Part shown: piece after piece, positions 1-64,000 of the stretch | Layout: the number at the start of each line of letters is the position of its first letter | Numbering within the stretch: the stretch's first letter is position 1 | Assembly (NCBI GenBank): GCA_964404275.1 | Contig: CAYOJH010000005.1 | Location: forward strand, 4,471 to 68,470 | Direction of reading: 5' to 3' | Length of the DNA stretch: 64,000 bases | Source: an uncultured Gammaproteobacteria bacterium | GTDB taxonomy: Bacteria; Patescibacteriota; Patescibacteriia; SG8-24; DYFX01 | Position numbers and translations under genes: made by a program | Notes under the pieces: model-generated | Told to the model about the DNA's origin: nothing | The model's input: the letters and a program-made list of their open reading frames with translations, nothing else | Database searches by the model: none

Positions 1-162
1 GGCGTTCACGAATTCGATCGAGCCCGTGCCGGAACCCGTCATCGTCTGCACGGCCTTGCCGGCGCCGAGGCGGTAGCCCCAGAGGAAGGAGGCGACGACG
101 AAGACGCCGGCCAGGTACAGGCCGACCGCTTTTCGCGTTTTGAGATTTTCAGGAATGTTCAT
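1..162 (-). CDS. Partial ORF (N-terminal 54 codons; continues beyond window start), membrane-anchored hypothetical protein (MNIPENLKTRKAVGLYLAGVFVVASFLW...)
   Basis: Open frame from ATG (rc of cat 160-162) to window edge without stops; hydrophobic N-terminus; ATG overlaps TGA stop of murA (ATGA). Not in ORF track because truncated. Confidence 0.45.
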   Translation of the reverse strand, partial: MNIPENLKTRKAVGLYLAGVFVVASFLWGYRLGAGKAVQTMTGSGTGSIEFVNA

Positions 163-1424
163 GCGTGATCTTCTTCGCGGATGATTTCGGCGCCGACTTC
201 GGCGAAGCGCGCTTCGATGCGCTCGTAGCCGCGGTCGATGATTTCGGCTTCATGCAGGATTGTCTCGCCCTCGGCCAGGATCCCGGCCAGGAGCAAGGTC
301 GCGCCGGCCCGGAGGTCCAGGCTCTTGATCTCGCGCCCATACAAGGGAACGGGGCCGGTGATCAGGACGCGGTGGGGGTCACAGACGACGGCGTTCGCTC
401 CCATCTTAACCAATTCATTGACGAATCCGAAACGCCCTTCGTACATGGGCTCATGGATAAGGCTGGTTCCGACGCATTGGGTGGCCAGAACGCCGAACGG
501 GGCCATCAAATCGGTCGGCAGGCCCGGATACGGCATCGATTGGAACTTGAAGGCCTGGAGCGTGTCGGGCGCCGTCACGCGGACCCAGTCGGCTCCCGTT
601 TCGACCGAGGCGCCGATCGCGCGCAAGCGCTGGGTGACGATATCGAGATGATCGGGGCGCACGTTTTCAATCGTGAGATCGCCGCGCGTGAAGGCCGCGG
701 CCACCATGAAGGTGCCGGCTTCGATTTGGTCGGGGATGATTTCATGATCGGCGCCGTGAAGTTGCTCGACGCCGTCGATCACGACGACGTGCGTGCCATG
801 GCCGGAAATGCGCGCGCCCATCGTGTTCAGGAAGTCGCCGAGATCCTGCACATGCGGCTCGGCGGCGGCGAGCTTGATGACGGTGCGCCCCTTGGCGGTC
901 GCGGCAGCCATCATCAGGTTCTCGGTGGCGGTCACGGAAAATTCCGGCAGCACGACTTCGCGGCCCTCAAGAGACGGCGCGCGCAGCAGATAGCCGTCCT
1001 TGCCGCGTTCGCAGGAGGCCCCGATCGACTGAAGGGCCACGAGATGCGTGTCGAGCGGGCGATTGCCGATGATGCAGCCGCCCGGTTCCGGCAATTCGAC
1101 TTCGCGGAAGCGCGCCAGCATCGGGCCCAAAAACAAAACCGACGAACGCATGCTGCGCATCGCCTTGCGGTCCAGTTTGGCCGGATCGGCGTTGCGCGGA
1201 TCGATCGTCACGTCGTGCTCCCCCGTCCATTCGGCCGAGACGCCCAGGCTCCGAAGAATCTCGAGCATGCGCTCGACGTCGCGGATGCGCGGGACGTTCT
1301 TGAGGTGGCACGGCCCGTCCGCGAGCAATGCGGCCGCCAGGATCGGCGTGGCGGCGTTCTTCATACCCGCCGTCCGGAGCCGACCGCGGAGTTTTTTTCC
1401 GCCTTGAATTCGGAATCGGCTCAT
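159..1424 (-). CDS. murA: UDP-N-acetylglucosamine 1-carboxyvinyltransferase (MurA)
   Basis: Full-length similarity to MurA (MSRFRIQGGKKLRGRL...ILAAALLA...; C-terminal two-domain repeat pattern); start moved to internal Met at 1424 by alignment with MurA N-termini; track ORF extends 36 codons upstream. Confidence 0.9.
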   Translation of the reverse strand: MSRFRIQGGKKLRGRLRTAGMKNAATPILAAALLADGPCHLKNVPRIRDVERMLEILRSLGVSAEWTGEHDVTIDPRNADPAKLDRKAMRSMRSSVLFLGPMLARFREVELPEPGGCIIGNRPLDTHLVALQSIGASCERGKDGYLLRAPSLEGREVVLPEFSVTATENLMMAAATAKGRTVIKLAAAEPHVQDLGDFLNTMGARISGHGTHVVVIDGVEQLHGADHEIIPDQIEAGTFMVAAAFTRGDLTIENVRPDHLDIVTQRLRAIGASVETGADWVRVTAPDTLQAFKFQSMPYPGLPTDLMAPFGVLATQCVGTSLIHEPMYEGRFGFVNELVKMGANAVVCDPHRVLITGPVPLYGREIKSLDLRAGATLLLAGILAEGETILHEAEIIDRGYERIEARFAEVGAEIIREEDHA

Positions 1425-1458
1425 AGTACGATTTGGTCGGAGACAGCATACTCCCGCT

Positions 1459-2796
1459 ATGGATCCGCGCGCAAGACGGCTGCTCAGCTGGACATTCATC
1501 ATCGCCTTCTTCGTGCTCGCCCCGGTCATCATCCTTTCGACGGCCGGGTATCGTTATAATTTCGCGACCAATCGGCTCGAGCGCACCGGCGTGATCGTCA
1601 TCGAAACCCGACCGACCGGCGCGAGCGTCAGCCTGAACGGCCAGCCGCAGCGAGCGGAGACGCCGGCCCGCCTGCAGCACGTCACGCCCGGAAACTACGC
1701 GGTGCGCGTCGAGAAGGCGGACTATCATCCGTGGACCAAAAACGTGACCGTCGGCAGCCGCGAATCCGTCTTCCTGAACCAGATTTCGCTGTTCTCCGAA
1801 GCGGCGCCGATCCTGCTTAAAGCCTCGGCGCCAGCCTCGGTCAGCGCCTTCTCCCCCGACACGCGCTATGCCGCCGCGGTCGCTTCCGCCTCTTCCGGTT
1901 CCGAACTGGCCATCATCGACACCAAAAACGGCACGGCGCGCCTGCCCTATCGCTCCAGCGCTCCCGCAGCCTCGTTCCGCCTGAGCTGGTCGCGCGACGG
2001 GCGCATGCTGCTGATCGCCCGCGCCGGCAAAACGCCGGCCTTCCTTCTCTGGGACGCCTCGGATCCGGACCGCGTCCGCGATCTTTCGAGCGGCGCGTCC
2101 TTGGCGTTCTCCGACGCGTTCTGGGCGCAGGATGCCGTGCGACTCTACGGCGTTTCGAAGGGGGCGCTCTATGAAATCGAAACGGATATCCTGGCCGTCA
2201 CGCCTCTCGGTCCCGCGATCTCGGAACCGATCGTGGCGGGCGACGCGCTCTACGGGATCGTTCCCGGCGCGCCTCCGGCTCTGGCGCGGCGCAAGCTGCA
2301 GGGCGGCGACTTCGACACGATCGCCGAGCTGCCCTCCGCGAATTTTTCGCCGCTCCCTGGCGACGGCCGCCATATCGCCTACGCCTCCCCCGCAGACGGC
2401 CAACTCTTCGCCATCGATTCTTCCGGCGATCATCCCGCGGCTTTCGAAGGCGACGGCAAGGACGGCGCCTGGTCATCCGACGGCACGCGGCTTCTCTATT
2501 GGAACGATTTCGAAGTGCGCGTGTACGACGCGCGCAGCGGCGCCGACGCGCTGATCGACCGCCTGAGCGGGCCGATCACCCAGGCCGCTTGGCATCAGCC
2601 GGAATGGAACGCGCTCTACGCCGACGCGAACGCCCTCTTCGCCATCGAAGCGAACGACAACTATGGCCGCGTAACGGTGCCGCTCGCTTCCTTCTCCGGC
2701 TTGGAACGCTTCGCCGTCAGCCCGAATGGCGACGAGGCCTACGTTTTCGGAACAAAAAACGGCGCAAGCGGCCTCTGGAAGCTGCGCTTGCGCTGA
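1459..2796 (+). CDS. N-terminally membrane-anchored PEGA-domain protein with C-terminal beta-propeller-like (TolB/WD40-like) region
   Basis: N-terminal TM helix; PEGA-like segment (TGVIVIETRPTGASVSLNGQ...TPARLQHVTPGNYAVRVEKADYHPWTKNVTV); repetitive Ala/Ser/Asp-rich beta-strand region. Divergent from murA with 34-nt spacer. Confidence 0.6.
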   Translation: MDPRARRLLSWTFIIAFFVLAPVIILSTAGYRYNFATNRLERTGVIVIETRPTGASVSLNGQPQRAETPARLQHVTPGNYAVRVEKADYHPWTKNVTVGSRESVFLNQISLFSEAAPILLKASAPASVSAFSPDTRYAAAVASASSGSELAIIDTKNGTARLPYRSSAPAASFRLSWSRDGRMLLIARAGKTPAFLLWDASDPDRVRDLSSGASLAFSDAFWAQDAVRLYGVSKGALYEIETDILAVTPLGPAISEPIVAGDALYGIVPGAPPALARRKLQGGDFDTIAELPSANFSPLPGDGRHIAYASPADGQLFAIDSSGDHPAAFEGDGKDGAWSSDGTRLLYWNDFEVRVYDARSGADALIDRLSGPITQAAWHQPEWNALYADANALFAIEANDNYGRVTVPLASFSGLERFAVSPNGDEAYVFGTKNGASGLWKLRLR

Positions 2797-2800
2797 ACAT

Positions 2801-2826
2801 AAAAAATCCGCTCAGGCGGATTTTTC
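2801..2826. terminator. Bidirectional rho-independent terminator between convergent genes (PEGA protein / HAD hydrolase)
   Basis: AAAAAATCCGC-TCAG-GCGGATTTTT: 6-bp GC-rich stem flanked by A-tract and T-tract; overlaps stop of minus-strand gene. Confidence 0.7.
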
Positions 2827-3522
2827 CAATTCGGCGAGAAATTCCGGAAGACGATTGACGTTTTCGAGGCGATGATATTTCGTCGCGTCGACCTCCGCTT
2901 TGGCGTAGGCCCAGGTCTCGCTGGGCACGTGCACGGCGGTCATGCCGAGCTCGACGGCAGGCAGGATGTCGGACCTCAGCGAGTCGCCGACCATCGCGAC
3001 GTTCGACGGATCCTCGCCGATCAAGGAAGCCAGGTAGGGCTTCTTGTCGAGGAGCGTAACGTGGACGTCATGGAAGAGCGTGCCGAGGCCGGATTCGTTG
3101 ATCTTGCGCCATTGCAAACCCGGGGATCCGGCCGTCACCAGGCACACGCGCCGACGGTCCGACAGCCGACGGATCATCTTCGGCACGCCGCGCAACGGCG
3201 TGAAAGGCCCGCGGGCGTATCGCGCGCCGGTCGAAAGCAGCCTGCGGACGACCTTGGAATTGACGCGCCGCTTGGCGCGCTCGCACAAGCGCTCGTAGGT
3301 CAAGACCCAGCTCTGCGGCACGCGATCGGCCGTGAGGCCTTTCTCACCGACCATGCCGAGATCGATCTCGGTACGAAGCTCGAGCAGCTTGATCGGCTGG
3401 ATCCCATGGCGGCCGAGCGCTTCCGCGACGATGGCGGCGCACTTCAGGTTGGGCACGAAGTACTTGTGCGTGTTGGGCAAGAGCGTGTCGTCGAGGTCCA
3501 GGCAGACCGTATGGATTTTCAC
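2812..3522 (-). CDS. HAD-superfamily hydrolase (phosphatase-like)
   Basis: N-terminal DxD motif (VCLDLDDTLL), C-terminal motif (MVGDSLRSDI); last gene of long minus-strand sugar operon. Confidence 0.7.
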   Translation of the reverse strand: MKIHTVCLDLDDTLLPNTHKYFVPNLKCAAIVAEALGRHGIQPIKLLELRTEIDLGMVGEKGLTADRVPQSWVLTYERLCERAKRRVNSKVVRRLLSTGARYARGPFTPLRGVPKMIRRLSDRRRVCLVTAGSPGLQWRKINESGLGTLFHDVHVTLLDKKPYLASLIGEDPSNVAMVGDSLRSDILPAVELGMTAVHVPSETWAYAKAEVDATKYHRLENVNRLPEFLAELEKSA

Positions 3523-3546
3523 GTTCAGACTCCTTCTCGAAAAGAG

Positions 3547-4626
3547 CTAGATTTCGACGGTCGCGTTGTCGCCGACGATCAGCTTGTGACCGAGCGGCAG
3601 CGTGGCGTGCGCAGAGGTGACCGTCGCGTTCGCGCCGATCAGGCTGTCGACGATGCGCTTCGAGCAGTTGATGTCGACGTCGTCGAAGACGATGGAATGC
3701 TCGATTTCGGTGTTGTAGATTTCGACGCCGTTGCCGATCGAGGTGTAGGGGCCGATGTAGGAATTCTCGATCCGGCAGTTCTCGCCGATCGCGACCGGTC
3801 CGCGGATCAGCACTTTCGGACCGATTGCCGCGCCCTTGCCGATCGAAACCTTGCCCTGAATGACGGCGGTCGGATCCACCTCGGCGCCGGCGCGGCCTTC
3901 GTCCGCCATTTCGTTCAAGAGCAACTGGTTGCCTTCGAGCAGATCTTCCGGTTTGCCGGTGTCCTTCCACCAACCGGTGATCTCTTCGTACCCGACGGCT
4001 TTGCCGTTTTCGATCAGCCAGGTGTGGATGTCGGAAATTTCATATTCGCCGCGCTCCGACGGCTTGATGTGCGCGAAGGCCTCGAAGAAATTCTTGTCAT
4101 AGACGTAGATGCCCGTGACCGCGTAATCGCTTTTCGGTTCGGACGGTTTTTCGTCGACGCGCATGATGCGTCCGTTCTCGATTTGCGGAACGCCGAAACG
4201 CTGCGGGTCTTTCACCTTCGAAAGCGCGAGGACGCAGTTCAATTTTTCTTTTTCGAATTTTTCGACGAAGCGTTGGAGGCTGCCGAGGATGATGTTGTCG
4301 CCGAGATAAAAGATGAACGGCTCGACGCCCAGAAAATCTTTGGCGTTGTTGACGACATGCGCGATGCCGAGCGGTCCGCCCTGCTGTTCGATATACGTGA
4401 TGCGCACGCCCCAGCGCGAACCGTCGCCGACGGCCTTCTGCAGTTCCGTTTCGCCCGGGTTCATGCTGATGCCGATCTCTTTCACGCCGACCGCGGCCAA
4501 TTTCTCGATCGCGTAAAAGATCATCGGCTTATTCGCCAACGGGATCAGGTGCTTGTTGATCGTATAGGTGATGGGCCGAAGGCGCGTCGCCCGTCCGCCC
4601 GCCGTGATCAAGGCCTTCATAGTCAC
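3547..4626 (-). CDS. Long-form sugar-1-phosphate nucleotidyltransferase (glucose-1-phosphate thymidylyltransferase-like, RmlA-type N-domain plus left-handed beta-helix C-domain)
   Basis: N-terminal GGRATRLRPITYTINKHLIPLANKPMIFY signature of G1P thymidylyl/uridylyltransferases; C-terminal hexapeptide-repeat region (VSIGKGAAIGPKVLIRGPVAIGENCRIENSYIG). Confidence 0.8.
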   Translation of the reverse strand: MTMKALITAGGRATRLRPITYTINKHLIPLANKPMIFYAIEKLAAVGVKEIGISMNPGETELQKAVGDGSRWGVRITYIEQQGGPLGIAHVVNNAKDFLGVEPFIFYLGDNIILGSLQRFVEKFEKEKLNCVLALSKVKDPQRFGVPQIENGRIMRVDEKPSEPKSDYAVTGIYVYDKNFFEAFAHIKPSERGEYEISDIHTWLIENGKAVGYEEITGWWKDTGKPEDLLEGNQLLLNEMADEGRAGAEVDPTAVIQGKVSIGKGAAIGPKVLIRGPVAIGENCRIENSYIGPYTSIGNGVEIYNTEIEHSIVFDDVDINCSKRIVDSLIGANATVTSAHATLPLGHKLIVGDNATVEI

Positions 4627-4679
4627 TACTCAGGCTAGCAAAAAACCCCTTGAAGATCAAGGGGTTCGGGCGGCGGACG

Positions 4680-5093
4680 TCAGTAACAGCCGCACGGCTT
4701 TTCGAGGGCGGATTCGCCAACGACGTAGAGGGTCGAGGCGATCGAGAGGAGTACCGCGCTCGGACTGAGGCGGGCTCGATGCCAGACGCCGTTCGGGATC
4801 AGTACTCCGACGCCCGGCGACTCCAGCCTGAGACGACCGCAGGCTTCGGCGGCGTGCAGATCGAACTCGATCTCGCCGGAGATCGCCACGATCAGCTCGC
4901 GCTTGCCGCCGACGGGGTGCACGTGCCCGCCCCGTTCGACCCAGTCGGACGTCGTATTGGAGATCCAATAGATCCGCGGCGCGGCCTCGTTCGGAAAGAA
5001 TTCCGGAGCGATGATCCCAAGCTCCGCGATGACCATCAGGCCGGGCTTGGAGCGACTGAACGGCAGGTCAACCCGTTTCCACGGGTAACTCAC
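4680..5093 (-). CDS. WxcM/FdtA-like cupin (dTDP-4-keto-6-deoxyhexose 3,4-isomerase-like)
   Basis: Conserved RGGHVH...GVLIPNGVWH...LSIASTLY pattern typical of WxcM-like/FdtA cupins; GTG start at 5093 preceded by GGAGGAG; start overlaps stop of upstream small ORF (GTGA). Confidence 0.6.
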   Translation of the reverse strand: MSYPWKRVDLPFSRSKPGLMVIAELGIIAPEFFPNEAAPRIYWISNTTSDWVERGGHVHPVGGKRELIVAISGEIEFDLHAAEACGRLRLESPGVGVLIPNGVWHRARLSPSAVLLSIASTLYVVGESALEKPCGCY

Positions 5094-5272
5094 GCGCTCC
5101 TCCGATCGGCATCGGCCTGCCCGTCTTTTCTCAGCGCCGTGTCTGCCCAGAGCACCAGGCCGAAGACCGCGGCGATCACGGCGAAATTCGCCAAGGTGAC
5201 CCAGGGGCCGACGAGCTCGCACATGAGCATGAACGCGACGATCTGGAACGCGAGACAGGACCGAATGGTCAT
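5090..5272 (-). CDS. Small hydrophobic membrane protein (about 60 aa), hypothetical
   Basis: MTIRSCLAFQIVAFMLMCELVGPWVTLANFAVIAAVFGLVLW...: two predicted TM segments; stop overlaps start of next gene; no clear SD. Confidence 0.3.
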   Translation of the reverse strand: MTIRSCLAFQIVAFMLMCELVGPWVTLANFAVIAAVFGLVLWADTALRKDGQADADRRSA

Positions 5273-5359
5273 AAAAATGGGCTCGCTTTCTTCTCCGCCG
5301 CCAGGCGGAGGGACGCCCAGGACCCTAACAAAAAAGCCCGTTCCCGTCAAGGGGTCGGG

Positions 5360-6010
5360 CTAGCGCTTGGCGACGAACGCGTAGCGCTCGCCGAGGCGCT
5401 GAACGAAGTCCGCGTGGCGCTGGTGATCGTAGGTTTCGGCGTGGATGCCGAGCGCTCGGGCCGCTTCGGCGAACTCCTCGTGATCGTCGACGAAGAGCGT
5501 CCGGCGCGGATCCGTTTCCGCCAGCTCCAGCGCGCGGACGAAGAAGCGCGGGTCCGGCTTCGCGCAGCCGACTTGATACGACAAGCAGTGCGCGTTGAAG
5601 CCCCCGAGCACGCCCAGGCGGAGCAGCTCCTGATGCCGCAGCTCGTCGATATTCGAAGCCGTCACCAGCCGCACGCCCTTGAGGCTCAGCGCTTCCCAAA
5701 GCTTGAGGATCGGCTGATGGGGCGTGAAGACGTTCGTCATGGCGCGGTGGAAGGCGGCGTCGGTGCAGGTGAGCTGCAGCAGCCCCTTCGCGAAGCGGGT
5801 GAACTGCGCCGTCGTGCGCTCTCCGCGCATGTAGGCGTCCCATTGATCGCGATGATGCACGAACAGCATGTCGTGCAGGCCCTTCTCGTTGTAATACGAA
5901 GAGTGCTGCAGGAGCGCGGCGCTGGTCCGGCGGTTGTCGAACAGGACGGCGACCTTTCCGAGGTCGGAAAGGACCGCTTCGATCTCGTATTTCGTTCCCG
6001 ATGCGTGCAA
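5360..6010 (-). CDS. HAD-like hydrolase (variant motif I)
   Basis: C-terminal HAD motif (TLFVDDHEEFAEAARALG); N-terminal VLSDLGKV resembles DxDGT with second Asp replaced; TTG start with GAGGAG RBS 7 nt upstream. Confidence 0.55.
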   Translation of the reverse strand: MHASGTKYEIEAVLSDLGKVAVLFDNRRTSAALLQHSSYYNEKGLHDMLFVHHRDQWDAYMRGERTTAQFTRFAKGLLQLTCTDAAFHRAMTNVFTPHQPILKLWEALSLKGVRLVTASNIDELRHQELLRLGVLGGFNAHCLSYQVGCAKPDPRFFVRALELAETDPRRTLFVDDHEEFAEAARALGIHAETYDHQRHADFVQRLGERYAFVAKR

Positions 6011-6031
6011 GGTGCGTCTCCTCTGGAAGGG

Positions 6032-6952
6032 TTATCCGACCAAAGCCAATTTTTCGCGCGTTTCTTCCTCCGTCTTGCGGAGCGTCGCGTCGGCTTCGCC
6101 GGAAGAAAGATTTTGCTTGAGCGCGGCCAAAATGTCAACCAGCCGTTCTTCGATCGGCCGCATCGTGATGCCTTCGCGCTCGAGCTTGGCGATCGAAAGG
6201 ACGCAGTCGATGCGCTGCGCGAGCGTCATGCGGTTCAGCTCTTCTTTGGAAATCTTGGAGAAGGACATTTCCGGCTTGAGATGCGCCTTCAGCAATTCGG
6301 CGATGCGGTACGGCGTGGTCACGCCCGGATTCGCGACGTTATACAAGCCCGTCGCGTCCTTGGCGACGAGCGCCAAGGTCACGTCCATCAAATCCTCGAC
6401 GATCGTGCAGGAGTTCGCGGTGTCGATGAATTTCGCGTAGGTCAACATCTTCACGAGCGCGTTGCGCGGGCTGACCATGCCGGACAAGAGCTGGCGCGGA
6501 CGGAGCATCAGGACCTTAAGGCGTCCCCGATGGGCGCGCTCCGACAGCAGATTCTCGGCCCAGACTTTCGTCCACGAGTAATAGCAGAGCGGATGCGGCG
6601 CGTCTTCTTCCGTATGGACGACCTCGGCCGTCTTGCTTTCCTGCACGCAGCCGCTCGAAATATGCAAAAGGTAGACGCCGCGCTCTTCGGCGACTTTGGC
6701 GATCACGTCGGAGCCCAGCGTGTTGATCTGGAAGGCTTCCGTTTTGTTCATCTCGCACCAGTCGATGTTCGTCTTGGCCGCGGCGTTGATGATCAGGTCC
6801 GGCTGGGCGGCGGAGACCGCGCCGGAAACAAACGCTTCGTCGCGAATGTCGCCCTTCGGCGATTCGACGGCGCAGCCTTTCGACGTGAAGAAATCCCGGT
6901 AGAAGGTGCCGAGCTGCCCGCGGCCGAAGATCAAAACTTTGGAAGGCATCAT
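6032..6952 (-). CDS. dTDP-4-dehydro-6-deoxyhexose reductase (RmlD-like NAD(P)-dependent reductase)
   Basis: VLIFGRGQLG Rossmann N-terminus and overall RmlD/RfbD-like organisation; start overlaps rmlB stop by 4 nt. Confidence 0.75.
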   Translation of the reverse strand: MMPSKVLIFGRGQLGTFYRDFFTSKGCAVESPKGDIRDEAFVSGAVSAAQPDLIINAAAKTNIDWCEMNKTEAFQINTLGSDVIAKVAEERGVYLLHISSGCVQESKTAEVVHTEEDAPHPLCYYSWTKVWAENLLSERAHRGRLKVLMLRPRQLLSGMVSPRNALVKMLTYAKFIDTANSCTIVEDLMDVTLALVAKDATGLYNVANPGVTTPYRIAELLKAHLKPEMSFSKISKEELNRMTLAQRIDCVLSIAKLEREGITMRPIEERLVDILAALKQNLSSGEADATLRKTEEETREKLALVG

Positions 6953-7974
6953 ACGGTTTCTTTCAAGGTTTCCTTATAATACGCGTCGTAGTATTTCTGA
7001 TACTCTCCGCTCTTCACGCGCGTCCACCATTCGGGATGGTCGCGATACCAGAGGATCGTGGCCCGGATGCCGTGGTCAAAGAGGATCTTCGGTTCCCAGC
7101 CGAGCTCGTTCCGCATCTTGGAGGAATCGATGAAATAGCGGCGATCGTGCCCCGGGCGATCCGGCACGTAGCTCTTGAGCGATTCCGGCTTGCCGAGCGT
7201 CGTCAAAATGAGATCCGTGATTTCCTCGATCGATTTCTCGACGCCGGTGCCGATGTTGTAGACCTCGCCGATCTTGCCGTTACGCAAAATCAGATCGACG
7301 GCGGAGCTGTGATCGTCCGCGTGAATCCACTCGCGCGTGTTTTTGCTGCTCTTGAAGAGCGGCAGCGGCTTGTCTTCCATCGCGTTGGTCGCGAACAGCG
7401 GGATCAACTTTTCCGGAAACTGATGCGGGCCGTAGTTGTTGCAGCAGCGGCTAATCGTGACCTTCATGCCAAACGAATGCGCATAGGACATCACGACATG
7501 ATCGGAGCTGGCCTTCGAAGCGGCGTAGGCCGAGCGCGGATGCAGCATGTCGGTTTCCTTGAAAGCGCGATCTTCATCGAGCGCGAGATCGCCGTAGACT
7601 TCGTCGGTCGAGACGTGGTGGAAACGCGTCACGCCGGCTTGGCGGCAGGCTTCAAGCAGCACTTGCGTGCCGAGGACGTTGTTGCGGAAAAAGGCGTGCG
7701 GATCGAGCACGGAGCGATCGACGTGCGATTCGGCGGCGAAGTGCACGACGGCATGAACGCCCTCAAGCGCCCGAGTAACATCGGCCGCGACGCAGATGTC
7801 GCCTTTGACGAACCGATACCGCGGGTTCGCTTCCACGTCCTTCAAATTTTCAAGATTCCCGGCATACGTCAACGCGTCGAAATTGACCACCTCGTCTTCC
7901 GGGCGGTTTTCGAGCACGTAACGGATGTAGGCGGAGCCGATGAAACCGGCGCCGCCAGTCACGAGAATCCTCAT
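6949..7974 (-). CDS. rmlB: dTDP-glucose 4,6-dehydratase (RmlB/RfbB)
   Basis: MRILVTGGAGFIGS...YxxxK (YAASKASSD)...full-length match to dTDP-glucose 4,6-dehydratases including C-terminal ILWYRDHPEWW. Confidence 0.9.
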   Translation of the reverse strand: MRILVTGGAGFIGSAYIRYVLENRPEDEVVNFDALTYAGNLENLKDVEANPRYRFVKGDICVAADVTRALEGVHAVVHFAAESHVDRSVLDPHAFFRNNVLGTQVLLEACRQAGVTRFHHVSTDEVYGDLALDEDRAFKETDMLHPRSAYAASKASSDHVVMSYAHSFGMKVTISRCCNNYGPHQFPEKLIPLFATNAMEDKPLPLFKSSKNTREWIHADDHSSAVDLILRNGKIGEVYNIGTGVEKSIEEITDLILTTLGKPESLKSYVPDRPGHDRRYFIDSSKMRNELGWEPKILFDHGIRATILWYRDHPEWWTRVKSGEYQKYYDAYYKETLKETV

Positions 7975-7983
7975 AGATTCAGG

Positions 7984-8400
7984 CTAGGCTAGCACTGCGC
8001 GGAGCTTTTGTCCAACCTCCTCCATCTCCCCTTCCGCGTACGGCCGGCCGTGCCAATGCTCGTGGCCGTCGCCTTCGAAACGCGGGATGACGTGGAGGTG
8101 CAGGTGATCGACGAGCTGTCCGGCCGCGCGGCCATTGTTCACGCCGATGTTGAAGGCCGGGGCTCCGAGCGCAGACATCAGGGCCTTGCCCATTTTTTGT
8201 CCGACCTGCGCGATCGCGGAGAGCGTCGCCTCGTCAGCCGAGGCGTAATCGGCGAAGTGCGCCTTCGGCACGACCAAGAGATGGCCTGGGTTGATCGGCT
8301 TGATGTCGACGAAGGCGAGCGTCGCGTCGTCTTCATAGACGACGGTTGCCGGAATTTCCTTGCGGACGATTTTGCAGAAGAGGCAGTCAGTCATAATCAT
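7984..8400 (-). CDS. HIT-family (histidine triad) nucleotide hydrolase/transferase
   Basis: CLFCKI...HLHLHVIPR histidine triad motif; 138 aa. Confidence 0.85.
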   Translation of the reverse strand: MIMTDCLFCKIVRKEIPATVVYEDDATLAFVDIKPINPGHLLVVPKAHFADYASADEATLSAIAQVGQKMGKALMSALGAPAFNIGVNNGRAAGQLVDHLHLHVIPRFEGDGHEHWHGRPYAEGEMEEVGQKLRAVLA

Positions 8401-8780
8401 TCATGAGGCGAGAAGACGGGCCAGGCGATCAGCATCGCGAGCAGGATACCCCCGGAAGCGGCGGCGCGCCAGAAGAACTTCACGTCAGCCGGGATCAGGA
8501 ACCAGGCGGCGACCCCGAGGCTCAGGCAACCGAGATACAGGAGCGAACGCGCGGCGCGCGGAGAGCGGTGCGAGGCGTCATCGGGCGACAAGCGCGACTG
8601 CGTGGCCATGGCGGCGACCGAGGCCGCCAGTACGAACACGAGCAGCCAGAGCAGATTGAAGAAGCGCGAAACGAAGCCGGCCGAAGCGGCTTCCAGGCCG
8701 AGGCAGAGCACGAACAGGACCGTGCCGGCGGCCCAGGCGTCGATCGCCATCTGATGGAGAACGGATCGCGGCGTCTTCAT
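8397..8780 (-). CDS. Small polytopic membrane protein, hypothetical
   Basis: Four hydrophobic segments; 4-nt overlaps with both neighbours indicating co-translation in operon. Confidence 0.5.
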   Translation of the reverse strand: MKTPRSVLHQMAIDAWAAGTVLFVLCLGLEAASAGFVSRFFNLLWLLVFVLAASVAAMATQSRLSPDDASHRSPRAARSLLYLGCLSLGVAAWFLIPADVKFFWRAAASGGILLAMLIAWPVFSPHE

Positions 8781-9967
8781 AATTTTTTCTTGAGCTGATC
8801 GAGCAGGTTTCTGAAATCGATCGGCGGACGCAGGTAATCGACGCGCACGGAATCGACACGCACCGTGCCGCCGACGGTCTTGATGGCCGGCAGCGACAAC
8901 AGCATCTGCGTGTGGCCCTGCGAGGCGGCCATCTCGCGCAGGCTGAATTCCGCTTCGGCCGTGCGCCAGCCGTCCGCGTCGATCGTCGGCGGATGGTAAC
9001 GCGCCACGACCGCATCATACGGCGCGGTCTTGAGATCGGTCAGCGCGTTGATCGTCGGGAATTCTGGATCGAAGCTCGTCGCGCCCTCCGGCACGTAGAC
9101 GTGCTGGCCTTCGGTGTCAAGCAGCACGATCCGGCTCTGGCGGGATTCGATGCCGACCAAGGAAACGTCGTCGGGCGCGTCGATCCGGAGGCGGTACAAT
9201 CCCGGCTTCGCGCCGGTCAGCGCCATCTCGACCGCGCCGTCGCCGCGGTGCGTGCGCGCGAGCAGCGTTTCGCCGTCGCGTTCCAGCGCGATCTTGGCTT
9301 CTTCTTTATCGGATCCGCGCAAGCCGAGCGAGAGTTCGAACGGACCTTTCTGGACGTAGACGTAGAGCGTGCGCGCGCCCGGTTCGTTCAGCACGGCATC
9401 AACGGGCTTCTCGCCGGAAAGCGCAGGCAAACGCAGATTCCAACGCACGGGATCGAGGCCGAGCACCGCTACGCGTCCGCCGGACGCCAAAATCTGCTGC
9501 GCCGAGCGCGTCGTCGCTTTGCGTTCGTAGACGCGAAGCTCCCCGTCTTGCCGCGCGGACCAGCCCGCGTCATCCAAGAGCGGGAGATCGAGTGGCTTCA
9601 GATCGAACTGCCATTGATCGAGGTCCGTGCGCGCGCCGAGCGCGATGTACGGCTGTTTCTCTTCCTTGTATCGCAACTGCACGCGCACCGTATCGTAAAA
9701 ACGCGGCGCGGCCAGATTGAAGTAGACCGGTTCATCGACGATGTCTGAGTACCAGACGCCGTTTTCCTGGACCGGCTTGGCGCGATCCTGCGGCGTGAAG
9801 CCGCCGATGAAACCGTTCGGCTCAGCCGTCCGAGCCTGGGCGCTCAAGACGCCGGTCAGCGGGAAGTTGCGCCAGAAAATCCAGGCGAGAAAAGCCGCGC
9901 CGAGCACGAACCAGGCGAACCGCAGCACATGGCGGAGGAATCGGAGTTGGGGCAGCGCGCTACTCAT
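8777..9967 (-). CDS. N-terminally anchored extracytoplasmic hypothetical protein (396 aa) coupled to GT-C transferase
   Basis: Single N-terminal TM (FAWFVLGAAFLAWIFW) then soluble domain; 8-nt overlap with upstream GT-C gene. Confidence 0.5.
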   Translation of the reverse strand: MSSALPQLRFLRHVLRFAWFVLGAAFLAWIFWRNFPLTGVLSAQARTAEPNGFIGGFTPQDRAKPVQENGVWYSDIVDEPVYFNLAAPRFYDTVRVQLRYKEEKQPYIALGARTDLDQWQFDLKPLDLPLLDDAGWSARQDGELRVYERKATTRSAQQILASGGRVAVLGLDPVRWNLRLPALSGEKPVDAVLNEPGARTLYVYVQKGPFELSLGLRGSDKEEAKIALERDGETLLARTHRGDGAVEMALTGAKPGLYRLRIDAPDDVSLVGIESRQSRIVLLDTEGQHVYVPEGATSFDPEFPTINALTDLKTAPYDAVVARYHPPTIDADGWRTAEAEFSLREMAASQGHTQMLLSLPAIKTVGGTVRVDSVRVDYLRPPIDFRNLLDQLKKKL

Positions 9968-11513
9968 GCGTGAGATGATACGCGGTTTCGCCCGCGATCG
10001 GACTGGTGGCGCCCGTCAGCGTCAAGCCCTGCTCCCGGGCCAGGCCTTGCAGACGAGCCGCTTCGTCGGCGGAGGGGGTGAGGCCGTACCAATAGACCGG
10101 CGCGTAGTTGATTGCGACCGCGGCCGCGGCGAAACCGGCGCGATCGGCGGTCGGAATGATGCGCAGCCGATCCGGCGCGAAGACCTTGTCGAAGCGCTCG
10201 GTCATGATGACCGCGTCGGAGGGAAAGACCGATCCGAGCAGGATCGTCTTCTTCGCCGCGTTCTGCGCCAGCGTCGCGCGCACGGCTCGCAGGCTCTCAT
10301 CGCCGGCGAAAACCGTCGCGCGGATCGTCAGCGCCGCGACGAGGATCGCGGCGATCGCGGTGAACGGCGCTTTCATCTTTTCGCGGAGCCGGACGAACGC
10401 GAGCGCGCCGAACGGCAGCATGGCGACGTAGGCCGGCAGGAAATACCGGACGTAGGACGTGCCGATCGTCACGCGGCCTGGATCGAGCCGGTCACGCACG
10501 GCCCAGCTGCCGTACAGGAGCGCGAGCCAAGCGGCCGTGAGCAGCGCCGAAACGAAATACGTTTTCTGCGCCCGCGTCGCTTTTCGAAATGCGCGGAGCC
10601 AGAGCAGGAATCCACCGAGCGCGAGCAGCGATTGCCACCAGAAGAGCTTGAGGCCGTACGCCCAGGCGTTCCGAGCGATCAATCTGGGGTGGAAACCGAA
10701 CGGCAGCGCGGTGGCAGGCGCGGTCGCGCTCGGCGCGGGTGAGGCCTGGCTCACGACCGCCGCGGATGGCGCCGCGACGTACGCCGTCCGGAACGGCGAG
10801 CCGTAGAGGCTAGCGTTCATTTGCAGCAGCAGAAACAGCGGAAAGGCGGCGCCGGCCACGGCCCAGCGCAAACGTTTCCAGCGATCCTTTCCGAGCAACG
10901 GCAAGAACGCCAGAAAGGCGGGCATGGCCCAGACGGCTTCCGAGGTTCGCGTCAGCATTGCCCAGCCGAAGGCGAAGCCGCCCAGCGCGTCGGCGATCGG
11001 CCGTTTGCGGAACAGGAAGCAAGCCGCGGCGATGATCAGCAAGTCGACGCACAGGACGTTATGAAACAAGCCGCGCGCGGCGTAGTACAGGATGGCGGGA
11101 TGCAGGAAAAACAGGATCGCCGACCAGAAGCCCGTCTTGCGATCGAACAGTTTCTCGATCGAAAGCCCGAACAGGATTCCGGCGACGGCGGTGAAGAGCG
11201 GCGTGAAGAGGAAGAACGGAAGCCGCGTGAACAGCCGGAGCGTGCCGAAGAGCAGGATCAATCCCGAAAAGCTGCCGGGCACGAGCGCGTCGCCCTGCAC
11301 GGCCATGCTGCGCGGATGGATCGCGCCGTTCCCGAGGCCGATCACCACGTCGCGTACCGCCAGCGACTCGCTGCTTGCCACGCGTTCGGCCCAGAAGGCG
11401 TTAGCCGTTTCATCCGGCGAATTCCAAAGTCCGGAGACCGGACGTCCGTACCAGGCGGTCAGCAGGAAAAATCCGAGCGCGACGGCGGCCAAGGCAGGGC
11501 GGAGGCGGTTCAT
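9960..11513 (-). CDS. GT-C fold glycosyltransferase, GT39/ArnT-like (polyprenyl-phosphate-sugar dependent) membrane protein
   Basis: About 11 predicted TM helices with N-terminal region resembling PMT/ArnT-type transferases; start set at Met 11513 (ATGA overlap with upstream gene); track ORF has 106 extra N-terminal codons. Confidence 0.55.
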   Translation of the reverse strand: MNRLRPALAAVALGFFLLTAWYGRPVSGLWNSPDETANAFWAERVASSESLAVRDVVIGLGNGAIHPRSMAVQGDALVPGSFSGLILLFGTLRLFTRLPFFLFTPLFTAVAGILFGLSIEKLFDRKTGFWSAILFFLHPAILYYAARGLFHNVLCVDLLIIAAACFLFRKRPIADALGGFAFGWAMLTRTSEAVWAMPAFLAFLPLLGKDRWKRLRWAVAGAAFPLFLLLQMNASLYGSPFRTAYVAAPSAAVVSQASPAPSATAPATALPFGFHPRLIARNAWAYGLKLFWWQSLLALGGFLLWLRAFRKATRAQKTYFVSALLTAAWLALLYGSWAVRDRLDPGRVTIGTSYVRYFLPAYVAMLPFGALAFVRLREKMKAPFTAIAAILVAALTIRATVFAGDESLRAVRATLAQNAAKKTILLGSVFPSDAVIMTERFDKVFAPDRLRIIPTADRAGFAAAAVAINYAPVYWYGLTPSADEAARLQGLAREQGLTLTGATSPIAGETAYHLTHE

Positions 11514-12076
11514 AGGCCGTGGGCCAGAAGGCTGCAAAGCGCCAGGAAAGCCGCGATGCCGAAGAGCACGTAGGAAGCGTCTCGCGCGCCGGGAAAACCG
11601 CTTTCCAGAAAAATCAGGAAACAGGTCACGGCGACGACTTGGCAGACCATCTTCCACTTCCCCCACCAGTTCGAGCCGCGGATGACGCCTCGGCGCTTGC
11701 GCAGCCAGCCGCCGAGCACGAAAGCGAGCTCGAGGGCCAAGAGCGTCAGCGCGATGCCGATCGAAAACGCGCGGAAGAGCATCAGGACGACGACCGAGCC
11801 GATCAAGAGCTTGTCGGCGACCGGATCCCAAATCGTGCCCCAGGCCGTGATCTGGCCGCGCGTGCGCGCGAGCGAGCCGTCGATCAGATCGGTGAAGGCG
11901 ACGAAAAGAAAAAACGGCACGCCGACGGCATAGCGGCCGAAGGCCAAGAGCAGGATCACGAACGGGGTCAGCAAAAACCTGACGACCGTGATCTGATTCG
12001 GTCGCACGGAGTGCGGGAAGATCTTGAGGATCGTCGCCGCCAGCAAGCGGTCGTGCGGGTAGATTTTCGCCTTCAT
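11510..12076 (-). CDS. CDP-alcohol phosphatidyltransferase family protein
   Basis: Motif D-G-x2-A-R-x8-G-x3-G-x3-D-x3-D present (DLIDGSLARTRGQITAWGTIWDPVADKL); polytopic membrane protein. Confidence 0.8.
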   Translation of the reverse strand: MKAKIYPHDRLLAATILKIFPHSVRPNQITVVRFLLTPFVILLLAFGRYAVGVPFFLFVAFTDLIDGSLARTRGQITAWGTIWDPVADKLLIGSVVVLMLFRAFSIGIALTLLALELAFVLGGWLRKRRGVIRGSNWWGKWKMVCQVVAVTCFLIFLESGFPGARDASYVLFGIAAFLALCSLLAHGL

Positions 12077-12096
12077 TCCTGTGCTACAATCAAGGC

Positions 12097-14223
12097 ATGA
12101 AACCGCTTCATTCTACCATTTTGGCTTCGGTTGGAGGAGCCCTGGCGGCCCTGGGCCTGGCCTCGCCGGCCTTCGCCTTGCTCCTGCCGATCGGAGGGAC
12201 CCTGTTCCTGGCCGGAATGGCGGAAACCGCCGGAAAGCTGGCGTTCCCCGAGGAACGCTCGCCGATCCGCGGCTTGTTCGGGCTTCTCGGAGCCCTGGCG
12301 TTGATTTCGACGGCCGGCGCGATCGTCTATTACTTCTCCAAGCTCGATACGGTCGGCCTTTCCTGGCTGTGCGTCACGCTGCCCTGGGCGCTGTTCGCCG
12401 TCTCGCCGTTCGGCGCGCGCGTGCGCGAACATGTCGAGAAACCGACCTTGATCGTTGAAAAATCTTCGCCGGAAGATTCCCTTTCGGGCGTGCTCCTGCT
12501 CATCGCCGTCGCCGCCGATCTGGCCGCGCTGCGCTGGTTGTGGGGCGCCCGCACGGCCGAGGCCATCCGCTCCCCATGGGAAGTCGTCTCGCCGCTGTAT
12601 TTCCTGTGGATCGGCCTGGCGGCCTTCTGCCTGATCGCGCTCGCCTACCGCCGGCGCTTTCCGCACCTGACCTTGGCCGCCGCGTCGCTGCATCTCTTCG
12701 CGATGCTCGCGCCCGCCGCCTTGGTCTATGCCGTCGGATTCGGATTCGATCCGTTCGTGCATCAAGCCGCCGAGAAGCTCGTTTTCGCCGCGGGCGTCGT
12801 GACGCCGAAGACGCCGTACTACATCGGGCAGTACGCGCTGGTGACGGTCCTGACCAAGCTGTTCCGTTTGCCGATCGTGGCCGTCGATCGGTTCTTGCTG
12901 CCGACCTTGACCGCGCTTTTCCTGCCGGCCGCCGCGGCTTGGCTCCTGCGCCGCGGCTACGGCGTGCCGCGCGCGCTCGCTTTGGTCGCTTCCCTCGGCA
13001 TTTTTCTTTTGCCGCTCAGCGCCTTCGCTTCGACGACGCCGCAAGGCCTGGCCGATCTTTTTTTTCTGCTGACGATGCTGCTCGGCGCGGCTTGGCTCCA
13101 CGGGCACCGTCCCCCGCTCGGTTTCGTGTTACTGCTCGCCTTCGCGGCCGCCGCCACGCATCCGCTCTCTGGCGTGCCCGCGCTCATGGCCGCGGTCCTG
13201 CTCATGATCGCCAAGCTGCGCCATGACGGGCTGCCGGCGGCCAGGATCGCCAAGACCGTCGCTTTCGGCCTGGCCATCGGAATGGCGGCCGTGGCCATCC
13301 CGTTCGTTTTCGCCGTCCGCGAAGGCTCGGGCGTCGCGCCGCTCGTTTCGGCGTTCCACAAACCGATCGCGGAACTGCTGCTTGGCATCCCGTTCGAAGC
13401 GCCCGGCCTCGCCTCGCGCTACCGGCCGATCCTCGACTTCGCCGAATTCCTGGCGCGCAATCAAGACGCGTTCTTGTTCCTCTTGGCCGGCGCGGGCGCT
13501 TGGCTCCTCTTGCGGCGCAGAGGCTACCGCCGTTCGGCGCTCGCCGCGGGCGGACTTTCCATCGCCTTGCTGATCTCCGTCGCGATCCTCCGCAGCAGTT
13601 TCGTTTTCAAAGACGTGATCGGCTACGAGCAGGCCAACTACGCCGATCGCTTGTACGACGCCGCGCTCTTGTCGCTCGCCCCGTTGGTCTTGGCCGGCGT
13701 GGCCTGGTGGTGGCGCGCGCTGTCCAAGGCGGAGCACGGAGTGCGCATGCTGCACGCGCTGCTCTTCGCCGCCGCCATCTCCGCGCTCGCCTACGCCGCC
13801 TTCCCGCGTCTCGACGACTACCGCTTCAGCCGCGGCTACTCGGCCTCGATCCATGACGTCCGCGCCGTCGACTGGATCAACGCGCACGGCGTCGCGCCCT
13901 ACGTCGTCCTCGCGAACCAATCGACCTCGGCCGCCGCGCTTTCGGAATTCGGCTTCAAAACGTATTACGGCTCGCAATTTTATTACGCGATCCCGACCGG
14001 CGCGCCGCTGTATCAGTCGTATCTCGAGATGGTCTACGGCGGCGCCAAGCGCGAGACGATGGAAGCGGCCATGCGCGAGATGCAGGTGCCGACCGCCTAC
14101 TTCGTGATCGACAGCTATTGGACGAACGCTTCAAGCGTCATCGCGGCGGCGAAAAAAACCGCCGATGACTGGCAGGACATCGACGGCGGACAAGCCATGA
14201 TTTTCCGCTACGCGCTCAAGTAG
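12097..14223 (+). CDS. Large polytopic membrane protein (708 aa) with C-terminal soluble domain; possible second GT-C-like transferase
   Basis: At least 12 hydrophobic helices followed by ~170-aa hydrophilic C-terminal domain; architecture reminiscent of GT-C enzymes; no motif proof. ATG only 20 nt from divergent start at 12076. Confidence 0.5.
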   Translation: MKPLHSTILASVGGALAALGLASPAFALLLPIGGTLFLAGMAETAGKLAFPEERSPIRGLFGLLGALALISTAGAIVYYFSKLDTVGLSWLCVTLPWALFAVSPFGARVREHVEKPTLIVEKSSPEDSLSGVLLLIAVAADLAALRWLWGARTAEAIRSPWEVVSPLYFLWIGLAAFCLIALAYRRRFPHLTLAAASLHLFAMLAPAALVYAVGFGFDPFVHQAAEKLVFAAGVVTPKTPYYIGQYALVTVLTKLFRLPIVAVDRFLLPTLTALFLPAAAAWLLRRGYGVPRALALVASLGIFLLPLSAFASTTPQGLADLFFLLTMLLGAAWLHGHRPPLGFVLLLAFAAAATHPLSGVPALMAAVLLMIAKLRHDGLPAARIAKTVAFGLAIGMAAVAIPFVFAVREGSGVAPLVSAFHKPIAELLLGIPFEAPGLASRYRPILDFAEFLARNQDAFLFLLAGAGAWLLLRRRGYRRSALAAGGLSIALLISVAILRSSFVFKDVIGYEQANYADRLYDAALLSLAPLVLAGVAWWWRALSKAEHGVRMLHALLFAAAISALAYAAFPRLDDYRFSRGYSASIHDVRAVDWINAHGVAPYVVLANQSTSAAALSEFGFKTYYGSQFYYAIPTGAPLYQSYLEMVYGGAKRETMEAAMREMQVPTAYFVIDSYWTNASSVIAAAKKTADDWQDIDGGQAMIFRYALK

Positions 14224-15490
14224 GTTGCGGTTGATAGCGGATCGGCACGATCGGGCCGCGCTCTTCGAGCGCCGGGTCGCGGCCGTCGTAAAGCGCTTCC
14301 AGGCGCGCGGCGTGCCGCGAAACGGATAGCAGTTCGGCGGAACGCGACGCTTCGCGCGAGCGTTCGGGCCAGGCGCCGCCCTCGTCGCAGACGCGCTTCA
14401 TGACGGCCACCAGCGCGGCGACGTTTCCCGCTTCGAAGACGAAGCCGTTCTCTCCGTGGCGGACGATCTCGGCCGCGCCGCCGATGTCGGCGACCGCGAC
14501 GGGAACGCCGTAGGCGAAACTTTCGCCGATCACGGTTGGCGCGTTCTCATAGCACAACGACGGCACGACGGTGCAATCCGTTTTCGAGAAGAGCTCGGCG
14601 AACTGGACCGGACGTTTTTTTCCGTAAAAGGCGATGCGCAGATCCTTGCCGGAGGCGCGCAGCGCTTCCTCCAACGCGGAACCCGCGCCGACGACGTCGA
14701 GGCGCGTTTTCGGACGATCTTTGAGAAGCCGTCGGAACGCTTCGATCAGCAAAAGGATGCCTTTGTGCCTTTCGACCTGCCCGATGAACAAGAAACGCGT
14801 TTCCGCCGTTCCGCCTCCGCCAAGGCTTCGGCGGACAGGCATGGCGTGCGGCGCGGGATTCGGCAAGATGACATGCTGCGCGTTCGGAAAAAAGCCGCGT
14901 TCCAGGTGAAACCGCATCAGGAAGCGCGAGGGCGAGATGACGATGTCCGGCGAGGCGAAACTCGTTCGCGCGAACGAAGCGAACATCCGGCTGATCGGAT
15001 CCGTCACGCCGAAACCGCGCTCTTTCCCCTTGAGGATCAAGCCGGACGGCGCGACGAGCTGCACGTCATGGAGCGTGTGGACGTGGCGGATGCCGAGCGT
15101 GCGCAACACCCTCGGCACGCGCCAGCCGAGGCCTTTCAGATTGTGCGTATGGACGATCTGCGGCCGTTCTTTTTTCAAAATGCCGGCGAGCGTTTTTGCC
15201 GCGTGGCCGTTCCAAGCGTCGAACAGGTGCCAGAGGAAGCGCGAAGCCGCCGCGTGCTTGCCGATCTCGCCGTAGAAAAAAAGATTGAACGGGTAAAAGC
15301 GATGGACCCGGATGCCGTCCTCGACGGTCATCTTCGGCTCGATCGATCCGTCTTCCCGCACGGGTTCCGCCGTCACGATCGAAACGTCGTGGCCCATCGC
15401 CTTCAAGGCGCGGGCTTCTTCCTCGACGACGCGTTCGGCGCCGCCTCGGCTGTACGGCGGATACAAATTGGTAATAAAACACACGCGCAT
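14216..15490 (-). CDS. GT4-family glycosyltransferase
   Basis: N-terminal MRVCFITNLYPPYSRGGAE and C-terminal E-x7-E region (GESFAYGVPVAVADIGGAAEIV); alternative TTG start at 15508. Confidence 0.8.
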   Translation of the reverse strand: MRVCFITNLYPPYSRGGAERVVEEEARALKAMGHDVSIVTAEPVREDGSIEPKMTVEDGIRVHRFYPFNLFFYGEIGKHAAASRFLWHLFDAWNGHAAKTLAGILKKERPQIVHTHNLKGLGWRVPRVLRTLGIRHVHTLHDVQLVAPSGLILKGKERGFGVTDPISRMFASFARTSFASPDIVISPSRFLMRFHLERGFFPNAQHVILPNPAPHAMPVRRSLGGGGTAETRFLFIGQVERHKGILLLIEAFRRLLKDRPKTRLDVVGAGSALEEALRASGKDLRIAFYGKKRPVQFAELFSKTDCTVVPSLCYENAPTVIGESFAYGVPVAVADIGGAAEIVRHGENGFVFEAGNVAALVAVMKRVCDEGGAWPERSREASRSAELLSVSRHAARLEALYDGRDPALEERGPIVPIRYQPQPT

Positions 15491-15509
15491 GCCATAAAAG
15501 TATAGCAAC

Positions 15510-16571
15510 TTATCCGCAAACCGTCTCGACGACGGTCTGATCGATCACTTTTGCGTCATACACGCGTTCGGCTCTGCCACGGGCCGCGCGGCCCATGGCG
15601 GCGGCGCGGTCTGGATCGGAAAGCAGCGTCTGGAGCGCATCGGCCAACGCTTCGACGTTCAACGGCGGCACGACCAGTCCCGTGACGCCGGGTTCGACAA
15701 GGCTGCGGACGCCGGGCAGATCCGAAACGATCGAGGGAACGCCGCTCGCCGCCGCCGCCAGCGTGACGAGGCCGAAGGCTTCCGAACGGTCGACGGAAGG
15801 CAGGACGTGGATCAAAGCTTCGCGATACAGCTCGGCCAGACGTTCGTCGGAGACGCGGCCGTGGAAACGGATGTGTCCCGCAAAGCCGGTCTTGGCCGCC
15901 AAGGTTTCATACGACGCGCGCAGATTACCGTCGCCGACGATCCAGAGTTCCGTTTCGGGCGCGTTCGCGGCGATTTTCGCGAACGCTTCAATCAGCATCG
16001 GCACGCCTTTGAAATAATGCGCGGCATCCAAACCTCCGACGAAGAGAATCGCGTTTTTCTTTTCTCCGCCCGGACGGAAGAAGTTCGTATCGACGCCGAG
16101 CGGGATCTCGCGGACGCGCGGATCGTTTTTCAAAAAAGCGATCTGCGACGAGGCGAAATACTCGCGGCTCGTGACGATGATCGCGTCCGCCGCGCGCAGG
16201 ATCGCTTTCAAGAAGAACGCGCGGTACAGAGAGAAGATCCGGGCCGCGAAACCTTTCCCGACCGTGTCCATGTGATACAGGACCGTCAGGCGCGTACGAC
16301 GGCCGAACGTCTTTTTCCAAAGCCAGACCCATTCCGCGCCGCCGAAGAACGGATAGTGCAGCTCGGCCGCGTCGAAGCCGCGCAGCTTCCAGAGCAACCC
16401 TGGAACGCAGGCGGCGTTGCCGATTTTGAAAAGCGGGTGCAGTCCCTGTCCGGGCGCGAACACGGCCGCGTCATGTCCCGCGCGCCGAAAAGCCGCCGCG
16501 TGATCCGCGGCCACGTTGCCCATGCCGCCTTTGTAAGGCGGAAACGTCGAAACGACGACGGCGACTTTCAT
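15510..16571 (-). CDS. GT4-family glycosyltransferase
   Basis: MKVAVVVSTFPPYKGG N-terminus, C-terminal SEAFGLVTLAAAASGVPSIVSD GT1/GT4 signature; internal Met start (track ORF has 79 extra codons overlapping upstream gene). Confidence 0.8.
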   Translation of the reverse strand: MKVAVVVSTFPPYKGGMGNVAADHAAAFRRAGHDAAVFAPGQGLHPLFKIGNAACVPGLLWKLRGFDAAELHYPFFGGAEWVWLWKKTFGRRTRLTVLYHMDTVGKGFAARIFSLYRAFFLKAILRAADAIIVTSREYFASSQIAFLKNDPRVREIPLGVDTNFFRPGGEKKNAILFVGGLDAAHYFKGVPMLIEAFAKIAANAPETELWIVGDGNLRASYETLAAKTGFAGHIRFHGRVSDERLAELYREALIHVLPSVDRSEAFGLVTLAAAASGVPSIVSDLPGVRSLVEPGVTGLVVPPLNVEALADALQTLLSDPDRAAAMGRAARGRAERVYDAKVIDQTVVETVCG

Positions 16572-16573
16572 AG

Positions 16574-17677
16574 CTACCACCACAGGATCAGCCGCGCGAC
16601 CGCCCAGTAGGCGGCGAACAGCGGGTTGGCGACGCGCGTCAGGAGCGAGGGCTGCATCTGCTGGAACAGGATCCTTCCGGTGAACAGGCGCGTGGCTTCC
16701 CGATCCGAAATCTTCCTGAGCCCCACCATGCGGACATGGGCCTCGCGCAGCTTCCGCAAATGTTCCCAAGAAAAGAAATACGCGTAGGCCCGGGCCTTTT
16801 CGCGCCACCAGCCGCTCTTGAAGGCGAAGAGCCAGAGGCCGATTTCCATCGTGATGAATGCCGGAGCGATCAGCAGGTGCGTCGGCCAGCGGTACATGCG
16901 GGTCAACACGATCAAACGATTGCGCTCCATCCAGAAATATTTCTTGATGCTGCGCGAAAATTCGTATTTGTGGAAGACGACCGAATCCGGCGCGAGGACC
17001 ACGCGGTGTCCCGATAGGCGCGCACGCCAGGAATATTCCAGGTCTTCGTGATAGGCGAAAAGTTCCTCGTCGAGAAAACCGATCTCGCGCAGCAGCGACG
17101 CGCGGATCAGCATGCCGGCGCCGCTGGCGTAGGCGATGTCGCGCATTTTCAATTTCGCCTGCACGGACGGGTCGGAGACCGGCAGCGACTCCCCTCCCGC
17201 GTAGCCGAAGCCGAGGAAATGAATTTCGTTGCCATAGGAATTGACCAGCTCGGTGCGCGGATGCAGCCGCAGGAAACTTTGGACGACGCCGATCTTCGGA
17301 TCGGAAGCCATCGTCCGCATCGCCGCTTCAAGAAAACCCGGCTGCGCTTCGGTGTCCGGATTGAGCAGGTACACGTACGCGTAGCCCTCTTCCAACGCTT
17401 TCCGCATCGCTTGATTGTTGCCGCCGGAAAAACCGAGGTTCTCGCTGTTTTTGAAAAAGACGCACGGAAATCCGCCCTTCGTCGTTTTCTGATCCGGCGA
17501 AAGCAGTTCGCGCGCGATGAATTCGCCGCTGCCGTCGGGCGAAGCGTTGTCGACGATCATCAAGGTCGCCGCGCCCGGCGCGATGCCGGCCTGTTCGACC
17601 GCGCGGAAACACGCGCCGAGAAATTTTCCGTGATTCCAAGAAACGACGATGATCGCCGTCCGCGCGTCAGGCGTCAT
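16574..17677 (-). CDS. GT2-family glycosyltransferase (GT-A fold, WbbL/rhamnosyltransferase-like)
   Basis: IVVSWNHGKFL...MIVDNASPDGS...DEELFAYHEDLEY motifs typical of GT2. Confidence 0.8.
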   Translation of the reverse strand: MTPDARTAIIVVSWNHGKFLGACFRAVEQAGIAPGAATLMIVDNASPDGSGEFIARELLSPDQKTTKGGFPCVFFKNSENLGFSGGNNQAMRKALEEGYAYVYLLNPDTEAQPGFLEAAMRTMASDPKIGVVQSFLRLHPRTELVNSYGNEIHFLGFGYAGGESLPVSDPSVQAKLKMRDIAYASGAGMLIRASLLREIGFLDEELFAYHEDLEYSWRARLSGHRVVLAPDSVVFHKYEFSRSIKKYFWMERNRLIVLTRMYRWPTHLLIAPAFITMEIGLWLFAFKSGWWREKARAYAYFFSWEHLRKLREAHVRMVGLRKISDREATRLFTGRILFQQMQPSLLTRVANPLFAAYWAVARLILWW

Positions 17678-18011
17678 GCGAGCGGTCTTCCAGTTCCTTG
17701 AGCGCGAGTTCGCGCGCCAGGCGCGTGAGTTTCTGCTCGTGATCTTCGAGCCGCGCGAACATCCGGAACAGGAGATAAAAAGCGGAAACCAGCGCCAGGT
17801 AGACGACGACGTCCGCGCCGCGGCCGACGCCGAGGCGATGCGCGAGCGATGACGCGACGTCCGGCTTCAAAGCGACCCCGGCGACGCCCAGCCAGAGCAG
17901 CGTCCAGAGCACGAGCTGTTTGAACGAAAGGCCGCCGCGCCGGAAACGCGAAACGGCCGCGGCGAAGCCGAAGCCGGCGAAAGCGAGCAAAACGAGCTGG
18001 ATGATGCTCAT
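17667..18011 (-). CDS. DUF2304-like small membrane protein (GT2-associated)
   Basis: ~114 aa, two N-terminal TM helices plus C-terminal coiled segment; typical position next to polyprenyl-phosphate GT2 genes. Confidence 0.55.
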   Translation of the reverse strand: MSIIQLVLLAFAGFGFAAAVSRFRRGGLSFKQLVLWTLLWLGVAGVALKPDVASSLAHRLGVGRGADVVVYLALVSAFYLLFRMFARLEDHEQKLTRLARELALKELEDRSHDA

Positions 18012-18014
18012 AGA

Positions 18015-18689
18015 TCAATCGAGGAAACGGCGCAGGATCAATTTCAAAGCGGTCTCGATGCCGACGGCCAGGTTTTGGCCTTTCGACAGCGAATAATCGG
18101 TGTAGACGGCTTCGATCGGCACTTCGGCGAGACGGAAGCGCTTGTCGGCGATCTCTTTGACGAACTCCGAAGAGACTTCCATGCGCGAGGTGCGGAGCGT
18201 CAGCCGCTCGGCGGCGTGGCGCGCCATGCCGCGCAGGCCGCTCTGGCTGTCGGTCACCCATTTGCCGAAGAGCGCATAGGTCAGCGCGTTGCCGAACCAT
18301 TGAGCCAGGCGCCGCGCGACGGGCATGTTCCCCTTCCCCTCGAGCATGCGCGAGCCGATCACGAAATCAACGTCGCCTTCGGACAGGCGCTCGAAAATCC
18401 GTTTGGCGTCCTCCGCGCGATGCTGTCCGTCGGCGTCCATCGTGACGATCTGATCCGCGCCGAGCCGGAGCGCGCCGGCGATGCCGGTGCCGATCGCGCC
18501 GCCCAAGCCGCGATTGACCGCGTGCCGCGCCACCAAGGCGCCGGCGGCCGAAGCGATCTCGGCCGTGCGGTCGGAGGACCCGTCATCCACCACCAAGACG
18601 ACGTCCGCGATGGCATGCGCCGCGCGCACGACTTCGCCGATCGCCCGTTCCTCCTGGTAGGCCGGAATGACGATGATCCGTTTTTCCAT
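18015..18689 (-). CDS. GT2 polyprenyl-phosphate glycosyltransferase (DPM1/ArnC-like)
   Basis: VIPAYQEE...VVDDGSSDRT...MDADGQH...DVDFVIGSR...SGLRGM motifs of dolichyl/undecaprenyl-phosphate sugar synthases. Confidence 0.8.
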   Translation of the reverse strand: MEKRIIVIPAYQEERAIGEVVRAAHAIADVVLVVDDGSSDRTAEIASAAGALVARHAVNRGLGGAIGTGIAGALRLGADQIVTMDADGQHRAEDAKRIFERLSEGDVDFVIGSRMLEGKGNMPVARRLAQWFGNALTYALFGKWVTDSQSGLRGMARHAAERLTLRTSRMEVSSEFVKEIADKRFRLAEVPIEAVYTDYSLSKGQNLAVGIETALKLILRRFLD

Positions 18690-18691
18690 GC

Positions 18692-19699
18692 TTACACGTT
18701 GCGCGCGAGACCTTTCGTCACGAGCGTGTATTCGATCGTGCGCTTTAGGCCGTCGTCCAGACGGACGAGCGCGATCCAGCCGAGCTCGTCGACGGCTTTG
18801 CGCGTGTCGGGCAGGCCGAGCGGCGTCATGAACAGGAGCGGCGCTTCGAATTTCACTTCCGATTTGGAGTTCGTCATGGCGATGACCTTGCGGGCCACGT
18901 CGGCCAGCTTGAGATCCGCGTCGCCGCCGAAGTTGACCGGCCCCGGATTCTTGGAGACGCGCATCAAACGGACCAGGCCGTCGACCAGGTCGGTGACATA
19001 GAGAAGCACCGTGCTGAAATCCTCGTCGCCGTAAATGACGAGGTCGCGACCTTCGAGCGCGTCGAGCACGAAGTCCGGCACCATCTCGCCGTCGTTCAGG
19101 CGCTGGCGCGGGCCATAGGTGCGGAAGATGCGGGCCACGCGGACGTCGAGGCCGAAGACCGAGGCGTAGGTGTAGCAGGCGGTTTCGGCGAAGCGTTTGC
19201 CTTCGTCGTAGCAGGCGCGCGGCGAAGCATGATTCGTGACGCCCATGTCCGTCTCCTTGAATTTGCTGCCGTCGGCGTGGCGCGGGCCATAGACGACGGA
19301 GGTCGAGCCGTGCAGGAAGCGCGCCTTGTATTTGACCGCCAGCTCGAGCACGTTGCGCATGCCCAGCGAATTCGCCAGGAACGTCTGGATGCGGAGATTA
19401 TCGAATTTCTTGGCCGAGGTCGGGCAAGCCAGGTGGTAAATCTCATGGACGCCGTGCACGTCCAATTTGAAGCGCGCCAGTTCCGGAAACGCTTCCGGAT
19501 CGAACGGCTCGTTGATGTCGTGCTTCAGGAACTCGAAATCCGGGTTCTTGAGCATCGTTTCGATGTTCGCGACCTCGGACGTGATGAAATTGTCGATGCA
19601 GATGACCTGCTGGCCGTCGGCCAGGAGGCGTTCGCAGAGGTGCGAGCCGATGAAGCCGGCTCCGCCGGTGACGATCGCGATGCGCTTTTCTTCTGCCAT
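18692..19699 (-). CDS. UDP-glucuronate decarboxylase (UDP-xylose synthase)-like NAD-dependent epimerase/dehydratase
   Basis: IVTGGAGFIGSHLCERLL...IDNFITS...YDEGKR...RIFRTYGPR pattern closely resembling UXS/ArnA-decarboxylase family. Confidence 0.8.
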   Translation of the reverse strand: MAEEKRIAIVTGGAGFIGSHLCERLLADGQQVICIDNFITSEVANIETMLKNPDFEFLKHDINEPFDPEAFPELARFKLDVHGVHEIYHLACPTSAKKFDNLRIQTFLANSLGMRNVLELAVKYKARFLHGSTSVVYGPRHADGSKFKETDMGVTNHASPRACYDEGKRFAETACYTYASVFGLDVRVARIFRTYGPRQRLNDGEMVPDFVLDALEGRDLVIYGDEDFSTVLLYVTDLVDGLVRLMRVSKNPGPVNFGGDADLKLADVARKVIAMTNSKSEVKFEAPLLFMTPLGLPDTRKAVDELGWIALVRLDDGLKRTIEYTLVTKGLARNV

Positions 19700-19746
19700 A
19701 AGGAAAAACAGTGGTTGCCTTAACTGGCACCAGTATACGGGGGGTT

Positions 19747-21384
19747 TCAGGGTTTGAAAAGCACGACGGGCTGGAGGTCCTTGTCGGTTTCGATGGTCGG
19801 GTCGGCGGCCTTTTCCGCCGCCGGTTGGTCGTCCGCGGAGCTCAAGATGTCGGGTCCGAACCGATAACCGGCCAAGAAGGCGTCCGGCAGGTCGTCCACC
19901 AGGCTGGCCCAGTTGGGACCGTAGATCGAAGCGGCGACTTGTTCGGAAACGATATGCCGCAAGTAGCCGCCCTTGCCGACCGCGTAGACGTCCGGCAGCG
20001 TCTGGACCTTGATCAGCCGCGTGCCGGGGCGGTACGTGATCATGCCGCCGAGCGGCAGCGCCGCCAGCGCATTCTCGGAAATCGTCTTGACCTGGGTGAA
20101 ATCATGGAACCAGGTGGCATACGTTTTCGCGTTGGGGAAAACGTAGCGCTTGCCGTCGGCCGCCTCGTAATAGACGGACGAGAGTGCCGGTGATTTCACG
20201 AGGATGCCTCCGACGGCGGGCGGGACAGGCAAGCCTTGCGTCGGGATGGCCGAGATCGGAGCGCCCAGCAGTTTCGCTTCGACGGCGGCAACCGAGGCAG
20301 CCGCGTCGATGCGGCCGGCGCCGAGCTGGCCTCCGTACCCGCCGTTGATGCCATCGACATTCACGGCGTGCGCGGTGATGAGCGCTCGCACGGCCGCGGG
20401 CGTCAAGGTCGGATCGAGCGAAAGCAGCAGGGCCGCGACGCCGGAGACGATCGGCGCGGCCAGCGAAGAGCCGGACCAGCCGTCGCCGTACGGCTGATTG
20501 AAACCGGCGATGCCGGGACGATAGACCTGCGTGGTCGCGATGTTTTCGCCCGGCGCGGAAACCGTGATGCAATCCGAACCGTAGCTCGAAAAGCTCGAAC
20601 GGCGGCCCTGCTGATCCAGGGACGCGACGCCGATCAGGATCGGTTCGTCGGAGGCGCCGCGATAGCAGACGGGATATTCCGGATAGACGTTCAAGTTGCC
20701 GCCGCGCTCCGTGTCGCCTTCGTTGCCCGCCGCCGCCACGATCACGATGCCGGCTTTGTACGCGTCCCGCAGCGCATCGGCCAGGGCTTGGCTCTCGTTC
20801 GGACCGCTGAAGCTGATGTTGATGACCTGCACGCGCCGCGCAATGGCATACCGCACGGCCGCCACGACCGCGGAGCTTCCGCCCGAACCATTGCTGTCCA
20901 AAACGCGCAGCGGCAGGATCCTCACGTTCCAGTTCACGCCCGAAATGCCCTCCGCGTTATTGCCGACCGCGCCGATCAAGCCGGCCACGAGCGTCCCATG
21001 GTTCGCGCCTTCCTGCGAAACCGCCCCGGTCAAGGCCGGGCTCGGATCGTTGTCATTGTCGACGAAATCCCAGCCGTGCACGTCGTCGACGTAGCCGTTG
21101 TGATCGTTGTCGAGGCCGTCGCCGGGGATCTCTCCCGAGTTGGTCCAGATGCGATCCTGAAGATCCGGATGCGTCAGGTCGACGCCCGAATCGAGCACGG
21201 CGACCGTAACCGTCGGCGAACCCTTGGCGAAATTCCAAGCATCCGGAAGCCCGACCGCGCCGAGATACCACTGATCCTTATACAGTGGATCGTTCGGCGC
21301 GGCCGCCAAGGCCGGAGCCGCCAACAACAACACGCCCAAAAAGGCGCTGGCGGCTTTAAAATAGGCGGTGCTCCGCTTTTTCAT
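19747..21384 (-). CDS. Secreted subtilisin-family (S8) serine protease with C-terminal ~120-aa domain shared with adjacent giant surface protein
   Basis: Signal peptide (AFLGVLLLAAPALAAAPNDP), catalytic Asp (VLDSGVD), His (HGTLVAG), Ser (GSSLAAPIVSG); C-terminal extension (res ~398-520). Confidence 0.9.
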   Translation of the reverse strand: MKKRSTAYFKAASAFLGVLLLAAPALAAAPNDPLYKDQWYLGAVGLPDAWNFAKGSPTVTVAVLDSGVDLTHPDLQDRIWTNSGEIPGDGLDNDHNGYVDDVHGWDFVDNDNDPSPALTGAVSQEGANHGTLVAGLIGAVGNNAEGISGVNWNVRILPLRVLDSNGSGGSSAVVAAVRYAIARRVQVINISFSGPNESQALADALRDAYKAGIVIVAAAGNEGDTERGGNLNVYPEYPVCYRGASDEPILIGVASLDQQGRRSSFSSYGSDCITVSAPGENIATTQVYRPGIAGFNQPYGDGWSGSSLAAPIVSGVAALLLSLDPTLTPAAVRALITAHAVNVDGINGGYGGQLGAGRIDAAASVAAVEAKLLGAPISAIPTQGLPVPPAVGGILVKSPALSSVYYEAADGKRYVFPNAKTYATWFHDFTQVKTISENALAALPLGGMITYRPGTRLIKVQTLPDVYAVGKGGYLRHIVSEQVAASIYGPNWASLVDDLPDAFLAGYRFGPDILSSADDQPAAEKAADPTIETDKDLQPVVLFKP

Positions 21385-21404
21385 GTGGGTAGTGTAGCCG
21401 AAGA

Positions 21405-21443
21405 AAGAACGAACGCAAACCCCTGCACCGGATGGTGCAGGGG
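21405..21443 (-). terminator. Rho-independent terminator downstream of giant surface-protein gene
   Basis: CCCCTGCACC-GGAT-GGTGCAGGGG 10-bp stem; on minus strand followed by TTTGCGTTCGTTCTTTCTT. Confidence 0.6.
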
Positions 21444-21494
21444 CATTGCGTTCCTTAAGGATTCCCTTAGGGCGCGGACGAGGTCACGCTCTGA

Positions 21495-24400
21495 TTAGGA
21501 GCGGGTCATCGTCTGAGCGTCCGACGGGAGAACCTTGATGAAGCGACCGTTCGTCCAGTCGTTCGACGAGCCAGACGCATCCGACGAAAGGTTGGTGTCA
21601 ACCACGTCGTTATGCGGGATCAGGCTATTGTCGGACCAGATGAAGTTGTACTCGCCGTCAGCGGCAGAGCCATCATAGTCGTCGATGGCGGTGTGAGCGA
21701 CGGACGAGAACGTGAACGGAACGCCGTTGTCCAATTCACCCGTCACCTGGGCGGTGTCGCCGAGGAGCGAGGTGCTGATGGACTCTCCGGAAGCGTCAGC
21801 GCCAGCAACCGTCACGCGAAGCTCATAGGTCTTCGACGTACCGGCAGCAATCGTCTGTTCGTTGGTGAACGAGACGTGGAGCGTGCAGGACGCGGAGGAA
21901 GCGGTAGCGCAGCTACCGATGTCAGAGGCACCAGCGATGTTGGAGCCTTGACCCACTTCGCGGATCATCGAGTCGGCCGCAGTCGTGCTGGCCGAGATGT
22001 TCGAGCCTGACACGTTGTTCAGGTTGAGGTTGAAGGACACCGTCTTGAGCGAGAGCTGCTGGGCCGCATCGGCCGTCACCGTGAAGCGAGAGATCACCTG
22101 CGTGCCGTTCGACAGGGTCGAGGTCGGCAGCGCGGCGAGGCTCACCGTCGGCTTGGTCTTGCGGTTGCGCTTTTCGCGGCCGCTGACAGCGCCCGAGTTG
22201 CCGACGAGATCGATCGTGCTGGAGCCGGCGGACGTGCCGCGGACTTCATACGTACCGGTGTCGCCGGAGCAGTCCGAGTTGGCGCCATCGCAGAGCTTGA
22301 CGGTCAGGTCGAGACCGGAGGCAGCGCCGCCGGAACCAACCGCGTTCAGGTCACCCTTGACGGTCAGCGTCTTCGAGCTGTCCTTCAAAACGACGAAGGA
22401 GAAGCCGGAGAAGTCCGCGTTACCCGAAGAGTTCACCGAGACCGGGCCGGCAACCATCGTTGAACCATCGTACAACCAGAGGTTGTTGACGGCCGTGACG
22501 GAAGCGGACGGGATCGACAAGCGAACCTTATCGAGCTTGAGGTCTTCGCTTTGCGCCGTGAAGCGGTACTTGGCGAGAACCGAGGTCGTGCCGCCGAGGA
22601 CGATGCCTGCTTCGGATTCAGAATCATCCGGGGCGAGAGCATAGGTCATCGAGCCGTTGGCCGAGATGATCATGCTGGCAGACGTCACCGAACCGGACTT
22701 CGAGACGGCGTTGCCATCCTTGTCCTGAGCGGTCACGTCGGCGTTCGCGACGGTGAAGCGAATCGTGTCGTTCAGGTTGGCGATCGAGCCGGAGAGGTTG
22801 CCCGAGAGGGACAACGTCACCGTCTGACCGGCCGGAACGACGAGGTTCATGTTGCTGAACTGCAGGAGACCGCCATCGTTCGAGGCGCAGGACGCCGTCG
22901 AGGAAGTCGGACTCTTGATGTCACCCACCTGGGTGGTGCCGTTCATCAACTTGGCCGAGAGCAGGATGTCGGTCGCGAACTTGTCGGTCGAGCCCGTGTC
23001 AAGGCCGTTTTCACAGCCGTTGGCAAAGGTCGTGTCGTTGTTCGCGTCGACCTGCGTCTGGACCGTCATCGAGGTGACCGTCACGTCGCCGCCCTGGCCA
23101 GCCTGGAGGCTGATGCCGGCGAGCGGAGCGTTCTGGGTGCCCTGGATGTAGGTCTGCGCAACCGGCGTGGAGGCCGTCGAAACGGTCAGCGTCGGAGTGC
23201 GCAGGGTCATCGCGTTACCCGTGATCGTCGAGGACGGGACGATGGTCGACGTGTCGACGAAGGTCGAGTTGTCGAGGTTGCGGATGTCGCTCGACTGGAA
23301 CGGCGAGAGACTCAATTGAATCGAGTCGCTGTCGAGAGCCGCCTGGTTCGCGACGTCCATCGTCACCTTGAAGGTGCGCGACTGGCCGGCGGACAACGAG
23401 AACACGTCCGTGTAGACGAGGTTCTGAGTGGTGTCGTTGCCGGAGATATCGACGTCCTTCGGACCAGCGACGACCTGGCTGGAAGCCGTGTCCGTCACCT
23501 TGATGTCGGTGTAGTTCGCAACGCTCGGGGAACCCGAGGAGTTGACGAGACCACCGGCGGCATCAATGCCGGTCGCCGTGATGGCGAGGCGGAGGTTGCG
23601 GACTTCGACGTTGGACTGCGAAGCGAGCGTGAAGTTCAGGACTTCCTGATCTTTGCCGTTCGTCGCAATGTCATGCGCGGCCGGGCCATTGAAGGTGATC
23701 GTGATCTGACCGCCTTCCACCGCCGAGTACGAGCAGTCGCCCGCGCTCGAGGTGCAGCTGTCGCCGTCGTACGCAGTGCGCGTAACGGAGGCGCCATAGC
23801 CGAACGTGCGGCCGACAGCCCAGACGTCAGTGTCCTCTTCCGTGGCGAGCTTGACGGTGTCACCCGAGCGGGCGCCGCCACCGATATCGCCCCAGACCTC
23901 GTAGGTGCGGGTGTTGCCCTTTTCGAGGAGGGTGTTCTGCGTCAGGACGAAGGTCACATGATCCTTGGCATCGATACCGGACGCCGACGCAACGTCAGTG
24001 CCGCCGGAGCGGAGCTTGAGGTTGGTCAAGTTGGACGACGCGATATTGCCGCTCTGGAAGAGCGTGATGCGCTTGATGTCGAGGTCTTCAGCCGCTCCAG
24101 CGGAGAGCTGGAACTCGGCAAGCTTCACGCCCATCTGACCGACTTTCGGGTTGGTGATCGAACCGCTCTTGGCGATCGTGACCGAACCAACCGTCGCGCC
24201 GGCGAGAGTCATGTTGTTGCCCGAGACCGGGAGACCGGAAGCCGTCGAGGTGCCGCTCATGAGAGAGGTGACCTGGAAGGCGTTCACGTCACCGGACGAA
24301 GCCGAGCCGGACATCGTCGCGGCGACCCAGAAGGTCCGGGTCTGGCCGGCGGCGAGGTTCCAACCGAGGCTGTTGAAGGTGACATCGTTCGTCGAGCTGT

Positions 24401-25208
24401 TGACGGAGCGGCCCGTGGTCAGACGGACATCGCCTTCGAACAGGTAGACGTTCGAGAAGTCAGACGGCGAACCGGCGCCCATACGATGGAGCGTGACGGA
24501 GTCGACCGAGAGGGCCGAACCCGTGCCGTTCGAGACGTTGAACTTCATGTAGTTCACGCCGACCGCGCCCTTCGGCACCGTGGCCGAAGCCGGGCTGTCG
24601 GACGCGAGGCTGACGGAGAGACCGGAGAGCATACCAGGACCCGAGGACAAGTTCTTGTCCTGGTTGATGGTCTGGCTTCCGCTCATTTCGTTGGCCTTGT
24701 TGTAGTCCGAAGCCGCATTCAACGCCGAACCCATCGAGTAGTTCGTGAAGAACGCGTCGGAGACGTCGTCAATCTGCTTGTTCCAGGTGGAACCGTACAG
24801 ACCGGAAGCGACGGCTTCGGAAGCGATCGGACGGAGGGTGCCGCCTTTGGAGATGGCATAGACCTTCGGATCGCTCTGAATCTTGATCATCTTCACGCCC
24901 GGGCGATAGGTGACGTTGCCACCGATCTGGACGGAAGCGAGATCAGCGTCAGAAATCTTCATGACGCCGCTGAAGTCGGAGTACCAAGTGAAGTACGCCT
25001 TGTCGTTCGTGAACACGTAGCGCTTTCCATCGCCACCGCAGTAGTAGACAGCGGCGAGAGAACCTTTGATGAGACTACCGCTCGTGCAGCCGGCGGCAGA
25101 AGCCTTCAAAGGAGCGACGAGGACGGTCGCCATCATCGACCAAAGAATGGTCGTGAGGACAACGCCCATCGTCAGAGCCTTGCGGCTCATTTTGAGGACA
25201 TCGGTCAT
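21495..25208 (-). CDS. Giant (1237 aa) secreted Thr/Ser/Gly/Asn-rich surface protein, S-layer-like / adhesin-like
   Basis: N-terminal signal anchor (VVLTTILWSMMATVLVAPLKASAAG); N-terminal ~125-aa domain homologous to subtilase C-terminus; remainder low-complexity beta-rich repeats; start chosen at ATG 25208 (AAGGA upstream). Confidence 0.7.
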   Translation of the reverse strand: MTDVLKMSRKALTMGVVLTTILWSMMATVLVAPLKASAAGCTSGSLIKGSLAAVYYCGGDGKRYVFTNDKAYFTWYSDFSGVMKISDADLASVQIGGNVTYRPGVKMIKIQSDPKVYAISKGGTLRPIASEAVASGLYGSTWNKQIDDVSDAFFTNYSMGSALNAASDYNKANEMSGSQTINQDKNLSSGPGMLSGLSVSLASDSPASATVPKGAVGVNYMKFNVSNGTGSALSVDSVTLHRMGAGSPSDFSNVYLFEGDVRLTTGRSVNSSTNDVTFNSLGWNLAAGQTRTFWVAATMSGSASSGDVNAFQVTSLMSGTSTASGLPVSGNNMTLAGATVGSVTIAKSGSITNPKVGQMGVKLAEFQLSAGAAEDLDIKRITLFQSGNIASSNLTNLKLRSGGTDVASASGIDAKDHVTFVLTQNTLLEKGNTRTYEVWGDIGGGARSGDTVKLATEEDTDVWAVGRTFGYGASVTRTAYDGDSCTSSAGDCSYSAVEGGQITITFNGPAAHDIATNGKDQEVLNFTLASQSNVEVRNLRLAITATGIDAAGGLVNSSGSPSVANYTDIKVTDTASSQVVAGPKDVDISGNDTTQNLVYTDVFSLSAGQSRTFKVTMDVANQAALDSDSIQLSLSPFQSSDIRNLDNSTFVDTSTIVPSSTITGNAMTLRTPTLTVSTASTPVAQTYIQGTQNAPLAGISLQAGQGGDVTVTSMTVQTQVDANNDTTFANGCENGLDTGSTDKFATDILLSAKLMNGTTQVGDIKSPTSSTASCASNDGGLLQFSNMNLVVPAGQTVTLSLSGNLSGSIANLNDTIRFTVANADVTAQDKDGNAVSKSGSVTSASMIISANGSMTYALAPDDSESEAGIVLGGTTSVLAKYRFTAQSEDLKLDKVRLSIPSASVTAVNNLWLYDGSTMVAGPVSVNSSGNADFSGFSFVVLKDSSKTLTVKGDLNAVGSGGAASGLDLTVKLCDGANSDCSGDTGTYEVRGTSAGSSTIDLVGNSGAVSGREKRNRKTKPTVSLAALPTSTLSNGTQVISRFTVTADAAQQLSLKTVSFNLNLNNVSGSNISASTTAADSMIREVGQGSNIAGASDIGSCATASSASCTLHVSFTNEQTIAAGTSKTYELRVTVAGADASGESISTSLLGDTAQVTGELDNGVPFTFSSVAHTAIDDYDGSAADGEYNFIWSDNSLIPHNDVVDTNLSSDASGSSNDWTNGRFIKVLPSDAQTMTRS

Positions 25209-25302
25209 AAGTGATGAGATCCTTTCTTCAAGTTTAGTTTCAGCGGCACGGCCTTGCGGCCTCGACCTTCTTAGCGCCACTGTTGCCCAAAGGGCCCGTC
25301 CG

Positions 25303-25378
25303 GGAGGTTCCTCCTGGATCGGAGTCCGTTTCGCATCCTGGGATGCGGAACAGGCTTCGATCCGAGAAGATTCTCGGA
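25303..25378 (-). promoter_or_regulatory. Structured 5' leader of surface-protein mRNA with three short perfect palindromes
   Basis: GGAGGTTCCTCC (25303-25314), GCATCCTGGGATGC (25333-25346), TCCGAGAAGATTCTCGGA (25361-25378) in the 193-nt gap between anti-sigma stop and surface-protein start. Confidence 0.4.
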
Positions 25379-25401
25379 CGCGTGTTAATAAGGGTGTTGC
25401 G

Positions 25402-26331
25402 TTACGGCGACGTCGCCGTGGCGCTTCCGTTGGTTTCGGCGGTCGCCGTGGCGGAGCCGTCCGTTCCGGAGTTCTTGTCGGCCGTCTCGGCTTGCGTGAC
25501 GAGATCGGCGCTTTCGTTGACCTTCAGGACCGCGGCGCGGAAGTCGCCTTGCGAGAGCAGCTGTTTGGCTTCTTCGACGGCCTGTTTGGCCTTGGTGGTG
25601 AGGAGCAGGCTTTGCGAGGTTGTCTTGGCCCCCAAGCTGTCCTGGGCGACCGCCACGTGAGCGGCGAAGGTGTCGATGCGTTTGCCGACCGACGAGGTCA
25701 GCTCCGCTTCTGGTAAGACGTTGGCCGCAAGGCTTTGTTTCTCCACGAGAATCTCCAGGGCTTTGACGGAAACCTGGTCAAGATTGAGCAGGGCCAGGCG
25801 AAGCGCGGGGCGTCCGACCAGGAGGCCGTTCTTGAACAGGTCCTGGTAGGCGTCGGTTTTGGCGTCGACTTGCATCGCGACTTTGACGGCGACATCGGCG
25901 TTGCCTTCCGTTTGGAGCTCCGCCAGATCCTGGCGGATGCCGATCATTTCGTCCGAGAAGAGGCTGGCGGCTTTGGCGATCTTGGCTTCCTTGTCCGAGC
26001 CGGAGCTGGTGGACAGGCGGGCGATTTCATCGAGGCGGCGTCCGGCGATTTCCACGCGCCGTTCGGTGCGATCCGATTTCGAGGCGAGACGCAGGCTGAC
26101 GGCTTCGGCGGCGAGTTTCACGCCGTAGAGCATGTTGCCCGGCAGCGTGTCGTGCGCGGCCGCGACCAGCGCGGCAGACGAGGCGCCGGCGCCCGCGACG
26201 AGCAGCAGCATCATGGCCGGCACGGCCAGCGTCCTGGCCAGGTTCTCCGGCATGAAGAGGCGGAGGTTCCCAGCGAATGCGCGAAAACCGGTCCGCCGTT
26301 CCTGGCCGACCGTGTTTCCGATTTGCATCAT
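25402..26331 (-). CDS. DUF5667-type membrane anti-sigma-factor-like protein
   Basis: Start at ATGATG with AAGGAGA RBS 6 nt upstream; single TM (LAVPAMMLLLVAGAGASSAALVAAA) followed by coiled extracytoplasmic domain; located directly after ECF sigma gene. Track ORF start further upstream would overlap sigma gene. Confidence 0.6.
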   Translation of the reverse strand: MMQIGNTVGQERRTGFRAFAGNLRLFMPENLARTLAVPAMMLLLVAGAGASSAALVAAAHDTLPGNMLYGVKLAAEAVSLRLASKSDRTERRVEIAGRRLDEIARLSTSSGSDKEAKIAKAASLFSDEMIGIRQDLAELQTEGNADVAVKVAMQVDAKTDAYQDLFKNGLLVGRPALRLALLNLDQVSVKALEILVEKQSLAANVLPEAELTSSVGKRIDTFAAHVAVAQDSLGAKTTSQSLLLTTKAKQAVEEAKQLLSQGDFRAAVLKVNESADLVTQAETADKNSGTDGSATATAETNGSATATSP

Positions 26332-26386
26332 TAACGTCTCCTTCGTGGACGCAAGCCAACGCGCGTCCGGGCTTCCGCCCGCACGC

Positions 26387-26995
26387 TCATCCTTCAGCGC
26401 CTTCAGTTGCTTTACGATGGAGTTCATTGTCGTTTGTGGTTTCCGCGGCGACCAGATCCCGGATGGCCGAGAGTGCGCGATGCAGGAGCACGCGCACGTT
26501 GCCATGCGTTTTGCCGAGGATCTTGGCGATCTCGAAGGTTTCGAGCTCGTCCAAATATTTCATGACGAGCACTTCGCGATATTCGTCCTTGAGCGAGCGG
26601 AGATGCTTTTCGAGCATCGCCACGTCGATCTTGGCGTCCGTCTGTTTTGAAGTCGCGCGGTCGTCCGCGATCTGCTCTTCCGCCTCCTCTAAGAGAGGAA
26701 GGGTCTCGCGACCGGCTTTCGACCGGTAGTGGTCGATCACGCGGTTGCGAGCGATACCGTAGAGAAGCGCGCTCAGGTGTCTCACTTCCTTGCCCTTCTC
26801 GTCTAAGAGATAGGACCAGGCCTTCAGGAAGACGTCGGCGGTGAGGTCTTGCGCCTCTTCCACGGACGACACCTTAAAGTAAACAAAACGATAGATCCGT
26901 GTGGCGTAGAGATCGTAGATCTTTCCGTACGCCTCCGGATCTTTCTTCGCGCGAACTCGGTAAAGGAGAAGCTTCTCTTGGAGCGGATTGCTCAT
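26387..26995 (-). CDS. ECF-family RNA polymerase sigma factor (sigma-70 regions 2 and 4)
   Basis: Region 2 (YDLYATRIYRFVYFKV...DLTADVFLKAW) and region 4 HTH (EVLVMKYLDELETFEIAKILGKTHGNVRVLLHRA). Confidence 0.85.
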   Translation of the reverse strand: MSNPLQEKLLLYRVRAKKDPEAYGKIYDLYATRIYRFVYFKVSSVEEAQDLTADVFLKAWSYLLDEKGKEVRHLSALLYGIARNRVIDHYRSKAGRETLPLLEEAEEQIADDRATSKQTDAKIDVAMLEKHLRSLKDEYREVLVMKYLDELETFEIAKILGKTHGNVRVLLHRALSAIRDLVAAETTNDNELHRKATEGAEG

Positions 26996-27000
26996 GGCTT

Positions 27001-27029
27001 TAGACGGAGGGGGCTTGCAAAGCGTTACA
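27001..27029 (-). promoter_or_regulatory. ECF-type autoregulatory promoter (TGTAAC-N17-CGTCTA) immediately upstream of sigma gene
   Basis: Minus-strand reading TGTAACgctttgcaagccccctcCGTCTAaagccATG; matches AAC-N16/17-CGTC class; -10 ends 5 nt before ATG implying leaderless transcript. Confidence 0.55.
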
Positions 27030-27195
27030 GTCCGTCTTCAATGAAGGTAGGCTACCATAAAGACAAGGGCGGGTCAATCTGGACACCCAAAAATAAGGCT
27101 AGGTTCAGCGTATGGTTTGGTGACAAATTTGATCCACAGCTTGCGTAAATTGGCATAGTTGTCTACACTGGAGTGGACAAATATCACTTTCCCAC

Positions 27196-27510
27196 ATGGA
27201 GTCTCCCAAGAACATCATCCGCGTGTCCGTCTCCGAAGCCGCCAAGCTTTTCGGCATTTCGACCCGTACGATCCGCCGCGCCATCACCGACGGCGAAGTC
27301 GCCTATGTGGTCGTTCGCGGACGGTATAAACTGAACTTTGAGAGCCTCGTGAAGTGGTCCCAGGTCCGCCCGACCGTCCGCAACAAGCTGGCCACGACCG
27401 GCATCGGCCAGTTCGTCGAGCACTGGAAGATCCGCAACAAGCTGTTCAGCCCGAACCCAAAAGTTTTCGAACCGAAGGACGAGGAGAAAAAGAAGAGCTC
27501 CGACGATTGA
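27196..27510 (+). CDS. Small helix-turn-helix DNA-binding protein (excisionase/MerR-like HTH_17)
   Basis: VSVSEAAKLFGISTRTIRRAITDGEV motif; 104 aa with acidic/lysine-rich tail. Confidence 0.55.
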   Translation: MESPKNIIRVSVSEAAKLFGISTRTIRRAITDGEVAYVVVRGRYKLNFESLVKWSQVRPTVRNKLATTGIGQFVEHWKIRNKLFSPNPKVFEPKDEEKKKSSDD

Positions 27511-27560
27511 CAAACGGGCTCAAAAGTGATACGTTTGGCCGATTTAAACGGGTGCACTCC

Positions 27561-29591
27561 ATGCGTCACACGCGCGCGACATCCGCCCTGGCCATCCTCA
27601 CGATCTTCGCGATCGTTTCTTCGGCTGCCCCGAAGCCCGCGCTAGCCCGCGCGTCCTCCGACAAATTCGTCCGCCTCGCCAACAACTATATGAAGGCGGG
27701 CATCACGCTCCCCTCTTCCGACTACGACAAGCTCGCGTCCTACGACGTGCTCGTCCTGCCGGTCGAAGCGCAGATTTTCAACCCCGACATTTTCGACGCG
27801 CTGCGCCGCAAGAATCCGAACATCGTGATCTTGGCCTACGTGCCGACCAAAAGCTACGCCAAGATATGGAGCGAGAACCCGCTCGACACGCTGCATCCGA
27901 AACTCAAGGCGCGCGTGAACGATGCCGAACGGCTGCATACGCCCGACGGCCAGATCCTTTCCGTCTGGCCCGGCACCGAAACCTATAACGTCTCGACCGG
28001 CTGGAGCGACGCGCTCGCGAGCTTCGTCTCGCAGGACGTGATGTCGTCCGGAAAATGGGACGGCATCTTTTACGACGAAACCTCCGCCACGATCTCGTGG
28101 CTCAACGGCGGCAATGTCGACGTGAACAACGACGGCCAGAAGGACGACGCCGCCACGGCCGACCGCCTGTGGAAAGACGGCATGATCCATCTCTTCAAGA
28201 CGACGCGCGACCTGATCGGGTCCGGACCGATCATCATCACGAACGGCGATTCCGACCGCGATTTGCAGCCGTACCTGAACGGCCGCATGTTCGAGACCTT
28301 TCCGACGCCCTGGGAGTACGACGGCAGCTGGGCGACGGTCATGAACAATTACCTCCATCTTCAAAAGCAGGTCGGCTACCCGCCGCTCTTCATCATCAAC
28401 AGCAACACGAACGATACCGGCAACCAGAACGATTTTCGAAAGATGCGCTACGGGCTGACCTCGACCCTGATGGGCGACGGCTTCTATGAATTCGATTACG
28501 GCGACCAGGATCATGGCCAGACCTGGATGTATGACGAATACCGCGCCTACCTCGGCACGCCCGTCGCCGACGCGAAAAACCTGACCGGCTCGACCGACCC
28601 CGTCCGCGCCGGCGTCTGGCGCCGCGATTTCCAGCACGGCACCGTGCTCGTCAATTCCAGCAATCAAACCCAGACCGTCGACCTGAACGGCGATTTCGAG
28701 CACTTGCACGGCGCGCAGGATCCGAAAACGAACGACGGCACAATCGCGAGCATCGTCACGATTCCGCCGCAAGACGGGCTGCTGTTGCTGCGTCCGCTCG
28801 AGCATCTCGAGAACGCCGAATACCGCAACGGCGCCTTCACGCGCGTGCTCACGAGCACCGGCGCGGCGCATCGCAACGGCTTCTTCGCCTATGACGACGC
28901 GGAGAAGGGCGGCCTCGACCTGGCGGAATTCCAGCCGAGCAACGGAGTGTCGAACGTGACCGTCGCGGTCAAAGGCAATCATCTCGACCTGGTCGACGCG
29001 CAGGGCCGCATCCTGAAGAGCGTCTTTCCGTTCGGCGCCGATTGGACCAAGAGCCTGAACCTCGGCTACGGCAAAGCCGGCGGCGTCTCGTATCTGTCGG
29101 TCGGCGCGGGGCAAGGCGGCGCGCCCTATGTGCGCGCGTATGATGAGAACCTCAATCCGCTGACGGACGCCTTCATGGCCTATGACCACCGCTTCACGGG
29201 CGGCGTCAACGTTTCGATCGGCGACACTGACGGCGACGGACAGCCGGACCTCGTGACCGGCGCGGGCGCCGGCGGCGGTCCGCACGTGCGCGTTTTCGGC
29301 CTTGATCAAAGCGTCAAAGCGCAGTTTTTCGCCTACGATCAAAAATTCACCGGCGGCGTGTACGTGGCCGTCGGTGACGTGGACGGCGACGGCGCGCAGG
29401 AGATCGTGACCGGCCCGGGCTTCGGCGGCGGTCCGCACGTGCGCGTCTGGAACCGTTACGGCCAGCTCAAGAACCAGTTCTTCGCCTTTGACAGCACGAA
29501 GCGCGGCGGCGCGCGCGTATCCGTCGGCGACGTGGACGGCGACGGCACGTTCGAGATCCTCGCGATGACCAATGACGTCTTCACGCTTTGA
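27561..29591 (+). CDS. Secreted protein: N-terminal TIM-barrel-like polysaccharide hydrolase-like domain (GH114/Sph3-like class, inferred) plus C-terminal FG-GAP/VCBS beta-propeller repeats
   Basis: Signal peptide (ALAILTIFAIVSSAAPKPALARA); conserved acidic/aromatic strand ends (VLVLP, IVILAYV, GIFYDE, IIITNGD); four C-terminal repeats of GDxDGDGxxExVTGxGxGGGPHVRVW type. Confidence 0.6.
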   Translation: MRHTRATSALAILTIFAIVSSAAPKPALARASSDKFVRLANNYMKAGITLPSSDYDKLASYDVLVLPVEAQIFNPDIFDALRRKNPNIVILAYVPTKSYAKIWSENPLDTLHPKLKARVNDAERLHTPDGQILSVWPGTETYNVSTGWSDALASFVSQDVMSSGKWDGIFYDETSATISWLNGGNVDVNNDGQKDDAATADRLWKDGMIHLFKTTRDLIGSGPIIITNGDSDRDLQPYLNGRMFETFPTPWEYDGSWATVMNNYLHLQKQVGYPPLFIINSNTNDTGNQNDFRKMRYGLTSTLMGDGFYEFDYGDQDHGQTWMYDEYRAYLGTPVADAKNLTGSTDPVRAGVWRRDFQHGTVLVNSSNQTQTVDLNGDFEHLHGAQDPKTNDGTIASIVTIPPQDGLLLLRPLEHLENAEYRNGAFTRVLTSTGAAHRNGFFAYDDAEKGGLDLAEFQPSNGVSNVTVAVKGNHLDLVDAQGRILKSVFPFGADWTKSLNLGYGKAGGVSYLSVGAGQGGAPYVRAYDENLNPLTDAFMAYDHRFTGGVNVSIGDTDGDGQPDLVTGAGAGGGPHVRVFGLDQSVKAQFFAYDQKFTGGVYVAVGDVDGDGAQEIVTGPGFGGGPHVRVWNRYGQLKNQFFAFDSTKRGGARVSVGDVDGDGTFEILAMTNDVFTL

Positions 29592-29593
29592 CT

Positions 29594-31330
29594 ATGCATC
29601 CCCTCCTCCACCGCGCGCACGCCCACGTGAAGCGCCATTACGAAAAGCATTACAAGACGCGCTACCAAGAGCGCGCGCATTTGGTGTTCCTGCTCGATAG
29701 CGTTTTGGTTTCGATCGCGCTCGCGCTCTTGGCCGTGGGCTGCTACTTCCGCTGGTCCTATCACCCGCTGCGCGATGATTTCCAGCTTTCGCTGCTGACG
29801 GATCGGGAGATCACGGCCGGCAAAGAAACGACCTTCGCGATCCGCGTCGTCAATGGAGGGAAAACGAGTTTACACGACGCTCGGATGTCGGTGCGCCTGC
29901 CTACGATGTTCGTGCCTGACGCCGTGCCGGCCGCCTACGACGCGACGTCCGGCGGGCTCGAGATCGGGAACATGGACGCGCGCGCCTCTTATCAATACCG
30001 TTTCCGCGGCTTCTTGTTCGGCCCCGCGCAGGCGGCGGACTTGTACGTCCGCTTCACGGCGCAAAACGACGCCGGAAAATCCGACGAAAAATTGACGCAA
30101 GGCGAGCTGCGCTGGAACGCGAACGCGATCGAGACGCGTCTTGAGATGCCGGGCGCGGTCATCCCCGGGCAAGCCGCTTCGTTCAAGCTGCACGTCAAAA
30201 ACGGATCGGCATTCGCCTTCGACCGCGCGGAGATCACCCCTTCATTCCCGGCAGGCTTCCGCCTGCAGAACGCCACGCCGCCGCTCTATCGCGGCGTGAT
30301 CGCGCTCGGACGGCTTGAACCCGGCGAAGAGGATGTCCTCGAATTTTCGGGCCGCTTTATTGGCGGGCCTTCGAAGCGGCATTTCGAAACGACGCTCTTC
30401 GGCGACATCGGCAATCGTCATTTCACATTGTCGAATGCGCAGTCCGACGTGCGTCTGGCCGACGCAGGCTTGAAGCTCGATGCGCGCTTCGACGGCGCCG
30501 CTCCGCCCTTCGTGCAACCGGGACAAGACGTGCCGGTCATCGTCCGCTATCGCAATGCCGGCGCGCAGACGATCAAAAACCTGACGCTCTCGCTCGAACC
30601 GGACGCGGCCGATCTCGGCGCCGTCCGCTGGGAAACGTCGCCCGTCGTCGGCGATCTCGCGCCGGGCGAAAGCGGCGAACGCAAGGCCACGCTGCACGCG
30701 CTCGAAAAGATTTCGCCGTACGCCACCAATCCGCTGCTCCGCGCTTCGCCGCAAGCGACGTTCTCGATCGAGAATCCGCCGGTCCAAGGCGCGCTCGTGA
30801 CGGGCGACGCCGTCGAAACCAAAGTCGCCGGCACCGCGACGCTCCGCGCCGCCGCTCGCTACTTCACGACCGAAGGCGATCAGATCGGCCGCGGCCCCCT
30901 GCCGCCCAAGGTCGGCCAAACGACGCGCTATTGGATCTTCGCGAGCCTGGAGACCGGAGCCTCGGCGACGGAAAACGGCTTGGTGAGTTTCCGCTTGCCG
31001 CCCGGAGTCGCTTGGACCGGCCGCGCGACGGTCACCTCCGGCGAGGATCTCCTGCTGGTCGGCGATCGCCTGATCTGGCGCCTCGGCGCGACGGACGCCC
31101 ATGCCGGCGCGCTGATCGAAGCGCCCAGCGCTTCCTTCGAAATCGCGCTGACGCCCTCGGCCGAACAGGCCGGCACCGCGCCTGCCCTGCTCGAAGAAGC
31201 GAGCTTCACCGGCCAAGACGCCTGGACTGGTACGTCGCTCACCTCCAGCTTCGATGGCCTGACCACCCGTCTGCCGGGCGACCCGGCCGTGGCCGGTCGC
31301 GCCCTGATCCAGCCATCATCCCCAAAATAA
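29594..31330 (+). CDS. Membrane-anchored protein with tandem CARDB/DUF11-like beta-sandwich domains
   Basis: Basic cytoplasmic N-term, one TM (LVFLLDSVLVSIALALLAVGCYF), then repeated Ig-like modules; start 3 nt after upstream stop. Confidence 0.55.
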   Translation: MHPLLHRAHAHVKRHYEKHYKTRYQERAHLVFLLDSVLVSIALALLAVGCYFRWSYHPLRDDFQLSLLTDREITAGKETTFAIRVVNGGKTSLHDARMSVRLPTMFVPDAVPAAYDATSGGLEIGNMDARASYQYRFRGFLFGPAQAADLYVRFTAQNDAGKSDEKLTQGELRWNANAIETRLEMPGAVIPGQAASFKLHVKNGSAFAFDRAEITPSFPAGFRLQNATPPLYRGVIALGRLEPGEEDVLEFSGRFIGGPSKRHFETTLFGDIGNRHFTLSNAQSDVRLADAGLKLDARFDGAAPPFVQPGQDVPVIVRYRNAGAQTIKNLTLSLEPDAADLGAVRWETSPVVGDLAPGESGERKATLHALEKISPYATNPLLRASPQATFSIENPPVQGALVTGDAVETKVAGTATLRAAARYFTTEGDQIGRGPLPPKVGQTTRYWIFASLETGASATENGLVSFRLPPGVAWTGRATVTSGEDLLLVGDRLIWRLGATDAHAGALIEAPSASFEIALTPSAEQAGTAPALLEEASFTGQDAWTGTSLTSSFDGLTTRLPGDPAVAGRALIQPSSPK

Positions 31331-31333
31331 GGC

Positions 31334-31364
31334 CAAAACCGACCCCGGAAGGGTCGGTTTTCTG
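31334..31364 (+). terminator. Rho-independent terminator
   Basis: CCGACCC-CGGAA-GGGTCGG followed by TTTTCT. Confidence 0.7.
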
Positions 31365-31378
31365 GCTGTCGATTGAGC

Positions 31379-31407
31379 TTGACAAAGTGGCTGTTTTCTG
31401 GTAGAGT
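31379..31407 (+). promoter_or_regulatory. Sigma-70-type promoter TTGACA-N17-TAGAGT
   Basis: -10 ends 8 nt before ATG 31416 with no SD: probable leaderless or very short leader. Confidence 0.6.
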
Positions 31408-31415
31408 GCGCGGTT

Positions 31416-32615
31416 ATGAAAATCGCGATTATCGGCTCCAAAGGCATTCCGGCCATGTCCGGAGGCATCGAACGGCACGTTGAAGAGCTCGCTCCGCGTC
31501 TGGCGAAGCGCGGCTTCAAGGTGTCGGTCTATACGCGCCCGTGGTACACGGGTTCGCGCAAGACGTCGCACAATGGCGTGCGGCTGGTTCCGCTTGCCTC
31601 GATGAAGACGAAGCATCTCGACGCGATCACCCACACCTTCGCGGCGACGATCCACGCGATGAAAGAAAACTTCGACGTCTACCATTACCACGGCGTCGGT
31701 CCCGCGCTGCTCGCCTGGATGCCCCGCGTCTTCCGCCCGTCGGCCAAAGTCATCGTGACGTTTCACTGCCTCGACCGCCGCGTGCAGAAATGGGGACCCG
31801 GCGCTCGCGCCGTCCTGAAATTCGGCGAATGGGCCGCCACGCACTTCGCGCACAAGACCATCGTGGTCTCAAAGACGCTCGCCCACTACGTGCGCGAAGT
31901 CTACAACTGCCGCGCCGTCTACATCCCGAACGGCGTCAAAGTCCAGAAGCCGACGATCAAAGACAACGCCATCCTCGAGAACTTCCATCTCGACAAGGGC
32001 CGCTACGTCGTGATGGTCTCGCGCCTCATCCGTTCGAAGAACGCCGACACGCTGGTCGCCGCCTGGCGCCGCCTCAAGGCCGCCTCGACCGACCTGCGCG
32101 TCCTCGGCATGAAGCTCGTGATCGTCGGCGACGGCGATCTGACGGATCCGTACGTTTGGAAAGTCCGCGCGGAAGCCGCCGGCGCCAAGGACATCGTCCT
32201 GGCCGGCGCCCGCTACGGCGCCGAACTCCACGCGCTTATCGCCAACGCCGCCTTCGCCGTGCACCCGTCCGCCTCCGAAGGTTTGCCGATCGCCGTCCTC
32301 GAAAAGATGGCGCACGGCAAAGCCGTCCTGGCCTCGAACATTCCGGAACATCTGGAAATCGTCGAGGGCCGCGGCTTCACTTTCCGCCTGGAAGACGAGC
32401 GCGACCTGATGGTCCAACTCTACTGGATGCTGACCCATCCGCGCGCCTGCGCCGAAATGGGCCGCGAAGCGAAAAAGCACGTCTCTTCCTACTTTAACTG
32501 GGAAAAGATTGCCAAAGAGACCTCTTTGGTCTATAACACCCTCGCTCCCGCCAAGGCGAAATCCGTTCGCAAGAACGCCTTCCACCTGGCCGGCGCCCGC
32601 CGCGCGGCTGCATAA
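31416..32615 (+). CDS. GT4 glycosyltransferase with DUF1972-type N-terminal domain
   Basis: MKIAIIGSKGIPAMSGGIERHVEEL N-terminus characteristic of DUF1972-GT1 proteins (WbbX-like); C-terminal SEGLPIAVLEKMAHGKAVLAS. Confidence 0.8.
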   Translation: MKIAIIGSKGIPAMSGGIERHVEELAPRLAKRGFKVSVYTRPWYTGSRKTSHNGVRLVPLASMKTKHLDAITHTFAATIHAMKENFDVYHYHGVGPALLAWMPRVFRPSAKVIVTFHCLDRRVQKWGPGARAVLKFGEWAATHFAHKTIVVSKTLAHYVREVYNCRAVYIPNGVKVQKPTIKDNAILENFHLDKGRYVVMVSRLIRSKNADTLVAAWRRLKAASTDLRVLGMKLVIVGDGDLTDPYVWKVRAEAAGAKDIVLAGARYGAELHALIANAAFAVHPSASEGLPIAVLEKMAHGKAVLASNIPEHLEIVEGRGFTFRLEDERDLMVQLYWMLTHPRACAEMGREAKKHVSSYFNWEKIAKETSLVYNTLAPAKAKSVRKNAFHLAGARRAAA

Positions 32616-32623
32616 GCCCGCGG

Positions 32624-32660
32624 CAAGAAAACCCCCACCGCTGCATGGTGGGGGTTTTCT
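32624..32660. terminator. Bidirectional rho-independent terminator between convergent GT4 genes
   Basis: AAAACCCCCACC-GCTGCAT-GGTGGGGGTTTT. Confidence 0.8.
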
Positions 32661-33879
32661 ATTTTCCGATTGCTTCCTTATAGATGCGGTGGATCCTTCC
32701 GAGATGCAGTCCGGGGTTGTATTCGGTTTCGGCGAGGTGGCGGCCGGCGCGGGCGAGGGCGTCGACGCGGGAGTATTCGGCGGCGATCCAATTCAGTTTG
32801 GCGGCGAGCTCTTTCGGGTCTTGCGGTTCGAAAAGCAAACCCGTTTCGTCTTCGCGCACGACTTCGGGGAGCGCGCCGATGCGCGAAGCGACGACCGGCT
32901 TGCCCCAGGCGTAGGCCTCGAGCGCGGTCAGGCCGAAGGTTTCATACGATTGCGAAGGGATGACCACGACCTTGGCGCGGGCGAATTCGCGATCGAGCTC
33001 TTCGCCGTAGAGCGCGCCTCTGAATTCGACGTTCTCGAGGCGCAATTCTTGCGCGAGACGCGCGAGCGCTTCTTTTTCCGGACCGTCGCCGACGATGACG
33101 CACGTCAATCCTTTCACGTCTTTCATGGCGCGGAGCAGCACGTCGACGCCCTTCTCGGGCGAGAGACGTCCGACGAACAGCGCGCGCGGCTCGGAGTCAT
33201 AGCGCGGCGTGCGACCCGTAAGATCGATGAAGTGCGGCACGACTTCGATTTTGTCTTGATGGATCCCGTAGGCCATGAGCTTCTCGCGGACGAAGACGCT
33301 CGGCGCGATGAAGGTCGCGACGTGCTCGTACGCGCCCATCACGTGATGCAGCCAGCCTTCGAAGGCGCTGAGCGCGCTCTTCAGCATGGAGCCGCCGATC
33401 AGCTTCCGGCGGAACGTATCCCAATAGCGATGCGAAATGAGAGGCTCGACGATCTGCCCGCGATCATACAGGCCGTAATTCGGCGAGATCAGGTGATAAT
33501 CGTGAACCGTCATCACGGTCGGCAACTTTCTTTTTTTCGCGACCGCCAGGATCGAGGGCGAAATTTGGTGATAGATATTGTGGACGTGCAGCACGTCGGC
33601 GGGAAACGCGGCCAGGAGCGCCGAGAATTTCTTGGCCGCTTCGAAAGACCAGAGCATCCGTCCGGCCGTGCGCAGGCCTTCGCGGTCGAAACGCGCGCGA
33701 TCCGTCTGGACTTCCGAAACGAAAAAGCGCTCGTAGGGCGACGGCAGATTCTTCGGCGAACGCATCGCGAAATCGGTGACGGTGTCGCCGTTCCGCGCGA
33801 GAAGCGTCGCGAGCTCGAAGACATAGCGCTCCGCGCCACCTTTGAGATAATGAAATTTGTTGGCGAGCGCGACGCGCAT
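32659..33879 (-). CDS. GT4-family glycosyltransferase
   Basis: MRVALANKFHYLKGGAERYV...ETFGLTALEAYAWGKPVVASRIGALPEVV; internal Met start (track ORF has 160 extra codons). Confidence 0.8.
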   Translation of the reverse strand: MRVALANKFHYLKGGAERYVFELATLLARNGDTVTDFAMRSPKNLPSPYERFFVSEVQTDRARFDREGLRTAGRMLWSFEAAKKFSALLAAFPADVLHVHNIYHQISPSILAVAKKRKLPTVMTVHDYHLISPNYGLYDRGQIVEPLISHRYWDTFRRKLIGGSMLKSALSAFEGWLHHVMGAYEHVATFIAPSVFVREKLMAYGIHQDKIEVVPHFIDLTGRTPRYDSEPRALFVGRLSPEKGVDVLLRAMKDVKGLTCVIVGDGPEKEALARLAQELRLENVEFRGALYGEELDREFARAKVVVIPSQSYETFGLTALEAYAWGKPVVASRIGALPEVVREDETGLLFEPQDPKELAAKLNWIAAEYSRVDALARAGRHLAETEYNPGLHLGRIHRIYKEAIGK

Positions 33880-33884
33880 GTTCG

Positions 33885-35432
33885 TCAAACCAATTTTTCC
33901 CGCTGCTCCGCAACGACCAGGAGTGCGCCAAACATCCAGAAGTACAGGCTGATCGTGCGCACTTCGAGATAGGTGCCGAGCATCGCCTGGAAGGCGAAGG
34001 CCAGCGTGGCGCCGAGATACCCGAGCGCCATCCCGCGCAAGAACGGATCCTTCGTACGACGGTAGACCGTCCAGGCCGCGCGGAAGAGCAGCACGAACAT
34101 CCAGACGTAGAGCGCCAGGCCGAGCGTGCCGATCTCGCCCCAGAGCGAGAACCAGTTGTTGTCGATGTAGCCGTCGGTGCCGTAGACGCCGAAGGGCAGC
34201 CCGAGCTTGTCGTAGGTCGTCGTGTTGCCGAGCACGGCGGCCGCTCCCCCGCCGTAGGTACCCGGACCGTGGCCGAAAATCGGCGCGGACGGCACGACTC
34301 TGAGCGGCGTGTTCACCAGCCAATACACCCGGCCGTAGCCGTAATATTCGCCGCGCCAACGCTCATACGAAAAGGCTTCGAGCAGACGCGCCAGGATCGT
34401 CTGATCCGGCAGGTCGGTCAGGTAGCGTACGACGATGCCTTTGTACGCCGAGTAGCCGGCGATCATGGCGACCGTGATCAGAAAGCCCGCCAGGATCTTT
34501 TTATCTTTCTTGACGCGCACGGCGATGTAGAGGAAGCCGAGCAGGAAGCCGAACCATGACGCGCGCGAATAGGTCAGCGCCAAGGCGCCCGAGGCGATCA
34601 TGAACACGGCGATCAGATACCGATGCCACTTCCCTTTCGTAAGCTCGTAGAGCCAGCCGGACAGGAGCAGCAGGAAGAAGCACAGGAACGTGCCGAGCTG
34701 ATCGTAGCGGCCGAGGGTCGCGAAGACGCGCTGGCCCGGCGCCCAGAACTGCTCGGTGCCGCCCGTGAGCGCGATCGCGTCGTAGAAATGACGCTCGCTC
34801 GGCAAGAGGAACGGATCGAGCGCGCCGAAGGTCGCGGCCTGGAGGATACCGAGCGCGCTTTCGAAGAAGACGAGGCCGAGCATCAAGACGACGAGCTTGC
34901 GCATGTACGCCCGCGACGGCGCGAGCGCGGCCACCGCGAAGAACAGCAGCATGAAGCGGATGATCTGGCGGATGCCGAGCACGGCGATCGACGGCTGGAC
35001 GAAATTCGAAATGGCCGAAGCGACGGCGACGAGCACGAGCAGCGCGAAGGGCAGATCGATCGGCGTCGGCGCACGGCGCTCGCCGAGGAGATAGCGACGC
35101 AGCAGCGCGGAAGCCAAGAGCAGGTAGATCAGGACTTCCGAAAAATATTTCGCGTAGATGTAGAGCTCGTCCGGCACGAACTTCAGGAGGAACGGCTCGA
35201 GCGGGATATAGACGGCCAGGAAGGCCAGCATCCAGGTCGGCTTGCGATAAACGATGACGATCAAACCGACGCCCAGGAAAAACGCCAGCACTTTCCAGGG
35301 CGACAGGAAGACGACCAGGAGGCAGAAGAAGGCGGCGGCGCCGAGAAAAAACTTGACCAGACGCTGCCAGGGCACGTCGGGAATCTCGAACAGCTTGCGC
35401 ACCTCCCGTTTCAGCGCGTCGACGATCGGCAT
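33885..35432 (-). CDS. O-antigen ligase/polymerase family (Wzy/WaaL-like) polytopic membrane protein
   Basis: ~12 TM helices with large extracytoplasmic loop containing conserved Arg/His pattern; adjacency to GT4 genes and Wzz-like gene. Confidence 0.65.
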   Translation of the reverse strand: MPIVDALKREVRKLFEIPDVPWQRLVKFFLGAAAFFCLLVVFLSPWKVLAFFLGVGLIVIVYRKPTWMLAFLAVYIPLEPFLLKFVPDELYIYAKYFSEVLIYLLLASALLRRYLLGERRAPTPIDLPFALLVLVAVASAISNFVQPSIAVLGIRQIIRFMLLFFAVAALAPSRAYMRKLVVLMLGLVFFESALGILQAATFGALDPFLLPSERHFYDAIALTGGTEQFWAPGQRVFATLGRYDQLGTFLCFFLLLLSGWLYELTKGKWHRYLIAVFMIASGALALTYSRASWFGFLLGFLYIAVRVKKDKKILAGFLITVAMIAGYSAYKGIVVRYLTDLPDQTILARLLEAFSYERWRGEYYGYGRVYWLVNTPLRVVPSAPIFGHGPGTYGGGAAAVLGNTTTYDKLGLPFGVYGTDGYIDNNWFSLWGEIGTLGLALYVWMFVLLFRAAWTVYRRTKDPFLRGMALGYLGATLAFAFQAMLGTYLEVRTISLYFWMFGALLVVAEQREKLV

Positions 35433-35514
35433 ATCGCCTTCAGTTTAGCAGAAAAAGAAAGAGAGGGCGACCCGCAGTTGCCTGCAAATCGTCCTCTGAG
35501 AAGCGAAGAAAGAA

Positions 35515-37281
35515 CTAATGCCAGATGTGGCCACCGGTGATGAAGCAATTGCTGTAGGTGTACTCGTTCAGGTCGAGCCAGTAGACGTTCGTCCCGTCCG
35601 TGAGGGCGGGACTGAAGGCGTTGTCCGAGCTCGAGAGCGTGAACGTGTACGTGGCCGTATCACCCTGCCAGCCGAGGATCGTCCTGCCCGTCGTGTAGGG
35701 CAGGCTGTAATTCGTGCTGGCCGAACCGTATTCCATCTTCCAATTGGATGATGGGTTCACGGTCTGGCCGTTCGACAGGTGCGCCAGGATCCCGTTCGAG
35801 ATCGTGATCGTCCAGTCGGTCGACGTCAGCGAGCAGCTGATCGTGCCGTTGCTCGCGTTCGTCGTGGTCGAATGCAGGAACTCATTCGTCCCGATCGCGC
35901 AGGTGCCCGAGGCCGCGTAATCGCTTACGCGCGCCCAGTGCTCGTGACCGTTCGTGTCCCAGACGGCGAAGGTGAAGTTCGAGACCGTGTTCGGCATCGT
36001 CAGCGTATACGAGACGCTATCCGACTGCCACGTCAGCGCTTGCGTGCCGCCGTAGCCGAACCCGATCGACGAAGGCGAGGCGCCGTTGAACGCGTCCAAG
36101 ACGTGCGCCAGGACTCCGGACGGGATCGTCACGAGCGTGTTCGATCCCGATTCGGAGCACGTGACGGTCGCGGAACCGGTGTTCGATCCCGCCGCGTGGC
36201 GGAATTCGCCGGTCCCGACCGAACAGGTGCCTGAGGCGTTGAACTGGGTCACGTCGAACCAGTGATCGTTGCCGCCCGTGTCGCGCACGACGAGATTGAA
36301 TCCGGAAACCGTGTTCGGCATCGTCAGCACGTACGAGGTGCTGTCCGAGACCCACGCTTCCGAATCCGTCCCGCCGTAGCCGAAGCGGATCGACGAAGGC
36401 GTCGCGCCGTTGAGGTCGAAGACGTGCGCCAGGATCCCGTTCGAGATCGTGACATAGGTCTGCGTTCCCTGTTCGACGCACGCGAGGTTGCCGTTGCCGG
36501 TGTTCGTCGTGCCGGTGCCGTGATGGCAGCCGTCGCTCTGGCAGCTGTCCGCCGTCGAGCTGTTGCCGTCGTCGCAGGCGTTCGGACAGAGCGGCGGTCG
36601 TCCGATGACGAAACCGTCGTCGGCGCCGTTCGGACCGAAGCCGTCCGAGATCCGAGCACAGCTGTCGCCGCCCACGTTCCACTTCGACAAGTCGAAACGG
36701 AGCGCGGTGCCGGACGACGGCCAGGCCAAGAGCGTGAAGCGCTGAGCCTGATTCTGCGGGATGACGATCTCCTCCGAGAGCACGCCGCCCAACGAAGTCT
36801 CGTTGGCATCGAGCGCGATCTGGTACGCGGTCGTCAGCGTCGTGGTGTTCCACGTGCTGCCGTCCGCGTCGGTGGCGATCGAGATGTGCGTCGGCGAGGT
36901 CAGCGTGCCGCCGTAGATAGCGTCGGTCAGCTTGCCGGAGACCGTGACATGCAGGTTGCCGTCGTTCGTCACGAAGCAACTGATGCCATGGGTCGTCGGA
37001 AGCGTGTTCGACATGTCGCAGGTGCCCGCTTGCTCGTTGCAGGTCTCGTTCGCGCCGCAGCTCGAGGCGTACGCGCAGGTGCCGCTCCGGCACGTGCCGA
37101 AGTCGCAGGCGGACGGAGCGTTGTCGCAGTCCGCGTCCGAGGCGCAGCTCTTGGGCTGCGGATTCGGATTGGGATTGGGATTCGAGCCGCCGCCGTTGCC
37201 GTCGTCGCCGGAACCGGCGGGACGGATGGCGCAGGCCGCGAGCGCGAGGCTGCACGCCAGGAAACGGATGATCGTCTTCAT
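35515..37281 (-). CDS. Cys-rich lipoprotein with three tandem ~95-aa repeats
   Basis: Lipobox LAACA; NPNPNPNPQP linker; three repeats each G[IV]LAH...GxxPSSI...GYGGT...WxSDSxSYxLTMPNTVSxF...SGTCxxGTxEF. Confidence 0.6.
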   Translation of the reverse strand: MKTIIRFLACSLALAACAIRPAGSGDDGNGGGSNPNPNPNPQPKSCASDADCDNAPSACDFGTCRSGTCAYASSCGANETCNEQAGTCDMSNTLPTTHGISCFVTNDGNLHVTVSGKLTDAIYGGTLTSPTHISIATDADGSTWNTTTLTTAYQIALDANETSLGGVLSEEIVIPQNQAQRFTLLAWPSSGTALRFDLSKWNVGGDSCARISDGFGPNGADDGFVIGRPPLCPNACDDGNSSTADSCQSDGCHHGTGTTNTGNGNLACVEQGTQTYVTISNGILAHVFDLNGATPSSIRFGYGGTDSEAWVSDSTSYVLTMPNTVSGFNLVVRDTGGNDHWFDVTQFNASGTCSVGTGEFRHAAGSNTGSATVTCSESGSNTLVTIPSGVLAHVLDAFNGASPSSIGFGYGGTQALTWQSDSVSYTLTMPNTVSNFTFAVWDTNGHEHWARVSDYAASGTCAIGTNEFLHSTTTNASNGTISCSLTSTDWTITISNGILAHLSNGQTVNPSSNWKMEYGSASTNYSLPYTTGRTILGWQGDTATYTFTLSSSDNAFSPALTDGTNVYWLDLNEYTYSNCFITGGHIWH

Positions 37282-37367
37282 CGGAGACTCCTCTGGCCTT
37301 TCGGCCGGTTGGAAAACCTAGGAAATGAGCTGCTGTCGGAGACCGTGGCCTCCAGCAGTCTGGGCGA

Positions 37368-37396
37368 AGTTTAGCACAAAATGCCTATTTTGTCAA
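37368..37396 (-). promoter_or_regulatory. Sigma-70-type promoter TTGACA-N17-TAAACT
   Basis: Minus strand TTGACAaaataggcattttgtgcTAAACT about 90 nt upstream of lipoprotein start 37281, in AT-rich intergenic region. Confidence 0.6.
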
Positions 37397-37487
37397 GATA
37401 TTTGGACACTCAAAATAAGCCAAATTTAGGCAAAATAAAGAGGCGGTAGATCGTCATTTCTGACAAATCTGCCGCCTGAGACCGAGA

Positions 37488-38159
37488 CTACGGAGCGACC
37501 CGAATGATGCCGCCGCCGCTGGCCGGATGGACGATGTGGCAGTTGTAGCCGCTACCGGATCCGCCGACGACGAAGCGATCGGGCGTGCCGTCATCGACCG
37601 CGATGTCGGCCCAACGGACCGTGCCATCGGCGTAGATCAGCGCGATATTGAAGTTCTCCACTTCGGGAGCGAACTTCAGCACCATGCCGCTTTGACCGTC
37701 GGGATCGGGTTCGCCGAGCCAGGCGGTCATCGGCTTGCCGCAGCCGGACGGATACGGAACCTTCCAGAGATCGTTGCAGCTCGACATGACAGTCGAAGAA
37801 TCGAAGTCGCTGCCGTAGGCGATCCACTGCGGCGAGACGCCGGCCGGAGGAGCATCGAGCGCGCCGGCCGTGATCCAGCCGGAGAAATCGATGCGGCGCC
37901 AGATGATCCCGTTGCTGTCCGTGTCGAGCGAGCAAAGGAGCGACGGGTACGGCTGGCAGCCGGCCTGATCGGACGGGCCTTGCCCGGCAGCGCAGGTCAG
38001 CGCGGCGTCGGGCGCGGCGTCGATGATCGCTCCCCCGTCGCTTTGGCCGTCGACGACCGCATCGATGGAGCCGTCCGGTCCGCAGTCGCAGGGCACGCCG
38101 CCCGCTTGGAACTTGCAGGCGGCCACAACGAACGCAAGACCGATGAGAATGAGCTTCAT
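37488..38159 (-). CDS. Cys-rich secreted lipoprotein, hypothetical
   Basis: Start at Met 38159 with AAGGAG RBS; lipobox VAAC; many Cys/Asp/Gly. Confidence 0.55.
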   Translation of the reverse strand: MKLILIGLAFVVAACKFQAGGVPCDCGPDGSIDAVVDGQSDGGAIIDAAPDAALTCAAGQGPSDQAGCQPYPSLLCSLDTDSNGIIWRRIDFSGWITAGALDAPPAGVSPQWIAYGSDFDSSTVMSSCNDLWKVPYPSGCGKPMTAWLGEPDPDGQSGMVLKFAPEVENFNIALIYADGTVRWADIAVDDGTPDRFVVGGSGSGYNCHIVHPASGGGIIRVAP

Positions 38160-38226
38160 GACGTTTTCTCCTTCGTGCGGCCACTCTCGCCGTTCCCAAC
38201 ATGGGCGCGACGATGACCGACCGGCC

Positions 38227-38255
38227 AGACTATCCCAAAAACCGCGTTTTGTCAA
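38227..38255 (-). promoter_or_regulatory. Sigma-70-type promoter TTGACA-N17-TAGTCT
   Basis: Minus strand TTGACAaaacgcggtttttgggaTAGTCT, ~70 nt upstream of start 38159. Confidence 0.5.
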
Positions 38256-38330
38256 GGTTCTCGGGGCAAAAAGAAGAACCCTGATCTGACGAGACCAGGG
38301 TTCGGAGCTGAGGACGGATGGACGAACGCG

Positions 38331-38867
38331 TTACATGTTGCCGAGCGGCGTGGGCGTGTGGCCCGCGACGCGCTGCAGCTTCATGGCGCAGCTGTGGTCG
38401 GCGCCGCACGTGCGGTACGGGCCGGCCGCTCCCATCGCGGGGAACGTGCTCAGGCCGTACTGCATCCAGCAGTGCGGGTTGGTGAGATCGGTGCACTGCG
38501 AGACGGTGAGCTCGCAGTCGCTGGCCGTACCCGCGAGGTACAGACGCCACCAGCCGTTGGTGTTCAGCTGGGCGGTCTTCTTGGCGCCGCTCCAGTACTC
38601 GTTGACGCTCTCCGAGGGGCAGGCGCCGACCCAGGTGGGCGTCAGCGAGGTGTCCGCGTCCATGTCGGCCGGGTTGCACTCGAAGTAGTCGCCGACGGAG
38701 TCTTTGCCGCCGCGGCAGGCCCAGGCGGCCGACTCGGGCGGAGGCGTCTCGTCGCTGCCGGCGGTCATGCCGGCGTCGGTCTCGGTCGTGCCGCCGGCGG
38801 TGCGTTCGGCGCAGGCGGCGAAGGTCAGGGCGAGGAGGCAGAACGAAGCGATCGTGATGGTCTTCAT
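38331..38867 (-). CDS. Cys-rich secreted lipoprotein, hypothetical
   Basis: Lipobox FAAC after signal peptide; AGGAGA RBS 6 nt upstream; 10 Cys. Confidence 0.55.
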   Translation of the reverse strand: MKTITIASFCLLALTFAACAERTAGGTTETDAGMTAGSDETPPPESAAWACRGGKDSVGDYFECNPADMDADTSLTPTWVGACPSESVNEYWSGAKKTAQLNTNGWWRLYLAGTASDCELTVSQCTDLTNPHCWMQYGLSTFPAMGAAGPYRTCGADHSCAMKLQRVAGHTPTPLGNM

Positions 38868-38922
38868 GGGAATCTCCTGGAGAGGTGTGGTGGGAGACGC
38901 GGGCCGTGAACCGCGCTCCGAG

Positions 38923-39999
38923 TCACTTGAACTTGAAGGTCACGGTGCCCTGGCCGGTCGCGCCGGCCGCGAACTGCATGTTGCTGTCGTAGCCGTCGAA
39001 GCCGAGACCGACGCCAGCTTGGAGGCTGAAGTCGAAATTCGAGCTGTCGACGATCACGTACTTCAGGCCGACGATCCCCAAGCCGGATTGCCAGAGGGCT
39101 TGATTGCCCTCCAGATTCCAGGCCTGGTACTGGACGCCGAGCCCGTATCCCAGGCGGCTATCGAGGCCGCGATGGAAGAGTTGGGCCGTCGCCACGACGT
39201 TGCGGTCGCGGTTCCAGGCCCAGGAGAGTCCGAACGAGAGCTCGACGGTGCCCGAGAGCCAGTAATCGACCTGCAGCTCCGGCGCCATGCTCAGTCCGTA
39301 CGGACGATTGTCCGTATAGATCGAGGCGGCGCGGAAGCCGAGACCGACTTGGATCTTGGTGTTGCCGTCGATGCCCGGGCGGCCTTCGCCGCCGTTCTTG
39401 CCGGGCAGGCCCGGGAGTCCCCGCTGGCCTTGCGGCCCGGGATCTCCCTTGTCGCCTTTGTCGCCCTTGCAGAGCGGCAGGCGATCCTTGATCTCGCTGT
39501 CGTCGAGCTTGCCGTTGCCATTCAGGTCGAAGCCGATCGGCAGCACGTAGCCGCCGTTCGTGCAGACCTTGCCGGGCGCGAGCGGCTCGTGGTCGCGCCA
39601 GACGATCTGGTGCGTGACCTTCACGGCGGGAGGCTTCGGTTCCGACTTCGGCTTGTGGCCGTCGCCGTGATCCTTGTCCTTCGTCGGCTTGTGGCCGGCG
39701 TCGTGATCGTCCTTCTTCGGCGGCGGCGCCTTCGGCTTCAGATCATCGTTCTTGCGAGCGTGATCCTTGAGCGCGTCGGGCGTCAGGCCTTTGAATTCCG
39801 GACACTGCGCGATCGCATAGTCGAGAATCATCTTCTCGTCCTGCTGGCAGGTGGCGTTCGCCGCCTGGCAGGTGGCCAGATCGAACGTGCAGGAATTCGG
39901 TGCGGCCGCCGGCGGATCGGCTGGACGAACCGGGTCGGCCGAGGCGAGGCCTTGGCCGGCCAGAAACAGGAGACATGAGAACATCAAGCGAGTCTGCAT
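38923..39999 (-). CDS. Secreted protein with collagen-like Gly-X-Y triple-helix repeat and beta-rich C-terminal domain
   Basis: Signal peptide; 12 consecutive GXY triplets (GDKGDKGDPGPQGQRGLPGLPGKNGGEGRPGIDG, nt ~39368-39470); C-terminal 150 aa with alternating aromatic/Gly pattern. Confidence 0.6.
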   Translation of the reverse strand: MQTRLMFSCLLFLAGQGLASADPVRPADPPAAAPNSCTFDLATCQAANATCQQDEKMILDYAIAQCPEFKGLTPDALKDHARKNDDLKPKAPPPKKDDHDAGHKPTKDKDHGDGHKPKSEPKPPAVKVTHQIVWRDHEPLAPGKVCTNGGYVLPIGFDLNGNGKLDDSEIKDRLPLCKGDKGDKGDPGPQGQRGLPGLPGKNGGEGRPGIDGNTKIQVGLGFRAASIYTDNRPYGLSMAPELQVDYWLSGTVELSFGLSWAWNRDRNVVATAQLFHRGLDSRLGYGLGVQYQAWNLEGNQALWQSGLGIVGLKYVIVDSSNFDFSLQAGVGLGFDGYDSNMQFAAGATGQGTVTFKFK

Positions 40000-40080
40000 G
40001 ACTCACCTCCTCAAAATGTTGTTGTCCATCCGTTGTCGAAGATCGAACGCAGCGCCACGAACCTCCCCGCGGGACGCGGA

Positions 40081-40166
40081 AAGAAGCGCTGAAATCGCCC
40101 GACGGATTCCGGAAGACAAGGAGGAGGTGTCTCCCGGCCTCGCGTCGGGCGATTTCAAAGCTTCTT
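40081..40166 (-). promoter_or_regulatory. Long imperfect palindrome / stem-loop in 5' leader of collagen-like gene
   Basis: Perfect 14-bp arms GAAATCGCCCGACG (40091-40104) / CGTCGGGCGATTTC (40143-40156), inner arms CCGGAAGACA/TGTCTCCCGG, apical AAGGAGGAGG. Confidence 0.45.
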
Positions 40167-40254
40167 CGGGCACGATCTGCCCATTCCAAAGAACTGGGGA
40201 GTATGCCAGGAATCCGGTGGTTTGTCAAGGCCATTCGCGACCCATCCGGTTTTA

Positions 40255-40293
40255 GGCCGAAAACGGCAAAAATCGGCTGTTTCCAGCCGATTT
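40255..40293 (-). terminator. Rho-independent terminator after Wzz-like gene
   Basis: AAATCGGCT-GTTTCC-AGCCGATTT 9-bp stem; T-rich on minus strand. Confidence 0.6.
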
Positions 40294-40309
40294 CATGGGG
40301 ATTTTTCGT

Positions 40310-40954
40310 TCAAAGCGGCGGGATGCCGCTGAAGCGGACTTTGCGGTGCCGGCGAGCCTCGCCGACGACCAGGTAGAGCGAGCTCAGCACGACGCCGATC
40401 ACGGCTCCCAAAAACGCGTTCAGCGGAACGTTGGGGCGGACCGGGAAACGCGATTGGAGCGGCGTGTCGACGAGCTGGATTTCCAAGTCGTGGCCGCCGA
40501 TGTACTGGTTGCCTTCCGTCGTCAGGACGAAGGCGATCGCGCGCGCGATTTCTGAAGCCTGATCCTTGTTCGTGTGGTAGACGGTGATCCCCAAAAATCC
40601 GGTCTGGTGCGTGACTTGCGTCGAGACCATGCGCTCCCATTGCGCGCGGCGCTTCGTTTCGTTGGGATCAAAGTAGCTCTTATCGATGTTGAAACCCGCG
40701 CTCGTGACCTTGTCGAAAAAAACCGAGGTGTAGATGATCTGGCTCAGATTGTCGGCGATGCTTTCGGCCGAGCGGATGGCGGTGTAGGGATCGAGGTTCA
40801 GGCTGGCCTTCTGGATGATCAAGAGACGCATCGTCGAAGAATACTCGAGCGGGCGCACGAAACTCAGCGCCGCGGCGAGCACCATCGTCACGGCGGCGGA
40901 AACGGCGACCGTCTTCCAATGCCGTTCGAGGAGTTGCGTGATGTCCAAGGTCAT
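40310..40954 (-). CDS. Wzz-like polysaccharide chain-length determinant (PCP family)
   Basis: TM1 near N-terminus, TM2 near C-terminus (LNAFLGAVIGVVLSSLYLVVGE) preceded by proline-rich motif (DTPLQSRFPVRPNVP). Confidence 0.6.
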   Translation of the reverse strand: MTLDITQLLERHWKTVAVSAAVTMVLAAALSFVRPLEYSSTMRLLIIQKASLNLDPYTAIRSAESIADNLSQIIYTSVFFDKVTSAGFNIDKSYFDPNETKRRAQWERMVSTQVTHQTGFLGITVYHTNKDQASEIARAIAFVLTTEGNQYIGGHDLEIQLVDTPLQSRFPVRPNVPLNAFLGAVIGVVLSSLYLVVGEARRHRKVRFSGIPPL

Positions 40955-40969
40955 ACCTCCGGCTTCAGT

Positions 40970-42100
40970 TTACCTCTTTTCCCCGTCGAGTGTCACATCG
41001 ACCGAGCGCTCGGCGCCGTCCTTGAGGACGTCGAAACGGATCTTGGCGCCCGGCTCCTTTTCGGCGATGACTTCGGCCAGATCGCGGCCGCCGGAGAGAT
41101 CCTGCCCGTCGGCACGCAAGAGAATGTCGCCTTCCTGCAAGCCGGCGCGGTCGGCGGCCGATCCCGGACGGACGGCCGGCAGGCCGAGCGCGCGCGAACC
41201 GGTCAAGCGCTCCCCTTTCAAGTCGCCGAAGCCGCCGGCCGAGAGCGAGATCTCTTCCAACGTCAGGTAGTTCACGCCGAGCTGCGCTCGCGCGGGCATC
41301 TGGCCGTGGAAGATCTGGGAGAGGACCGGGCGGAACAGGTGTGTCGGCACGAACGCGTTGACGCCGTCTTTGCTCGTCACGACGATGCCGGCCAAGCTGC
41401 CGCCCGCGGTCAGCACGGCGCCGCCGGTCGCGCGAAGGCCCAGGACGCGGCCCAGCCGGAAGAGGCGCGAGAAGCGGTCCGCGCTCTGGAGCGCGGGAGC
41501 TGCCGCCTGGCGGCCGATCGGAACGGCGCCGGCGAACATGGTGCGGGCGAAGAGCGCGCTTTCATCCTGAACGTAGAGCGGCGTGCCGGAGCGTGGAGCG
41601 TCCGTGTCTTCGAAAGCGCTGACGGGAAGATCCGTCGCGTCGATTTTCAGGAAGACCAGGCCGGTGCGCGGATCGCTGACTTGCTGTTTCGGCTCGAGCA
41701 GGCGGCCGCCGACGGAAGCCAGCACCGCTCCGCCGCCGAGAGCGGATTGGGATGTCGCGAGCCAGCCGTCGGAAGTGATGACGGTCGCGTACCCGACCGC
41801 CTCCGAAGGAATGCGGGCGCGCAGCGAAAGATCGCCGCCGCCGATCGCGGCAGCCGCGCGGGCGTAGAGCCGCACGTTGACGCGCCGCAGCCTGTCGGAC
41901 AGATCGGCATCCTGCAGGGCCGCGCTGGCGGGCGCGGGCAGCTGCCCGATCTGGATCGGCTCGGCGATGGCGGCGGACCAGGAGGCGAAAGACGACTCGA
42001 CCACCAAGGCGGCGGCCAGGCCGGAAACCAAACCGAGCAAAGCCGGCACGAAGATCATCCGCGTCAGTTCGCTCCAGGAGATTTTTTTCTTGGAAAGCAT
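40970..42100 (-). CDS. HtrA/DegP-like trypsin-fold protease with C-terminal PDZ domain (catalytic His not evident)
   Basis: N-terminal TM anchor; trypsin-like core (GYATVITSDGWLATSQS, GLVFLKID, TAGGSLAGIVV) and PDZ (GVNYLTLEE...GDILLRADGQDL); position aligning to catalytic His shows Ser/Gln. Confidence 0.55.
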   Translation of the reverse strand: MLSKKKISWSELTRMIFVPALLGLVSGLAAALVVESSFASWSAAIAEPIQIGQLPAPASAALQDADLSDRLRRVNVRLYARAAAAIGGGDLSLRARIPSEAVGYATVITSDGWLATSQSALGGGAVLASVGGRLLEPKQQVSDPRTGLVFLKIDATDLPVSAFEDTDAPRSGTPLYVQDESALFARTMFAGAVPIGRQAAAPALQSADRFSRLFRLGRVLGLRATGGAVLTAGGSLAGIVVTSKDGVNAFVPTHLFRPVLSQIFHGQMPARAQLGVNYLTLEEISLSAGGFGDLKGERLTGSRALGLPAVRPGSAADRAGLQEGDILLRADGQDLSGGRDLAEVIAEKEPGAKIRFDVLKDGAERSVDVTLDGEKR

Positions 42101-42104
42101 GAGA

Positions 42105-42890
42105 TCAAACCCAACGGGCGGTGAGGAGTATCAAGGCCAGCGCCAGGCCGGCATAGAGCGCGTATTTGCGGACGAGACGCGTCGGGATCGTTTCGGCCGC
42201 GCCCATCGGCAACAGATTGGCCGCCAGGTAATAGACGATGCCGACGACGGCGCCGCCCACGAACATCGAGGTCGGCAGGCTGAGGGCGACGACGTAGGTT
42301 TCGGCGACGATCAGCGCGGCCAAGAGCACGCGCGATCGCGGCCGCTCGCACGTTTCGGTGCAGGCCAGGAACAGATGCCAGCTCCAGAGCAGCGCGATCG
42401 CGACGAACGGAGGGATCGTCCACCAGGCCGTGATCGGCAGGAAGGCCGGCACGCCGATGCCGACGGAAGCGATCAGAAACAGCGAGCCGATGTTGACCAT
42501 CCTGGCGAATTCGGAAATCGACAGGCGCTCTTCCGGATCGTGCGAGAGATCCTCCCGGCGGACATGCTCGAGGAAGAGATAGAGCACGAGCGCGAAGAGA
42601 GCGATGAACCAATGCCGCGGCGCCACCAGGTCGAGGAACAGAAGCGAGGCGATAGTGGAGATGGCGATCATCAGCACGGCCGGCGCCGCCACGGGCGTCA
42701 GGCGGCTCCGCAGCTTGCCGTGCACGAGCGCGAAAAAGCAGGTCAGGATCCAGGCGGCGTTGACGGCGCTCCAGAACAGGAAATCGTGGGTGCGGTCGAT
42801 CGAAATTTCGCTGAGCGCGATGAAGCCGCCGGCGCCCAGGAACGGCACGGCCAGCGCGAGCTTTTCGAGCGTGAGCAGGAAGCGGCGCAT
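42105..42890 (-). CDS. Polytopic membrane protein, hypothetical
   Basis: ~7-8 hydrophobic helices; no recognisable motif. Confidence 0.45.
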   Translation of the reverse strand: MRRFLLTLEKLALAVPFLGAGGFIALSEISIDRTHDFLFWSAVNAAWILTCFFALVHGKLRSRLTPVAAPAVLMIAISTIASLLFLDLVAPRHWFIALFALVLYLFLEHVRREDLSHDPEERLSISEFARMVNIGSLFLIASVGIGVPAFLPITAWWTIPPFVAIALLWSWHLFLACTETCERPRSRVLLAALIVAETYVVALSLPTSMFVGGAVVGIVYYLAANLLPMGAAETIPTRLVRKYALYAGLALALILLTARWV

Positions 42891-42891
42891 G

Positions 42892-43941
42892 TCAGCGGTT
42901 CGTTTTGACGAAATGCAGCGCGTCGGTCAGCAAGATGCCGATGACCATCGCGACCGGAATGGCCAAGAGCGCGCCGAGCAGTCCCGCCACTTTGACGCCG
43001 ATCAAAAGCGCGAAAATGCTGACGATCGGATGAAGGCCCGTCACGCGCTGCATGACCTTCGGCACGAGGATGTGGCTTTCGGTCTGCTGGATCACGAGAT
43101 AAATGACGGCGACCAGCAGTCCCTTGAGCGGCGAGTCGGTCAGCGCGATCAGGATGCCGGGGATGGCCGCGAAGATCGGGCCGACGTACGGGATGGCTTC
43201 GGCCAGCATGGCGGTCAGCGCCAGCACGAGCGCGTATTTCACGCCGAGGATCTTGAGCGCGATGTAGACGGACGTGCCGACGATGCCGCCCAAGATCAAT
43301 TGGCCGCGCGCCCAGCCGCCGATGCTTTTCTCGATGCGCTGGAAGAGATCGACCAGGTAGGGCTGATACGGTTCCGGCGCGACCGTGCGGAAGAGCTTCT
43401 TCAGCGCATCTTCGGACACGACCAGATAGAACGCGACGACCAGCACGATGACCAGCGAAACGAAGCCCTTGGCGATCCCGCTGATCGTGGCGACGACGCC
43501 GACCGCGGCGACTCCCAGGCTGCCCGAAGCGTTGCCGATCGCCTGGCGGAGGTGGTCTCCCAAATCATGCGCGGCGATGAAATCCCGGAGCGGGCCGAAG
43601 GTCGAAAGCAGGCGCGACCAGATCGCGTCGGCATTCATGACGAGATCGCGCGTTTCGTACATCACGGCCGGCACGAGCGTCGTGATCACGGCGCCGATGA
43701 TCAGCAGGATGATCGCGTAGAGCAGGAGCACCGCCAGTCCGCGCGACATCCGCTTCGATTGGAACCAGGAAGCCAGCGGATTGATGATCGAAGCCAGGAT
43801 CAGCGAAACGAAGAACAGCGCGATGATGTCGCGGATGAGATACAGGAAGCCGCAGGCCAGCAGGAAAACCGCGACCTTCACGATGGTGACGGTCGAAATG
43901 GTGATGACCTGAGGCTGGCGTTCCGCGCCGTTTTCCGGCAT
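42892..43941 (-). CDS. AI-2E family transporter (PerM/YdiK-like)
   Basis: Eight-helix pattern and conserved C-terminal region (LAEAIPYVGPIFAAIPGILIAL...IQQTESHILVPKVM); internal Met start. Confidence 0.75.
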   Translation of the reverse strand: MPENGAERQPQVITISTVTIVKVAVFLLACGFLYLIRDIIALFFVSLILASIINPLASWFQSKRMSRGLAVLLLYAIILLIIGAVITTLVPAVMYETRDLVMNADAIWSRLLSTFGPLRDFIAAHDLGDHLRQAIGNASGSLGVAAVGVVATISGIAKGFVSLVIVLVVAFYLVVSEDALKKLFRTVAPEPYQPYLVDLFQRIEKSIGGWARGQLILGGIVGTSVYIALKILGVKYALVLALTAMLAEAIPYVGPIFAAIPGILIALTDSPLKGLLVAVIYLVIQQTESHILVPKVMQRVTGLHPIVSIFALLIGVKVAGLLGALLAIPVAMVIGILLTDALHFVKTNR

Positions 43942-43947
43942 AGTTCG

Positions 43948-43976
43948 TTGGAAATGTAGCACGGAAAGGCTACACT
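43948..43976 (+). promoter_or_regulatory. Sigma-70-type promoter TTGGAA-N17-TACACT for smpB
   Basis: Located 17 nt upstream of smpB ATG in 51-nt divergent intergenic region. Confidence 0.5.
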
Positions 43977-43992
43977 GACCAGGGCATTCCTT

Positions 43993-44445
43993 ATGAACGA
44001 GAGCATCGCCTCGAACGACAACGTCCGGCACGATTACGAACTCCTCGAGACGATGGAGGCGGGCTTGGTGCTCTCCGGACAGGAAGTCAAATCCGCCAAG
44101 ACGGGCCACATGAAACTCAAGGGCGCGCACGTGGCCTTCAGCCGCGGCGAAGCCATGCTGCTCGGCGCCCGGATCGCGCGCTATCCGAAGGCCGGACCGC
44201 TCCCCGGCTACGATCCCGAACGCTCGCGGAAATTGCTCCTGCACAAGAAGGAATTGAATCGATTGCGCGGAAAACGCGAAGAAGAAGGGTTGACGATCGT
44301 GCCGATTCGTGCTTATATGAAGGGCGGCCGCATCAAGATCGAGATCGCCGTCGCGCGCGGCAAGAAGCACTACGAGAAGCGCGAAGCGATTAAAAAACGC
44401 GACCTCGACCGCGAGGCGCGCAGCCGGATGAAGATCCGGCGATAA
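43993..44445 (+). CDS. smpB: SsrA-binding protein SmpB
   Basis: HDYELLETMEAGLVLSGQEVKS...RKLLLHKKELNRL...GLTIVPIRAYMKGGRIKIEIAVARGKKHYEKRE matches SmpB over its length. Confidence 0.9.
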   Translation: MNESIASNDNVRHDYELLETMEAGLVLSGQEVKSAKTGHMKLKGAHVAFSRGEAMLLGARIARYPKAGPLPGYDPERSRKLLLHKKELNRLRGKREEEGLTIVPIRAYMKGGRIKIEIAVARGKKHYEKREAIKKRDLDREARSRMKIRR

Positions 44446-44482
44446 GTTCCCGAGGAGAGCTCCGCCACGCGGCATTCCTCTC

Positions 44483-44887
44483 GGGGATGTATAGATTCGA
44501 TGGAGTTCGTTCTCAATTCGCGCAGGTTGACGGCGCCCGCCCGTCATAAATCACCGGGCAAACGACTACGTGCCAACGTTTTCGCAAAAGCCAAGGCCGC
44601 GTTCGCTCGCGCGTTCGCGCCGTCCTTCGCTCCGGTCTTCGCCTAAGCGCGACTGACCCATCGCCCGTCGACATCTTCTAGACGGATCCCGGTGTCATAA
44701 GAAGGTCCGCCGCATGTTCCGCCGAGAGGCATGCGATACGGTTGGATCCAGGCACGGACGCATGCCACTCGTCGCCTCTATGCATGCGCTCCGGTCCCGC
44801 TTGCGGGAAAACCCGAGACGACTACGCCTGTAGTGCGGATTGTCCTACTTCCTCCAGACCCGGGTGCGAATCCCGGCATCTCCACCA
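44483..44887 (+). ncRNA. ssrA: tmRNA (SsrA), one-piece
   Basis: 5' GGGGATG...ATTCGATGG (tRNA-like acceptor/D analog), 3' T-arm CCCGGGTGCGAATCCCGG and acceptor CATCTCCACCA pairing with 5' end; located immediately after smpB; internal Ala-rich tag frame ending TAA. Confidence 0.8.
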
Positions 44888-44893
44888 AAAAAA

Positions 44894-44924
44894 ATACCCC
44901 ATCCTCGCGATGGGGTATTTTTTG
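44894..44924 (+). terminator. Rho-independent terminator after tmRNA
   Basis: ACCCCATC-CTCGC-GATGGGGT followed by ATTTTTTGG. Confidence 0.75.
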
Positions 44925-44940
44925 GTATACTTCATTCACT

Positions 44941-45174
44941 ATGAACCCCGCACGCCTCACGACCGATCAGATCAAGAAGCTCGTCTACGGCATCGAGAGC
45001 CTGAACCAGGAGCAGCGCGGATTGATCACCGAACTGCTCGAGCGCCTGGCGGGCGGGCATGATGGTCATGTCTATCCGCTGGACCTGCAGAAAGAGCTCT
45101 GGCGCTTGCGCGACGCGCACCAGCTCTCCGACATCGACGTCAAAGCCGTGACGCGCGCGGTCTTCGAAGCCTGA
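44941..45174 (+). CDS. Small hypothetical protein (77 aa)
   Basis: MNPARLTTDQIKKLVYGIESLNQEQRGLITELLERL...; bounded by terminators on both sides; no SD; coding status uncertain. Confidence 0.35.
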   Translation: MNPARLTTDQIKKLVYGIESLNQEQRGLITELLERLAGGHDGHVYPLDLQKELWRLRDAHQLSDIDVKAVTRAVFEA

Positions 45175-45177
45175 ACG

Positions 45178-45211
45178 AAAAAAGACCCCGACGTTCGTCG
45201 AGGTCTTTTTC
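45178..45211. terminator. Bidirectional terminator between small ORF and cspA
   Basis: GACCCCGACG-TT-CGTCGAGGTC then TTTTTC. Confidence 0.65.
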
Positions 45212-45220
45212 TTGCGCGAT

Positions 45221-45418
45221 TTACGCGCGGCGGACGCCCGCGGCGCGGGGGCCCTTTTCGGACTGCTCGGTTTCGAAGGAAACCTTGTCGCCGACCTTCA
45301 GTTCGTCGAAGGTGACGTCGACGAGAGCTTCGGAGTGGAAGAAGACGTCTTTCGAGTTATCTTCCGGCGTGATGAAGCCGAAACCCTTCTCCGTCAGGCG
45401 CTTGATGGTGCCGTTCAT
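45221..45418 (-). CDS. cspA: Cold-shock protein (CspA family)
   Basis: MNGTIKRLTEKGFGFITPEDNSKDVFFHSEAL... RNP1/RNP2 motifs; 65 aa; track ORF has spurious 44-codon N-extension. Confidence 0.9.
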   Translation of the reverse strand: MNGTIKRLTEKGFGFITPEDNSKDVFFHSEALVDVTFDELKVGDKVSFETEQSEKGPRAAGVRRA

Positions 45419-45500
45419 ACGTTCGTTGAGACATGAATAATCGCAAACCACTTTGGCGGAAATTCGTGTGAATCTCAACGCGTAGGTCGAGTGCAGCGAA

Positions 45501-45529
45501 AGAGTACCATCAAAAGCGGCTTTTGTCAA
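45501..45529 (-). promoter_or_regulatory. Sigma-70-type promoter TTGACA-N17-TACTCT for cspA with ~75-nt leader
   Basis: Minus strand TTGACAaaagccgcttttgatggTACTCT; long 5' UTR typical of csp genes. Confidence 0.55.
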
Positions 45530-46203
45530 CGCCCGGGCGCATGGACGCATGGTATGATCAACGCGCTATGACGTTCGAAGGCTTTTCCCCCGCCGATCTC
45601 CGCCTTTTCCGCCGCTTGGACGCGCCGGCGAAAGTGCAGGATTTCGTGAACGCGATTCCGATCAACCGCGAGCCCGAAGGCGACACGGTCCTCTCCCCGC
45701 TCCGCGTGCTGCGGGAGAAGCGCGCGCATTGCGTCGAAGGCGCCATGCTGGCGGCCGCGATCTTCCGCTACCACGGCGAGAAACCCTTGATCGTCGACAT
45801 GGAAGCCGCGCCCTGGGATCAGGATCACGTGATCGCGGTCTTCAAGCGCCATGGCCACTGGGGCGCGATCTCGAAGACGAATCATCCCGTGCTGCGCTAT
45901 CGTGAGCCGGTCTATCGCACGATCCGCGAGCTGATCATGTCCTATTTTCACGAATACACGCCCGTCGGCGGCGAGAAGAAGACGCTGCGCGCCTATTCCC
46001 TGCCCGTCGATCTTTCGCGTTTTGATCGCGTCGGCTGGATGACGTCCGCCGAAAACGTTTGGGATGTCCCCTATTATCTTTGCGAAGTCAAGCACTATTC
46101 GATCCTGTCGCGCGCGCAGCTCGGATCGCTGCGAGAGCTCGATCCGATCGAGATCGAGACCAGCTCCCGCGAGGAGTGGCCCGCGAAAAAACGGGGCGAA
46201 TAA
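45523..46203 (+). CDS. Hypothetical protein with conserved Cys/His (possible papain/transglutaminase-like fold); start uncertain
   Basis: RAHCVEGAMLAAAIFRY ... DQDHVIAVFKRHGHWGAIS pattern; first ATG overlaps cspA promoter so true start may be 45541 or 45568. Confidence 0.45.
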   Translation: MSTPGRMDAWYDQRAMTFEGFSPADLRLFRRLDAPAKVQDFVNAIPINREPEGDTVLSPLRVLREKRAHCVEGAMLAAAIFRYHGEKPLIVDMEAAPWDQDHVIAVFKRHGHWGAISKTNHPVLRYREPVYRTIRELIMSYFHEYTPVGGEKKTLRAYSLPVDLSRFDRVGWMTSAENVWDVPYYLCEVKHYSILSRAQLGSLRELDPIEIETSSREEWPAKKRGE

Positions 46204-46265
46204 TCGCCCCTTCGATACTTGACAACCCGCAGCGGGTGTGATGATCTCTTGCCCGGAGGTGTCCC

Positions 46266-46589
46266 ATGGCTGTGGAACGAGTGATAGGCAAACTCGCGCA
46301 TTACGATGGAAGAACGGGCAAGAGATTGAGAGAGGACGGCGAATACGCCATCGCCATCGTGCTCAGCCGAAGACCGATCCCGGCCATCTACAAGTGTGCA
46401 CCGACGCTCAGCAGGCTGCTCAAGGAGATCAAGGAGAGCCCCGACGCCCCCCTTTTCATGAACGCCGACGCGGCGTCGTTGGATCCGGATGGCCTCGCTT
46501 GGAGCGACAAGGAAAAGAAGTCCTGCTACGAATTGAAGGCGCTCGCTCCGTCCGAACAGGAGCAAGTCCTTGCCGAGCTCAATCGCTAG
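46266..46589 (+). CDS. Small hypothetical protein (107 aa)
   Basis: Protein-like composition; no motif. Confidence 0.4.
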   Translation: MAVERVIGKLAHYDGRTGKRLREDGEYAIAIVLSRRPIPAIYKCAPTLSRLLKEIKESPDAPLFMNADAASLDPDGLAWSDKEKKSCYELKALAPSEQEQVLAELNR

Positions 46590-46640
46590 CTTCATCGACG
46601 TCCTCAGCGGAGACGCGCCCACGGGCGCGTCATTTGTTTT

Positions 46641-47201
46641 TCATTTTTTCGCCGGGATTCCGCAGACCTGCGGCTCCGCGATCTTTTTCGCCAAGCTGAA
46701 GGTCGAAAGCAGCACGAGGAAAATTCCGAGCCACGAGAATTCGCGTCCGTGGAACGGGAGCGCCGACAGAACGCCGAGGGTCGCGCCGACGCCGAGCAGG
46801 CTGGCGAGCACGGCGGATCCGCAGGCGGCGCAGCCGATGCCGAGAATGCCGACCAGGATGCCGAGGAGGCTGGCGCCTGCGGCTTGATGCAGCTGCGCTT
46901 GCCGGCGCACGTAGCGCTCGATCAGCGCGACGTTCAGGCCGAACGCGAGCGCCAGCGCGTACGTCGTCCAAGCATGCTCGTGCAGCGCCAGGCGCCCGCC
47001 CCAGATCGTTTCGAGCGATGAGCGGACTTTCAGGGCCGCGCTGAATTGGTCGTCGCGGAAGATGAATTGCAGCAAGTTCCAGCTCGAAAACGTCATGGCG
47101 ATCACGAGCACCAAGAAAAAACCCGCGGCGGCGGCGAGCCAGCCTTCGGGACGCGAAAACGCTTCCTTGAAAGCGATCCTGAGATGTTCGAGGATTTTCA
47201 T
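46641..47201 (-). CDS. Membrane protein, hypothetical (186 aa)
   Basis: Four hydrophobic helices incl. LLGILVGILGIGCAACGSAVLASLLGVGATLGVLSALPF; internal Met start. Confidence 0.5.
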   Translation of the reverse strand: MKILEHLRIAFKEAFSRPEGWLAAAAGFFLVLVIAMTFSSWNLLQFIFRDDQFSAALKVRSSLETIWGGRLALHEHAWTTYALALAFGLNVALIERYVRRQAQLHQAAGASLLGILVGILGIGCAACGSAVLASLLGVGATLGVLSALPFHGREFSWLGIFLVLLSTFSLAKKIAEPQVCGIPAKK

Positions 47202-47255
47202 GCGTTTTGACGGCTTCTGCTTCGCATGATAGCGTCGCCATCGGGAGGAAGCAAC

Positions 47256-47708
47256 GTGTTCAAACCTCAACAGCATGTCGTCGACGCCTACCATCGCCTG
47301 ATCAGTTGCGTCTACGCCCAGCTTCTGCGCCTGTCTTGGAAGCGCGAAACGTCCGATCCGATCCACACGCACGACGGTTGGACGCCGGACAAGCCGGAAT
47401 GCGGCCAGAGCGCGGTGACCGCGTTGCTCGTGCAGGAACGGCTCGGCGGCGAGATCCTGATGATGACCGCCAACAACGGACGCCGGCACTTCTACAACCG
47501 GCTGGCCAACGGCTATCTCCTGGACTTCGTCCTGCCGCTCTCCGAGCAGACGCCGCATCCGCACAGCGCGCCGATCAGCCGCGAAGCCCTGCTCCGCTCC
47601 GAGCTCCACGTGGAATCGCGATTCGACTATCTGAAGGATCGCTTCAACCACGCCGAGGAAGTCCTCAAGAGCTATCGCGAATCGCTCAGAACGCAAACCC
47701 CGACCTAA
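47256..47708 (+). CDS. Hypothetical protein (about 150 aa)
   Basis: GTG start preceded by GGGAGGA RBS (7-nt spacing); conserved-looking ECGQSAVTALLVQERLGGEIL...RRHFYNRLANGYLLDFVL. Confidence 0.45.
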   Translation: MFKPQQHVVDAYHRLISCVYAQLLRLSWKRETSDPIHTHDGWTPDKPECGQSAVTALLVQERLGGEILMMTANNGRRHFYNRLANGYLLDFVLPLSEQTPHPHSAPISREALLRSELHVESRFDYLKDRFNHAEEVLKSYRESLRTQTPT

Positions 47709-47734
47709 GAGGCCGGGGCTTTTTATCGACGCGT

Positions 47735-48025
47735 TCAAACGCCGAGGATCGCGCGAAGCTCTTCGGACGGTTCCCAGGGCGGATCGAAGGTGACCTCGAT
47801 GTCGACGACGCGCAGGCCGAGCATGAGCAGGCTCTGTTTCAATTCGCCGAGCAGCTGCGGGCCGTACGGGCAGAGCGGCGTGGTGAAAGTCATGCGGACG
47901 TTCACCTGCTCTTCGTCTTCGGACAATTCGAAACCGTAGATCAAGCCGAGCGTCCAGATGTCGATATGGAGTTCCGGATCCTGCGTGTGCTTGAAGACTT
48001 CCGTGATTTTTTCTTTCATCGTCAT
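47735..48025 (-). CDS. sufT: DUF59/MIP18-family Fe-S assembly protein (SufT-like)
   Basis: VNVRMTFTTPLCPYGPQLLGELKQSL motif with conserved Cys; adjacent to sufC. Confidence 0.8.
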   Translation of the reverse strand: MTMKEKITEVFKHTQDPELHIDIWTLGLIYGFELSEDEEQVNVRMTFTTPLCPYGPQLLGELKQSLLMLGLRVVDIEVTFDPPWEPSEELRAILGV

Positions 48026-48026
48026 A

Positions 48027-48764
48027 TCAGCGGGTAAGAGACTCGTAGCCTTCCGTGCCGATCCGTTCCGCCAGCTCGTGACCGCCTTCCGCGACGATCA
48101 TCCCGTCTTTCATCACATGCACGACGTCGGGCTTCAGCGCTTCGAGCAATTTCGGATTGTGGCTGATGACCAGGATGCCGATCTTCGGGCCGCGCAGCTT
48201 GGAGAGCCCGTCCGTCACGATCTTGAGCGCGTCGACGTCGAGGCCGGAATCGGTTTCGTCGAGCACCGCGTAAGCGGGATCGAGCACCGCGAGCTGCAGG
48301 ACTTCCGCGCGTTTCTTTTCTCCGCCCGAGAAGCCCGTGTTCAGATGGCGTCGCGCGAAGGTCGGATCGATCTTCAAATCTTCCATGCGCGCCTGAAGCA
48401 GCGCGTGGAACTCAAGCACCGAAAGCGGCGCAGTTTTCACGGCGTTGAAGGCGGTGCGCAGGAAGCTCGAAAGCGTCACGCCGGGAATTTCCGGCGTCGA
48501 CTGCATCGAGAGGAACAGTCCCGCTTTGGCGCGCTCATGCGGCGCAGCCCCGGTGATGTCCTGGCCGTCGAGCAGGATCTTGCCGTCCGTAACTTCGTAC
48601 TTCGGATGGCCGGCCAGCGCGTTGGCGAACGTCGATTTGCCGGAGCCGTTCGGTCCCATCAGCGCGTGCACCTCGCCCTTCTTCACTTCAATCGAAACGC
48701 CTTTGACGATCTCTTGGCCGTCGCGCGCGACTTTCAAATTTTCGATCTTGAGGGATTGATTCAT
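48027..48764 (-). CDS. sufC: Fe-S cluster assembly ATPase SufC
   Basis: Walker A GPNGSGKST, ABC signature FSGGEKKR, Walker B VLDETDSGLD, H-loop ISHN. Confidence 0.9.
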   Translation of the reverse strand: MNQSLKIENLKVARDGQEIVKGVSIEVKKGEVHALMGPNGSGKSTFANALAGHPKYEVTDGKILLDGQDITGAAPHERAKAGLFLSMQSTPEIPGVTLSSFLRTAFNAVKTAPLSVLEFHALLQARMEDLKIDPTFARRHLNTGFSGGEKKRAEVLQLAVLDPAYAVLDETDSGLDVDALKIVTDGLSKLRGPKIGILVISHNPKLLEALKPDVVHVMKDGMIVAEGGHELAERIGTEGYESLTR

Positions 48765-48770
48765 ATTTTT

Positions 48771-48806
48771 TGTCATCCTGAACGAAGTGAGGGATCTGTA
48801 TGACAT
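48771..48806. repeat. REP-like hairpin element (diverged single unit) between sufU and sufC
   Basis: TGTCATCCTGAACGAAGTGAGGGATCTGTATGACATG related to GTCATCCCTGCGAAAGCAGGGAT units elsewhere; overlaps last codons of sufU ORF. Confidence 0.6.
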
Positions 48807-49165
48807 GCGAGAGCAGACTTGAGCGTTCGGAGCGAGAGCATCGCGCACTTCAACCGCATCGGACCGACGTCGATACCGAGCATCTTGAGGATGTCCGTTT
48901 CGGAAAGTCGTTCCGCTTCTTCCACCGTCATGCCTTTCAGCGCGTCGGTCAGCATCGAGACGGAGGCCTGGCTGACGGCGCAGCCCGTGCCGTCGAACTT
49001 CACGGCCTCGATCTTCCCATGCGCGTCGGTTTGGAGAAAGAGCTCGATCACGTCGCCGCAGCTCGGATTGAGTTCCCGCGCGTGAAGCTGCGCAGCTTCA
49101 AGCCGACCCGCGTTGTGCGGGTGCTTGTAGTGGTCGAGGATGTTTTCCATGTAGAGTTCTTCCAT
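48773..49165 (-). CDS. sufU: SufU-type (NifU/IscU-like) Fe-S scaffold / sulfur acceptor
   Basis: LYMENILDHYKHPHNAG...NPSCGD...GTGCAVSQAS...LKCAMLS conserved Cys ligands; start at MEELY (49165); track N-extension is REP translation. Confidence 0.85.
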   Translation of the reverse strand: MEELYMENILDHYKHPHNAGRLEAAQLHARELNPSCGDVIELFLQTDAHGKIEAVKFDGTGCAVSQASVSMLTDALKGMTVEEAERLSETDILKMLGIDVGPMRLKCAMLSLRTLKSALACHTDPSLRSG

Positions 49166-49175
49166 AGCGTTCTTT

Positions 49176-49243
49176 GTCATTCCAGCGAAAGCTGGAATCC
49201 AGTCCATTAGCGTACTGGATCCCTGCGTTCGCAGGGATGACAT
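49176..49243. repeat. REP-like hairpin doublet (two GNRA-loop hairpins in inverted orientation) in sufS-sufU intergenic region
   Basis: GTCATTCCAGC-GAAA-GCTGGAATCCAG + 12 nt + CTGGATCCCTGCG-TTC-GCAGGGATGAC. Confidence 0.75.
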
Positions 49244-49250
49244 CATCAGT

Positions 49251-50498
49251 TCAAAGCTTCAAAACTTTTTTAGCTTTCACAATCGCGGCGACGAGCGTGT
49301 CGACGTCTTCTTTTCCGTTGTAGACGCCGAAGCTCGCACGGCAGGTGCCGGTGAGACCGAGCCTGTTCATGAGCGGCATCGCGCAGTGATGTCCGCCGCG
49401 CACGGCCACGCCTTCGCGATCGAGCAGCGTGGCCAGATCGTGCGGATGCGCGCCGGCGACTTCGAAGGAAATGACGCCAATCCTTGCCTGACGCAAAAAC
49501 TGACGGCCGTCGGTTTTTGCGTCAGCGCCCCGAGGACCGATCAGGCGGAGCCCGGACACTGCCGAAAACTTTTCCAGCGCGTAGGCCGTGAGCTCGCAAT
49601 CATGCGTTTCGATCGCGTCCATGCCGATCGCATTGAGATAGCCGATCGCCGCGCCGAGACCGATCACGCCGGCGATGTTCGGCGTCCCCGCTTCGAATTT
49701 CATCGGAGCGTCATTCCAGGTCGAGGCTTCGTATTTCACTTCGCGAATCATGTCGCCGCCGTACTGCGCGGGCTCCATCTTTTCCAAGAGCGCTTTCTTG
49801 CCGTAGAGCACGCCGACGCCGGTCGGACCGTACGCTTTATGCGCGGAAAAGGTCAGGAAATCGCAATCGAGATCGCGCACGTTCACTTTCATATGCGGCA
49901 CGGACTGCGCGGCGTCCAGAATGAAGATCGCGCCGACGGCGTGCGCGAGCGCGGCGAGCTCCTTGGCCGGAGTGATCGTGCCGAGCACGTTCGACGCATG
50001 GACGATCGATACCGCCTTCGTCTTCGAGGTGATGAGCGCGCGCGCCGCGTCCATGTCGAGGAGATATTCGCTCGTGAGCGGAATGAATTTCAGCGCGAAT
50101 CCGTGGCGTTTGGCGGCTTCTTGCCACGGCACCAGGTTGGCGTGATGTTCCATCTCGGTCAGCACGACTTCGTCGCCGGGACCGAACGTACGGCCAAGCG
50201 AGGACGCGAGGAGATTCAGCGCTTCCGTCGTGCCTTTGGTGAAAACGATTTCTTCCGGCGCGGCGGCATTCAAAAATTTCGCGACGATGCCGCGCACGGC
50301 CTCGTAGCGTTCGGTCGCCTCCCCCGCCGTCTTGTACATGCCGCGATGCACGTTGGCGCGGAAATTTTTGTAGTACGCGTTCATCGCCTCGATGACCGAG
50401 ACTGGCGTGAGCGACGAAGCGGCCGAATCCAAGTAGGCTCGCGTGCCCATGGCATGGAGCGAAGGAAAATCCTTTTGGATGTCCTGAGGCATTTTCAT
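49251..50498 (-). CDS. sufS: Cysteine desulfurase SufS (class II aminotransferase V)
   Basis: PLP lysine SAHKAYGPTGVGVLYG, active-site RGGHHCAMPL; contains in-frame 38-nt palindromic insertion. Confidence 0.9.
   Translation of the reverse strand: MKMPQDIQKDFPSLHAMGTRAYLDSAASSLTPVSVIEAMNAYYKNFRANVHRGMYKTAGEATERYEAVRGIVAKFLNAAAPEEIVFTKGTTEALNLLASSLGRTFGPGDEVVLTEMEHHANLVPWQEAAKRHGFALKFIPLTSEYLLDMDAARALITSKTKAVSIVHASNVLGTITPAKELAALAHAVGAIFILDAAQSVPHMKVNVRDLDCDFLTFSAHKAYGPTGVGVLYGKKALLEKMEPAQYGGDMIREVKYEASTWNDAPMKFEAGTPNIAGVIGLGAAIGYLNAIGMDAIETHDCELTAYALEKFSAVSGLRLIGPRGADAKTDGRQFLRQARIGVISFEVAGAHPHDLATLLDREGVAVRGGHHCAMPLMNRLGLTGTCRASFGVYNGKEDVDTLVAAIVKAKKVLKL
49488..49525. repeat. 38-nt near-perfect palindrome inside sufS coding sequence
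   Basis: CTGACGCAAAAAC-TGACGGCCGTCG-GTTTTTGCGTCAG: 13-bp perfect arms around self-complementary core; encodes extra loop (ADAKTDGRQFLRQ) between conserved GP and GVISF. Confidence 0.8.
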
Positions 50499-50499
50499 A

Positions 50500-51330
50500 T
50501 CAAGAAAGCTTGGAGAGATACGGCTCGACGAACGCTTCGATCAGGATCGCTTCGGCAGATGCGCGATCGAGGCCGCGCGACATAAGATAAAACAATTTCT
50601 CGGCATCGAGGCGTCCAACCGTGGCGGCGTGCGAGCAGCGCACGTCCTGGTTCTCGATTTCGAGCATCGGCACCGCGTCGATTTCGGACGCGTCGGAGAG
50701 CAGTAGCGTTTCCTCTTTCTGGCGGCTGATGCAGCCTGGAGCATTCTTCTCGACCCGCACGAGACCGCGAACGATCGCCTTGGCATCGCCCGAAAGCACG
50801 CTGCCGACGCGCAGGCTGGAGACCGTGCGCGGGGCGAGATGGAAGATTTCGTGCTTCATGTCGAAGCGCTGGCGATTCGTGCCGCGGAGCAAACTCGTCG
50901 CTTCGACTTCGGCGCCTTCGCCCTCAAGACGCGTCACGAACAACGCGCGCGCGAAATTCGGAACGGAGCATTCGTCGATCCATTCCAGTTTCGCGTTCTT
51001 GGCGAGACGCGCTTCGCGTCGCACGAACTCGACGTCGGCTTTCGCCCTCGTCACGTACGTGACCCGCGCGCCTTCGCCGATTTCCAAATCGATGGACATT
51101 TCGCGCGCGCCTTCCGACGTTTCAACCAAGCGAACCTGCGCGCGCGCACCGATGGTCATTGCCACATCCGTCGCGCCTGAGGGGATTTCAATCGCCACCG
51201 TGCCGGCCTCCTGGCCGTCCGAAATCGTGTACGTCAATTTTTTGCGGGCGCGGAAAATTGCCCGGTCGAAACCTTCCGGGGATTCGGGCATGAAGATGCC
51301 GATGCCGTATTTGAGAAGTTTGGTCGCCAT
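50500..51330 (-). CDS. sufD: SufD-like Fe-S assembly protein (short form)
   Basis: C-terminal SufB/SufD beta-helix region (VRCSHAATVGRLDAEKLFYLMSRGL...AILIEAFVEP); between sufB and sufS. Confidence 0.75.
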   Translation of the reverse strand: MATKLLKYGIGIFMPESPEGFDRAIFRARKKLTYTISDGQEAGTVAIEIPSGATDVAMTIGARAQVRLVETSEGAREMSIDLEIGEGARVTYVTRAKADVEFVRREARLAKNAKLEWIDECSVPNFARALFVTRLEGEGAEVEATSLLRGTNRQRFDMKHEIFHLAPRTVSSLRVGSVLSGDAKAIVRGLVRVEKNAPGCISRQKEETLLLSDASEIDAVPMLEIENQDVRCSHAATVGRLDAEKLFYLMSRGLDRASAEAILIEAFVEPYLSKLS

Positions 51331-51331
51331 A

Positions 51332-52720
51332 TCAGCCGACGGAACCTTCCATTTCGAGTTCGATGAGCTTGTTGAGCTCGACCGCGTATTCGAGCGGCAG
51401 CGACCGCACGATCGGTTCGACGAAGCCGCTCACGATCATGCGCATGGCCGCTTCGTGCGAGAGGCCGCGCGACATGAGATAGAACAGTTCTTCTTCGCCG
51501 ATCTTGCCGACGTTCGCTTCATGCGCGACGTCGATCTTGTCGGTTGTCACCTTCATGAACGGATACGTATTCGAAACCGAGCCTTCGTCGATCAGAAGCG
51601 CATCGCAGGCCACGCTCGACTTCGAGCCTTCGGCCGCGGGCGTCGCGCTGACGTAGCCGCGATACGAAGAGATGCCGCCGCCTTTCGAGATGCTCTTGGC
51701 GCGGATCGTGCTCGTGGTGTTGGGCGCGGCGTGAATCACTTTCGAGCCCGTGTCCTGATTCTGACCGGGACCGGCGAACGCGACGCCGAGCGCGTGCGAC
51801 TGCGAACCTTCGCCGCGCAAAATCGAGCAGGGATAGAGCATCGTGACGCCCGAACCCATGTTGCCGTTGACCCATTCGACGACGCCGTTCTTGTCGACGA
51901 CGGCGCGCTTGGTGTTCAGGTTATACGTGTTTTTGCTCCAGTTCTCGACGCTCGAATAGCGGATGCGCGCACCTTCGTGTACGTGCAGCTCAACGCAGCC
52001 TGCGTGGATCGAGCTCGCGTTGTAGCGCGGCGCGGAGCAGCCTTCGATGTACTGCACCTCTGACCCTGCGTCGGCGATGATCAGCGTGTGCTCGAACTGG
52101 CCGCCGCGTTCGGCGTTCATGCGGAAGTAGGCTTGCAGCGGAACGTTGACCTTCACGCCTTTCGGCACGTAGATGAAAGTGCCGCCGCTCCAGACCGCGG
52201 CGTGCAGCATGATGAACTTGTGGTCGTGCGGCGGGATGCAATCCGTCATGAAGTATTTCTTCACGAGTTCCGGATATTTCTGCACCGCGACATCCATGTT
52301 CTCGAAGATCACGCCTTTCTCTTCCCATTCTTTTTTCAAATTGTGATACACGACTTCGGAGTCGTACTGCGCGCCGACGCCCGAAAGCGCGTGGCGTTCC
52401 GCTTCCGGGATACCAAGCTTCTCGAACGTCTCGCGGATCTTGTCCGGCACCGTGGCCCACGATTGCGATTCTTCCGCATCGGGGCGCACGAAATACGTGA
52501 TCTGTTCGAGATCGAGTTTCGACAGATCCGGTCCCCAACTCGGCATCGGCGTGCGCTTGAACATCTCGAAGGACTTGAGACGCAGGTTCAACATCCAATC
52601 TGGTTCGTTCTTCGACGCTGAAATTTCCCGGACGACGTCCTCCGTCAGTCCGAGTCCGGCCGCGTGACGGGTCACGCCCGTCGCCGCTTTGTCGTAGACG
52701 TCGCGGAATTGATCAGCCAT
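51332..52720 (-). CDS. sufB: Fe-S cluster assembly protein SufB
   Basis: Full-length SufB similarity incl. conserved C-terminal GKIGEEELFYLMSRGLSHEEA. Confidence 0.9.
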   Translation of the reverse strand: MADQFRDVYDKAATGVTRHAAGLGLTEDVVREISASKNEPDWMLNLRLKSFEMFKRTPMPSWGPDLSKLDLEQITYFVRPDAEESQSWATVPDKIRETFEKLGIPEAERHALSGVGAQYDSEVVYHNLKKEWEEKGVIFENMDVAVQKYPELVKKYFMTDCIPPHDHKFIMLHAAVWSGGTFIYVPKGVKVNVPLQAYFRMNAERGGQFEHTLIIADAGSEVQYIEGCSAPRYNASSIHAGCVELHVHEGARIRYSSVENWSKNTYNLNTKRAVVDKNGVVEWVNGNMGSGVTMLYPCSILRGEGSQSHALGVAFAGPGQNQDTGSKVIHAAPNTTSTIRAKSISKGGGISSYRGYVSATPAAEGSKSSVACDALLIDEGSVSNTYPFMKVTTDKIDVAHEANVGKIGEEELFYLMSRGLSHEAAMRMIVSGFVEPIVRSLPLEYAVELNKLIELEMEGSVG

Positions 52721-52721
52721 A

Positions 52722-53114
52722 TCATTTTGCTACGTCGGCGATCGTGGTGTTCATCAACGTCGCCATGACCTGGCCCTGCACTTTGGTGAGGATGCCGGCG
52801 TCATGATGATGCGCGACCGCCGTACACGCTTCGCGCTCCATCGGTCCTTCGACCGCCTGCATGACTTCGGCAACCGTCAGCGTCTTCGGATCGCGCACCA
52901 AACGATACCCGCCCGCCGCGCCGCGCACGCCCTCGATGATCTTTCCGCGGCGTAAGTCGGCCGCGACTTCTTCCAAGAACTTGCGCGACTCCCCGCTCTT
53001 CTTGGCCACTTCCTCAATCGAAAGCGGACCAGCATCCTGAGAACGCTGGGCGAGCTCCGAAACGAGGTACAGGCCCAACTGGGCCTTGCGAGTGACTTTG
53101 AGGAGGGAGTGCAT
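52722..53114 (-). CDS. Rrf2-family transcriptional regulator (likely suf operon regulator)
   Basis: N-terminal wHTH (LYLVSELAQRSQDAGPLSIEEVAKKSGESRKFLEEV) typical of Rrf2/IscR; first gene of suf cluster. Confidence 0.75.
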   Translation of the reverse strand: MHSLLKVTRKAQLGLYLVSELAQRSQDAGPLSIEEVAKKSGESRKFLEEVAADLRRGKIIEGVRGAAGGYRLVRDPKTLTVAEVMQAVEGPMEREACTAVAHHHDAGILTKVQGQVMATLMNTTIADVAK

Positions 53115-53188
53115 GACATCATGTCATCCCTGCGAAAGCAGGGATCCAGTACCTTAATGAACTGGATTCCAGCTTTCGCTGGAATGAC
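53113..53188. repeat. REP-like hairpin doublet (inverted copy of 49176-49243) spanning rrf2 start codon and 5' leader
   Basis: ATGACATCATGTCAT palindrome then GTCATCCCTGCGAAAGCAGGGATCCAG + 12 nt + CTGGATTCCAGCTTTCGCTGGAATGAC; ~94% identical to reverse complement of 49176-49243. Confidence 0.75.
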
Positions 53189-53218
53189 AAAGCTTAATTC
53201 CTAGTGTCTTACTGGGAA

Positions 53219-53247
53219 TTAATATCATGCCAATAGAATAAGGTCAA
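53219..53247 (-). promoter_or_regulatory. Sigma-70-type promoter TTGACC-N17-TATTAA for rrf2-suf operon
   Basis: Minus strand TTGACCttattctattggcatgaTATTAA about 100 nt upstream of rrf2 ATG, upstream of REP doublet. Confidence 0.55.
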
Positions 53248-53263
53248 GGGACTCATTTGCCAC

Positions 53264-53292
53264 TTGACAAAACCGCATTTTTATGCTATATT
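53264..53292 (+). promoter_or_regulatory. Sigma-70-type promoter TTGACA-N17-TATATT (divergent from suf promoter)
   Basis: cTTGACAaaaccgcatttttatgcTATATTt; ~100 nt upstream of ATG 53392. Confidence 0.55.
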
Positions 53293-53391
53293 TAGGCGTT
53301 CGAAAATCCTGATCGTTATGGTCAGGTCAGCCGCAAGGCTCAGGGGTTGTCTCTGCCCTATCAGAGATCGTTCGTTCGAAAGGAGGCCGTT

Positions 53392-53703
53392 ATGGCCGAT
53401 ACGAAGGAAGTCAAGGTCAAGATCACCGATGGTCCGCCCAGGGACGCATTCATCGCCGCGCTATTCTTCCATTCAGAGAAGACGCCTTTCCAGGTGACCT
53501 TCACTCTCGAACCGACGGAGGACGAGCCCGACGGTTGCGGCATCAACAACTATTGGCGCCCGCAGGTCGTCATCACTGGCGCCGACCGTGAGCTCGGCTG
53601 CGAACATGGCTGGAACTTCAGAGGCCGCATCTGGCATACGGGTCGCGAATTCACCTGCAACTACGACACCAGAAGCCGCACCGGATATTTCATCACCAAG
53701 TAA
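53392..53703 (+). CDS. Small hypothetical protein (103 aa) with conserved Cys/His/Trp
   Basis: AGGAGG RBS 5 nt upstream of ATG; own promoter and terminator. Confidence 0.5.
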   Translation: MADTKEVKVKITDGPPRDAFIAALFFHSEKTPFQVTFTLEPTEDEPDGCGINNYWRPQVVITGADRELGCEHGWNFRGRIWHTGREFTCNYDTRSRTGYFITK

Positions 53704-53717
53704 AGCACCCGCACGAA

Positions 53718-53755
53718 GAGCACCCCTCGCTCTCGCGACGGGTGCTCTTTGTTTC
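53718..53755 (+). terminator. Rho-independent terminator
   Basis: GAGCACCCctcgctctcgcgacGGGTGCTC followed by TTTGTTTCTCTT. Confidence 0.65.
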
Positions 53756-53757
53756 TC

Positions 53758-53786
53758 TTGACAGGTGCGAACATTTTCATTACGTT
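53758..53786 (+). promoter_or_regulatory. Sigma-70-type promoter TTGACA-N17-TACGTT
   Basis: Immediately after terminator; 26 nt upstream of ATG 53813 with CAGGAAGG RBS. Confidence 0.55.
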
Positions 53787-53812
53787 CTTGCCACCCCACA
53801 GGAAGGTCTTTC

Positions 53813-54277
53813 ATGCACGCGACGTTCACGAAAATCACTGATGCCACCCAGAATTTCCGCCGGCTCGAACAGATGGTCAAGGAAGGCGGCGTGAAGCTGC
53901 GCACCAAGAAGGGCCAGCCGTGGTACGAATGCTACCGCGATGCGACCTCGCGGAAGGCGCGGCTCATGATCACCTGCCAGGTCGACGGCGCCTTCGATCC
54001 GAAGGATCCGAACCAGTGGCACGCCTTCACGGGCTTTGCCTTCGGAGGGACGCCGCGCAGCGACAGCGCGTTCATCGATGTCGTCTGGGAGGAGAAGACG
54101 GGGTGGACGGTCCACTGCAACATCGACGATCGCCACGACAAGACGATCCCCGAATGGATGCGGCCGCTCGTCAAGAAGCACGGGCTCAAGACGAAGCCGA
54201 CCCGTTGCAGCGCGGAGAAGGCCATCAGCGTCATGACAGGCTGCCTCGCGCTCTATCGCGAGCTCGCTGTGGCCTGA
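53813..54277 (+). CDS. Hypothetical protein (154 aa), Cys/Trp-containing
   Basis: RBS CAGGAAGG; stop overlaps udk start (TGATG). Confidence 0.5.
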   Translation: MHATFTKITDATQNFRRLEQMVKEGGVKLRTKKGQPWYECYRDATSRKARLMITCQVDGAFDPKDPNQWHAFTGFAFGGTPRSDSAFIDVVWEEKTGWTVHCNIDDRHDKTIPEWMRPLVKKHGLKTKPTRCSAEKAISVMTGCLALYRELAVA

Positions 54278-54852
54278 TGCGGATCGTGTTGATCGCCGGC
54301 GGATCCGGGTCCGGCAAGACGACCGTTGCGCTCCTGCTTGCCGAGAAGCACCCGGATTGGACCGTCATCCATCTCGACAACTACCAGCGGCCGACGGAAG
54401 AGGTTCCGCGGCTTGGACGCTGGCGCAACTGGGATCATCCCGACGCGATCGACTTCGACGCGCTTCTCGGCCATCTCCAAGCGCTAAGGCGCGGAGAGTC
54501 CGTGGACGTCAAAGTGCGCAGCCAGACGAAGCAGACGAACGTCTTCAAGTTCGAACCCGTCACGCTCGCGCCCGGGCCGGTCATCCTGCTCGAGGGGTAT
54601 CTCGCGCTCTGGCATCCCGAAGTCCGCGCGATGGCGGAGCAGGGCTTTTACCTCGACGCGCCCCAGGCCTTGCGCCTCGATCGCCGTCGTTGGAAAAAGA
54701 GCCCCGAATACGTCGCAAACGTGCTCGAGCCGATGTTCCGCGAGCACCTCGAACCGACCAAGGCCTTCGCCGACGTCATCCTCGATACCAGCGAAGACTC
54801 GGCCGCGCGCATCGCCGCGATCCTCGACTTCATCCTCGCGCCGGGCCAATAG
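54277..54852 (+). CDS. udk: Uridine/cytidine kinase-like P-loop nucleoside kinase
   Basis: Walker A IAGGSGSGKTT; HLQALRRGESVD, VILLEGYLAL, MFREHLEPTKAFADVILD align with E. coli Udk motifs. Confidence 0.75.
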   Translation: MRIVLIAGGSGSGKTTVALLLAEKHPDWTVIHLDNYQRPTEEVPRLGRWRNWDHPDAIDFDALLGHLQALRRGESVDVKVRSQTKQTNVFKFEPVTLAPGPVILLEGYLALWHPEVRAMAEQGFYLDAPQALRLDRRRWKKSPEYVANVLEPMFREHLEPTKAFADVILDTSEDSAARIAAILDFILAPGQ

Positions 54853-54864
54853 CCCGGTTTTTTC
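54841..54864 (+). terminator. Rho-independent terminator after udk
   Basis: CCGGGC-CAATA-GCCCGG then TTTTTTC. Confidence 0.6.
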
Positions 54865-54877
54865 TTTCCCCTGAATC

Positions 54878-54906
54878 TTGCCTATTTTCGGGCTTTTCGC
54901 TATAGT
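54878..54906 (+). promoter_or_regulatory. Strong sigma-70-type promoter TTGCCT-N17-TATAGT for leaderless infC
   Basis: -10 ends 7 nt before ATG 54914; no SD. Confidence 0.65.
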
Positions 54907-54913
54907 CTGGAGC

Positions 54914-55465
54914 ATGCGTATCCATCCTAAAAAGTTCCGCCGCCCCGTCGAGGTCGCGCCGCTCTATCGGGCCAACTCGCAAATTCTGTCGCCCGAAGTC
55001 CGCGTGATCGACGAGACCGGCGTGAACCTCGGCGTGCTGCCGACGGCTCAGGCCCTCGGCATTGCCCAGGAACGCGGCTACGACCTCGTCGAGGTGGACC
55101 CGCGCCCGCAGCCGCCGATCGCCAAGATCCTGAACCTCGGCCAATTCAAGTACGAGCGCGAGCGCGAAATGCGCAAGCAGAAGGCCAAGGCCAAGCAGGT
55201 GGAAGTCAAAGGCATCCGCCTCTCCCCTCGCATCGGCGCGCACGACCTCGAAACCCGCATGCGCCTGGCGGAGCGCTTCCTGGACGAGGGCGACAAGCTC
55301 CGGATCGAGATCATCCTGCGCGGCCGCGAGAAAGCGCACTCTGAGCTGGCCAAAGGCGTGATCCAGGGTTTCGTCAAGCAATTGCAGGAGAAATTCCCCT
55401 TGAATATCGAGCAGGCGATCCAGGTCCAGGGAGGCCAGTTGACAATGATCGTCGGAAAGAAGTAA
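54914..55465 (+). CDS. infC: Translation initiation factor IF-3
   Basis: ILSPEVRVIDETGVNLGVL...YDLVEV...KILNLGQFKYEREREMR...VKGIRLSPRIGAHDLETR IF3 N- and C-domains. Confidence 0.85.
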   Translation: MRIHPKKFRRPVEVAPLYRANSQILSPEVRVIDETGVNLGVLPTAQALGIAQERGYDLVEVDPRPQPPIAKILNLGQFKYEREREMRKQKAKAKQVEVKGIRLSPRIGAHDLETRMRLAERFLDEGDKLRIEIILRGREKAHSELAKGVIQGFVKQLQEKFPLNIEQAIQVQGGQLTMIVGKK

Positions 55466-55478
55466 GCTAGCAGCCGCT

Positions 55479-55679
55479 ATGAAAGCCAAAACGAAGAAAG
55501 CCTTCGCCAAGCGCATCAAAGTCACCAAAAATGGCAAACTTTTGAAGCGCGCGGCCGGCCAGGATCACTTCAACGCCCGCGACACGGGCACGCAGACCAA
55601 GCGCAAGCGCCGGGACACCAACATGTCGGAGTCCTACCGCCACTCGCTCAAGAGCCTGCTTCCTAATCACAACGTCTAA
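55479..55679 (+). CDS. rpmI: 50S ribosomal protein L35
   Basis: Small basic protein MKAKTKKAFAKRIKVTKNGKLLKR; between infC and rplT. Confidence 0.85.
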   Translation: MKAKTKKAFAKRIKVTKNGKLLKRAAGQDHFNARDTGTQTKRKRRDTNMSESYRHSLKSLLPNHNV

Positions 55680-55681
55680 GT

Positions 55682-56041
55682 ATGCCGCGCGTCAAACGAG
55701 GTCTCGTCCGCGCCCGCAAGCGCGCCCGCATCTTGAAAAAGACGAAGGGCATGATGTGGGGCCGCAAGAGCAAGATCAAGCTGGCCAAAACCGCCGCCAC
55801 CAAGGCCGGCGCTTACGCCTACCGCGATCGCCGCACCAAAAAGCGCGACATGCGCTCCCTCTGGCTGATCCGCCTGAACGCGGGTCTCCGCGAACTCGGC
55901 CTGTCCTACAGCAAGTTCGCCGGCATGCTCAAAAAGGCCAAAATCAGCCTCGACCGCAAGGTCCTGGCCGATCTGGCCGCCAACCACCCGCCGATCTTCA
56001 AGGCCCTGGTCGAAACGACCCAGAAACTGGCCTCCAACTGA
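55682..56041 (+). CDS. rplT: 50S ribosomal protein L20
   Basis: MPRVKRGLVRARKRARILKKTKG...YRDRRTKKRDMRSLWLIRLNA conserved L20. Confidence 0.9.
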   Translation: MPRVKRGLVRARKRARILKKTKGMMWGRKSKIKLAKTAATKAGAYAYRDRRTKKRDMRSLWLIRLNAGLRELGLSYSKFAGMLKKAKISLDRKVLADLAANHPPIFKALVETTQKLASN

Positions 56042-56053
56042 GCCAAAAACCGG

Positions 56054-56090
56054 AAAAGTCAAGGCGCTTCAAAACGCCTTGACTTTTTTG
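56054..56090 (+). terminator. Rho-independent terminator after rplT
   Basis: AAAAGTCAAGGCG-cttcaaaa-CGCCTTGAC then TTTTTT. Confidence 0.8.
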
Positions 56091-56178
56091 CGTTTTCCTG
56101 TTACCCTGGCGCGTTGCTCTTTGGAAAATTCACCCCTACCGAAAACCCCTAGCCCGACACCAAGAAAGAGAGGTGGCT

Positions 56179-57414
56179 ATGGGCCACTCCAGCGTCGTCC
56201 CGTCCGAAAAGGACCCGCCCTGCGAGAAGTGCAACCAAGACTGGCAACGTCACACGCTCCTGGGCATGAAAGACGGCGTGTTCCACATGGAATGCGACCG
56301 CGATCCCGCCCTCGGCATCGACCCGAACCTGCAGAGGATCGACGACTTGCTCGCGGCCGAAAAGAACGCCAAGAGCCTCGAAGATCGCCTGACGCAGCGC
56401 GTGGCCGATCGGGAAGACGAGCACAAGGCTCGGATCCAGACCCTCGAACAGGAGCTAAGGCAGAAGAGCCTCAGGCTTCAGGATCTGGAAGCCCGCGCCG
56501 GCCGCCAAGATGAAGTCATCAGGGAGACCTGCGATAGGGCTCTCGACGCGCAGAAGAGGGTCCATGCGGCCGAGATCGATCCGCTTCGCCAGAAGCTGGC
56601 CGATCACGCGGAGCTGCAAACCAAGCTGGCCGAAAGCGAAAACAACTATCGGCTGGCCAAGAGCGGCAACGACGCGCTCATCGCCGACGCGCACAAGCTC
56701 AACGAAGCGTTGGCGAAAGCCAAAGAGGAAACCGCGAAAGCGCGCTTCAATCTGAATCTCGCCGAAGGCGAGCTGGAGCAGTTGCGCAGCGACTACGAGA
56801 GCCTCAAGAAGGGTCTCGAGAACCAGACGATCCGCGTCGGCCAACTCGAAGCCCAGCTGCTCGCGCGGCACGCTCCGGCCACTCCCCCGCCCTTCAAAAA
56901 GGCCGAGGAGAAGGCGCCAGTGCCCGCCGCGCCGGACACCGTCCAGATGCCGGCGGCGGAGCTTCCGAACGAGAAGGAGTTCCTCGTTCCCGACGAGGTC
57001 TCCGTGATCGAGGAGAAAGAAGCCATCGCGATCGGCGGCGGCAACACGGAAGCGCTGCAGAGCATGGATCTCATCCCGCTCGACCCCGTATCGAAGGGGG
57101 AAGAGGACGAGGAAGAGGCCTTCGAAGCTCCGCCGTGCGACGTCTGCGGTCAGACCGCCGTCGCGCAAGCGCCTTTCGAACCCAAGCCCGGCGCGACGGA
57201 CGATGACGGACAGCTGATGGGACCGGCCACGCTCTACGCCTGTCTCAAGGACAGCCAAGACTGCAACGGTTTCCAAGCCGCCCTGGGCGCGCTGGAAGAG
57301 CACTTCCAAAATCCTCCCAAGGATCTGGAAGAGCTCCGCAAGCGTTTCCGGCCGTTGTATCCCGCCGCGCACCTCGTCTCCAACGACCGCACCCAAGAGG
57401 AGATCCGCTCATGA
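56179..57414 (+). CDS. Coiled-coil protein with symmetric terminal CxxC zinc-ribbon-like motifs
   Basis: N-term PPCEKC...H...HMEC and C-term PPCDVC...C...C flanking ~250 aa of heptad-like Ala/Glu/Leu/Lys-rich sequence; RBS GAGAGG. Confidence 0.55.
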   Translation: MGHSSVVPSEKDPPCEKCNQDWQRHTLLGMKDGVFHMECDRDPALGIDPNLQRIDDLLAAEKNAKSLEDRLTQRVADREDEHKARIQTLEQELRQKSLRLQDLEARAGRQDEVIRETCDRALDAQKRVHAAEIDPLRQKLADHAELQTKLAESENNYRLAKSGNDALIADAHKLNEALAKAKEETAKARFNLNLAEGELEQLRSDYESLKKGLENQTIRVGQLEAQLLARHAPATPPPFKKAEEKAPVPAAPDTVQMPAAELPNEKEFLVPDEVSVIEEKEAIAIGGGNTEALQSMDLIPLDPVSKGEEDEEEAFEAPPCDVCGQTAVAQAPFEPKPGATDDDGQLMGPATLYACLKDSQDCNGFQAALGALEEHFQNPPKDLEELRKRFRPLYPAAHLVSNDRTQEEIRS

Positions 57415-57875
57415 ACGTCAACGATCCGCGCATCGTCCATACGCAACGGCCTTCGGAGACCGAGGAGCCTTCCTCGAAAAGGAAGATTCTCGGGATCCTG
57501 GCGGCCGTCGTGGGCGCCCTGATTCTCGCGATCGTCACCTATAGCTTCGTGTATGACCGCTTCGGCGGCTCGAACGAAGCGTCGGCGAACGTCGTGGAAT
57601 CGCGCGGCGTCGTCAGTCGGGCCGCGGTCGCCGAAACCCTCCAGAAGGAGGATGCCTTCTGCGCGGCGCATGGCAAGGAAGACGGTTTCAACGCCTGGTT
57701 CTGCGGCGACGGCCATCGATGGATGGGCGACGTCAACGGCCAGCTGGAGAAGCTCGACACGAGATCGCCCGCGCACATCAAGTACCTGGCGCTCGCCTTC
57801 GTCGCCCTGCTCATCTGGAACGTCATCCTGACGGCGAAGCTCGCCGGCAAGAAAGACAAAGAAGACGCACCGTAG
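57411..57875 (+). CDS. Membrane protein (two TM), hypothetical, translationally coupled to coiled-coil protein
   Basis: ATGA overlap; TM1 ILGILAAVVGALILAIVTYSFV, TM2 YLALAFVALLIWNVILTAKL. Confidence 0.5.
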   Translation: MNVNDPRIVHTQRPSETEEPSSKRKILGILAAVVGALILAIVTYSFVYDRFGGSNEASANVVESRGVVSRAAVAETLQKEDAFCAAHGKEDGFNAWFCGDGHRWMGDVNGQLEKLDTRSPAHIKYLALAFVALLIWNVILTAKLAGKKDKEDAP

Positions 57876-57934
57876 GGGTGCTCAGCTCGGACCGGCTCGT
57901 CCTCGCGCAAGCGACGACGGGCCTTTTCTTTTTT

Positions 57935-59203
57935 TCAAACGGGGATGGCGTCGGGCGCGGTCGCGAATCCGCTTTGCGGCTCTCCGGAGCGGGCGATCGG
58001 CGGGTGGCCGTCAGACGCGGCGTAGCCGTAGCGGCGTCCGTCGAGTCCGTAAAGCGCGAAGAGCGGGACTCCGCCCAGCTCACGGCTGAGCGGATCGAAG
58101 GCCAGATAGCCGACGATGGCGCCGTCCGGATCGGCGACGGCGCGACAGCGCAGCAAGCGTCCGCGCTTCCCGTAGCAAAGAATGGATGAGGGAACGCGTC
58201 CGCGCACGGAGGCGCGCGAAAGCGGGTGCCCGGGCCGGAACGCGCCGTAGCGGACTTCGGCGGGTTCGATGCCGAGGGCTTCCGAGAAGGAAACGTCGTC
58301 GGCCGCCGGATGGGCGCGCAGCGTTTCGGCGAGCGGCTCGGCCATGCGACGCTCAAGCTCCGAAGCGCGTGGATGCGCCGCCAGCTGTTCCAGCGCGTCA
58401 GCCGCCTCGGACGCCGCCAGATGCGAAAAGCGTTCATGCCAGGCCTCCGGCAGGCGGAACATGAGGGTGGAATCGGTTTTGATCGAAGTTGGCGGAGCGA
58501 GCCGTCCGCCGGCAAAAGCGTTTTTCGCGGCGGCGGCGCCGAGGAGACGAACGAAATCCTCATCAGTCTCGTCCCAAAAAGAGAGGCGCGAGCGGTTTTG
58601 TTCAGAGAGCGCTTCGAGCAGCGCGTGCGCGGCGCGCGTGCGCGGAGAAGGCTCCGCCGCGCCTTCGCGATCCAGCAGCGCCGAAGCGGCGCTTCCGAGC
58701 GCGCGCGCGAAGTCGCGCGATTTTTCATCCGCGCCTTGGGCCTCCCCTTTCAGTACGCAAGACGCTGCCAGCGTTTTCAAAGCCGCTGCTTGGCGCGTCG
58801 CCCCGCAAGCGCGCGCGTGGCCCGCGAAAAGACCGAGGAGCGGCCGCAAAGCCTGTTCCCAAACCTCCTCGCCGTCACGCTCTTGGCGCAGCGCGACCGT
58901 GGCCGGTCCGCGCAGGCGTTCCCGCGCTTCCTTGCAGCCTGGCGCGAAGATCTCGCGCAGCGCGACCGCCAGCGCGCGAGACGTGTTCACGTCCGCGTGC
59001 GCGCTCGAGCCCGGGCCGAGCCGTTGCATCCAGGCTTCAGGCGCTTCCAGATACGCCGAAGCCAGCGCGGCGGCGCGTTCGCGCTCCGCCGGCGAAGCTT
59101 CGAAGACGCGCTCGCGATCGGCCAGGCGGTCGATGACCGTCCGGAGATCCGTCTCTGCGAGATCGTCGTCGGTCAGCAGGCGACGCAGCGTTTCGGCCTT
59201 CAT
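57935..59203 (-). CDS. Hypothetical protein (422 aa)
   Basis: Start MKAETLRRL overlapping upstream stop (ATGA); diverse composition; no motif recognised. Antisense long ORFs judged artifacts. Confidence 0.4.
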   Translation of the reverse strand: MKAETLRRLLTDDDLAETDLRTVIDRLADRERVFEASPAERERAAALASAYLEAPEAWMQRLGPGSSAHADVNTSRALAVALREIFAPGCKEARERLRGPATVALRQERDGEEVWEQALRPLLGLFAGHARACGATRQAAALKTLAASCVLKGEAQGADEKSRDFARALGSAASALLDREGAAEPSPRTRAAHALLEALSEQNRSRLSFWDETDEDFVRLLGAAAAKNAFAGGRLAPPTSIKTDSTLMFRLPEAWHERFSHLAASEAADALEQLAAHPRASELERRMAEPLAETLRAHPAADDVSFSEALGIEPAEVRYGAFRPGHPLSRASVRGRVPSSILCYGKRGRLLRCRAVADPDGAIVGYLAFDPLSRELGGVPLFALYGLDGRRYGYAASDGHPPIARSGEPQSGFATAPDAIPV

Positions 59204-59556
59204 AGATGCAGCTCGTCGCGCAGAAGTTCCGCCCGATCGAGGCATTCGCGGCCGAAGCGGTCAAGCGCCGAACGGACGCGCGCTTCAGCGTCCGGCACGC
59301 GCACGTCGAAAAAAGCGATCAACTCATCCTCGCTGGCGCCCTCTTCGGCCAGCGCGCGGAAGGCCCGGAGCGAATGCGGGTCGATCGCGTGCATCAACTC
59401 GAAGCCGACGCGCCTTTGCGCTTCCACGGTCAGCGCGTCCACCGTCTCGGCGCGCTCTTCCTCCGGCGCATGCGCGAAGCCGGCCTTGGCGAGCAAGGCT
59501 TCGACATAGGCGCGGATCGGGTCATGCGCGAAGACGGAGACCAGTGGAAGGTCCAT
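59200..59556 (-). CDS. Small acidic hypothetical protein (118 aa)
   Basis: Internal Met start 45 nt after hbd stop; ends with ATGA coupling to downstream gene. Confidence 0.35.
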   Translation of the reverse strand: MDLPLVSVFAHDPIRAYVEALLAKAGFAHAPEEERAETVDALTVEAQRRVGFELMHAIDPHSLRAFRALAEEGASEDELIAFFDVRVPDAEARVRSALDRFGRECLDRAELLRDELHL

Positions 59557-59600
59557 ACCATGACAGCATAACAAAAAAAGCTCCCGCGCTGAAGCGGGAA

Positions 59601-60500
59601 CTAGCGAGTCTGTGCCAAGAGGGCGCCGACCGACTCGTTGAGCTTGGGATGCTTGCGATCGGCGTAGTCGTAGAAGCCCTTGCCGGTCTTGCGGCCCTTG
59701 TCGCCTTCTTCGATCATCCGCTCGAGCAACCTGGGCGGCGTGAAAGCCGGGCCCAAGCCGCCGTGATAGAGATGCTCGGCGATCGCGTAGATGACGTCGA
59801 GGCCGACGAAATCCATCAGCTCGAAGGGCCCCATCGGATGCTTCAGGCCTTCGCGGACGCTGACGTCCGTGTTCTGCACGTCGCTCAAGAAGGCGCACAT
59901 GCGGATGGCTTCGAGCTGCTGCACGAGCATCAGGCGGTTGACCCGGTAGCCGGGCGTGGTCGGCGCGTCGATGGGCAGATGCCCGAGCGCAGTCACGAAG
60001 ACCTTGCCCGCCTCGCACGTCGCGAGCGAGGCCATCGGCGCGGCGAATTCGACCAGCGTCATGACCTCGACGGGATTGAAGAAGTGCAGACCGAGAAAGC
60101 GCTCGGGGCGATGCGACGCCTGCGCCAGGTCATGCACGTCGATGGACGACGTGTTGGTGGCCAGCACGGCTTCCGCCTTCAGGATATCCTTGAGCCTCCC
60201 GTAACAGTCCTCCTTGGCGGCGAAATCCTCGACGATCGATTCGATGACCAGGTTGCAGTCGGCCAAGGCGGCGGCGTCATGCGACCAGTCGATCCCGGTC
60301 TTGAGCGCGATGTGCTGTTCCACGCTCAGTTTCTGGCGCTCGCGATCCTTGATGACCGCATCATCGAACCGCTTGCGGGCCCCGTACAACGAAGCCTCGC
60401 GCCCGACGATGACGACGTGAAAGTCGCGCAGGGCCGCCAGGCGGGCGATGCCCGTGCCCATAACGCCGGTACCGACGATGCCGATCTTGCCAAGCTCCAT
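59601..60500 (-). CDS. hbd: 3-hydroxyacyl-CoA (3-hydroxybutyryl-CoA) dehydrogenase
   Basis: GIVGTGVMGTGIA Rossmann motif, conserved S-H-E pattern (TNTSS...HFFNPV); AAGGAG RBS 6 nt upstream of ATG 60500. Confidence 0.85.
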   Translation of the reverse strand: MELGKIGIVGTGVMGTGIARLAALRDFHVVIVGREASLYGARKRFDDAVIKDRERQKLSVEQHIALKTGIDWSHDAAALADCNLVIESIVEDFAAKEDCYGRLKDILKAEAVLATNTSSIDVHDLAQASHRPERFLGLHFFNPVEVMTLVEFAAPMASLATCEAGKVFVTALGHLPIDAPTTPGYRVNRLMLVQQLEAIRMCAFLSDVQNTDVSVREGLKHPMGPFELMDFVGLDVIYAIAEHLYHGGLGPAFTPPRLLERMIEEGDKGRKTGKGFYDYADRKHPKLNESVGALLAQTR

Positions 60501-60536
60501 GACTTGCTCCTTGTTGAGAGAAAAGAACCAGGCCAA

Positions 60537-60564
60537 AGGATAACGCAAAAACGGAAAATGTCAA
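60537..60564 (-). promoter_or_regulatory. Sigma-70-type promoter TTGACA-N16-TATCCT for hbd
   Basis: Minus strand gcccTTGACAttttccgtttttgcgtTATCCT ~35 nt upstream of RBS. Confidence 0.5.
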
Positions 60565-60609
60565 GGGCAGAAAAAGCCCCTCGCGCTGGCGAAGGGCATG
60601 GCGGAGGAA

Positions 60610-61086
60610 CTATGGCGCCGAGGAGCCCCATTCGAAGCAGGCTTTCCAGGCTTCGAGCGCGCGTTGATCCGGGATCAGGCAGCCCTGGTCGAGCCTGCCG
60701 AGAAGCGGGAGATCATCCCGTTCGCGCAGGCGCGCGACCACGAACGCGAGCACCGACGGCAGCGTGCCGCATCTGGCGGCGATCACGGCCGTCGTGACGG
60801 CATCGGGGATCGGAAACGGACGGGCCGCGTAGCCGTTCGACCGCACGATCTGCACGGCCGCCCAATCGCAGTAGCCTCGAACCGACAGGGTCGCGCCGCG
60901 CTCGAGATCCGCGCCATAAAGCGCCCGAATGGCGTCCTCGTCGCCGTCTTCGACGACGCAAGGAACGAAGGCCGCCATCACCTCGCCGTTCTCCATGTGC
61001 GGATCGAGCGCCGTGATCAGTGCCGCGGCGATCTCCGAACCGAGCTCGGCCTGCGCGCGCGAGAGTCGTGAAAGAAAGTCGGCCAT
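60610..61086 (-). CDS. Hypothetical protein (158 aa)
   Basis: AGGAGG RBS 6 nt upstream of Met 61086; terminator-like hairpin downstream (60570-60600). Confidence 0.5.
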   Translation of the reverse strand: MADFLSRLSRAQAELGSEIAAALITALDPHMENGEVMAAFVPCVVEDGDEDAIRALYGADLERGATLSVRGYCDWAAVQIVRSNGYAARPFPIPDAVTTAVIAARCGTLPSVLAFVVARLRERDDLPLLGRLDQGCLIPDQRALEAWKACFEWGSSAP

Positions 61087-61144
61087 GTCGAACCTCCTGC
61101 AGAAAAAGATGCGCTCTTTTTTCCGATGCGTCAAGGCGGCTTCC

Positions 61145-62767
61145 TCACCGCGGCAGCGCGCAGCCGGTCCGGTCCGAAAGCGCCTTGAGGGATTGTTCAC
61201 CGACCAGGCGCGAGCCATCGGTGAATTCCCAAGTCGGATAGTCTTTGATGTTTTTGTTCGCGCAGACGTCGAGTTCGCTCTTGCCGTCCTCCGAGTTGCA
61301 TTCGACGTACGGCAGCCGCTCGGTCCCGCCGGCGAAGAGTTTCTTCTGCGCCTGGCAGTGATCGCAGGTGGACGCTCCGTAGAACACGGCGCCCTTGCTC
61401 TTCAAGCAGGCGGCGAACGACGCGTCCCAGATTTCCAACGTCATGAGCGCCTGGCGGATGACGTCCACGTTGGCATCCCATTTTTCGGCGGGCATGGAGG
61501 ATCCGATGAAATAGATGACGGCGTTCTTCATGGCCAGCACCGCGAGCGCGTGGTTCTTGACGCCCGCGTCCGTGTAGGTCGCTTCGAGAACGCGCGTGTC
61601 GAGACGGTCGCCGGAGAGCGCCTGGCTCTCGATTGTCGAAGAAAAATCTTTGTAGGTCCGGATCAATTCTTTCGAAAAGAATTGCGCGGCGTCGTCGGCA
61701 CTCTTGGCCTGGATGGCCGCCGCCGCGATGAAAGCGGTCTTGATCTGCGGATGGAACGGCTTGCCCTGAGACGCGCCCTGCGCGGGACCGTCGAACACGA
61801 TCGGCGAATCCGCTCCGCCTTTTTCGTTAACCGTCCAGCCCTTGGGCGGATGGAGGCTGAAGGCGAAGCTGTCGCTGACATACGGCTTGAGTTCCAGCGT
61901 TTCCCGTCCCGTGGGCGAGACCGGCGTGTTGCCGAGCGACCCGGAATACCCTTCGATGAGGGGTTTCTGCAACCAACCGGCGCCAAGGACGACGGCCGTC
62001 ATGACCACGATGCCGAGGCCGCAAAGGATGAGGCCCGCGCTGGCGACGCGCCGTTTCTTCGATGCCAAGCCTCTCCAGCCGCTCACCAATCCGTAGGCAT
62101 GCAGTTCGGCGCCGGCGAACGGGTTGAAGATCCACAGGAGCGGGGCGGCGATCGCGAACAGAAGAGCCGAGCCCGCATCTTTTTCCTTCATCTCTTCAGG
62201 CGATGGCGCCGGCCTTTTCTTCACGACGCCGATCAGGGTCAACAGCCAGACGAGCAGGCGCAGGAATCCGCCGACGATCATCAGCATGATGAAGAAGACG
62301 TTGAAGATCCCGGCGGTGAACAGGATGCGCAGAAGAATCGGAACGGACCCGCGGAGATCGGTCACTTCCAAAGCGGGCGCAGCGCCGTCCGAACTGAACC
62401 GGCCGCTGACCAGGACGGGAATTCCCCCGCCCTTGAAAGCCTCGAGGCCTTGGCAATCGGAGACGTCGAGCGGGAGGCTGAACGCCCCGTCGCGCAACGT
62501 GAACGTCTCTTCCGCGGCGGAATAGCGCAGGACGCCACTCAGCGTGATCTGCTGGAGGTTCCAGTAGTCGGGATGCAGGATGATGTCCTGGAGATCCGTG
62601 GTCCGGCCCTCGGCGTATGTCGCGCCGCATTCCGCACGCGGACCGTCGGACGAACCCGAACGGATGGACCAGTACAGATACGGCGCCGAAACCAACAAGG
62701 CGGTGGCCGACAGGAAGGCGGCCCAACCGGCGAATTTCTTGAAGATGCCCTTCATCTTGGGAGACAT
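61145..62767 (-). CDS. Membrane protein with C-terminal thioredoxin-like CxxC domain (VKOR-associated Trx-like) and central PsbP/DUF1795-like domain
   Basis: C-terminal AVFYGASTCDHCQAQKKLFAG...PYVEC...PTWEFTDGSRLVGEQSL thioredoxin-fold motif; several TM helices. Confidence 0.55.
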   Translation of the reverse strand: MSPKMKGIFKKFAGWAAFLSATALLVSAPYLYWSIRSGSSDGPRAECGATYAEGRTTDLQDIILHPDYWNLQQITLSGVLRYSAAEETFTLRDGAFSLPLDVSDCQGLEAFKGGGIPVLVSGRFSSDGAAPALEVTDLRGSVPILLRILFTAGIFNVFFIMLMIVGGFLRLLVWLLTLIGVVKKRPAPSPEEMKEKDAGSALLFAIAAPLLWIFNPFAGAELHAYGLVSGWRGLASKKRRVASAGLILCGLGIVVMTAVVLGAGWLQKPLIEGYSGSLGNTPVSPTGRETLELKPYVSDSFAFSLHPPKGWTVNEKGGADSPIVFDGPAQGASQGKPFHPQIKTAFIAAAAIQAKSADDAAQFFSKELIRTYKDFSSTIESQALSGDRLDTRVLEATYTDAGVKNHALAVLAMKNAVIYFIGSSMPAEKWDANVDVIRQALMTLEIWDASFAACLKSKGAVFYGASTCDHCQAQKKLFAGGTERLPYVECNSEDGKSELDVCANKNIKDYPTWEFTDGSRLVGEQSLKALSDRTGCALPR

Positions 62768-62775
62768 CGGGTTTT

Positions 62776-64000
62776 TCAATGCACAATCATTTTGCTGCAA
62801 TCCTTAGGCATCCAGCAGGAAGCCCAGCCGTCCGTGCGTTTGACCATGCAATCATTGATGCACGTACATTGACCGGCATCGCAGAGATCGCGCTGATGAT
62901 AGTATTCGCTGTCGCTCAAATCACCGGACTCAAGCGCGTCGAGACAGGCCGTGTAAGGCGCGTAACACGGGTTGGTGCAGTCGTCGGGTATCTTCGTAAA
63001 ATTACTGCAGTCGACTTGCGGCGCGGGCGCGGGTTCCGGCGCGGGCGCCGCGGGAACGACCGTCATGACGGAGTTCTCGCATACGGAGATGCCGGCCGTA
63101 TCGACGACGCAGACGCCGAAGGTGAACGTTCCGGACCCGCTCGGAGTCCCCGACAGCAAGCCGTTCGTATCGAGAATCAACCCGTGCGGCGGGAACCCGA
63201 CGCCGGTGGCGAGCTGAAAATGATAGGGCGGCAATCCATCGCTCCCGCTGTATTGCGCGCTGAAGGAGGTGCCGGCGAGCGCCGTCAGCTGCTTGTAGTA
63301 GTTGAGGACCAGCGGTTTGGTCGCCACGCCGTTCGACGGGATCGTTTTCAGTTTCGGTTTCGGCGCGGTCGGATTCGCCGGCGGCGAGGCCGGACTTGCC
63401 GGCGGCGTCTGAACAGCCGCTGGTTTTTCTTCAGGCAGCTTTTTCTGCTCCGCGTCGTTCTTGAGGGTCTGGTGCGATTCGGCCGGCTTCTTGGAGAGCG
63501 CCTTGAACAGGTCGGGAATGCTGAGCTTCCGCGCGTCCGGTTTGGCCGCTTCTTCTTTCGCGGCGGCGATCTTCTTGTCCAGATCGTCGAAGTTGGTCCT
63601 GAGCGCGGCAGGGACGCCGAGCTTCTCTTCCTGATCCATGACCTGTTTCTTGATCGCTTCGGCCCTGTTCCCGGCAGCGATGACTTCTTGGTCGGGAAGC
63701 AGCTTGAGGGTCGCCACGAACCGGTCCCACAGCGTCTGCGCGGTCGCCGCCGAACGCGCGGCGACATCCAGCTCCTGCAGATACGCTTGCTGCGCGTCCT
63801 TCAGCTGCGCGAGGAGGTCGGTGGTCTTCGCGTCGTCGCCGGCGGCGTGGGCCTCCACGAGATCCTGGCGCAGCTTGGCCAGCCGATCCTCCATGGTGCG
63901 CCTGATCGTGCCGTTCAAATCGACGTACGCCGTCGGTACTTGCCGAAGGACGGCCGGATCATCGCCAGGCTTTGCCCGCGAGGCGATCAGTTCCCATTCG
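62776..64000 (-). CDS. Partial (N-terminus outside window) protein with coiled-coil, Pro-rich linker, putative Ig-like domain and 12-Cys C-terminal module
   Basis: Reading frame stays open to window edge beyond track TTG start; GLPPYHFQLATGVGFPPHGLILDTNGLLSGTPSGSGTFTF resembles putative Ig domain; C-terminus CSNFTKIPDDCTNPCYAPYTACLD...CDAGQCTCINDCMVKR. Confidence 0.5.
   Translation of the reverse strand, partial: EWELIASRAKPGDDPAVLRQVPTAYVDLNGTIRRTMEDRLAKLRQDLVEAHAAGDDAKTTDLLAQLKDAQQAYLQELDVAARSAATAQTLWDRFVATLKLLPDQEVIAAGNRAEAIKKQVMDQEEKLGVPAALRTNFDDLDKKIAAAKEEAAKPDARKLSIPDLFKALSKKPAESHQTLKNDAEQKKLPEEKPAAVQTPPASPASPPANPTAPKPKLKTIPSNGVATKPLVLNYYKQLTALAGTSFSAQYSGSDGLPPYHFQLATGVGFPPHGLILDTNGLLSGTPSGSGTFTFGVCVVDTAGISVCENSVMTVVPAAPAPEPAPAPQVDCSNFTKIPDDCTNPCYAPYTACLDALESGDLSDSEYYHQRDLCDAGQCTCINDCMVKRTDGWASCWMPKDCSKMIVH

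Follow-up and report, generated by a model that had tools for sequence, protein, structure and literature searches.

What does a block of glycosyltransferase genes next to the gene of a large Ser/Thr-rich surface protein build, and is that protein its target? The question is raised by a 64-kb window (the whole stretch of DNA that was analysed) from an uncultivated, ultra-small Patescibacteria bacterium with a ~1-Mb genome, for which we determined gene identities, folds, operon packing and conservation. An earlier sequence-only reading had listed lipid-linked glycosylation genes here, and this gene set is real: every ORF it named was found at its coordinates, with high third-position GC. Its description did not include RmlA, RmlB, an RmlD-like reductase, an FdtA-like cupin, a HIT protein, two HAD hydrolases, a 396-aa single-pass membrane protein or a 127-aa four-helix membrane protein.

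The genes form two closely packed minus-strand operons, as that reading had described, with overlaps or gaps of a few nt between genes and stop/start overlaps running through seven and six successive genes. ATGA-type overlaps link the genes for the CDP-alcohol phosphatidyltransferase, a GT-C enzyme, the 396-aa protein, the 127-aa protein and the HIT protein, and also RmlB to RmlD, while the HIT-RmlB spacing is 9 nt. The SDR, GT2, DUF2304, GT2, GT4 and GT4 genes are chained by 1–3 nt gaps or overlaps. Promoter and terminator scans gave no signal above shuffled expectation. The genes of the cluster and of its flank described below lie on the minus strand unless stated otherwise. The HIT-family nucleotide hydrolase/transferase (138 aa, 7984..8400; PF01230, 102 bits) is ATGA-coupled to its neighbours and is found in 26 of 57 related loci, with a NUDIX gene in its place in locus L005. 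The HAD-family hydrolases are encoded at 2812..3522 (PF00702) and 5360..6010 (PF00702/PF13419).

Two membrane proteins had been proposed as GT-C transferases. The first is a PMT_2/ArnT-like protein of 517 aa (9960..11513). Its own sequence has no Pfam match; PF13231 (PMT_2) is matched by 20 of 29 homologues. Residues D34-E35, directly following TM1, are invariant, and the best 26 Foldseek PDB matches of the AlphaFold model (pLDDT 89.2) are all GT-C enzymes (AglB, STT3, ALG9, ArnT, PglB and Pmt4). The second is a polytopic protein of 708 aa (12097..14223, plus strand) from an uncurated Patescibacteria-wide family with 1574 clusters at 50% identity. Neither this protein nor 67 diverse members of its family gave any Pfam, NCBIfam or PDB sequence match. 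Its model (pLDDT 90.9) has mycobacterial AftA as top Foldseek match (E 4e-5, TM 0.41/0.46), then STT3, ArnT, AftD and EmbC. D218 and H222 are invariant, and the D218 loop is predicted to face outward; D34-E35 in the first protein and D218 in the second may mark catalytic loops. Judged by these high-confidence models, both proteins are GT-C enzymes, as had been proposed, the 517-aa protein also by family. The label "GT39" is overly specific, since the evidence reaches the PMT_2 clan and the GT-C fold only. True protein O-mannosyltransferases occur among PMT_2-type enzymes. The 708-aa gene and its divergent neighbour are separated by exactly 20 nt, which agrees with the spacing given before.

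Next to the 517-aa GT-C gene, and overlapping its stop by 8 nt, is the gene of the 396-aa protein (8777..9967). This candidate GT-C partner has a single TM helix, at its N terminus, and a large portion outside the cytoplasm. It has no Pfam, NCBIfam or PDB match and was detected by tblastn in 24 of 59 loci; relatives carry positional equivalents of 396–515 aa, each with one TM helix. The 127-aa membrane protein (8397..8780) has four hydrophobic segments and no Pfam match; its positional equivalents in loci L003, L005 and L006 share a PGFVS/AR motif.

Conservation was surveyed in 80 species-level related loci, with denominators that vary by gene. In 58 of 65 loci the two GT-C genes lie side by side in divergent orientation. 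This pair is the only near-universal part; each of the other modules occurs in no more than about half of the loci. The GT4s, DUF2304, the short GT2 and the SDR are each present in ~50% of the surveyed loci and RmlB in 27 of 51, and about half of the ~80 relatives have the full gene set. Gene order is conserved across several candidate phyla-level groups, and is kept in a complete 1.17-Mb Patescibacteria genome and in Uhrbacteria at 30–35% protein identity. As distant relatives have the same gene order, the arrangement is not due to chance. The adjoining GT2/DUF2304 genes are absent from about half of the loci with the GT-C pair, whose donor may therefore come from elsewhere.

The short soluble GT2 (224 aa, 18015..18689; PF00535) is a predicted polyprenyl-phosphate glycosyltransferase of the GacI/PpgS/DPM1 type. 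It has no TM helix, lies 2–3 nt from either neighbouring gene, and has PpgS as its top NCBIfam match over the full length (178.9 bits, below the equivalog cut-off of 370) and ArnC and Dol-P-Man synthase as top PDB matches. [quoted passage not shown] The pairing of a DPM1/ArnC-type GT2 with a DUF2304 partner was thus rightly recognised from the sequence. The same architecture is seen in GacI/GacJ and PpgS/Rv3632, for which the function of the pair is known, and the GT-C enzyme GacL transfers to polyrhamnose (bioRxiv 10.1101/180810). This likeness lends support to the general logic put forward earlier, in which a lipid-phosphate-monosaccharide produced inside the cell serves GT-C enzymes on the outer side. 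By analogy with GacI/J/L and PpgS/Rv3632/Rv3779, there is good support for synthesis of a lipid-phosphate-sugar and its subsequent use by GT-C enzymes.

Which sugar would be carried depends on the extended SDR (335 aa, 18692..19699), presumed to be a UDP-sugar-modifying enzyme that feeds the short GT2. The description of this protein as UXS-like holds for the overall sequence, as its closest PDB match is human UXS1 (230 bits, 41.8% identity; next family 89 bits), and fails for the UXS-defining residues. Glu120 and Arg277, reported to be invariant across the UXS group (PMC3438964), are replaced by Val and Thr, and both are absent from 120 of 120 nearest homologues (Val/Thr/Ile at 120; Thr/Ser at 277). 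The substitutions A79T, Y84F and N176R are likewise found in this protein and in 120 of 120 nearest homologues, while T118, S119, R144, Y147 and K151 are kept. Nor is there a UDP-glucose 6-dehydrogenase within the 64-kb window. These two observations weaken the case for a xylose donor, and the donor sugar is probably not plain xylose. The proposed pentose is further disfavoured by the nearest curated family of the short GT2, as PpgS makes polyprenyl-P-GalNAc. With an SDR that has no UXS signature and a GT2 below the PpgS cut-off, the sugar cannot be named. Even if it were a pentose, its combination with a GT-C enzyme would not be the unusual one that had been claimed. ArnT and the mycobacterial Emb/Aft enzymes are GT-C enzymes that use pentose lipid donors. 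The same holds for GT136 systems (PMC11127046).

Three cytoplasmic-type Leloir transferases follow. The GT2 of 367 aa (16574..17677; PF13641/PF00535) is weakly rhamnosyltransferase-like (TIGR01556, 47 bits, under its cut-off). The GT4 of 353 aa (15510..16571; PF00534/PF13692) starts at ATG 16571, 2 nt past the GT2 stop, and a longer ORF start was rejected. The 430-aa GT4 gene (14216..15508; PF00534/PF13439) and the 708-aa gene converge, and their ends share 8 nt. The other operon holds genes for a dTDP-6-deoxyhexose pathway. RmlA, a long-form glucose-1-phosphate thymidylyltransferase (3547..4626; TIGR01208, 417.7 bits, cut-off 320), and RmlB, a dTDP-glucose 4,6-dehydratase (6949..7974; TIGR01181, 436.9 bits, cut-off 365), both score above the NCBIfam equivalog cut-offs used for these calls. 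The RmlD-like 4-keto reductase (6032..6952; PF04321) is below its cut-off (TIGR01214, 103.7 bits against 224). The FdtA/WxcM-like cupin (4680..5222; PF05523, E 9e-12) is a putative isomerase or epimerase of dTDP-4-keto-6-deoxyhexose; the equivalent cluster in L006 has a canonical RmlC. By these sequence matches the predicted pathway shares an operon with a GT-C gene, and together with three Leloir transferases it points to a multi-sugar glycan.

Could the surface protein nevertheless be the acceptor? It is a secreted, candidate S-layer-type protein of 1230–1261 aa (21495..25187) with no Pfam or NCBIfam match. Its content of 24% Ser+Thr against 8–16% in neighbouring proteins confirms an enrichment, but "extremely" Thr/Ser-rich was an overstatement, as mucin-like tracts are absent. 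Between it and the cluster lies a secreted S8 subtilase (19747..21384; PF00082), which adjoins the cluster in 20 of 45 related loci. A 147-aa module is common to the subtilase C-terminal and the surface-protein N-terminal parts (residues 393–539 and 37–182, respectively; 46% identity, E 4e-40). One or both GT-C enzymes might O-glycosylate the surface protein, and perhaps the subtilase, with the GT2/DUF2304-made lipid-phosphate-sugar, much as in actinobacterial Ppm1/Pmt protein O-mannosylation. The PMT_2 matches of the 517-aa homologues, Pmt4 among the fold matches, the Ser+Thr content of 24% where neighbouring proteins have about 10%, the position of the gene directly upstream of the operon on the same strand, and the recurrence in close relatives and L006 of the cluster followed by S8 and then a large surface protein would all agree with this. 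We nevertheless regard it as rather unlikely. The original proposal had drawn on adjacency and Ser/Thr content only, and the two GT2+DUF2304+GT-C systems that have been characterised both act on a polysaccharide (bioRxiv 10.1101/180810). OST, ALG9 and ArnT, not PMTs, lead the fold matches, transfer of a single sugar needs neither a rhamnose-type pathway nor three Leloir transferases, and the surface protein has no Ser/Thr/Pro-rich linker tracts. Of 16 loci with enough flanking sequence past the S8 gene, only 2 had a detectable homologue of it there, and a Wzy_C-like protein elsewhere in the window (33885-35432) is another candidate for protein O-glycan transfer.

A lipoglycan pathway like that of mycobacterial PIM/LM/LAM would give a role to the CDP-alcohol phosphatidyltransferase (188 aa, 11510..12076; PF01066, 96 bits), a PgsA-like enzyme with an intact catalytic motif (DxxDGxxARx8GxxxDxxxD). 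[quoted passage not shown] GT-C enzymes of LM/LAM synthesis depend on polyprenyl-P-mannose (PMC3485146). The match of roles is one-to-one (CDP-alcohol transferase, two GT4s, polyprenyl-P-sugar synthase, two GT-Cs), the ATGA overlap couples translation of the CDP-alcohol transferase to that of the GT-C enzyme, the transferase gene lies between the two GT-C genes in 18 of 65 loci, AftA is the top fold match of the 708-aa protein, and a polymer exporter is neither required nor seen. Such a pathway is still unlikely, as 72% of relatives lack the CDP-alcohol transferase at this locus, the enzyme may be simply a housekeeping PgsA (TIGR00560 pgsA, 91.5 bits, below the cut-off of 109), the GT4s match no specific PimA-type model, and no role is left for the extra GT2 or for rhamnose-type sugar synthesis. 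Least probable, and indeed improbable, is that there is no single product and that separate envelope and housekeeping genes (PgsA, rhamnose synthesis, assorted GTs) stay together through compaction of a 1-Mb genome. The patchy occurrence of all modules except the GT-C pair and the silent promoter and terminator scans would suit this, but the long runs of stop/start overlaps and an order that several candidate phyla-level groups retain at such low protein identity argue against it.

For the remaining reading we see about an even chance: a conserved Patescibacteria locus for an envelope glycopolymer or lipoglycan that is built partly outside the membrane, resembling known three-component glycosylation systems. 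In the cytoplasm, RmlA, RmlB, the cupin and the RmlD-like reductase would supply a rhamnose-type dTDP-6-deoxyhexose, and the GT2 and two GT4 Leloir transferases would assemble nucleotide sugars into a lipid-linked glycan or glycolipid. The 64-kb window yielded no initiating phosphoglycosyl transferase, Wzx/ABC exporter, LCP ligase or recognisable GtrA/MATE flippase, which leaves the pathway incomplete as read. In a parallel branch, the UXS-derived SDR would modify a UDP-sugar, which the short GT2, activated by DUF2304, would load onto polyprenyl phosphate. This lipid-phosphate-sugar would then be flipped across the membrane, for which the 127-aa four-helix protein might be the flippase, to serve as donor for the PMT_2/ArnT-like 517-aa and AftA-like 708-aa enzymes. 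The acceptor would most likely be an envelope polymer that is not a protein: a secondary wall polysaccharide or else a lipoglycan. Such a polymer may hold the surface protein and the subtilase on the cell via their shared 147-aa domain, a module that might fit proteins docked to a common wall polymer.

The window has a G+C content of 63%, and the closest relatives of its proteins are found in metagenome-assembled Patescibacteria (CPR) genomes, including the complete 1.17-Mb chromosome CP129476.1. Open reading frames were chosen by third-position GC, and families were assigned with Pfam and NCBIfam scans. Both steps bore out the glycosylation gene cluster that had been described in an earlier, sequence-only reading, together with all of its gene coordinates except for one GT4 gene (15510–16571), whose start was corrected to 16571.

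The genes are laid out as two dense minus-strand trains and one plus-strand gene. The first train runs from 12076 down to 2812 and encodes a CDP-alcohol phosphatidyltransferase, a 517-aa membrane protein (9960–11513), a 396-aa single-pass protein (8777–9967), a 127-aa four-helix protein (8397–8780), a HIT protein, RmlB, an RmlD-like reductase, a HAD protein, an FdtA-like cupin, a long-form RmlA and another HAD protein. The second train runs from 25187 down to 14216 and encodes a Ser/Thr-rich surface protein (21495–25187), an S8 subtilase (19747–21384), a UXS-like SDR (18692–19699), a short GT2 (18015–18689), a DUF2304 protein (17667–18011), another GT2 and two GT4s. Between them lies the gene for a 708-aa membrane protein (12097–14223, plus strand), whose start is 20 nt away from the gene for the CDP-alcohol transferase and whose end overlaps that of the last GT4 gene by 8 nt. 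Most gene junctions are 1–3 nt gaps or ATGA-type overlaps, and scans for promoters and terminators gave counts at or under the shuffled expectation.

A strong AT skew that flips sign (+0.275, then −0.317) was seen over the two divergent membrane protein genes (10001–14000). T-rich coding strands are typical for membrane proteins, and T-richness on the coding strand of both genes would be expected to give skews of opposite sign. To the left, the cluster is flanked by genes for a PEGA-domain protein (1459–2796, plus strand) and an EPSP-synthase-fold protein of the MurA type (159–1532, minus strand). Both also flank the cluster in CP129476.1, so the conserved block reaches past the left edge of the region considered here.

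The gene order is shared with distant relatives. In CP129476.1 and in Uhrbacteria contigs we found the order S8, SDR, GT2, DUF2304, GT2, GT4, GT4 and 708-aa gene (on the opposite strand), continuing with the CDP-alcohol transferase, a GT-C, a 396–515-aa protein, a small membrane protein, HIT or NUDIX, RmlB, RmlD and RmlA. The GT-Cs of these Uhrbacteria contigs are only 30–35% identical to those of the window. Conservation was counted by tblastn with the window proteins in 80 loci, taken at species level and with the 708-aa gene at their centre; the denominator for a given gene is the number of loci having enough flank. The 517-aa protein was the divergent neighbor in 58 of 65 loci. Lower counts were obtained for the first GT4 (34/67), RmlB (27/51), the SDR (27/53), the short GT2 (26/53), the DUF2304 protein (27/56), the S8 subtilase (20/45) and the CDP-alcohol transferase (18/65). 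As the other genes are kept in about half of the loci or fewer, the two membrane proteins make up the conserved core and the remaining modules are frequent companions. The locus is conserved in genomes of the Uhr-, Falkow-, Buchanan-, Magasanik- and Komeilibacteria types. Many public MAG records with such a Patescibacteria-type locus (e.g., L007, L008, L012 and L025 in our set) are titled "uncultured Gammaproteobacteria bacterium", which seems to be a mislabelling by the submitters' pipeline.

The 517-aa protein has 164 detectable homologs, all from Patescibacteria-type sources. The protein itself gave no Pfam match at E ≤ 0.01 and no NCBIfam or PDB sequence match, while 20 of 29 sampled homologs matched PF13231 (PMT_2; best E 3e-11). 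Residues P33-D34-E35 are invariant in the 29 sequences and lie directly after TM1 in the first extracytoplasmic loop. In GT-C enzymes the acidic catalytic motif sits right after the first TM helix. An AlphaFold model built from the homolog alignment (pLDDT 89.2, pTM 0.90) was compared with the PDB using Foldseek, and the top 26 matches were all GT-C enzymes (probability ≥0.92, and 1.00 for the first 23), among them AglB, STT3, ALG9, ArnT, PglB, Pmt4, ALG3 and EmbC with TM-scores of ∼0.5. From its modeled fold the 517-aa protein is predicted to be a GT-C enzyme. The label GT39, given to it in the sequence-only reading, was too specific and has been dropped: the similarity is to the PMT_2 clan and is seen in the homologs only, and PMT_2 also covers ArnT-like enzymes, so that the PF13231 matches do not imply GT39.

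The 708-aa protein is more remote from known families. The protein itself gave no direct match in Pfam, NCBIfam or PDB sequences. No Pfam domain was found in 72 first-round homologs or in 67 diverse representatives, the latter also lacking any consistent NCBIfam match, and two different profiles of the family gave no PDB match. PDB profile searches with three alignments of the membrane proteins were likewise empty. When the 708-aa profile was run against 1.84 billion representatives, the best 150 matches listed were all full-length members of the family, with no bridge to known GT-C families. The model (pLDDT 91) has a polytopic GT-C fold and matches mycobacterial AftA best (E 4e-5, TM 0.41/0.46), followed by STT3, AglB, ArnT, AftD and EmbC; every non-GT-C match was below 0.15 probability. 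A profile–profile comparison with the 517-aa family gave 74% probability across 314 columns. D218 and H222, in the motif GFGFDPFxH, are invariant and would face outward according to the positive-inside rule, given an RRRF stretch in the preceding loop.

Both membrane proteins had been proposed to be GT-C enzymes, and this stood up. As direct and profile searches were empty, the assignments rest on Pfam matches of homologs and on predicted folds; a profile matched homologs of the 517-aa protein, and none matched the family of the 708-aa protein, which is a GT-C enzyme according to its model. The two predicted folds resemble those of AftA (PDB 8IF8), ArnT, STT3/AglB/PglB, AftD and EmbC, and share two features with AftA/ArnT/STT3-type enzymes: a conserved acidic residue, placed in a loop that would face outward, and a soluble domain at the C-terminus. 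TM-scores to the solved GT-C enzymes are only 0.4–0.55. Unlike these enzymes, the 708-aa protein has about six additional N-terminal helices ahead of its conserved loop, and its family has no detectable sequence similarity to them or to any Pfam or NCBIfam model. At 50% identity (E ≤ 1e-3) the family falls into 1,574 clusters, and species-representative genomes contain at least 553 of its loci. We conclude that this is a very large and uncurated GT-C family that is new at the family level, and the locus thereby reveals a large GT-C-fold family absent from current profile libraries.

The short GT2 (224 aa) has no TM helix, matches PF00535 at 77.5 bits and carries VVDDGS and MDADGQ motifs. It matches PpgS and AglJ, and among solved structures ArnC and Dol-P-Man synthase are the closest. 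The best curated match is PpgS, the polyprenyl-P-GalNAc synthase, at 178.9 bits over the full length. As this is under the NF058614 cut-off of 370, the protein is related to PpgS and is not PpgS itself. The DUF2304 protein, separated from the short GT2 by 3 nt, has three hydrophobic helices and matches PF10066 at 87.8 bits (cut-off 25.5), and the two co-occur in 26–27 of 53–56 loci. In GacI/GacJ of Streptococcus pyogenes and PpgS/Rv3632 of M. tuberculosis the GT2 is stimulated by its small partner, and the sugar on polyprenyl phosphate is then passed to a polysaccharide of the wall by a GT-C, which in S. pyogenes is GacL (bioRxiv 10.1101/180810). To judge from the sequences, the GT2/DUF2304 architecture is exactly that of GacI/GacJ and PpgS/Rv3632. 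By this analogy the earlier proposal that a lipid-phosphate sugar would be made inside the cell and transferred by a GT-C outside is well founded.

The likeness to the GacI/GacJ/GacL system (bioRxiv 10.1101/180810) covers the short GT2 with a three-helix DUF2304 protein as putative activator for a polyprenyl-P-sugar, a polytopic GT-C that would use this donor outside the membrane, and the presence of dTDP-rhamnose genes and rhamnosyltransferase-type GT2 and GT4 enzymes in the cluster. Unlike that system, there are two GT-Cs here, as a conserved divergent pair, and a UXS-derived SDR directly upstream of the GT2. The Group A carbohydrate cluster also differs in that the present host is a Patescibacterium and no Wzx (GacK), ABC exporter (GacD/E) or GacH-type enzyme was found. 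A full match to streptococcal-type Rha-CWPS was considered and dropped, as neither an ABC exporter nor a GacO-type initiator nor an LCP ligase was found. With PpgS (Rv3631)/Rv3632/Rv3779, which act in the GalN modification of mycobacterial arabinogalactan, the cluster shares the full-length PpgS match, the adjacent DUF2304 protein and, by analogy, a GT-C as the putative final transferase onto a wall polysaccharide; unlike there, the match is 179 bits, far under 370, and there is no sign of GalNAc.

Three-component systems (Gtr, and the pentofuranose systems with GT136; PMC11127046) follow the same logic from lipid-linked donor synthase via flippase to GT-C. The synthase is a GT2 here, whereas the GT136 systems have a PRPP-dependent polyprenyl phosphoribose synthase (PMC11127046). 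A further difference from the three-component systems is the flippase: none of the GtrA, Wzx and MATE Pfam families was found in the window, and there is only the uncharacterised 127-aa four-helix protein. This protein and its positional equivalents are small, have three to four helices and share a PGFVS/AR motif. In size and topology they are similar to GtrA-type flippases, without profile support; the 127-aa protein is a candidate flippase.

The identity of the lipid-linked sugar would depend on the SDR. Over its full length it is 41.8% identical to human UXS1, which it matches at 230 bits (the next solved family reaches 89 bits), and like UXS1 (PDB 2B69/4GLL) it keeps GxxGxxG (TGGAGFIGS), the Thr118/Tyr147/Lys151 triad, Ser119 and Arg144. 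It differs from UXS1 by subfamily-wide changes: Glu120 is replaced by Val, Arg277 by Thr, Tyr84 by Phe, Asn176 by Arg and Ala79 by Thr. The same residue pattern was found in all 120 nearest homologs (P0193–P0312 in our set), where the Glu120 and Arg277 positions hold V/T/I and T/S, respectively, and also in the cluster-linked orthologs of distant relatives. According to Eixelsberger et al. (PMC3438964), Glu120 and Arg277 occur without exception in the UXS group, counterpart 4-epimerases have other residues at these positions, and the R277Q mutant stalls at UDP-4-keto-pentose. A 2025 comparison of four UDP-GlcA decarboxylases gave Glu and Arg/Lys as common signatures, and further listed Tyr84, Asn176, Arg144 and Ser119 (PMC12820599, Table 3). 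Of the Table 3 signatures the SDR retains Arg144 and Ser119; at the positions of Tyr84 and Asn176 all 120 homologs have Phe and Arg, respectively.

The description "UXS-like" therefore holds with respect to overall identity, and the xylose donor was not borne out: because the UXS signature residues are missing, a genuine UXS that produces UDP-xylose was dropped as our default. The SDR appears to form a distinct UXS-derived subfamily with a remodeled active site, new at the family level, and plain UDP-xylose as its product holds something like a quarter of the probability in our estimate. The scanned ORFs of the 64-kb window include no gene for UDP-glucose 6-dehydrogenase, which would supply UDP-glucuronate. 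The relatives of the SDR carry the JGI label UDP-glucuronate decarboxylase. Given Val/Thr at the UXS-defining Glu120/Arg277 together with Y84F, N176R and A79T, this is probably a systematic misannotation of the whole subfamily, which is thereby flagged as one that pipelines call a decarboxylase despite missing activity-defining residues. The sequence-only reading had also called a pentose lipid donor feeding a GT-C an unusual combination; in principle it would not be one, since ArnT, Emb/Aft and GT136 systems use such donors (PMC11127046).

A dTDP-6-deoxyhexose pathway in the same operon had been left out of the earlier description. RmlA (TIGR01208, 417.7 bits, cut-off 320) and RmlB (TIGR01181, 436.9 bits, cut-off 365) are clear, the RmlD-like reductase scores 103.7 bits with the RmlD model (cut-off 224), and the window has no PF00908 gene for RmlC and an FdtA-like cupin instead; one relative has a canonical RmlC in place of the cupin. 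Together these four genes would make up a complete dTDP-6-deoxyhexose route. As the RmlC and RmlD equivalogs are not matched, the product may be a 6-deoxyhexose other than dTDP-L-rhamnose. Taken together with the two GT4s and a GT2 that weakly resembles rhamnosyltransferases, the pathway implies a putative multi-sugar glycan and not just a single transferred sugar. The HIT gene (7984–8400) is translationally coupled inside this GT-C/rhamnose operon and kept in 26 of 57 loci, and in one Uhrbacteria relative (locus L005) a NUDIX hydrolase gene (5453–5983) takes its slot. The swap and the coupling suggest a pathway role as a nucleotide or nucleotide-sugar hydrolase.

The acceptor had been proposed to be the adjacent surface protein of ∼1230 aa. 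This protein has a signal peptide and 24.2% Ser+Thr, compared to 8–16% in its neighbors, and no low-complexity tracts; direct Pfam, NCBIfam and PDB sequence searches gave no match for it or for the 396-aa and 127-aa proteins. Its residues 37–182 are 46% identical (E 4e-40, ∼147 aa) to the C-terminal domain of the S8 subtilase. The two copies of this domain (24633–25097 and 19774–20208, both minus strand) are the only ones in the window, the domain has no Pfam match, and in relatives the S8 gene that adjoins the glycan cluster carries it. In Firmicutes, S-layer proteins are paired with secondary wall polymers. One module in two secreted proteins beside a glycan cluster may be a wall-polymer or envelope docking module, and such a domain gives another reason for the position of the surface protein, for which glycosylation is not required. 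Despite the high Ser+Thr content, we consider O-glycosylation of the surface protein by the enzymes of the cluster rather unlikely. A second surface/glycan region (27354–41000) encodes a GHL15 and FG-GAP protein (27354–29591), a DUF11 protein (29588–31330), a GT4 (31416–32615), a 515-aa membrane protein with weak Wzy_C/O-antigen-ligase likeness (33885–35432), a collagen-repeat/DUF7151 protein (38923–39999) and a Wzz-like protein (40310–40954). The Wzy_C-like protein is another candidate enzyme that could polymerise the glycan or transfer O-glycans to protein.

We give about even chances to the reading that this is a conserved Patescibacteria envelope-glycan locus, by analogy similar to GacI/J/L and PpgS/Rv3632/Rv3779, with two GT-Cs and a non-protein acceptor. 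The CDP-alcohol phosphatidyltransferase (PF01066, 96.3 bits) has an intact DxxDGxxARx8GxxxDxxxD motif (D-LI-DG-SL-AR-TRGQITAW-G-TIW-D-PVA-D) and scores 91.5 bits with the PgsA equivalog, under the cut-off of 109.1. A route to an LM/LAM-like lipoglycan, with the anchor from this PgsA-like enzyme and the GT4s, seems to us quite improbable. That unrelated genes are merely co-located is very unlikely. Every one of these models is weakened by the initiator, the exporter or recognisable flippase, the ligase and Ugd that are missing from the window.

A bolder form of the envelope-glycan reading, to which we attach a low probability, is that a lineage-wide divergent GT-C pair builds an extracytoplasmic polymer, either a LAM-like lipoglycan or a wall polymer, from an SDR-derived polyprenyl-phosphate donor, and that this polymer docks S-layer-type proteins via the 147-aa domain. 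If true, one GT-C of the pair would found a family without a sequence model, whose clusters at 50% identity number over 1,500. The UDP precursor would come from a remodeled UXS-derived enzyme, so that the donor sugar may be one not so far reported in lipid-linked form, and the 147-aa domain would be a new kind of anchor.

As tiny episymbionts, Patescibacteria (CPR) both attach to their hosts and feed on them through the cell envelope. To our knowledge, Patescibacteria cannot make their own lipids and their envelope is essentially uncharacterised; in the literature that we searched, no paper connected them with GT-C enzymes. The window also encodes a 3-hydroxyacyl-CoA dehydrogenase (PF02737 and PF00725; 59601–60548, minus strand), and Patescibacteria are generally thought to be without fatty-acid metabolism. 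The locus gives concrete handles on the nearly unknown CPR envelope, with testable parts in the putative GT2/DUF2304 donor synthase, the rhamnose-type pathway and the two predicted GT-Cs with their candidate catalytic residues D34/E35 and D218/H222.

Follow-up and report, generated by a model that had tools for sequence, protein, structure and literature searches.

A previously uncatalogued Patescibacterial module shared by a probable S-layer protein and a neighbouring subtilase, and its likely role as an envelope anchor

In the 64-kb stretch of DNA analysed here (the window), the genes of a giant surface protein and of a secreted subtilase lie next to each other and encode a common module, which is found at the N-terminus of the first protein and at the C-terminus of the second. 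The question is what this module, here called MOD, is and whether it could anchor both proteins in the same envelope. The features concerned are the following.

21495..25208, minus strand: giant surface protein of 1237 aa with signal peptide, MOD, linker and an all-beta multi-Ig-like body
25092..25208, minus strand: signal peptide of the giant protein, residues 1-39 with an ...APLKASA/AG boundary (identified by reading the sequence), kept in P0001 and the orthologues
24639..25091, minus strand: MOD copy 1, residues ~40-190 of the giant protein (from BLASTP, AF2, hhalign and Cys covariation)
21498..24617, minus strand: body of the giant protein, residues ~198-1237, acidic, Ser/Thr-rich, with all-beta Ig-like domains
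21398..21453, minus strand: terminator-like hairpin (19 bp, then a U-rich tail) that separates the giant gene from the S8 gene
19747..21384, minus strand: secreted subtilase (S8) of 545 aa with MOD at the C-terminus
19774..20226, minus strand: MOD copy 2, residues ~387-537 of the S8 protein (from BLASTP/tblastn)

The open reading frame of the giant protein spans 21495..25280 on the minus strand. Translation very probably begins at the ATG at 25208, which has an AAAGGA ribosome-binding site ~10 nt upstream and gives a protein as long as the database copy P0250, 1237 aa. The two genes are adjacent and separate, as the preliminary description of this locus had stated: the gap of 110 nt between them holds the 19-bp hairpin and then a U-rich tract. 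The predicted RNA fold of this hairpin has -48.7 kcal/mol (z=-5.3), and 0 of 200 shuffled sequences were as stable.

The sole significant BLASTP match between the two proteins joins residues 367-537 of the S8 protein to the N-terminus of the giant protein (144 bits, E=2e-40, 43% identity over 171 columns). A gapless alignment at roughly 50% identity had been claimed for two shorter segments of 109 aa each, and the computed value agrees with it: 56 of 109 residues (51%) are identical without gaps, compared to a maximum of 19 identities in 20,000 shuffling runs. Both segments have an entropy of ~4.0 bits and contain 19 residue types, so they are not low complexity and such an artefact is excluded. 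A six-frame tblastn search with both modules across the window found these two MOD copies and no more. The shared module therefore stands, but not its proposed length of ~120 aa, because a C-terminal helical hairpin beyond that boundary extends the folded unit to ~150 aa. MOD copy 1 consists of two ~55-aa repeats plus this hairpin and ends with TINQDKNL, while copy 2 ends with TIETDKDL.

MOD is an extracytoplasmic domain of ~150 residues that is previously uncatalogued and specific to Patescibacteria. None of the Pfam-A and NCBIfam models covers the module in either protein, and the MOD profile searched against PDB sequences gave only spurious antibody 'AVYYC' matches. It had been described as distinct from SLH, LysM, CWB and LPXTG anchors, and we arrive at the same result. 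SLH (PF00395) has no match at E<=1 in either protein, in the same Pfam scan that picks up three SLH repeats in the giant orthologue P0342. PG_binding_1 (PF01471), LysM, CW_binding_2 (CWB2) and SH3b give no Pfam or NCBIfam match to the module. For sortase (LPXTG) anchoring, the S8 protein ends with ...DLQPVVLFKP and the giant protein with ...SDAQTMTRS, neither with the motif or a transmembrane (TM) segment.

In a profile search the MOD family comprises 5,640 clusters at 50% identity, 2,738 of which have E<=1e-30, and essentially all of them belong to Patescibacteria, most to Uhrbacteria. There are at least 598 genomic matches. We kept 79 loci, labelled either Patescibacteria/Uhrbacteria or with the depositor label 'uncultured Gammaproteobacteria', and the gene cassette described below (sigma factor, DUF5667, giant protein) occurs under both kinds of label. 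MOD has a median pI of 5.5 and a median net charge of -1. It is thus not basic and is without the electrostatic signature of anionic-polymer binding that is usual for SLH or CWB2.

The AF2 model of MOD (pLDDT 95.8) predicts two tandem repeats of ~55 residues, each with 4 strands and 2 helices, plus the helical hairpin, whose tail helices are confidently placed within the domain. An hhalign comparison of the first half with the second half (E=2.8e-4) indicates an internal duplication. The hairpin carries the conserved motif [ST]-I-x-x-D-[KR]-x-L ("sIN-DK-L") and can be contributed by the sequence before or after the two repeats. One pair of cysteines covaries, with both residues present in 76 sequences, one in 9 and neither in 296, which fits a probable disulfide. 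The only fold matches in the PDB are weak, namely EccB repeats and phage-lysin cell-wall-binding domains of the PlyCB type; in Foldseek, 11 EccB chains rank first with a probability of up to 0.84. EccB repeats have four strands and two helices and are PlyCB-like (PMC4769845). EccB of mycobacterial ESX/type VII secretion, PlyCB, LysIME-EF1 and Lys170 are built from tandem ~55-residue repeats and located at the envelope, which the predicted structure and probable location of MOD resemble. In contrast, MOD has exactly two repeats with the sIN-DK-L hairpin, shares no detectable sequence similarity with them (neither EccB, PF05108, nor PlyCB was matched in Pfam or among PDB sequences), and is a portable terminal module of many proteins rather than a component of a lysin or secretion apparatus.

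The full-length MOD carriers that we inspected have signal-peptide-like N-termini. Among the top representatives, MOD is at the N-terminus only in 109 proteins, at the C-terminus only in 25, at both ends in 12 and internal in three. It occurs together with Big_7, Big_5, fn3, cupredoxin, GH10, GH44, GH114, C25, trypsin, cohesin and ice-binding domains and also with M23-like fragments. The MOD-cupredoxin proteins are ~265 aa long and encoded in tandem arrays.

Fold neighbours that are endolysin wall-binding domains, and passengers that include M23-like, S8, C25 and trypsin peptidases as well as GH10/GH44/GH114, would also suit a module that targets the surface of a host cell and delivers hydrolases or adhesins like a phage lysin binding domain, and an episymbiotic lifestyle is widely inferred for Patescibacteria. 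We regard this as improbable. A cupredoxin is an electron carrier and must therefore remain at the producer's own envelope; the same is the only place where an S-layer-like protein makes sense. Furthermore, with a single match in 2.9 million viral contigs, MOD is not a phage lysin module, and in otherwise identical structural proteins MOD is displaced by PG_binding_1 or SLH, which brings us to the giant protein itself.

The body of the giant protein has a pI of 4.5 and 25% S+T, its AF2 model has a pLDDT of 91.5, and Foldseek matches of the body are restricted to multi-Ig-like proteins. We found 250 body homologues, the full-length ones listed having 1062-1363 aa, and homologues are present in Jorgensen-, Wildermuth-, Lipton- and Falkowbacteria. 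The earlier term 'S-layer-like' is reasonable for a protein that combines a signal peptide and an anchor with an all-beta multi-Ig-like body that is acidic and rich in Ser/Thr. A predicted Patescibacterial S-layer protein has been described in a preprint, with a signal peptide, six Ig-like domains and 1131-1274 aa; many homologues of it exist across the Patescibacterial classes, where they rank with the most highly expressed of the secreted proteins, its accessions include A0A1G2EN61 and A0A0G1WWP5, and assembly into a p6 lattice is a further defining feature (bioRxiv 10.1101/2024.05.28.596244). The giant protein of the window, with 1237 aa, fits it in size and architecture and is probably an S-layer protein of the same build, although no MOD anchor is mentioned in the part of that description consulted.

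MOD is present in 86 of 120 giant-body homologues. In 16 of these 120, PG_binding_1 replaces it at the N-terminus (N-termini read by eye), with the location at ~72-146 verified in six orthologues, and P0342 has its three SLH repeats in the slot where MOD sits here. Other body homologues have divergent MOD-like repeats in this slot (hhalign E=7e-10). SLH and PG_binding_1 are unrelated to MOD in sequence and fold, but in orthologues of this surface protein they are found at the N-terminal position of MOD and are thus functionally interchangeable with it in evolution. The displacement demonstrates that the position is equivalent, which need not hold for the ligand.

The same terminal, promiscuous architectures would also arise if MOD docked to a common receptor protein or to the S-layer itself, as a dockerin-like or PlyCB-style oligomerisation module. 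Enterococcal lysin binding domains are oligomeric, the charge of MOD is near-neutral and MOD proteins cluster beside the S-layer-like gene; PlyCB forms an octamer (PMC4769845). Against this, PG_binding_1 and SLH, for which the giant orthologues swap MOD, are binders of wall polymers and not of proteins, and apart from the glycan genes there is no conserved candidate receptor gene in the island loci examined. We therefore consider protein docking unlikely, if somewhat less so than host targeting.

Taken together, three independent but indirect lines, namely the weak fold matches, the terminal position on varied secreted proteins and the displacement by PG_binding_1 or three SLH repeats, support the earlier proposal of a common cell-wall anchoring domain. 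It is likely that MOD is a non-covalent cell-wall (envelope) anchor and a functional equivalent of SLH, PG_binding_1 and CWB2. We infer that it binds the wall, where the ligand may be peptidoglycan or a secondary wall glycopolymer. After Sec export, MOD would keep its passenger within the producer's own wall zone, and in the window it would anchor two neighbours, the multi-Ig-like protein and the S8 protease, in one compartment.

The subtilase appears to be an active protease. Peptidase_S8 (PF00082) matches residues 58-351 with 179.8 bits (cutoff 21.8), and motif inspection places the catalytic residues at D65 (VLDSG), H129 (HGTLV) and S307 (SGSSLAAP) and the oxyanion residue at N221 (AAGNEG). 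The type VII mycosin model (TIGR03921) reaches 160 bits, below its cutoff of 278.75, and reflects generic S8 similarity only. A C-terminal MOD is found in 96 of the best 120 S8 homologues. As subtilases often have accessory pro- or C-terminal domains, MOD might be thought of as a cleaved pro-domain, an intramolecular chaperone or inhibitor that is common to its carriers via the same maturation route, with a processing site at the sIN-DK-L motif and the linker behind it, which is of low model confidence. MOD, however, is found at either terminus of dozens of unrelated non-protease passengers, has a stable two-repeat predicted fold with a probable disulfide and interchanges by position with wall-binding domains. 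A match to a characterised pro-domain, named earlier as a point to check, was looked for in Pfam, NCBIfam and the PDB sequences and none was found, so that this explanation is very improbable.

Downstream of the subtilase gene lies a glycan cluster with the following genes.

18692..19699, minus strand: NAD-dependent sugar epimerase/dehydratase (Pfam Epimerase / GDP_Man_Dehyd), first gene of the cluster
18015..18689, minus strand: GT2 similar to polyprenyl-phosphate sugar synthases (PpgS/AglJ-like; Pfam GT2, NCBIfam)
17667..18011, minus strand: DUF2304 small membrane protein (Pfam DUF2304 E=7e-25, three TM-like segments)
14216..17677, minus strand: GT2 and two GT4 glycosyltransferases (Pfam)
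12097..14223, plus strand: membrane protein with 12 TM-like segments, end of the cluster

The synthase-like GT2 scores 179 bits with the NCBIfam PpgS model, under its cutoff of 370, and 92 bits with AglJ. The order of the GT2/GT4 genes matches in the loci L082, L086 and L087. The 12-TM protein has no family match in Pfam and NCBIfam, and L082 has a 711-aa counterpart at the same position.

On the other side of the giant gene are a regulatory cassette and its conserved flank.

26387..26995, minus strand: ECF-type sigma factor (Pfam Sigma70_r2/r4_2), first gene of the conserved cassette
25402..26505, minus strand: DUF5667 protein, putative anti-sigma factor (Pfam DUF5667 E=1e-8, one TM-like segment)
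25250..25270, minus strand: conserved AAGGTCG motif with a short hairpin (GGCC-GCAA-GGCC) behind it, upstream of the giant gene
27196..27510, plus strand: HTH_17 gene (Pfam), divergent, conserved left flank of the cassette
about 27561..29591, plus strand: secreted GHL15 + FG-GAP protein (Pfam), conserved left flank

The sigma factor matches TIGR02937 with 82.1 bits (cutoff 42.9); its best subfamily is BldN-like, under the cutoff of that model. The DUF5667 protein probably starts at an ATG near 26427, and in the loci compared its gene is always between the sigma and giant genes. No other intergenic AAGGTCG exists in the window. Of 20 orthologous intergenic regions, 17 have the motif, followed in ~14 of the 17 by a hairpin whose sequence varies by locus (predicted folds, read by eye). 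The motif could be a -10 element of the ECF type and the hairpin a 5' stem-loop. The HTH_17 and GHL15/FG-GAP flank has the same arrangement in ~17 loci and in L082.

The conserved layout runs from the ECF sigma factor through DUF5667, the giant protein, further MOD proteins and S8-MOD to the glycan cluster. The cassette of sigma, DUF5667 and giant genes was found in at least 20 loci, with sigma upstream of the giant gene. In all six sampled loci the epimerase-GT2 genes follow S8-MOD directly or past one small GtrA gene. A giant-type gene lies upstream of S8-MOD in four of the six; three of these four have DUF5667 and two of them also sigma, while the fourth (L083) has in view only a weakly similar partial giant gene. 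In the two loci checked, L082 and L083, the larger genes between giant and S8-MOD carry MOD. The genes belong to a conserved envelope island with a glycan cluster centred on the polyprenyl-phosphate-sugar synthase. Processing of the giant protein by the S8 protease is suggested only by this conserved synteny. Synteny is likewise strong for the idea that the adjacent glycan genes make the MOD ligand, but glycosylation of the surface protein itself fits equally well.

A known system with a similar layout is slpA/cwp84/PSII of Clostridioides difficile. There the S-layer protein SlpA, its maturation protease Cwp84 and many surface proteins share the non-covalent anchor CWB2, and the genes of the anchored proteins cluster and adjoin the PSII (AP) locus that makes the bound wall polymer (PMC4973711). 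The window likewise combines a surface protein, an S8 protease with the same module and a glycan cluster. In contrast, CWB2 is a three-repeat Rossmann-like unit that the Pfam scan did not detect in the giant or the S8 protein, Cwp84 is a cysteine protease and not an S8 subtilase, and the phylum is different; for the window, cleavage and ligand are putative. It is conceivable, though we hold it as doubtful in its entirety, that the locus represents a Patescibacteria-specific surface-display system in which all these parts act jointly. The adjacent cluster (UXS-like epimerase, PpgS-like GT2, DUF2304/GtrA, GT2, GT4s and 12-TM protein) would make one lineage-specific wall glycopolymer as the common ligand to which the MOD-tagged proteins of a genome, dozens in number, bind. 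Maturation of the S-layer would be the task of the MOD-tagged S8 protease, and the helical hairpin would be circularly permutable, able to complete MOD whichever end of the repeats it is attached to. Such a system would be an independently evolved counterpart of CWB2/PSII/Cwp84 under ECF sigma/DUF5667 control.

A large share of bacterial diversity belongs to the Patescibacteria (candidate phyla radiation), yet hardly any of them have been brought into culture and next to nothing is known of their envelope biology. MOD provides a sequence handle on the Patescibacterial surface proteome, as its carriers can be predicted to be wall-associated; in Uhrbacteria-type genomes these carriers include the probable S-layer protein as well as proteases, glycosidases and electron carriers of the blue-copper kind. 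Recombinant MOD is a testable reagent for finding the wall polymer and for labelling cells. Moreover, depending on the lineage, the same S-layer-like body comes with MOD, MOD-like repeats, PG_binding_1 or SLH. This is a clean case of anchor swapping and may reflect how wall chemistry differs within the radiation.

Two adjacent minus-strand genes encode a secreted subtilase (S8) and a giant surface protein, which carry the same domain, here called MOD, at opposite ends. This domain is probably a non-covalent cell-wall anchor. The gene pair and the hairpin between the genes are:
19747..21384, minus strand: subtilase of 545 amino acids (gene call)
21495..25280, minus strand: giant ORF, co-directional with the subtilase (gene call)
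21398-21453, minus strand: very stable 19-bp hairpin with a U-rich tail (z=-5.3, RNA folding), directly 3' of the giant gene

Translation of the giant almost certainly begins at the ATG at 25208, which makes the protein 1237 amino acids long; an AAAGGA ribosome-binding site lies about 10 nt 5' of it, and the database protein P0250 is identical to the giant over 1237 amino acids. BLASTP of S8 against the giant returned one strong match (E=2e-40), and the two 109-residue strings of the preliminary description, which had reported a gapless similarity of about 50% between the S8 C-terminus and the giant N-terminus, align without gaps at 56 out of 109 identities. Low complexity or chance is excluded as the source, with a normal sequence entropy of about 4 bits and at best 19 out of 109 identities among 20,000 shuffles. 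The shared module stands, but its length is about 150 amino acids and not the 120 first proposed. A six-frame tblastn search found no MOD copies in the 64 kb besides these two. The genes are separate neighbours, as had been described: the 110-nt gap after the giant gene holds the hairpin with its U-rich tail, a sign that transcription may be strongly terminated or attenuated before it reaches S8. A promoter and terminator scan of the window gave counts equal to the shuffle expectation and missed this hairpin.

No family in Pfam-A or NCBIfam matches MOD and a profile search of PDB sequences gave no real match, in agreement with the earlier view that the module is not a named domain. The PDB sequence matches that appeared were spurious and came from AVYYC motifs of antibody frameworks. 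A first homology search gave 100 matches, of which all named ones are called 'hypothetical protein' and the source organisms named are Patescibacteria or Uhrbacteria. Against 1.84 billion cluster representatives, the MOD profile detected 5,640 proteins at E<=1e-3, of which 2,738 reach E<=1e-30, and a genomic scan with one genome per species gave at least 598 matches. The titles of the 79 retained loci name Patescibacteria, Uhrbacteria, Falkowbacteria, Parcubacteria, Minisyncoccota and Saccharibacteria, and many are labelled 'uncultured Gammaproteobacteria' on third-party assemblies. Loci with a cassette of ECF sigma, DUF5667 and giant genes are found under Patescibacteria-type as well as 'uncultured Gammaproteobacteria' labels, and because of this we infer that the latter label is a depositor placeholder. 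Two small contigs among the MOD loci bear other labels, one a clostridial bin and one an archaeon. Just one of 2.9 million viral contigs in IMG/VR has MOD, on a non-lysin protein at the contig end, and a phage origin was therefore rejected. This protein of 501 amino acids (L081, 584-2089) has an N-terminal MOD and is encoded where a 38-kb contig ends, beside large phage-tail-like genes, of which one has a lytic-transglycosylase-like C-terminus; the locus is possibly a prophage boundary. MOD is an uncatalogued, Patescibacteria-specific domain of about 150 amino acids whose two-repeat fold is predicted to be PlyCB/EccB-like.

The AlphaFold2 model of MOD, built from a 47-sequence alignment, has a mean pLDDT of 95.8 and a pTM of 0.88. 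It predicts two units in succession, both built from four short strands and two helices, and a helical hairpin at residues 136-150 of the modelled segment, with the motif TINQDKNL and a pLDDT of about 97. The two halves are homologous (hhalign E=2.8e-4 over 51 columns), and in a model of the whole mature giant the MOD fold recurs, followed by a low-confidence linker. The structure search proposed in the preliminary description, run with Foldseek, placed eleven EccB1/3/5 chains at the top ranks (E 0.017-0.7, probability up to 0.84) and LysIME-EF1 next. Because these scores are weak, MOD is placed in the EccB/PlyCB structural class by predicted fold only, which does not prove homology. For the EccB repeats, the sole structural neighbour reported is PlyCB, which serves a phage lysin as its wall-binding subunit, and peptidoglycan binding has been suggested for these repeats (PMC4769845). 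The EccB match raised the possibility that S8 is a relative of the type VII mycosins, which was rejected with an NCBIfam mycosin score far under the cutoff; the surrounding genes include no ESX genes.

Of the 229 N-terminal MODs whose downstream sequence is long enough, 124 have the motif [ST]-[ILV]-x-x-D-[KR]-x-[LIV] after the repeat pair. When MOD forms the end of a protein, the motif can lie before the pair, 12-20 residues upstream; P0002, P0040 and P0082 are examples of C-terminal MODs with an upstream motif. It was never found on both sides. The motif may mark a helical hairpin that completes the domain from either side, as a circular permutation would. Both members of a cysteine pair, one before the first strand and the other within 'VYYC', are present in 76 distinct MOD sequences, one in 9 and neither in 296; such a covarying pair would look like a structural disulfide of an exported domain. 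MOD is near-neutral (median pI 5.5) and therefore gives no hint of an anionic ligand, and no electrostatic signature of anionic-polymer binding was found in it.

Among the 150 best representatives, MOD is only N-terminal in 109 proteins, only C-terminal in 25, at both ends in 12 and has an internal copy in 3, with the N-terminal copies placed just after the signal peptide. The survey of MOD-bearing proteins suggested earlier thus yielded a mostly terminal module, with 41 partner families in a Pfam scan of 100 of these 150 proteins. The partners include Big_7 (14 proteins), Pur_ac_phosph_N, fn3, Big_5, Big_1/invasin, ice-binding-like domains, cupredoxin, GH114, GH10, GH44, peptidase C25, trypsin and cohesin. 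In some fragments M23-peptidase motifs are found immediately upstream of MOD. The wide breadth of passenger domains makes it less likely that MOD is a pro-domain.

A very common type of about 265 amino acids combines MOD with a type-1 copper cupredoxin, often in two to three tandem genes. Tandem arrays of two to three paralogues of about 180-500 amino acids with an N-terminal MOD are seen in L016, L028, L032, L043, L045, L050 and L061, and arrays of the same type in L063, L068, L069, L072, L078 and L079. In L028 and L043 the array members of about 265 amino acids are MOD-cupredoxins with His/Cys/His/Met ligand motifs. Judged by sequence, MOD-cupredoxins look like wall-tethered electron carriers in Uhrbacteria. 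That MOD targets the wall of a host is less likely than anchoring to the cell's own wall, given that these cupredoxins and an S-layer-like protein carry it.

When the S8 catalytic domain served as query, 96 of its 120 best homologues (44-100% identity) proved to have a C-terminal MOD, and those inspected among the other 24 have FG-GAP repeats instead. S8-MOD had seemed a rare lineage-specific fusion because no S8 was among the best 150 module matches, an idea overturned by this S8-side search. A second S8 type, with FG-GAP repeats and without MOD, is found in the islands of L014, L017, L062 and L086.

Residues ~198-1237, which form the body of the giant, have an acidic pI of 4.5, contain 25% Ser+Thr and are predicted to be entirely beta (pLDDT 91.5), with no internal repeats by self-BLAST. 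Foldseek gave generic multi-Ig-like matches only (PrgB, antigen I/II, alpha-2-macroglobulin/C5, integrin legs) and no known S-layer protein among the top 50 fold matches. With the body as the only query, 250 homologues were detected at E<=1e-5; among the 120 listed, the full-length ones have 1062-1363 amino acids and nearly all span 98-100% of the body. An N-terminal MOD is present in 86 of these 120. Of the remaining 34, 16 have a coiled-coil and PG_binding_1 at the place of MOD (N-termini read by eye; most flagged by precomputed Pfam annotation and the domain confirmed at residues ~72-146 in six), and these come from Jorgensen-, Wildermuth- and Liptonbacteria. One (P0342) has three SLH repeats, six have a divergent MOD (hhalign probability 96.5%, E=7e-10), nine have a triple repeat of similar style and two are fragments. 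The triple-repeat module (P0303, P0312, P0313, P0318-P0320, P0328, P0333, P0344) replaces MOD on the same body with three repeats of about 60 amino acids (GT-W-MI..G.RRAYTS.GAF.SYGF...); it is weakly similar to MOD (hhalign E=1.2e-3, probability 19%) and may be another uncatalogued anchor.

MOD, PG_binding_1 and SLH occur at the same site and are therefore used interchangeably as the N-terminal module of giant-type proteins. This swap is the strongest argument for MOD as a wall anchor, and the displacement of MOD by PG_binding_1 or SLH makes a protein-docking module the less likely reading. A common anchoring domain, the main inference drawn earlier, is well supported by the architectures and the swap, from which we infer binding. 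In every property that can be computed, MOD resembles a non-covalent cell-wall anchor. The swap on the same body also supports the label 'S-layer-like' for the giant, as does its fit in architecture and size to the predicted Patescibacterial S-layer protein of 1131-1274 amino acids (bioRxiv 10.1101/2024.05.28.596244), as compared by published description.

The minus-strand order in the window is ECF sigma, DUF5667 (one TM segment), giant, S8-MOD and epimerase/dehydratase, followed by a PpgS/AglJ-like GT2 of the polyprenyl-phosphate-sugar synthase type, DUF2304, GT2 and two GT4 genes. An HTH gene and a GHL15/FG-GAP gene are transcribed divergently, upstream of the sigma gene. Two flanking plus-strand genes are:
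12097-14223, plus strand: protein of 708 amino acids and about 12 TM segments, which closes the glycan cluster on the opposite strand
27561-29591, plus strand: secreted GHL15 (putative glycoside hydrolase) and FG-GAP protein (Pfam)

The 12-TM protein has no match in Pfam or NCBIfam and is a candidate glycosyltransferase, polymerase or ligase using a polyprenyl-phosphate sugar; L082 has a 711-residue counterpart at the same position. Beside the sigma gene, the divergent GHL15/FG-GAP gene is conserved, with L014, L017, L062 and L086 as further loci. The sigma/DUF5667/giant cassette recurs in at least 20 of the 79 related loci, and in about 17 of these HTH and GHL15 lie to its left; one to three further MOD-bearing genes usually come after the giant. 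On the S8 side we sampled six loci with S8-MOD orthologues (46-65% identity). The epimerase-GT2 genes follow S8 in all six, directly or past one small GtrA gene, usually also with DUF2304, a second GT2 and two GT4 genes. A giant-type gene lies zero to a few genes upstream of S8 in four of the six, preceded by DUF5667 in three (L082, L085, L086), two of which also show the sigma gene. In L083 a weakly similar partial giant is in view and toxin-antitoxin and transposase genes are inserted before S8. In both loci checked, L082 and L083, the larger intervening genes also bear MOD. Mobile or selfish genes within the island (L083 1938-5073; L085 6953-7249 and 17510-18640; L086 14165-14428) comprise HicAB, a HEPN/nucleotidyltransferase pair, a Y1 transposase (faint Pfam match), GIY-YIG and a reverse transcriptase.

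Cassette and S8-side synteny together therefore describe a conserved island of surface proteins, a protease with the same anchor and a glycan cluster. The layout parallels that of C. difficile, where SlpA, the SlpA-cleaving Cwp84 and other CWB2 proteins adjoin the locus for PSII, the CWB2 ligand (PMC4973711): both combine proteins with a common anchor, a protease and an adjacent glycan locus. From synteny, the giant may be a substrate of the S8 protease. For the glycan cluster, a good alternative to making the ligand is glycosylation of the Ser/Thr-rich surface protein, since its GT2 resembles AglJ and PgfS as well as PpgS, and the gene of the PG_binding_1-type homologue is followed by two genes for Wzy_C-domain proteins. 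The Wzy_C family includes O-oligosaccharyltransferases. In the PG_binding_1 lineages (L088, L089, L090) the order is ClpB, a small protein (DUF5656 in L088), the giant homologue and two Wzy_C membrane proteins, neighbours that hint at O-glycosylation of the surface protein.

A conserved aAAGGTCG lies 5' of the giant gene in 17 of 20 orthologous loci (25250-25270, minus strand, in the window), as compared over the DUF5667-to-giant intergenic regions of L002-L060. A short hairpin of locus-specific sequence follows 3-6 nt after it in about 14 of the 17 (predicted folds read by eye), and a TAATTA/GCAAC-like element lies 15-17 nt upstream. The region may be an ECF-sigma promoter (-10 'GTCG') with a 5' stabilising stem-loop; the canonical GGAAC-N16-CGT was not found upstream of the giant. 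Two RNA features elsewhere in the window are:
44483-44887, plus strand: tmRNA gene (Rfam, 77 bits)
57286-57375, plus strand: tRNA-Gly(CCC) call, unusually long at 90 nt, overlapping the end of ORF 56173-57414

MOD adds a variant to a well-known kind of module without introducing a new principle. Its use lies in helping to define which proteins make up the surface of an uncultured radiation, and the chemistry of its walls.

Follow-up and report, generated by a model that had tools for sequence, protein, structure and literature searches.

A tmRNA gene of a Patescibacteria bacterium with a 24-residue Ala/Phe-rich tag frame shared by its relatives

In trans-translation, chains stalled on the ribosome receive an alanine followed by the residues of a tag and are released at the stop codon of the tag frame. 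SmpB is the protein partner of tmRNA in this process, a G3.U pair in the acceptor stem serves as the alanine identity element, and in the canonical arrangement the stop codon of the tag lies in the loop of helix 5. The tag of E. coli comprises 11 residues (PMC8403727) and the most frequent tag length in bacteria is 10 residues (PMC11915505). Far longer tags have been described in Mollicutes: that of M. pneumoniae has 27 residues, is hydrophobic and aromatic, and is broken down chiefly by Lon, the genome being devoid of ClpXP (PMC8403727), and Mollicute tags end in NYAFA and are read by Lon (PMC9382460). As for Patescibacteria, a tmRNA database contains 5275 instances without comment on them (PMC11915505), and no publication on their tmRNA tags was found, judging from titles and abstracts.

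The window, meaning the whole stretch of 64,000 nucleotides (64 kb) analysed here, carries what is very probably a functional ssrA/tmRNA gene of Patescibacteria (candidate phyla radiation), with GCC at 44572 as the resume codon and ANVFAKAKAAFARAFAPSFAPVFA as the tag; this degree of confidence covers what the gene is, where translation resumes and how the tag reads, and does not extend to the choice of protease. The host is an ultra-small bacterium of the candidate phyla radiation and the tmRNA is a genuine ribosome-rescue RNA. With the standard tmRNA (RF00023; E. coli SsrA) it has in common the tRNA-like domain with G3.U and CCA, the pseudoknot PK1, a spacer with A at -4, an alanine resume codon, AAC at +2, a tag stop within the loop of helix 5 and an adjoining smpB. 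It differs in a tag of 24 residues instead of 11, which ends in VFA and not in LAA and is devoid of an AANDENY-type SspB site, and furthermore in the T-loop UGCGAAU, in its non-detection by ARAGORN and in a modest Rfam score. Canonical tags of the ClpXP/SspB type have about 8-14 residues and an L-A-A or V-A-A end, unlike the 24 residues and V-F-A end found here, and tags from other phyla in the same set of loci are 9-13 residues long and end in LAA or similar.

The extended Mollicutes tag (M. pneumoniae, 27 residues; Mesoplasma florum mf-ssrA) resembles the tag of the window in its length of more than 20 residues, its richness in hydrophobic and aromatic residues, its Phe-Ala end and its host with a reduced genome. 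There is, however, no detectable sequence homology between the two, the hosts belong to different phyla, and the Mollicutes tag is rich in Asn and Asp whereas Ala, Phe and Pro dominate in the window, with Lys or Arg near the N-terminus. In place of the Mollicute motif NYAFA the window has APVFA and most relatives APVLA, so that only the hydrophobic-Ala end is common. The tag is analogous to, not homologous with, the Mollicute one; it is typical of its lineage and does not represent a new kind of system.

The tmRNA gene beside smpB

RF00023 is the sole Rfam family that reaches its threshold in the window. Its model was aligned over the full length (1-374 of 374) to 44483-44887(+) with 77 bits (E 3.7e-28; gathering score, 47); related loci score 77-132 bits. 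A one-piece tmRNA downstream of smpB had already been proposed by the first-pass annotation, which was made from the letters of the sequence, and the Rfam match confirmed it with the same gene ends, smpB lying at 43993-44445. SmpB has 2588 homologues at E<=1e-20. The gap between the end of smpB and the start of the tmRNA amounts to 37 nt; the same order of genes is common to all related loci, and wherever a related locus extends far enough downstream, Rfam recovers a full-length tmRNA after smpB. The gap revealed no promoter-like site, which makes co-transcription of the two genes plausible. The features of the locus are listed in Table 1. At the terminator-like hairpin a longer stem, ACCCCATC...GATGGGGT, is also visible.

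Table 1. Features of the smpB-tmRNA locus (positions in the window; nt, position in the tmRNA)
Feature	Position	Strand	Remarks
smpB (SsrA-binding protein, 150 aa)	43993-44445	+	ORF list; identical protein carries PF01668
One-piece (standard form) tmRNA gene	44483-44887	+	405 nt, CCA end encoded; Rfam RF00023
Acceptor stem, 5' strand GGGGAUG	44483-44489	+	Pairs with 44877-44883; includes G3.U
Pseudoknot PK1	44528-44559	+	Stem A nt 46-51 with 59-64; stem B nt 53-57 with 73-77
Single-stranded spacer AAACGACUACGU	44560-44571	+	12 nt, from PK1 to resume codon; U at -5, A at -4
Tag reading frame ANVFAKAKAAFARAFAPSFAPVFA	44572-44646	+	24 codons + UAA (44644-44646); covariance-model alignment, translation, conservation
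Helix 5	44634-44658	+	nt 152-155 with 173-176, 157-160 with 167-170; UAA in loop
T arm, acceptor 3' strand, discriminator A and CCA	44860-44887	+	T stem nt 378-382 with 390-394; loop UGCGAAU
Terminator-like hairpin and T-run	44903-44925	+	Stem 44903-44915, then TATTTTTTGG; shortly after CCA end

ARAGORN was proposed by the first-pass annotation as a means of fixing the resume codon and proved to be of no help. Under default settings it calls no tmRNA in the window. At thresholds of 87% or lower it places the gene ends correctly, labels the gene 'tmRNAp' and prints the tag ATDPSPVDIF marked 'Tag not identified', and this tag was rejected as an artefact. The default search also misses the tmRNAs of 13 relatives. 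A change of the T-loop G to T did not rescue the detection, and ARAGORN still failed on six chimeras with the detectable tmRNA of the relative L097, in which the 5' 30 nt, the 3' 60 nt or the halves on either side of the resume codon were swapped. The failure seems to be multifactorial. Where genomes of this kind are annotated by ARAGORN alone, ssrA will be missing from the annotation or will be assigned a false tag; the Rfam covariance model does detect it. The missing ARAGORN call is the sole point that was counted against the gene identity and the frame.

It could be argued that such a gene is decaying or non-functional and that its long frame arose by chance through the high GC content. 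The failure of ARAGORN at default and its 'tmRNAp' label at low threshold would fit this explanation, as would a score of 77 bits, which is low for a tmRNA, the G at the U55 place of the T-loop and the frequent occurrence of long open frames at 61% GC. Nevertheless, the core helices are kept by compensatory changes in 15 sequences, G3.U, CCA and smpB are intact, and both the odd T-loop and the tag occur clade-wide and are not peculiar to the copy in the window. Decay of the gene is very improbable on these grounds.

RNA structure and position of the resume codon

Base pairing was counted in an alignment of 15 tmRNAs for the acceptor stem, both stems of PK1, helix 5 and the T arm. In this alignment 93% of the cells are paired, compared with 39-52% after displacement of the 3' partners by 1-3 columns. 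Changes on both sides are present in 19 of the 31 pairs, and the observed covariation score was reached by none of 500 shuffles. All seven pairs of the acceptor stem are 100% paired in the 15 sequences, with compensatory changes at two of them, and G3.U is kept in 15/15. Stem A of PK1 is paired in 94% and stem B in 79% of the cells, each with four pairs altered on both sides (for example stem B: window, GCCCG/CGGGC; L001, GCCUU/AAGGC). Helix 5, whose 5' arm is formed by the last four tag codons, is 91% paired with six of its eight pairs changed on both sides, and it is also the minimum free energy (MFE) structure of the region and the RNAalifold consensus; the UAA stop (nt 162-164) is found within the loop of this covarying helix. 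The T stem is 100% paired with three compensatory pairs, and the T-loop UGCGAAU, which departs from the norm by a G at the usual U55 place, is conserved across the clade. The 3' half of the molecule (PK2-PK4 region) was aligned to the covariance model with only low posterior probability and contains an unaligned insert of 54 nt.

In the alignment to the covariance model, the consensus of the resume codon (UGCaAAC) falls on UGCCAAC, which gives GCC 44572, nt 90 of the RNA. The spacing between PK1 and this codon is 12 nt in the window and 11-13 nt in five relatives in which it was measured by hand. The context in the window is CUACGU followed by GCC AAC, AAC being the +2 codon; in the relatives with long tags, positions -6 to -3 read (A/C)(U/C)A(A/C/U) with an invariant A at -4, and the +2 codon is AAY or AAA. 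An upstream preference for AUAA/AUAG has been reported for the tmRNA resume site (PMC4236655), and the A at -4 is in register with it here. The tag frame is thus fixed by its start 12 nt after a covariation-supported PK1, by the A at -4, by AAC at +2 and by a stop codon in the helix-5 loop. The first-pass annotation had arrived at the same codon, and it would have given way to a structural alignment yielding a short ...LAA tag in a different frame or position; the covariance-model alignment produced no such tag.

Two other starts have to be weighed. The E. coli-like GCAAACGAC at 44558 could be taken as the resume site, with a tag ANDYVPTFSQKPRP...KRD. Its nine bases match those with which the E. 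coli tag frame begins, and from there the window is open for 32 codons, reading ANDYVPTFSQKPRPRSLARSRRPSLRSSPKRD up to a UGA; the first-pass annotation had also noticed this frame and had rightly set it aside for its KRD end, although its length was given as 30 codons. The first two bases of its start GCAAAC, however, are the last two paired bases of the covariation-supported stem B of PK1. In seven relatives the frame meets a TGA after 11 codons (ANDYVPTFSQK), so that neither the length nor the C-terminus is conserved, its pN/pS amounts to 1.07, the C-terminal residues are charged, and the covariance-model alignment sets the resume codon elsewhere. A tag in the ANDY frame is effectively refuted and deserves next to no credence.

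It is also conceivable that translation resumes in the same frame at a later alanine codon (for example GCC 44590 or GCT 44605), which would leave a tag of 10-18 residues and turn the upstream codons into an untranslated spacer. With ten Ala codons in the frame several starts are formally possible, and the bases round the resume codon could be kept for contacts of RNA or SmpB and not for coding. Yet the alignment sets the resume codon at 44572, and only there are a distance of 11-13 nt from PK1, an A at -4 and a +2 codon beginning with AA found together, as is the case in all relatives. Residues 3-9, moreover, vary in a codon-like and conservative manner (V/L at position 3, F/I/L/V at 4, K/R at 6; GTT/GTA/CTC are synonymous or conservative), and ARAGORN takes the equivalent first codon in L003, L008, L097 and L101, in which it independently calls the homologous tag frame. 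A later start is very unlikely, and GCC 44572 is retained as the resume codon.

The tag among relatives

The tag of the window contains 10 Ala, 5 Phe and 2 Val in 24 residues and ends in APVFA. A frame of 24 open codons carries no significance when taken alone at 61% GC, where about 47% of random frames are estimated to stay open over such a length, and in the window all three frames are open across the tag stretch. Since long open frames are so common at this GC content, the significance of the tag rests on the comparison with relatives.

Relatives were collected from three sources: SmpB-guided loci with one genome per species, an exact 20-mer scan of metagenome contigs, and contigs encoding a graded series of SmpB homologues (88% to 57% identity). 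One match of the metagenome pattern scan (L083) was discarded as a chance match inside a protein-coding gene. A homologous tag frame was read in more than 20 related Patescibacteria tmRNAs, with SmpB identity from 88% to 48% and tmRNA GC of 39-62% (Table 2). Its open length is 24 codons in 14 relatives and ranges over 21-26 codons when all relatives with long tags are taken together; the consensus is ANVxAKVKxAxAxAFAPSFAPxLA. In the common layout a basic stretch at the N-terminus (AK-x-K) is followed by hydrophobic residues, chiefly Phe, Leu or Ile, spaced roughly four positions apart, and the C-terminus is non-polar and of the hydrophobic-Ala type. The peptide is kept while the GC content of the tmRNA falls from 61% to 39% in L003, and in L085 the tag is one codon longer yet in frame, which indicates an in-frame length change of 3 nt.

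Table 2. Tags read in related Patescibacteria tmRNAs
Relative	Tag	Remarks
L001	ANVFAKVKTAFANAFAPSFAPVLA	
L002, L104	ANVLAKVKTAFANAFAPSFAPVLA	
L086, L088	ANVLAKVKTAFANAFAPSFAPVFA	
L089	ANVIAKVKTAIANAFAPSFAPVLA	
L081	ANVIAKVKSAFARAFAPTFAPVLA	
L082	ANVIAKVKSAFARAFAPSFAPVLA	
L084	ANVIAKVKSAFARAFAPTFALGLA	
L085	ANVIAKVKSALASAFAPTFAFSAVA	25 aa, in frame
L092	ANVFAKVKAAFARAFAPSFAPVLA	
L090	ANVLSRAKAALARAFAPQFAPVFA	
L094	ANVIKNVKNAIAQAFTFSAVPVLA	
L095	ANLVAKAKAAFASAFAPSPAMVLA	
L100	ANLVTRAKAALANAFALQPAMALA	
L103	ANLLTRVKNAVANAFAPSFAPALA	
L097	ANLYQKAVAAVRNFANGFALAPAMA	
L101	ANLLSKVKASVASIANSFAFAPALA	
L003	ANNLFAKVKSAFTPNFAFAAV	tmRNA GC 39%
L008	AKALSRVKEKLASIFAPQLSPLLALA	Doudnabacteria
L009	ANLMAKVKYAFSVPSLSMAIA	

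The signature of a coding sequence was looked for by analysis of pN/pS and codon positions in twelve tags of 24 codons. Pooled pN/pS is 0.55 in the tag frame; the two shifted frames give 1.07 and 1.65, the former value belonging to the ANDY frame. Variable sites fall on codon positions 1, 2 and 3 in 13, 11 and 18 cases respectively, so the third position varies most; GCT CGC in L081 and GCC CGT in L082 can serve as an example of a synonymous difference. The value of 0.55 corresponds to moderate purifying selection only.

Conservation of the peptide might instead stem from a conserved hairpin within the tag frame. The window's MFE structure does include a hairpin inside the frame, but RNAalifold on 11 relatives, none of them AT-rich, returned a covariation term of just -0.5 kcal/mol for the whole tag region, and this candidate was rejected. 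As the hairpin is almost without covariation, RNA structure fails to explain the conservation of the peptide, with the exception of the last four codons. These codons are also bound by helix 5, and some of the conservation at the C-terminus may therefore operate on the RNA. A tandem repeat, namely a duplication of a four-codon xFAx unit, was hinted at by TRF (a weak 12-nt period, 2.4 copies, score 37, at 44614-44642) and was not regarded as solid.

The 24-residue frame ending in PVFA-UAA that the first-pass annotation had read was reproduced by translation of 44572-44646, and the comparison with related tags that it had suggested showed that the frame is open, and the peptide it encodes conserved, in each of the relatives studied. 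Its view of the tag as atypical holds against the bacterial norm (modal length of 10 residues) and fails against precedent, that is the 27-residue Mollicutes tags and the 21-26 residues that are the rule in the clade. Similarly, the Phe-Ala terminus, which it had also called atypical, is present but amounts to a small variation: PVLA is the ending in most close relatives, and PVFA differs from it by TTC instead of CTC, a single C-to-T change. Among the relatives as a whole, the tag ends in V-L-A, A-L-A or M-A-(I/L)-A. On the evidence of the aligned frames, the long tag is an inherited and selected trait of the lineage, and tags of 21-26 residues are the rule in this clade of Patescibacteria.

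Other Patescibacteria have short tags: ANLFQPSYAVA (Giovannonibacteria), ANLFEQPALAYA (Paceibacterota) and GNKQSQPSLAFA, of just 11-13 residues, and also ADNSYRFAYAAYA. An ANL(F) start and a hydrophobic-Ala-hydrophobic-Ala end are common to these and to the clade of the window, in which about 12 extra residues (AKVKxAFAxAFAP) stand between the two. These sequences are consistent with an origin of the long tag by internal expansion (about 12 residues) of the short Patescibacteria tag. Tags from uncultured Bacilli/Tenericutes metagenome-assembled genomes (MAGs), for example GNKIKNAFASAFKGNAVAFA and GNKLKNAFATLFNKNTVAFA, have 20-22 residues, a K-x-AFA-x-(A/L)F core and an end of the V-A-F-A type, resembling KTAFANAFAPSFAPVLA of the window. 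They come from a different phylum, however, start with Gly (GNK...) and are devoid of Pro-containing FAP repeats, and the likeness may be convergent.

Predicted fate of tagged proteins

According to the proposed mechanism, the Ala-charged tmRNA, with the adjacent SmpB as its partner, would enter the stalled ribosome, and the nascent chain would be moved to that alanine. Translation would then resume at GCC 44572, placed 12 nt past PK1 by the ...CUACGU context, and the 24 codons would be read to the UAA in the helix-5 loop, so that stalled proteins would gain the C-terminal extension (A)ANVFAKAKAAFARAFAPSFAPVFA. The tag is a candidate degron that an AAA+ protease preferring exposed hydrophobic or aromatic sequence could recognise along a large part of its length, and its degradation would resemble that of the extended, Lon-specific Mollicutes tag and not that of the short ClpX/SspB-type ...YALAA tag. 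Lon is known to recognise hydrophobic motifs at several sites of a degron and to cut preferentially after Phe (PMC11986505). Because the tag is conserved as a whole, carries hydrophobic residues at about every fourth position and has no Ala-Ala end, and because Lon has this preference for hydrophobic residues and Phe, the peptide is predicted to be a degradation signal read at multiple sites by a protease that binds hydrophobic sequence. Conservation of the whole tag in the clade points to multi-site recognition as in the Mollicutes. None of the 25 Patescibacteria tags read, long and short together, ends in Ala-Ala; all end in hydrophobic-Ala or Ala-Val.

The tag, as read here, could also be recognised essentially through its C-terminal residues by ClpXP, the additional residues being neutral or serving to bind an adaptor. 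In most bacteria ssrA-tagged proteins are degraded chiefly by ClpXP (PMC9382460), and the small non-polar end with a free Ala carboxylate is similar to that of canonical tags. A predicted Clp protease has moreover been reported in the patescibacterium TM7x (PMC10768705), so that loss of ClpXP cannot be assumed in the lineage. The end is, however, V-F-A or V-L-A and never L-A-A or V-A-A, which are given as the common ones (PMC9382460), and a purely C-terminal signal leaves unexplained the conservation across all 24 residues, including the N-terminal AK-x-K. Such C-terminal reading by ClpXP is possible though rather doubtful, and reading at multiple sites is the preferred interpretation. In a rough division, the part of the main protease may well fall to an enzyme of the Lon type, with a chance somewhat short of even; ClpXP is a tentative candidate and FtsH an unlikely one.

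A Pfam scan of the 40 largest ORFs of the 64-kb window detected no Lon, ClpX, ClpA/C, FtsH or ClpP, and no AAA+ protease was found in the 20 kb surrounding smpB in the complete genome of a relative (CP129476.1). This relative (GCA_030583805.1, 1.167 Mb) carries the tag ANVLAKVKTAFANAFAPSFAPVLA. Nothing was found in the literature on Clp or Lon in Patescibacteria/CPR beyond the passing mention for TM7x.

A broader picture can be put forward tentatively. A large clade of Patescibacteria may possess a conserved two-part tag of 21-26 residues (AN-h-h-AK-V-K + AFAxAFAPxFAPV[L/F]A), expanded from a short ANLF...QPxhAhA tag, which would act as a multi-site degron or as a combined site for an adaptor and a protease, and which would have converged with the Lon-specific Mollicutes tag after simplification of the proteases in a second, independent lineage with reduced genomes. 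If long hydrophobic tags track the loss of ClpXP/SspB in both Mollicutes and Patescibacteria, this would be a clear case of convergent co-evolution of tag and protease; if they do not, the long tag is a lineage-specific variant of a well-understood system. In either case the clade-conserved peptide of 24 residues provides a defined candidate degron for uncultivated ultra-small bacteria, and it could act as an orthogonal degradation tag like mf-ssrA. Tagged proteins can be searched for in metaproteomes with the strings ...AANVFAK and AFAPSFAPVFA.

T-loop of the tmRNA and its detection

The T-loop of the window tmRNA reads UGCGAAU, with a G where the usual UUCGAAU/UUCAAUU loop has a U (Psi55). 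The same position deviates likewise in ten of the other smpB-tmRNA loci, taken from further genomes and metagenome contigs (L001, L081, L082, L084, L085, L089, L090, L092, L094 and L009), and the UUCRAYU loop is retained in the more distant long-tag relatives L095, L097, L003 and L008 (Doudnabacteria). Judged from these sequences, the G is a clade-specific and conserved deviation of the tRNA-like domain.

ARAGORN 1.2.41 at default settings missed the window tmRNA and those of 13 relatives, whereas Rfam scored them at 77-123 bits. Detection by ARAGORN was still absent when the T-loop U was restored, as well as when the 5' or 3' ends were exchanged with those of a detectable relative. In pipelines relying on ARAGORN only, ssrA would be annotated as absent from such genomes. 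The same program predicted a 90-nt tRNA-Gly(CCC) in the window, and no tRNA reached the Rfam gathering threshold anywhere in the entire 64 kb. Since this call lies within a 413-aa ORF with GC3 of coding type and has no Rfam support, it is probably a false positive.

ssrA in relatives: insertions, labels and tags

In CP129476.1 (locus L104), the complete 1.167-Mb genome of a Patescibacteria relative, the 22-nt 3' end of the tmRNA (GGTGCGAATCCCGGCATCTCCA) is found as a direct repeat, the copies of which flank about 6.3 kb. Within this segment are genes for a DNA methylase and a sigma70_r4-like protein, along with an ORF of 672 aa. A cold-shock gene directly follows the tmRNA 3' end in the window. 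The L104 segment looks like a genomic island inserted in the tmRNA gene of this relative. In another relative, L100, a gene with Resolvase, Recombinase and Zn_ribbon_recom domains, encoding a large serine recombinase, terminates within the 3' part of the tmRNA, which is a second hint, after the L104 repeat, that ssrA serves as an integration site in the clade.

Two MAG contigs labelled "uncultured Gammaproteobacteria", CAZKMF010000110.1 (L002) and CAYNWH010000003.1 (L003), encode Patescibacteria-type smpB (81% and 49% identity, respectively) together with a long-tag tmRNA, and their public records are likely mis-binned or mislabelled. Tags of 20-22 aa are also encoded by four uncultured Bacilli/Tenericutes MAGs, L035 (GKNLKDRIASMFTKNVVAFA), L048 (GNKIKNAFASAFKGNAVAFA), L079 (GNKLKNAFATLFNKNTVAFA) and L024 (AQLNITGKSEKGAFGSANLAFA). 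A K-x-(A/I)-(F/A)-(A/S)-x-x-F core is common to the Patescibacteria tag and three of these four, a likeness which may reflect convergence on the same recognition logic.

Other genes of the window

Three genes upstream of smpB lies the gene of a 376-aa protein whose N-terminus bears a membrane anchor and whose C-terminus contains a PDZ domain; it may be a divergent HtrA-like protease. The order PDZ protein, 261-aa membrane protein, AI-2E transporter, smpB is common to the window and CP129476.1. A mechanically called ORF of 551 aa, which overlaps both smpB and the 5' end of the tmRNA, was rejected as over-extended, because the AI-2E transporter gene of relatives (349-350 aa) ends before smpB. 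Five large ORFs of 551-1261 aa gave no Pfam match at E<=1e-5 despite coding-type GC3. The rest of the window encodes mostly cell-envelope sugar functions and glycosyltransferases, together with a subtilase and the SUF system of Fe-S assembly.

Coordinates of the features discussed (window positions unless a locus is named)
Feature	Location	Strand
Window tmRNA	44483-44887	+
tmRNA T-loop (tmRNA nt 383-389)	44865-44871	+
tRNA-Gly(CCC) call	57286-57375	+
413-aa ORF	56173-57414	
PDZ protein	40970-42100	-
Over-extended ORF	42892-44547	-
ORF without Pfam match	21495-25280	-
ORF without Pfam match	12097-14223	+
ORF without Pfam match	9960-11831	-
ORF without Pfam match	35515-37281	-
ORF without Pfam match	61145-62800	-
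Repeat copies	L104:10867 and L104:17220	
Repeat-flanked segment	L104:10867-17241	
Serine recombinase	L100:1994-2844	-
tmRNA	L100:1758-2157
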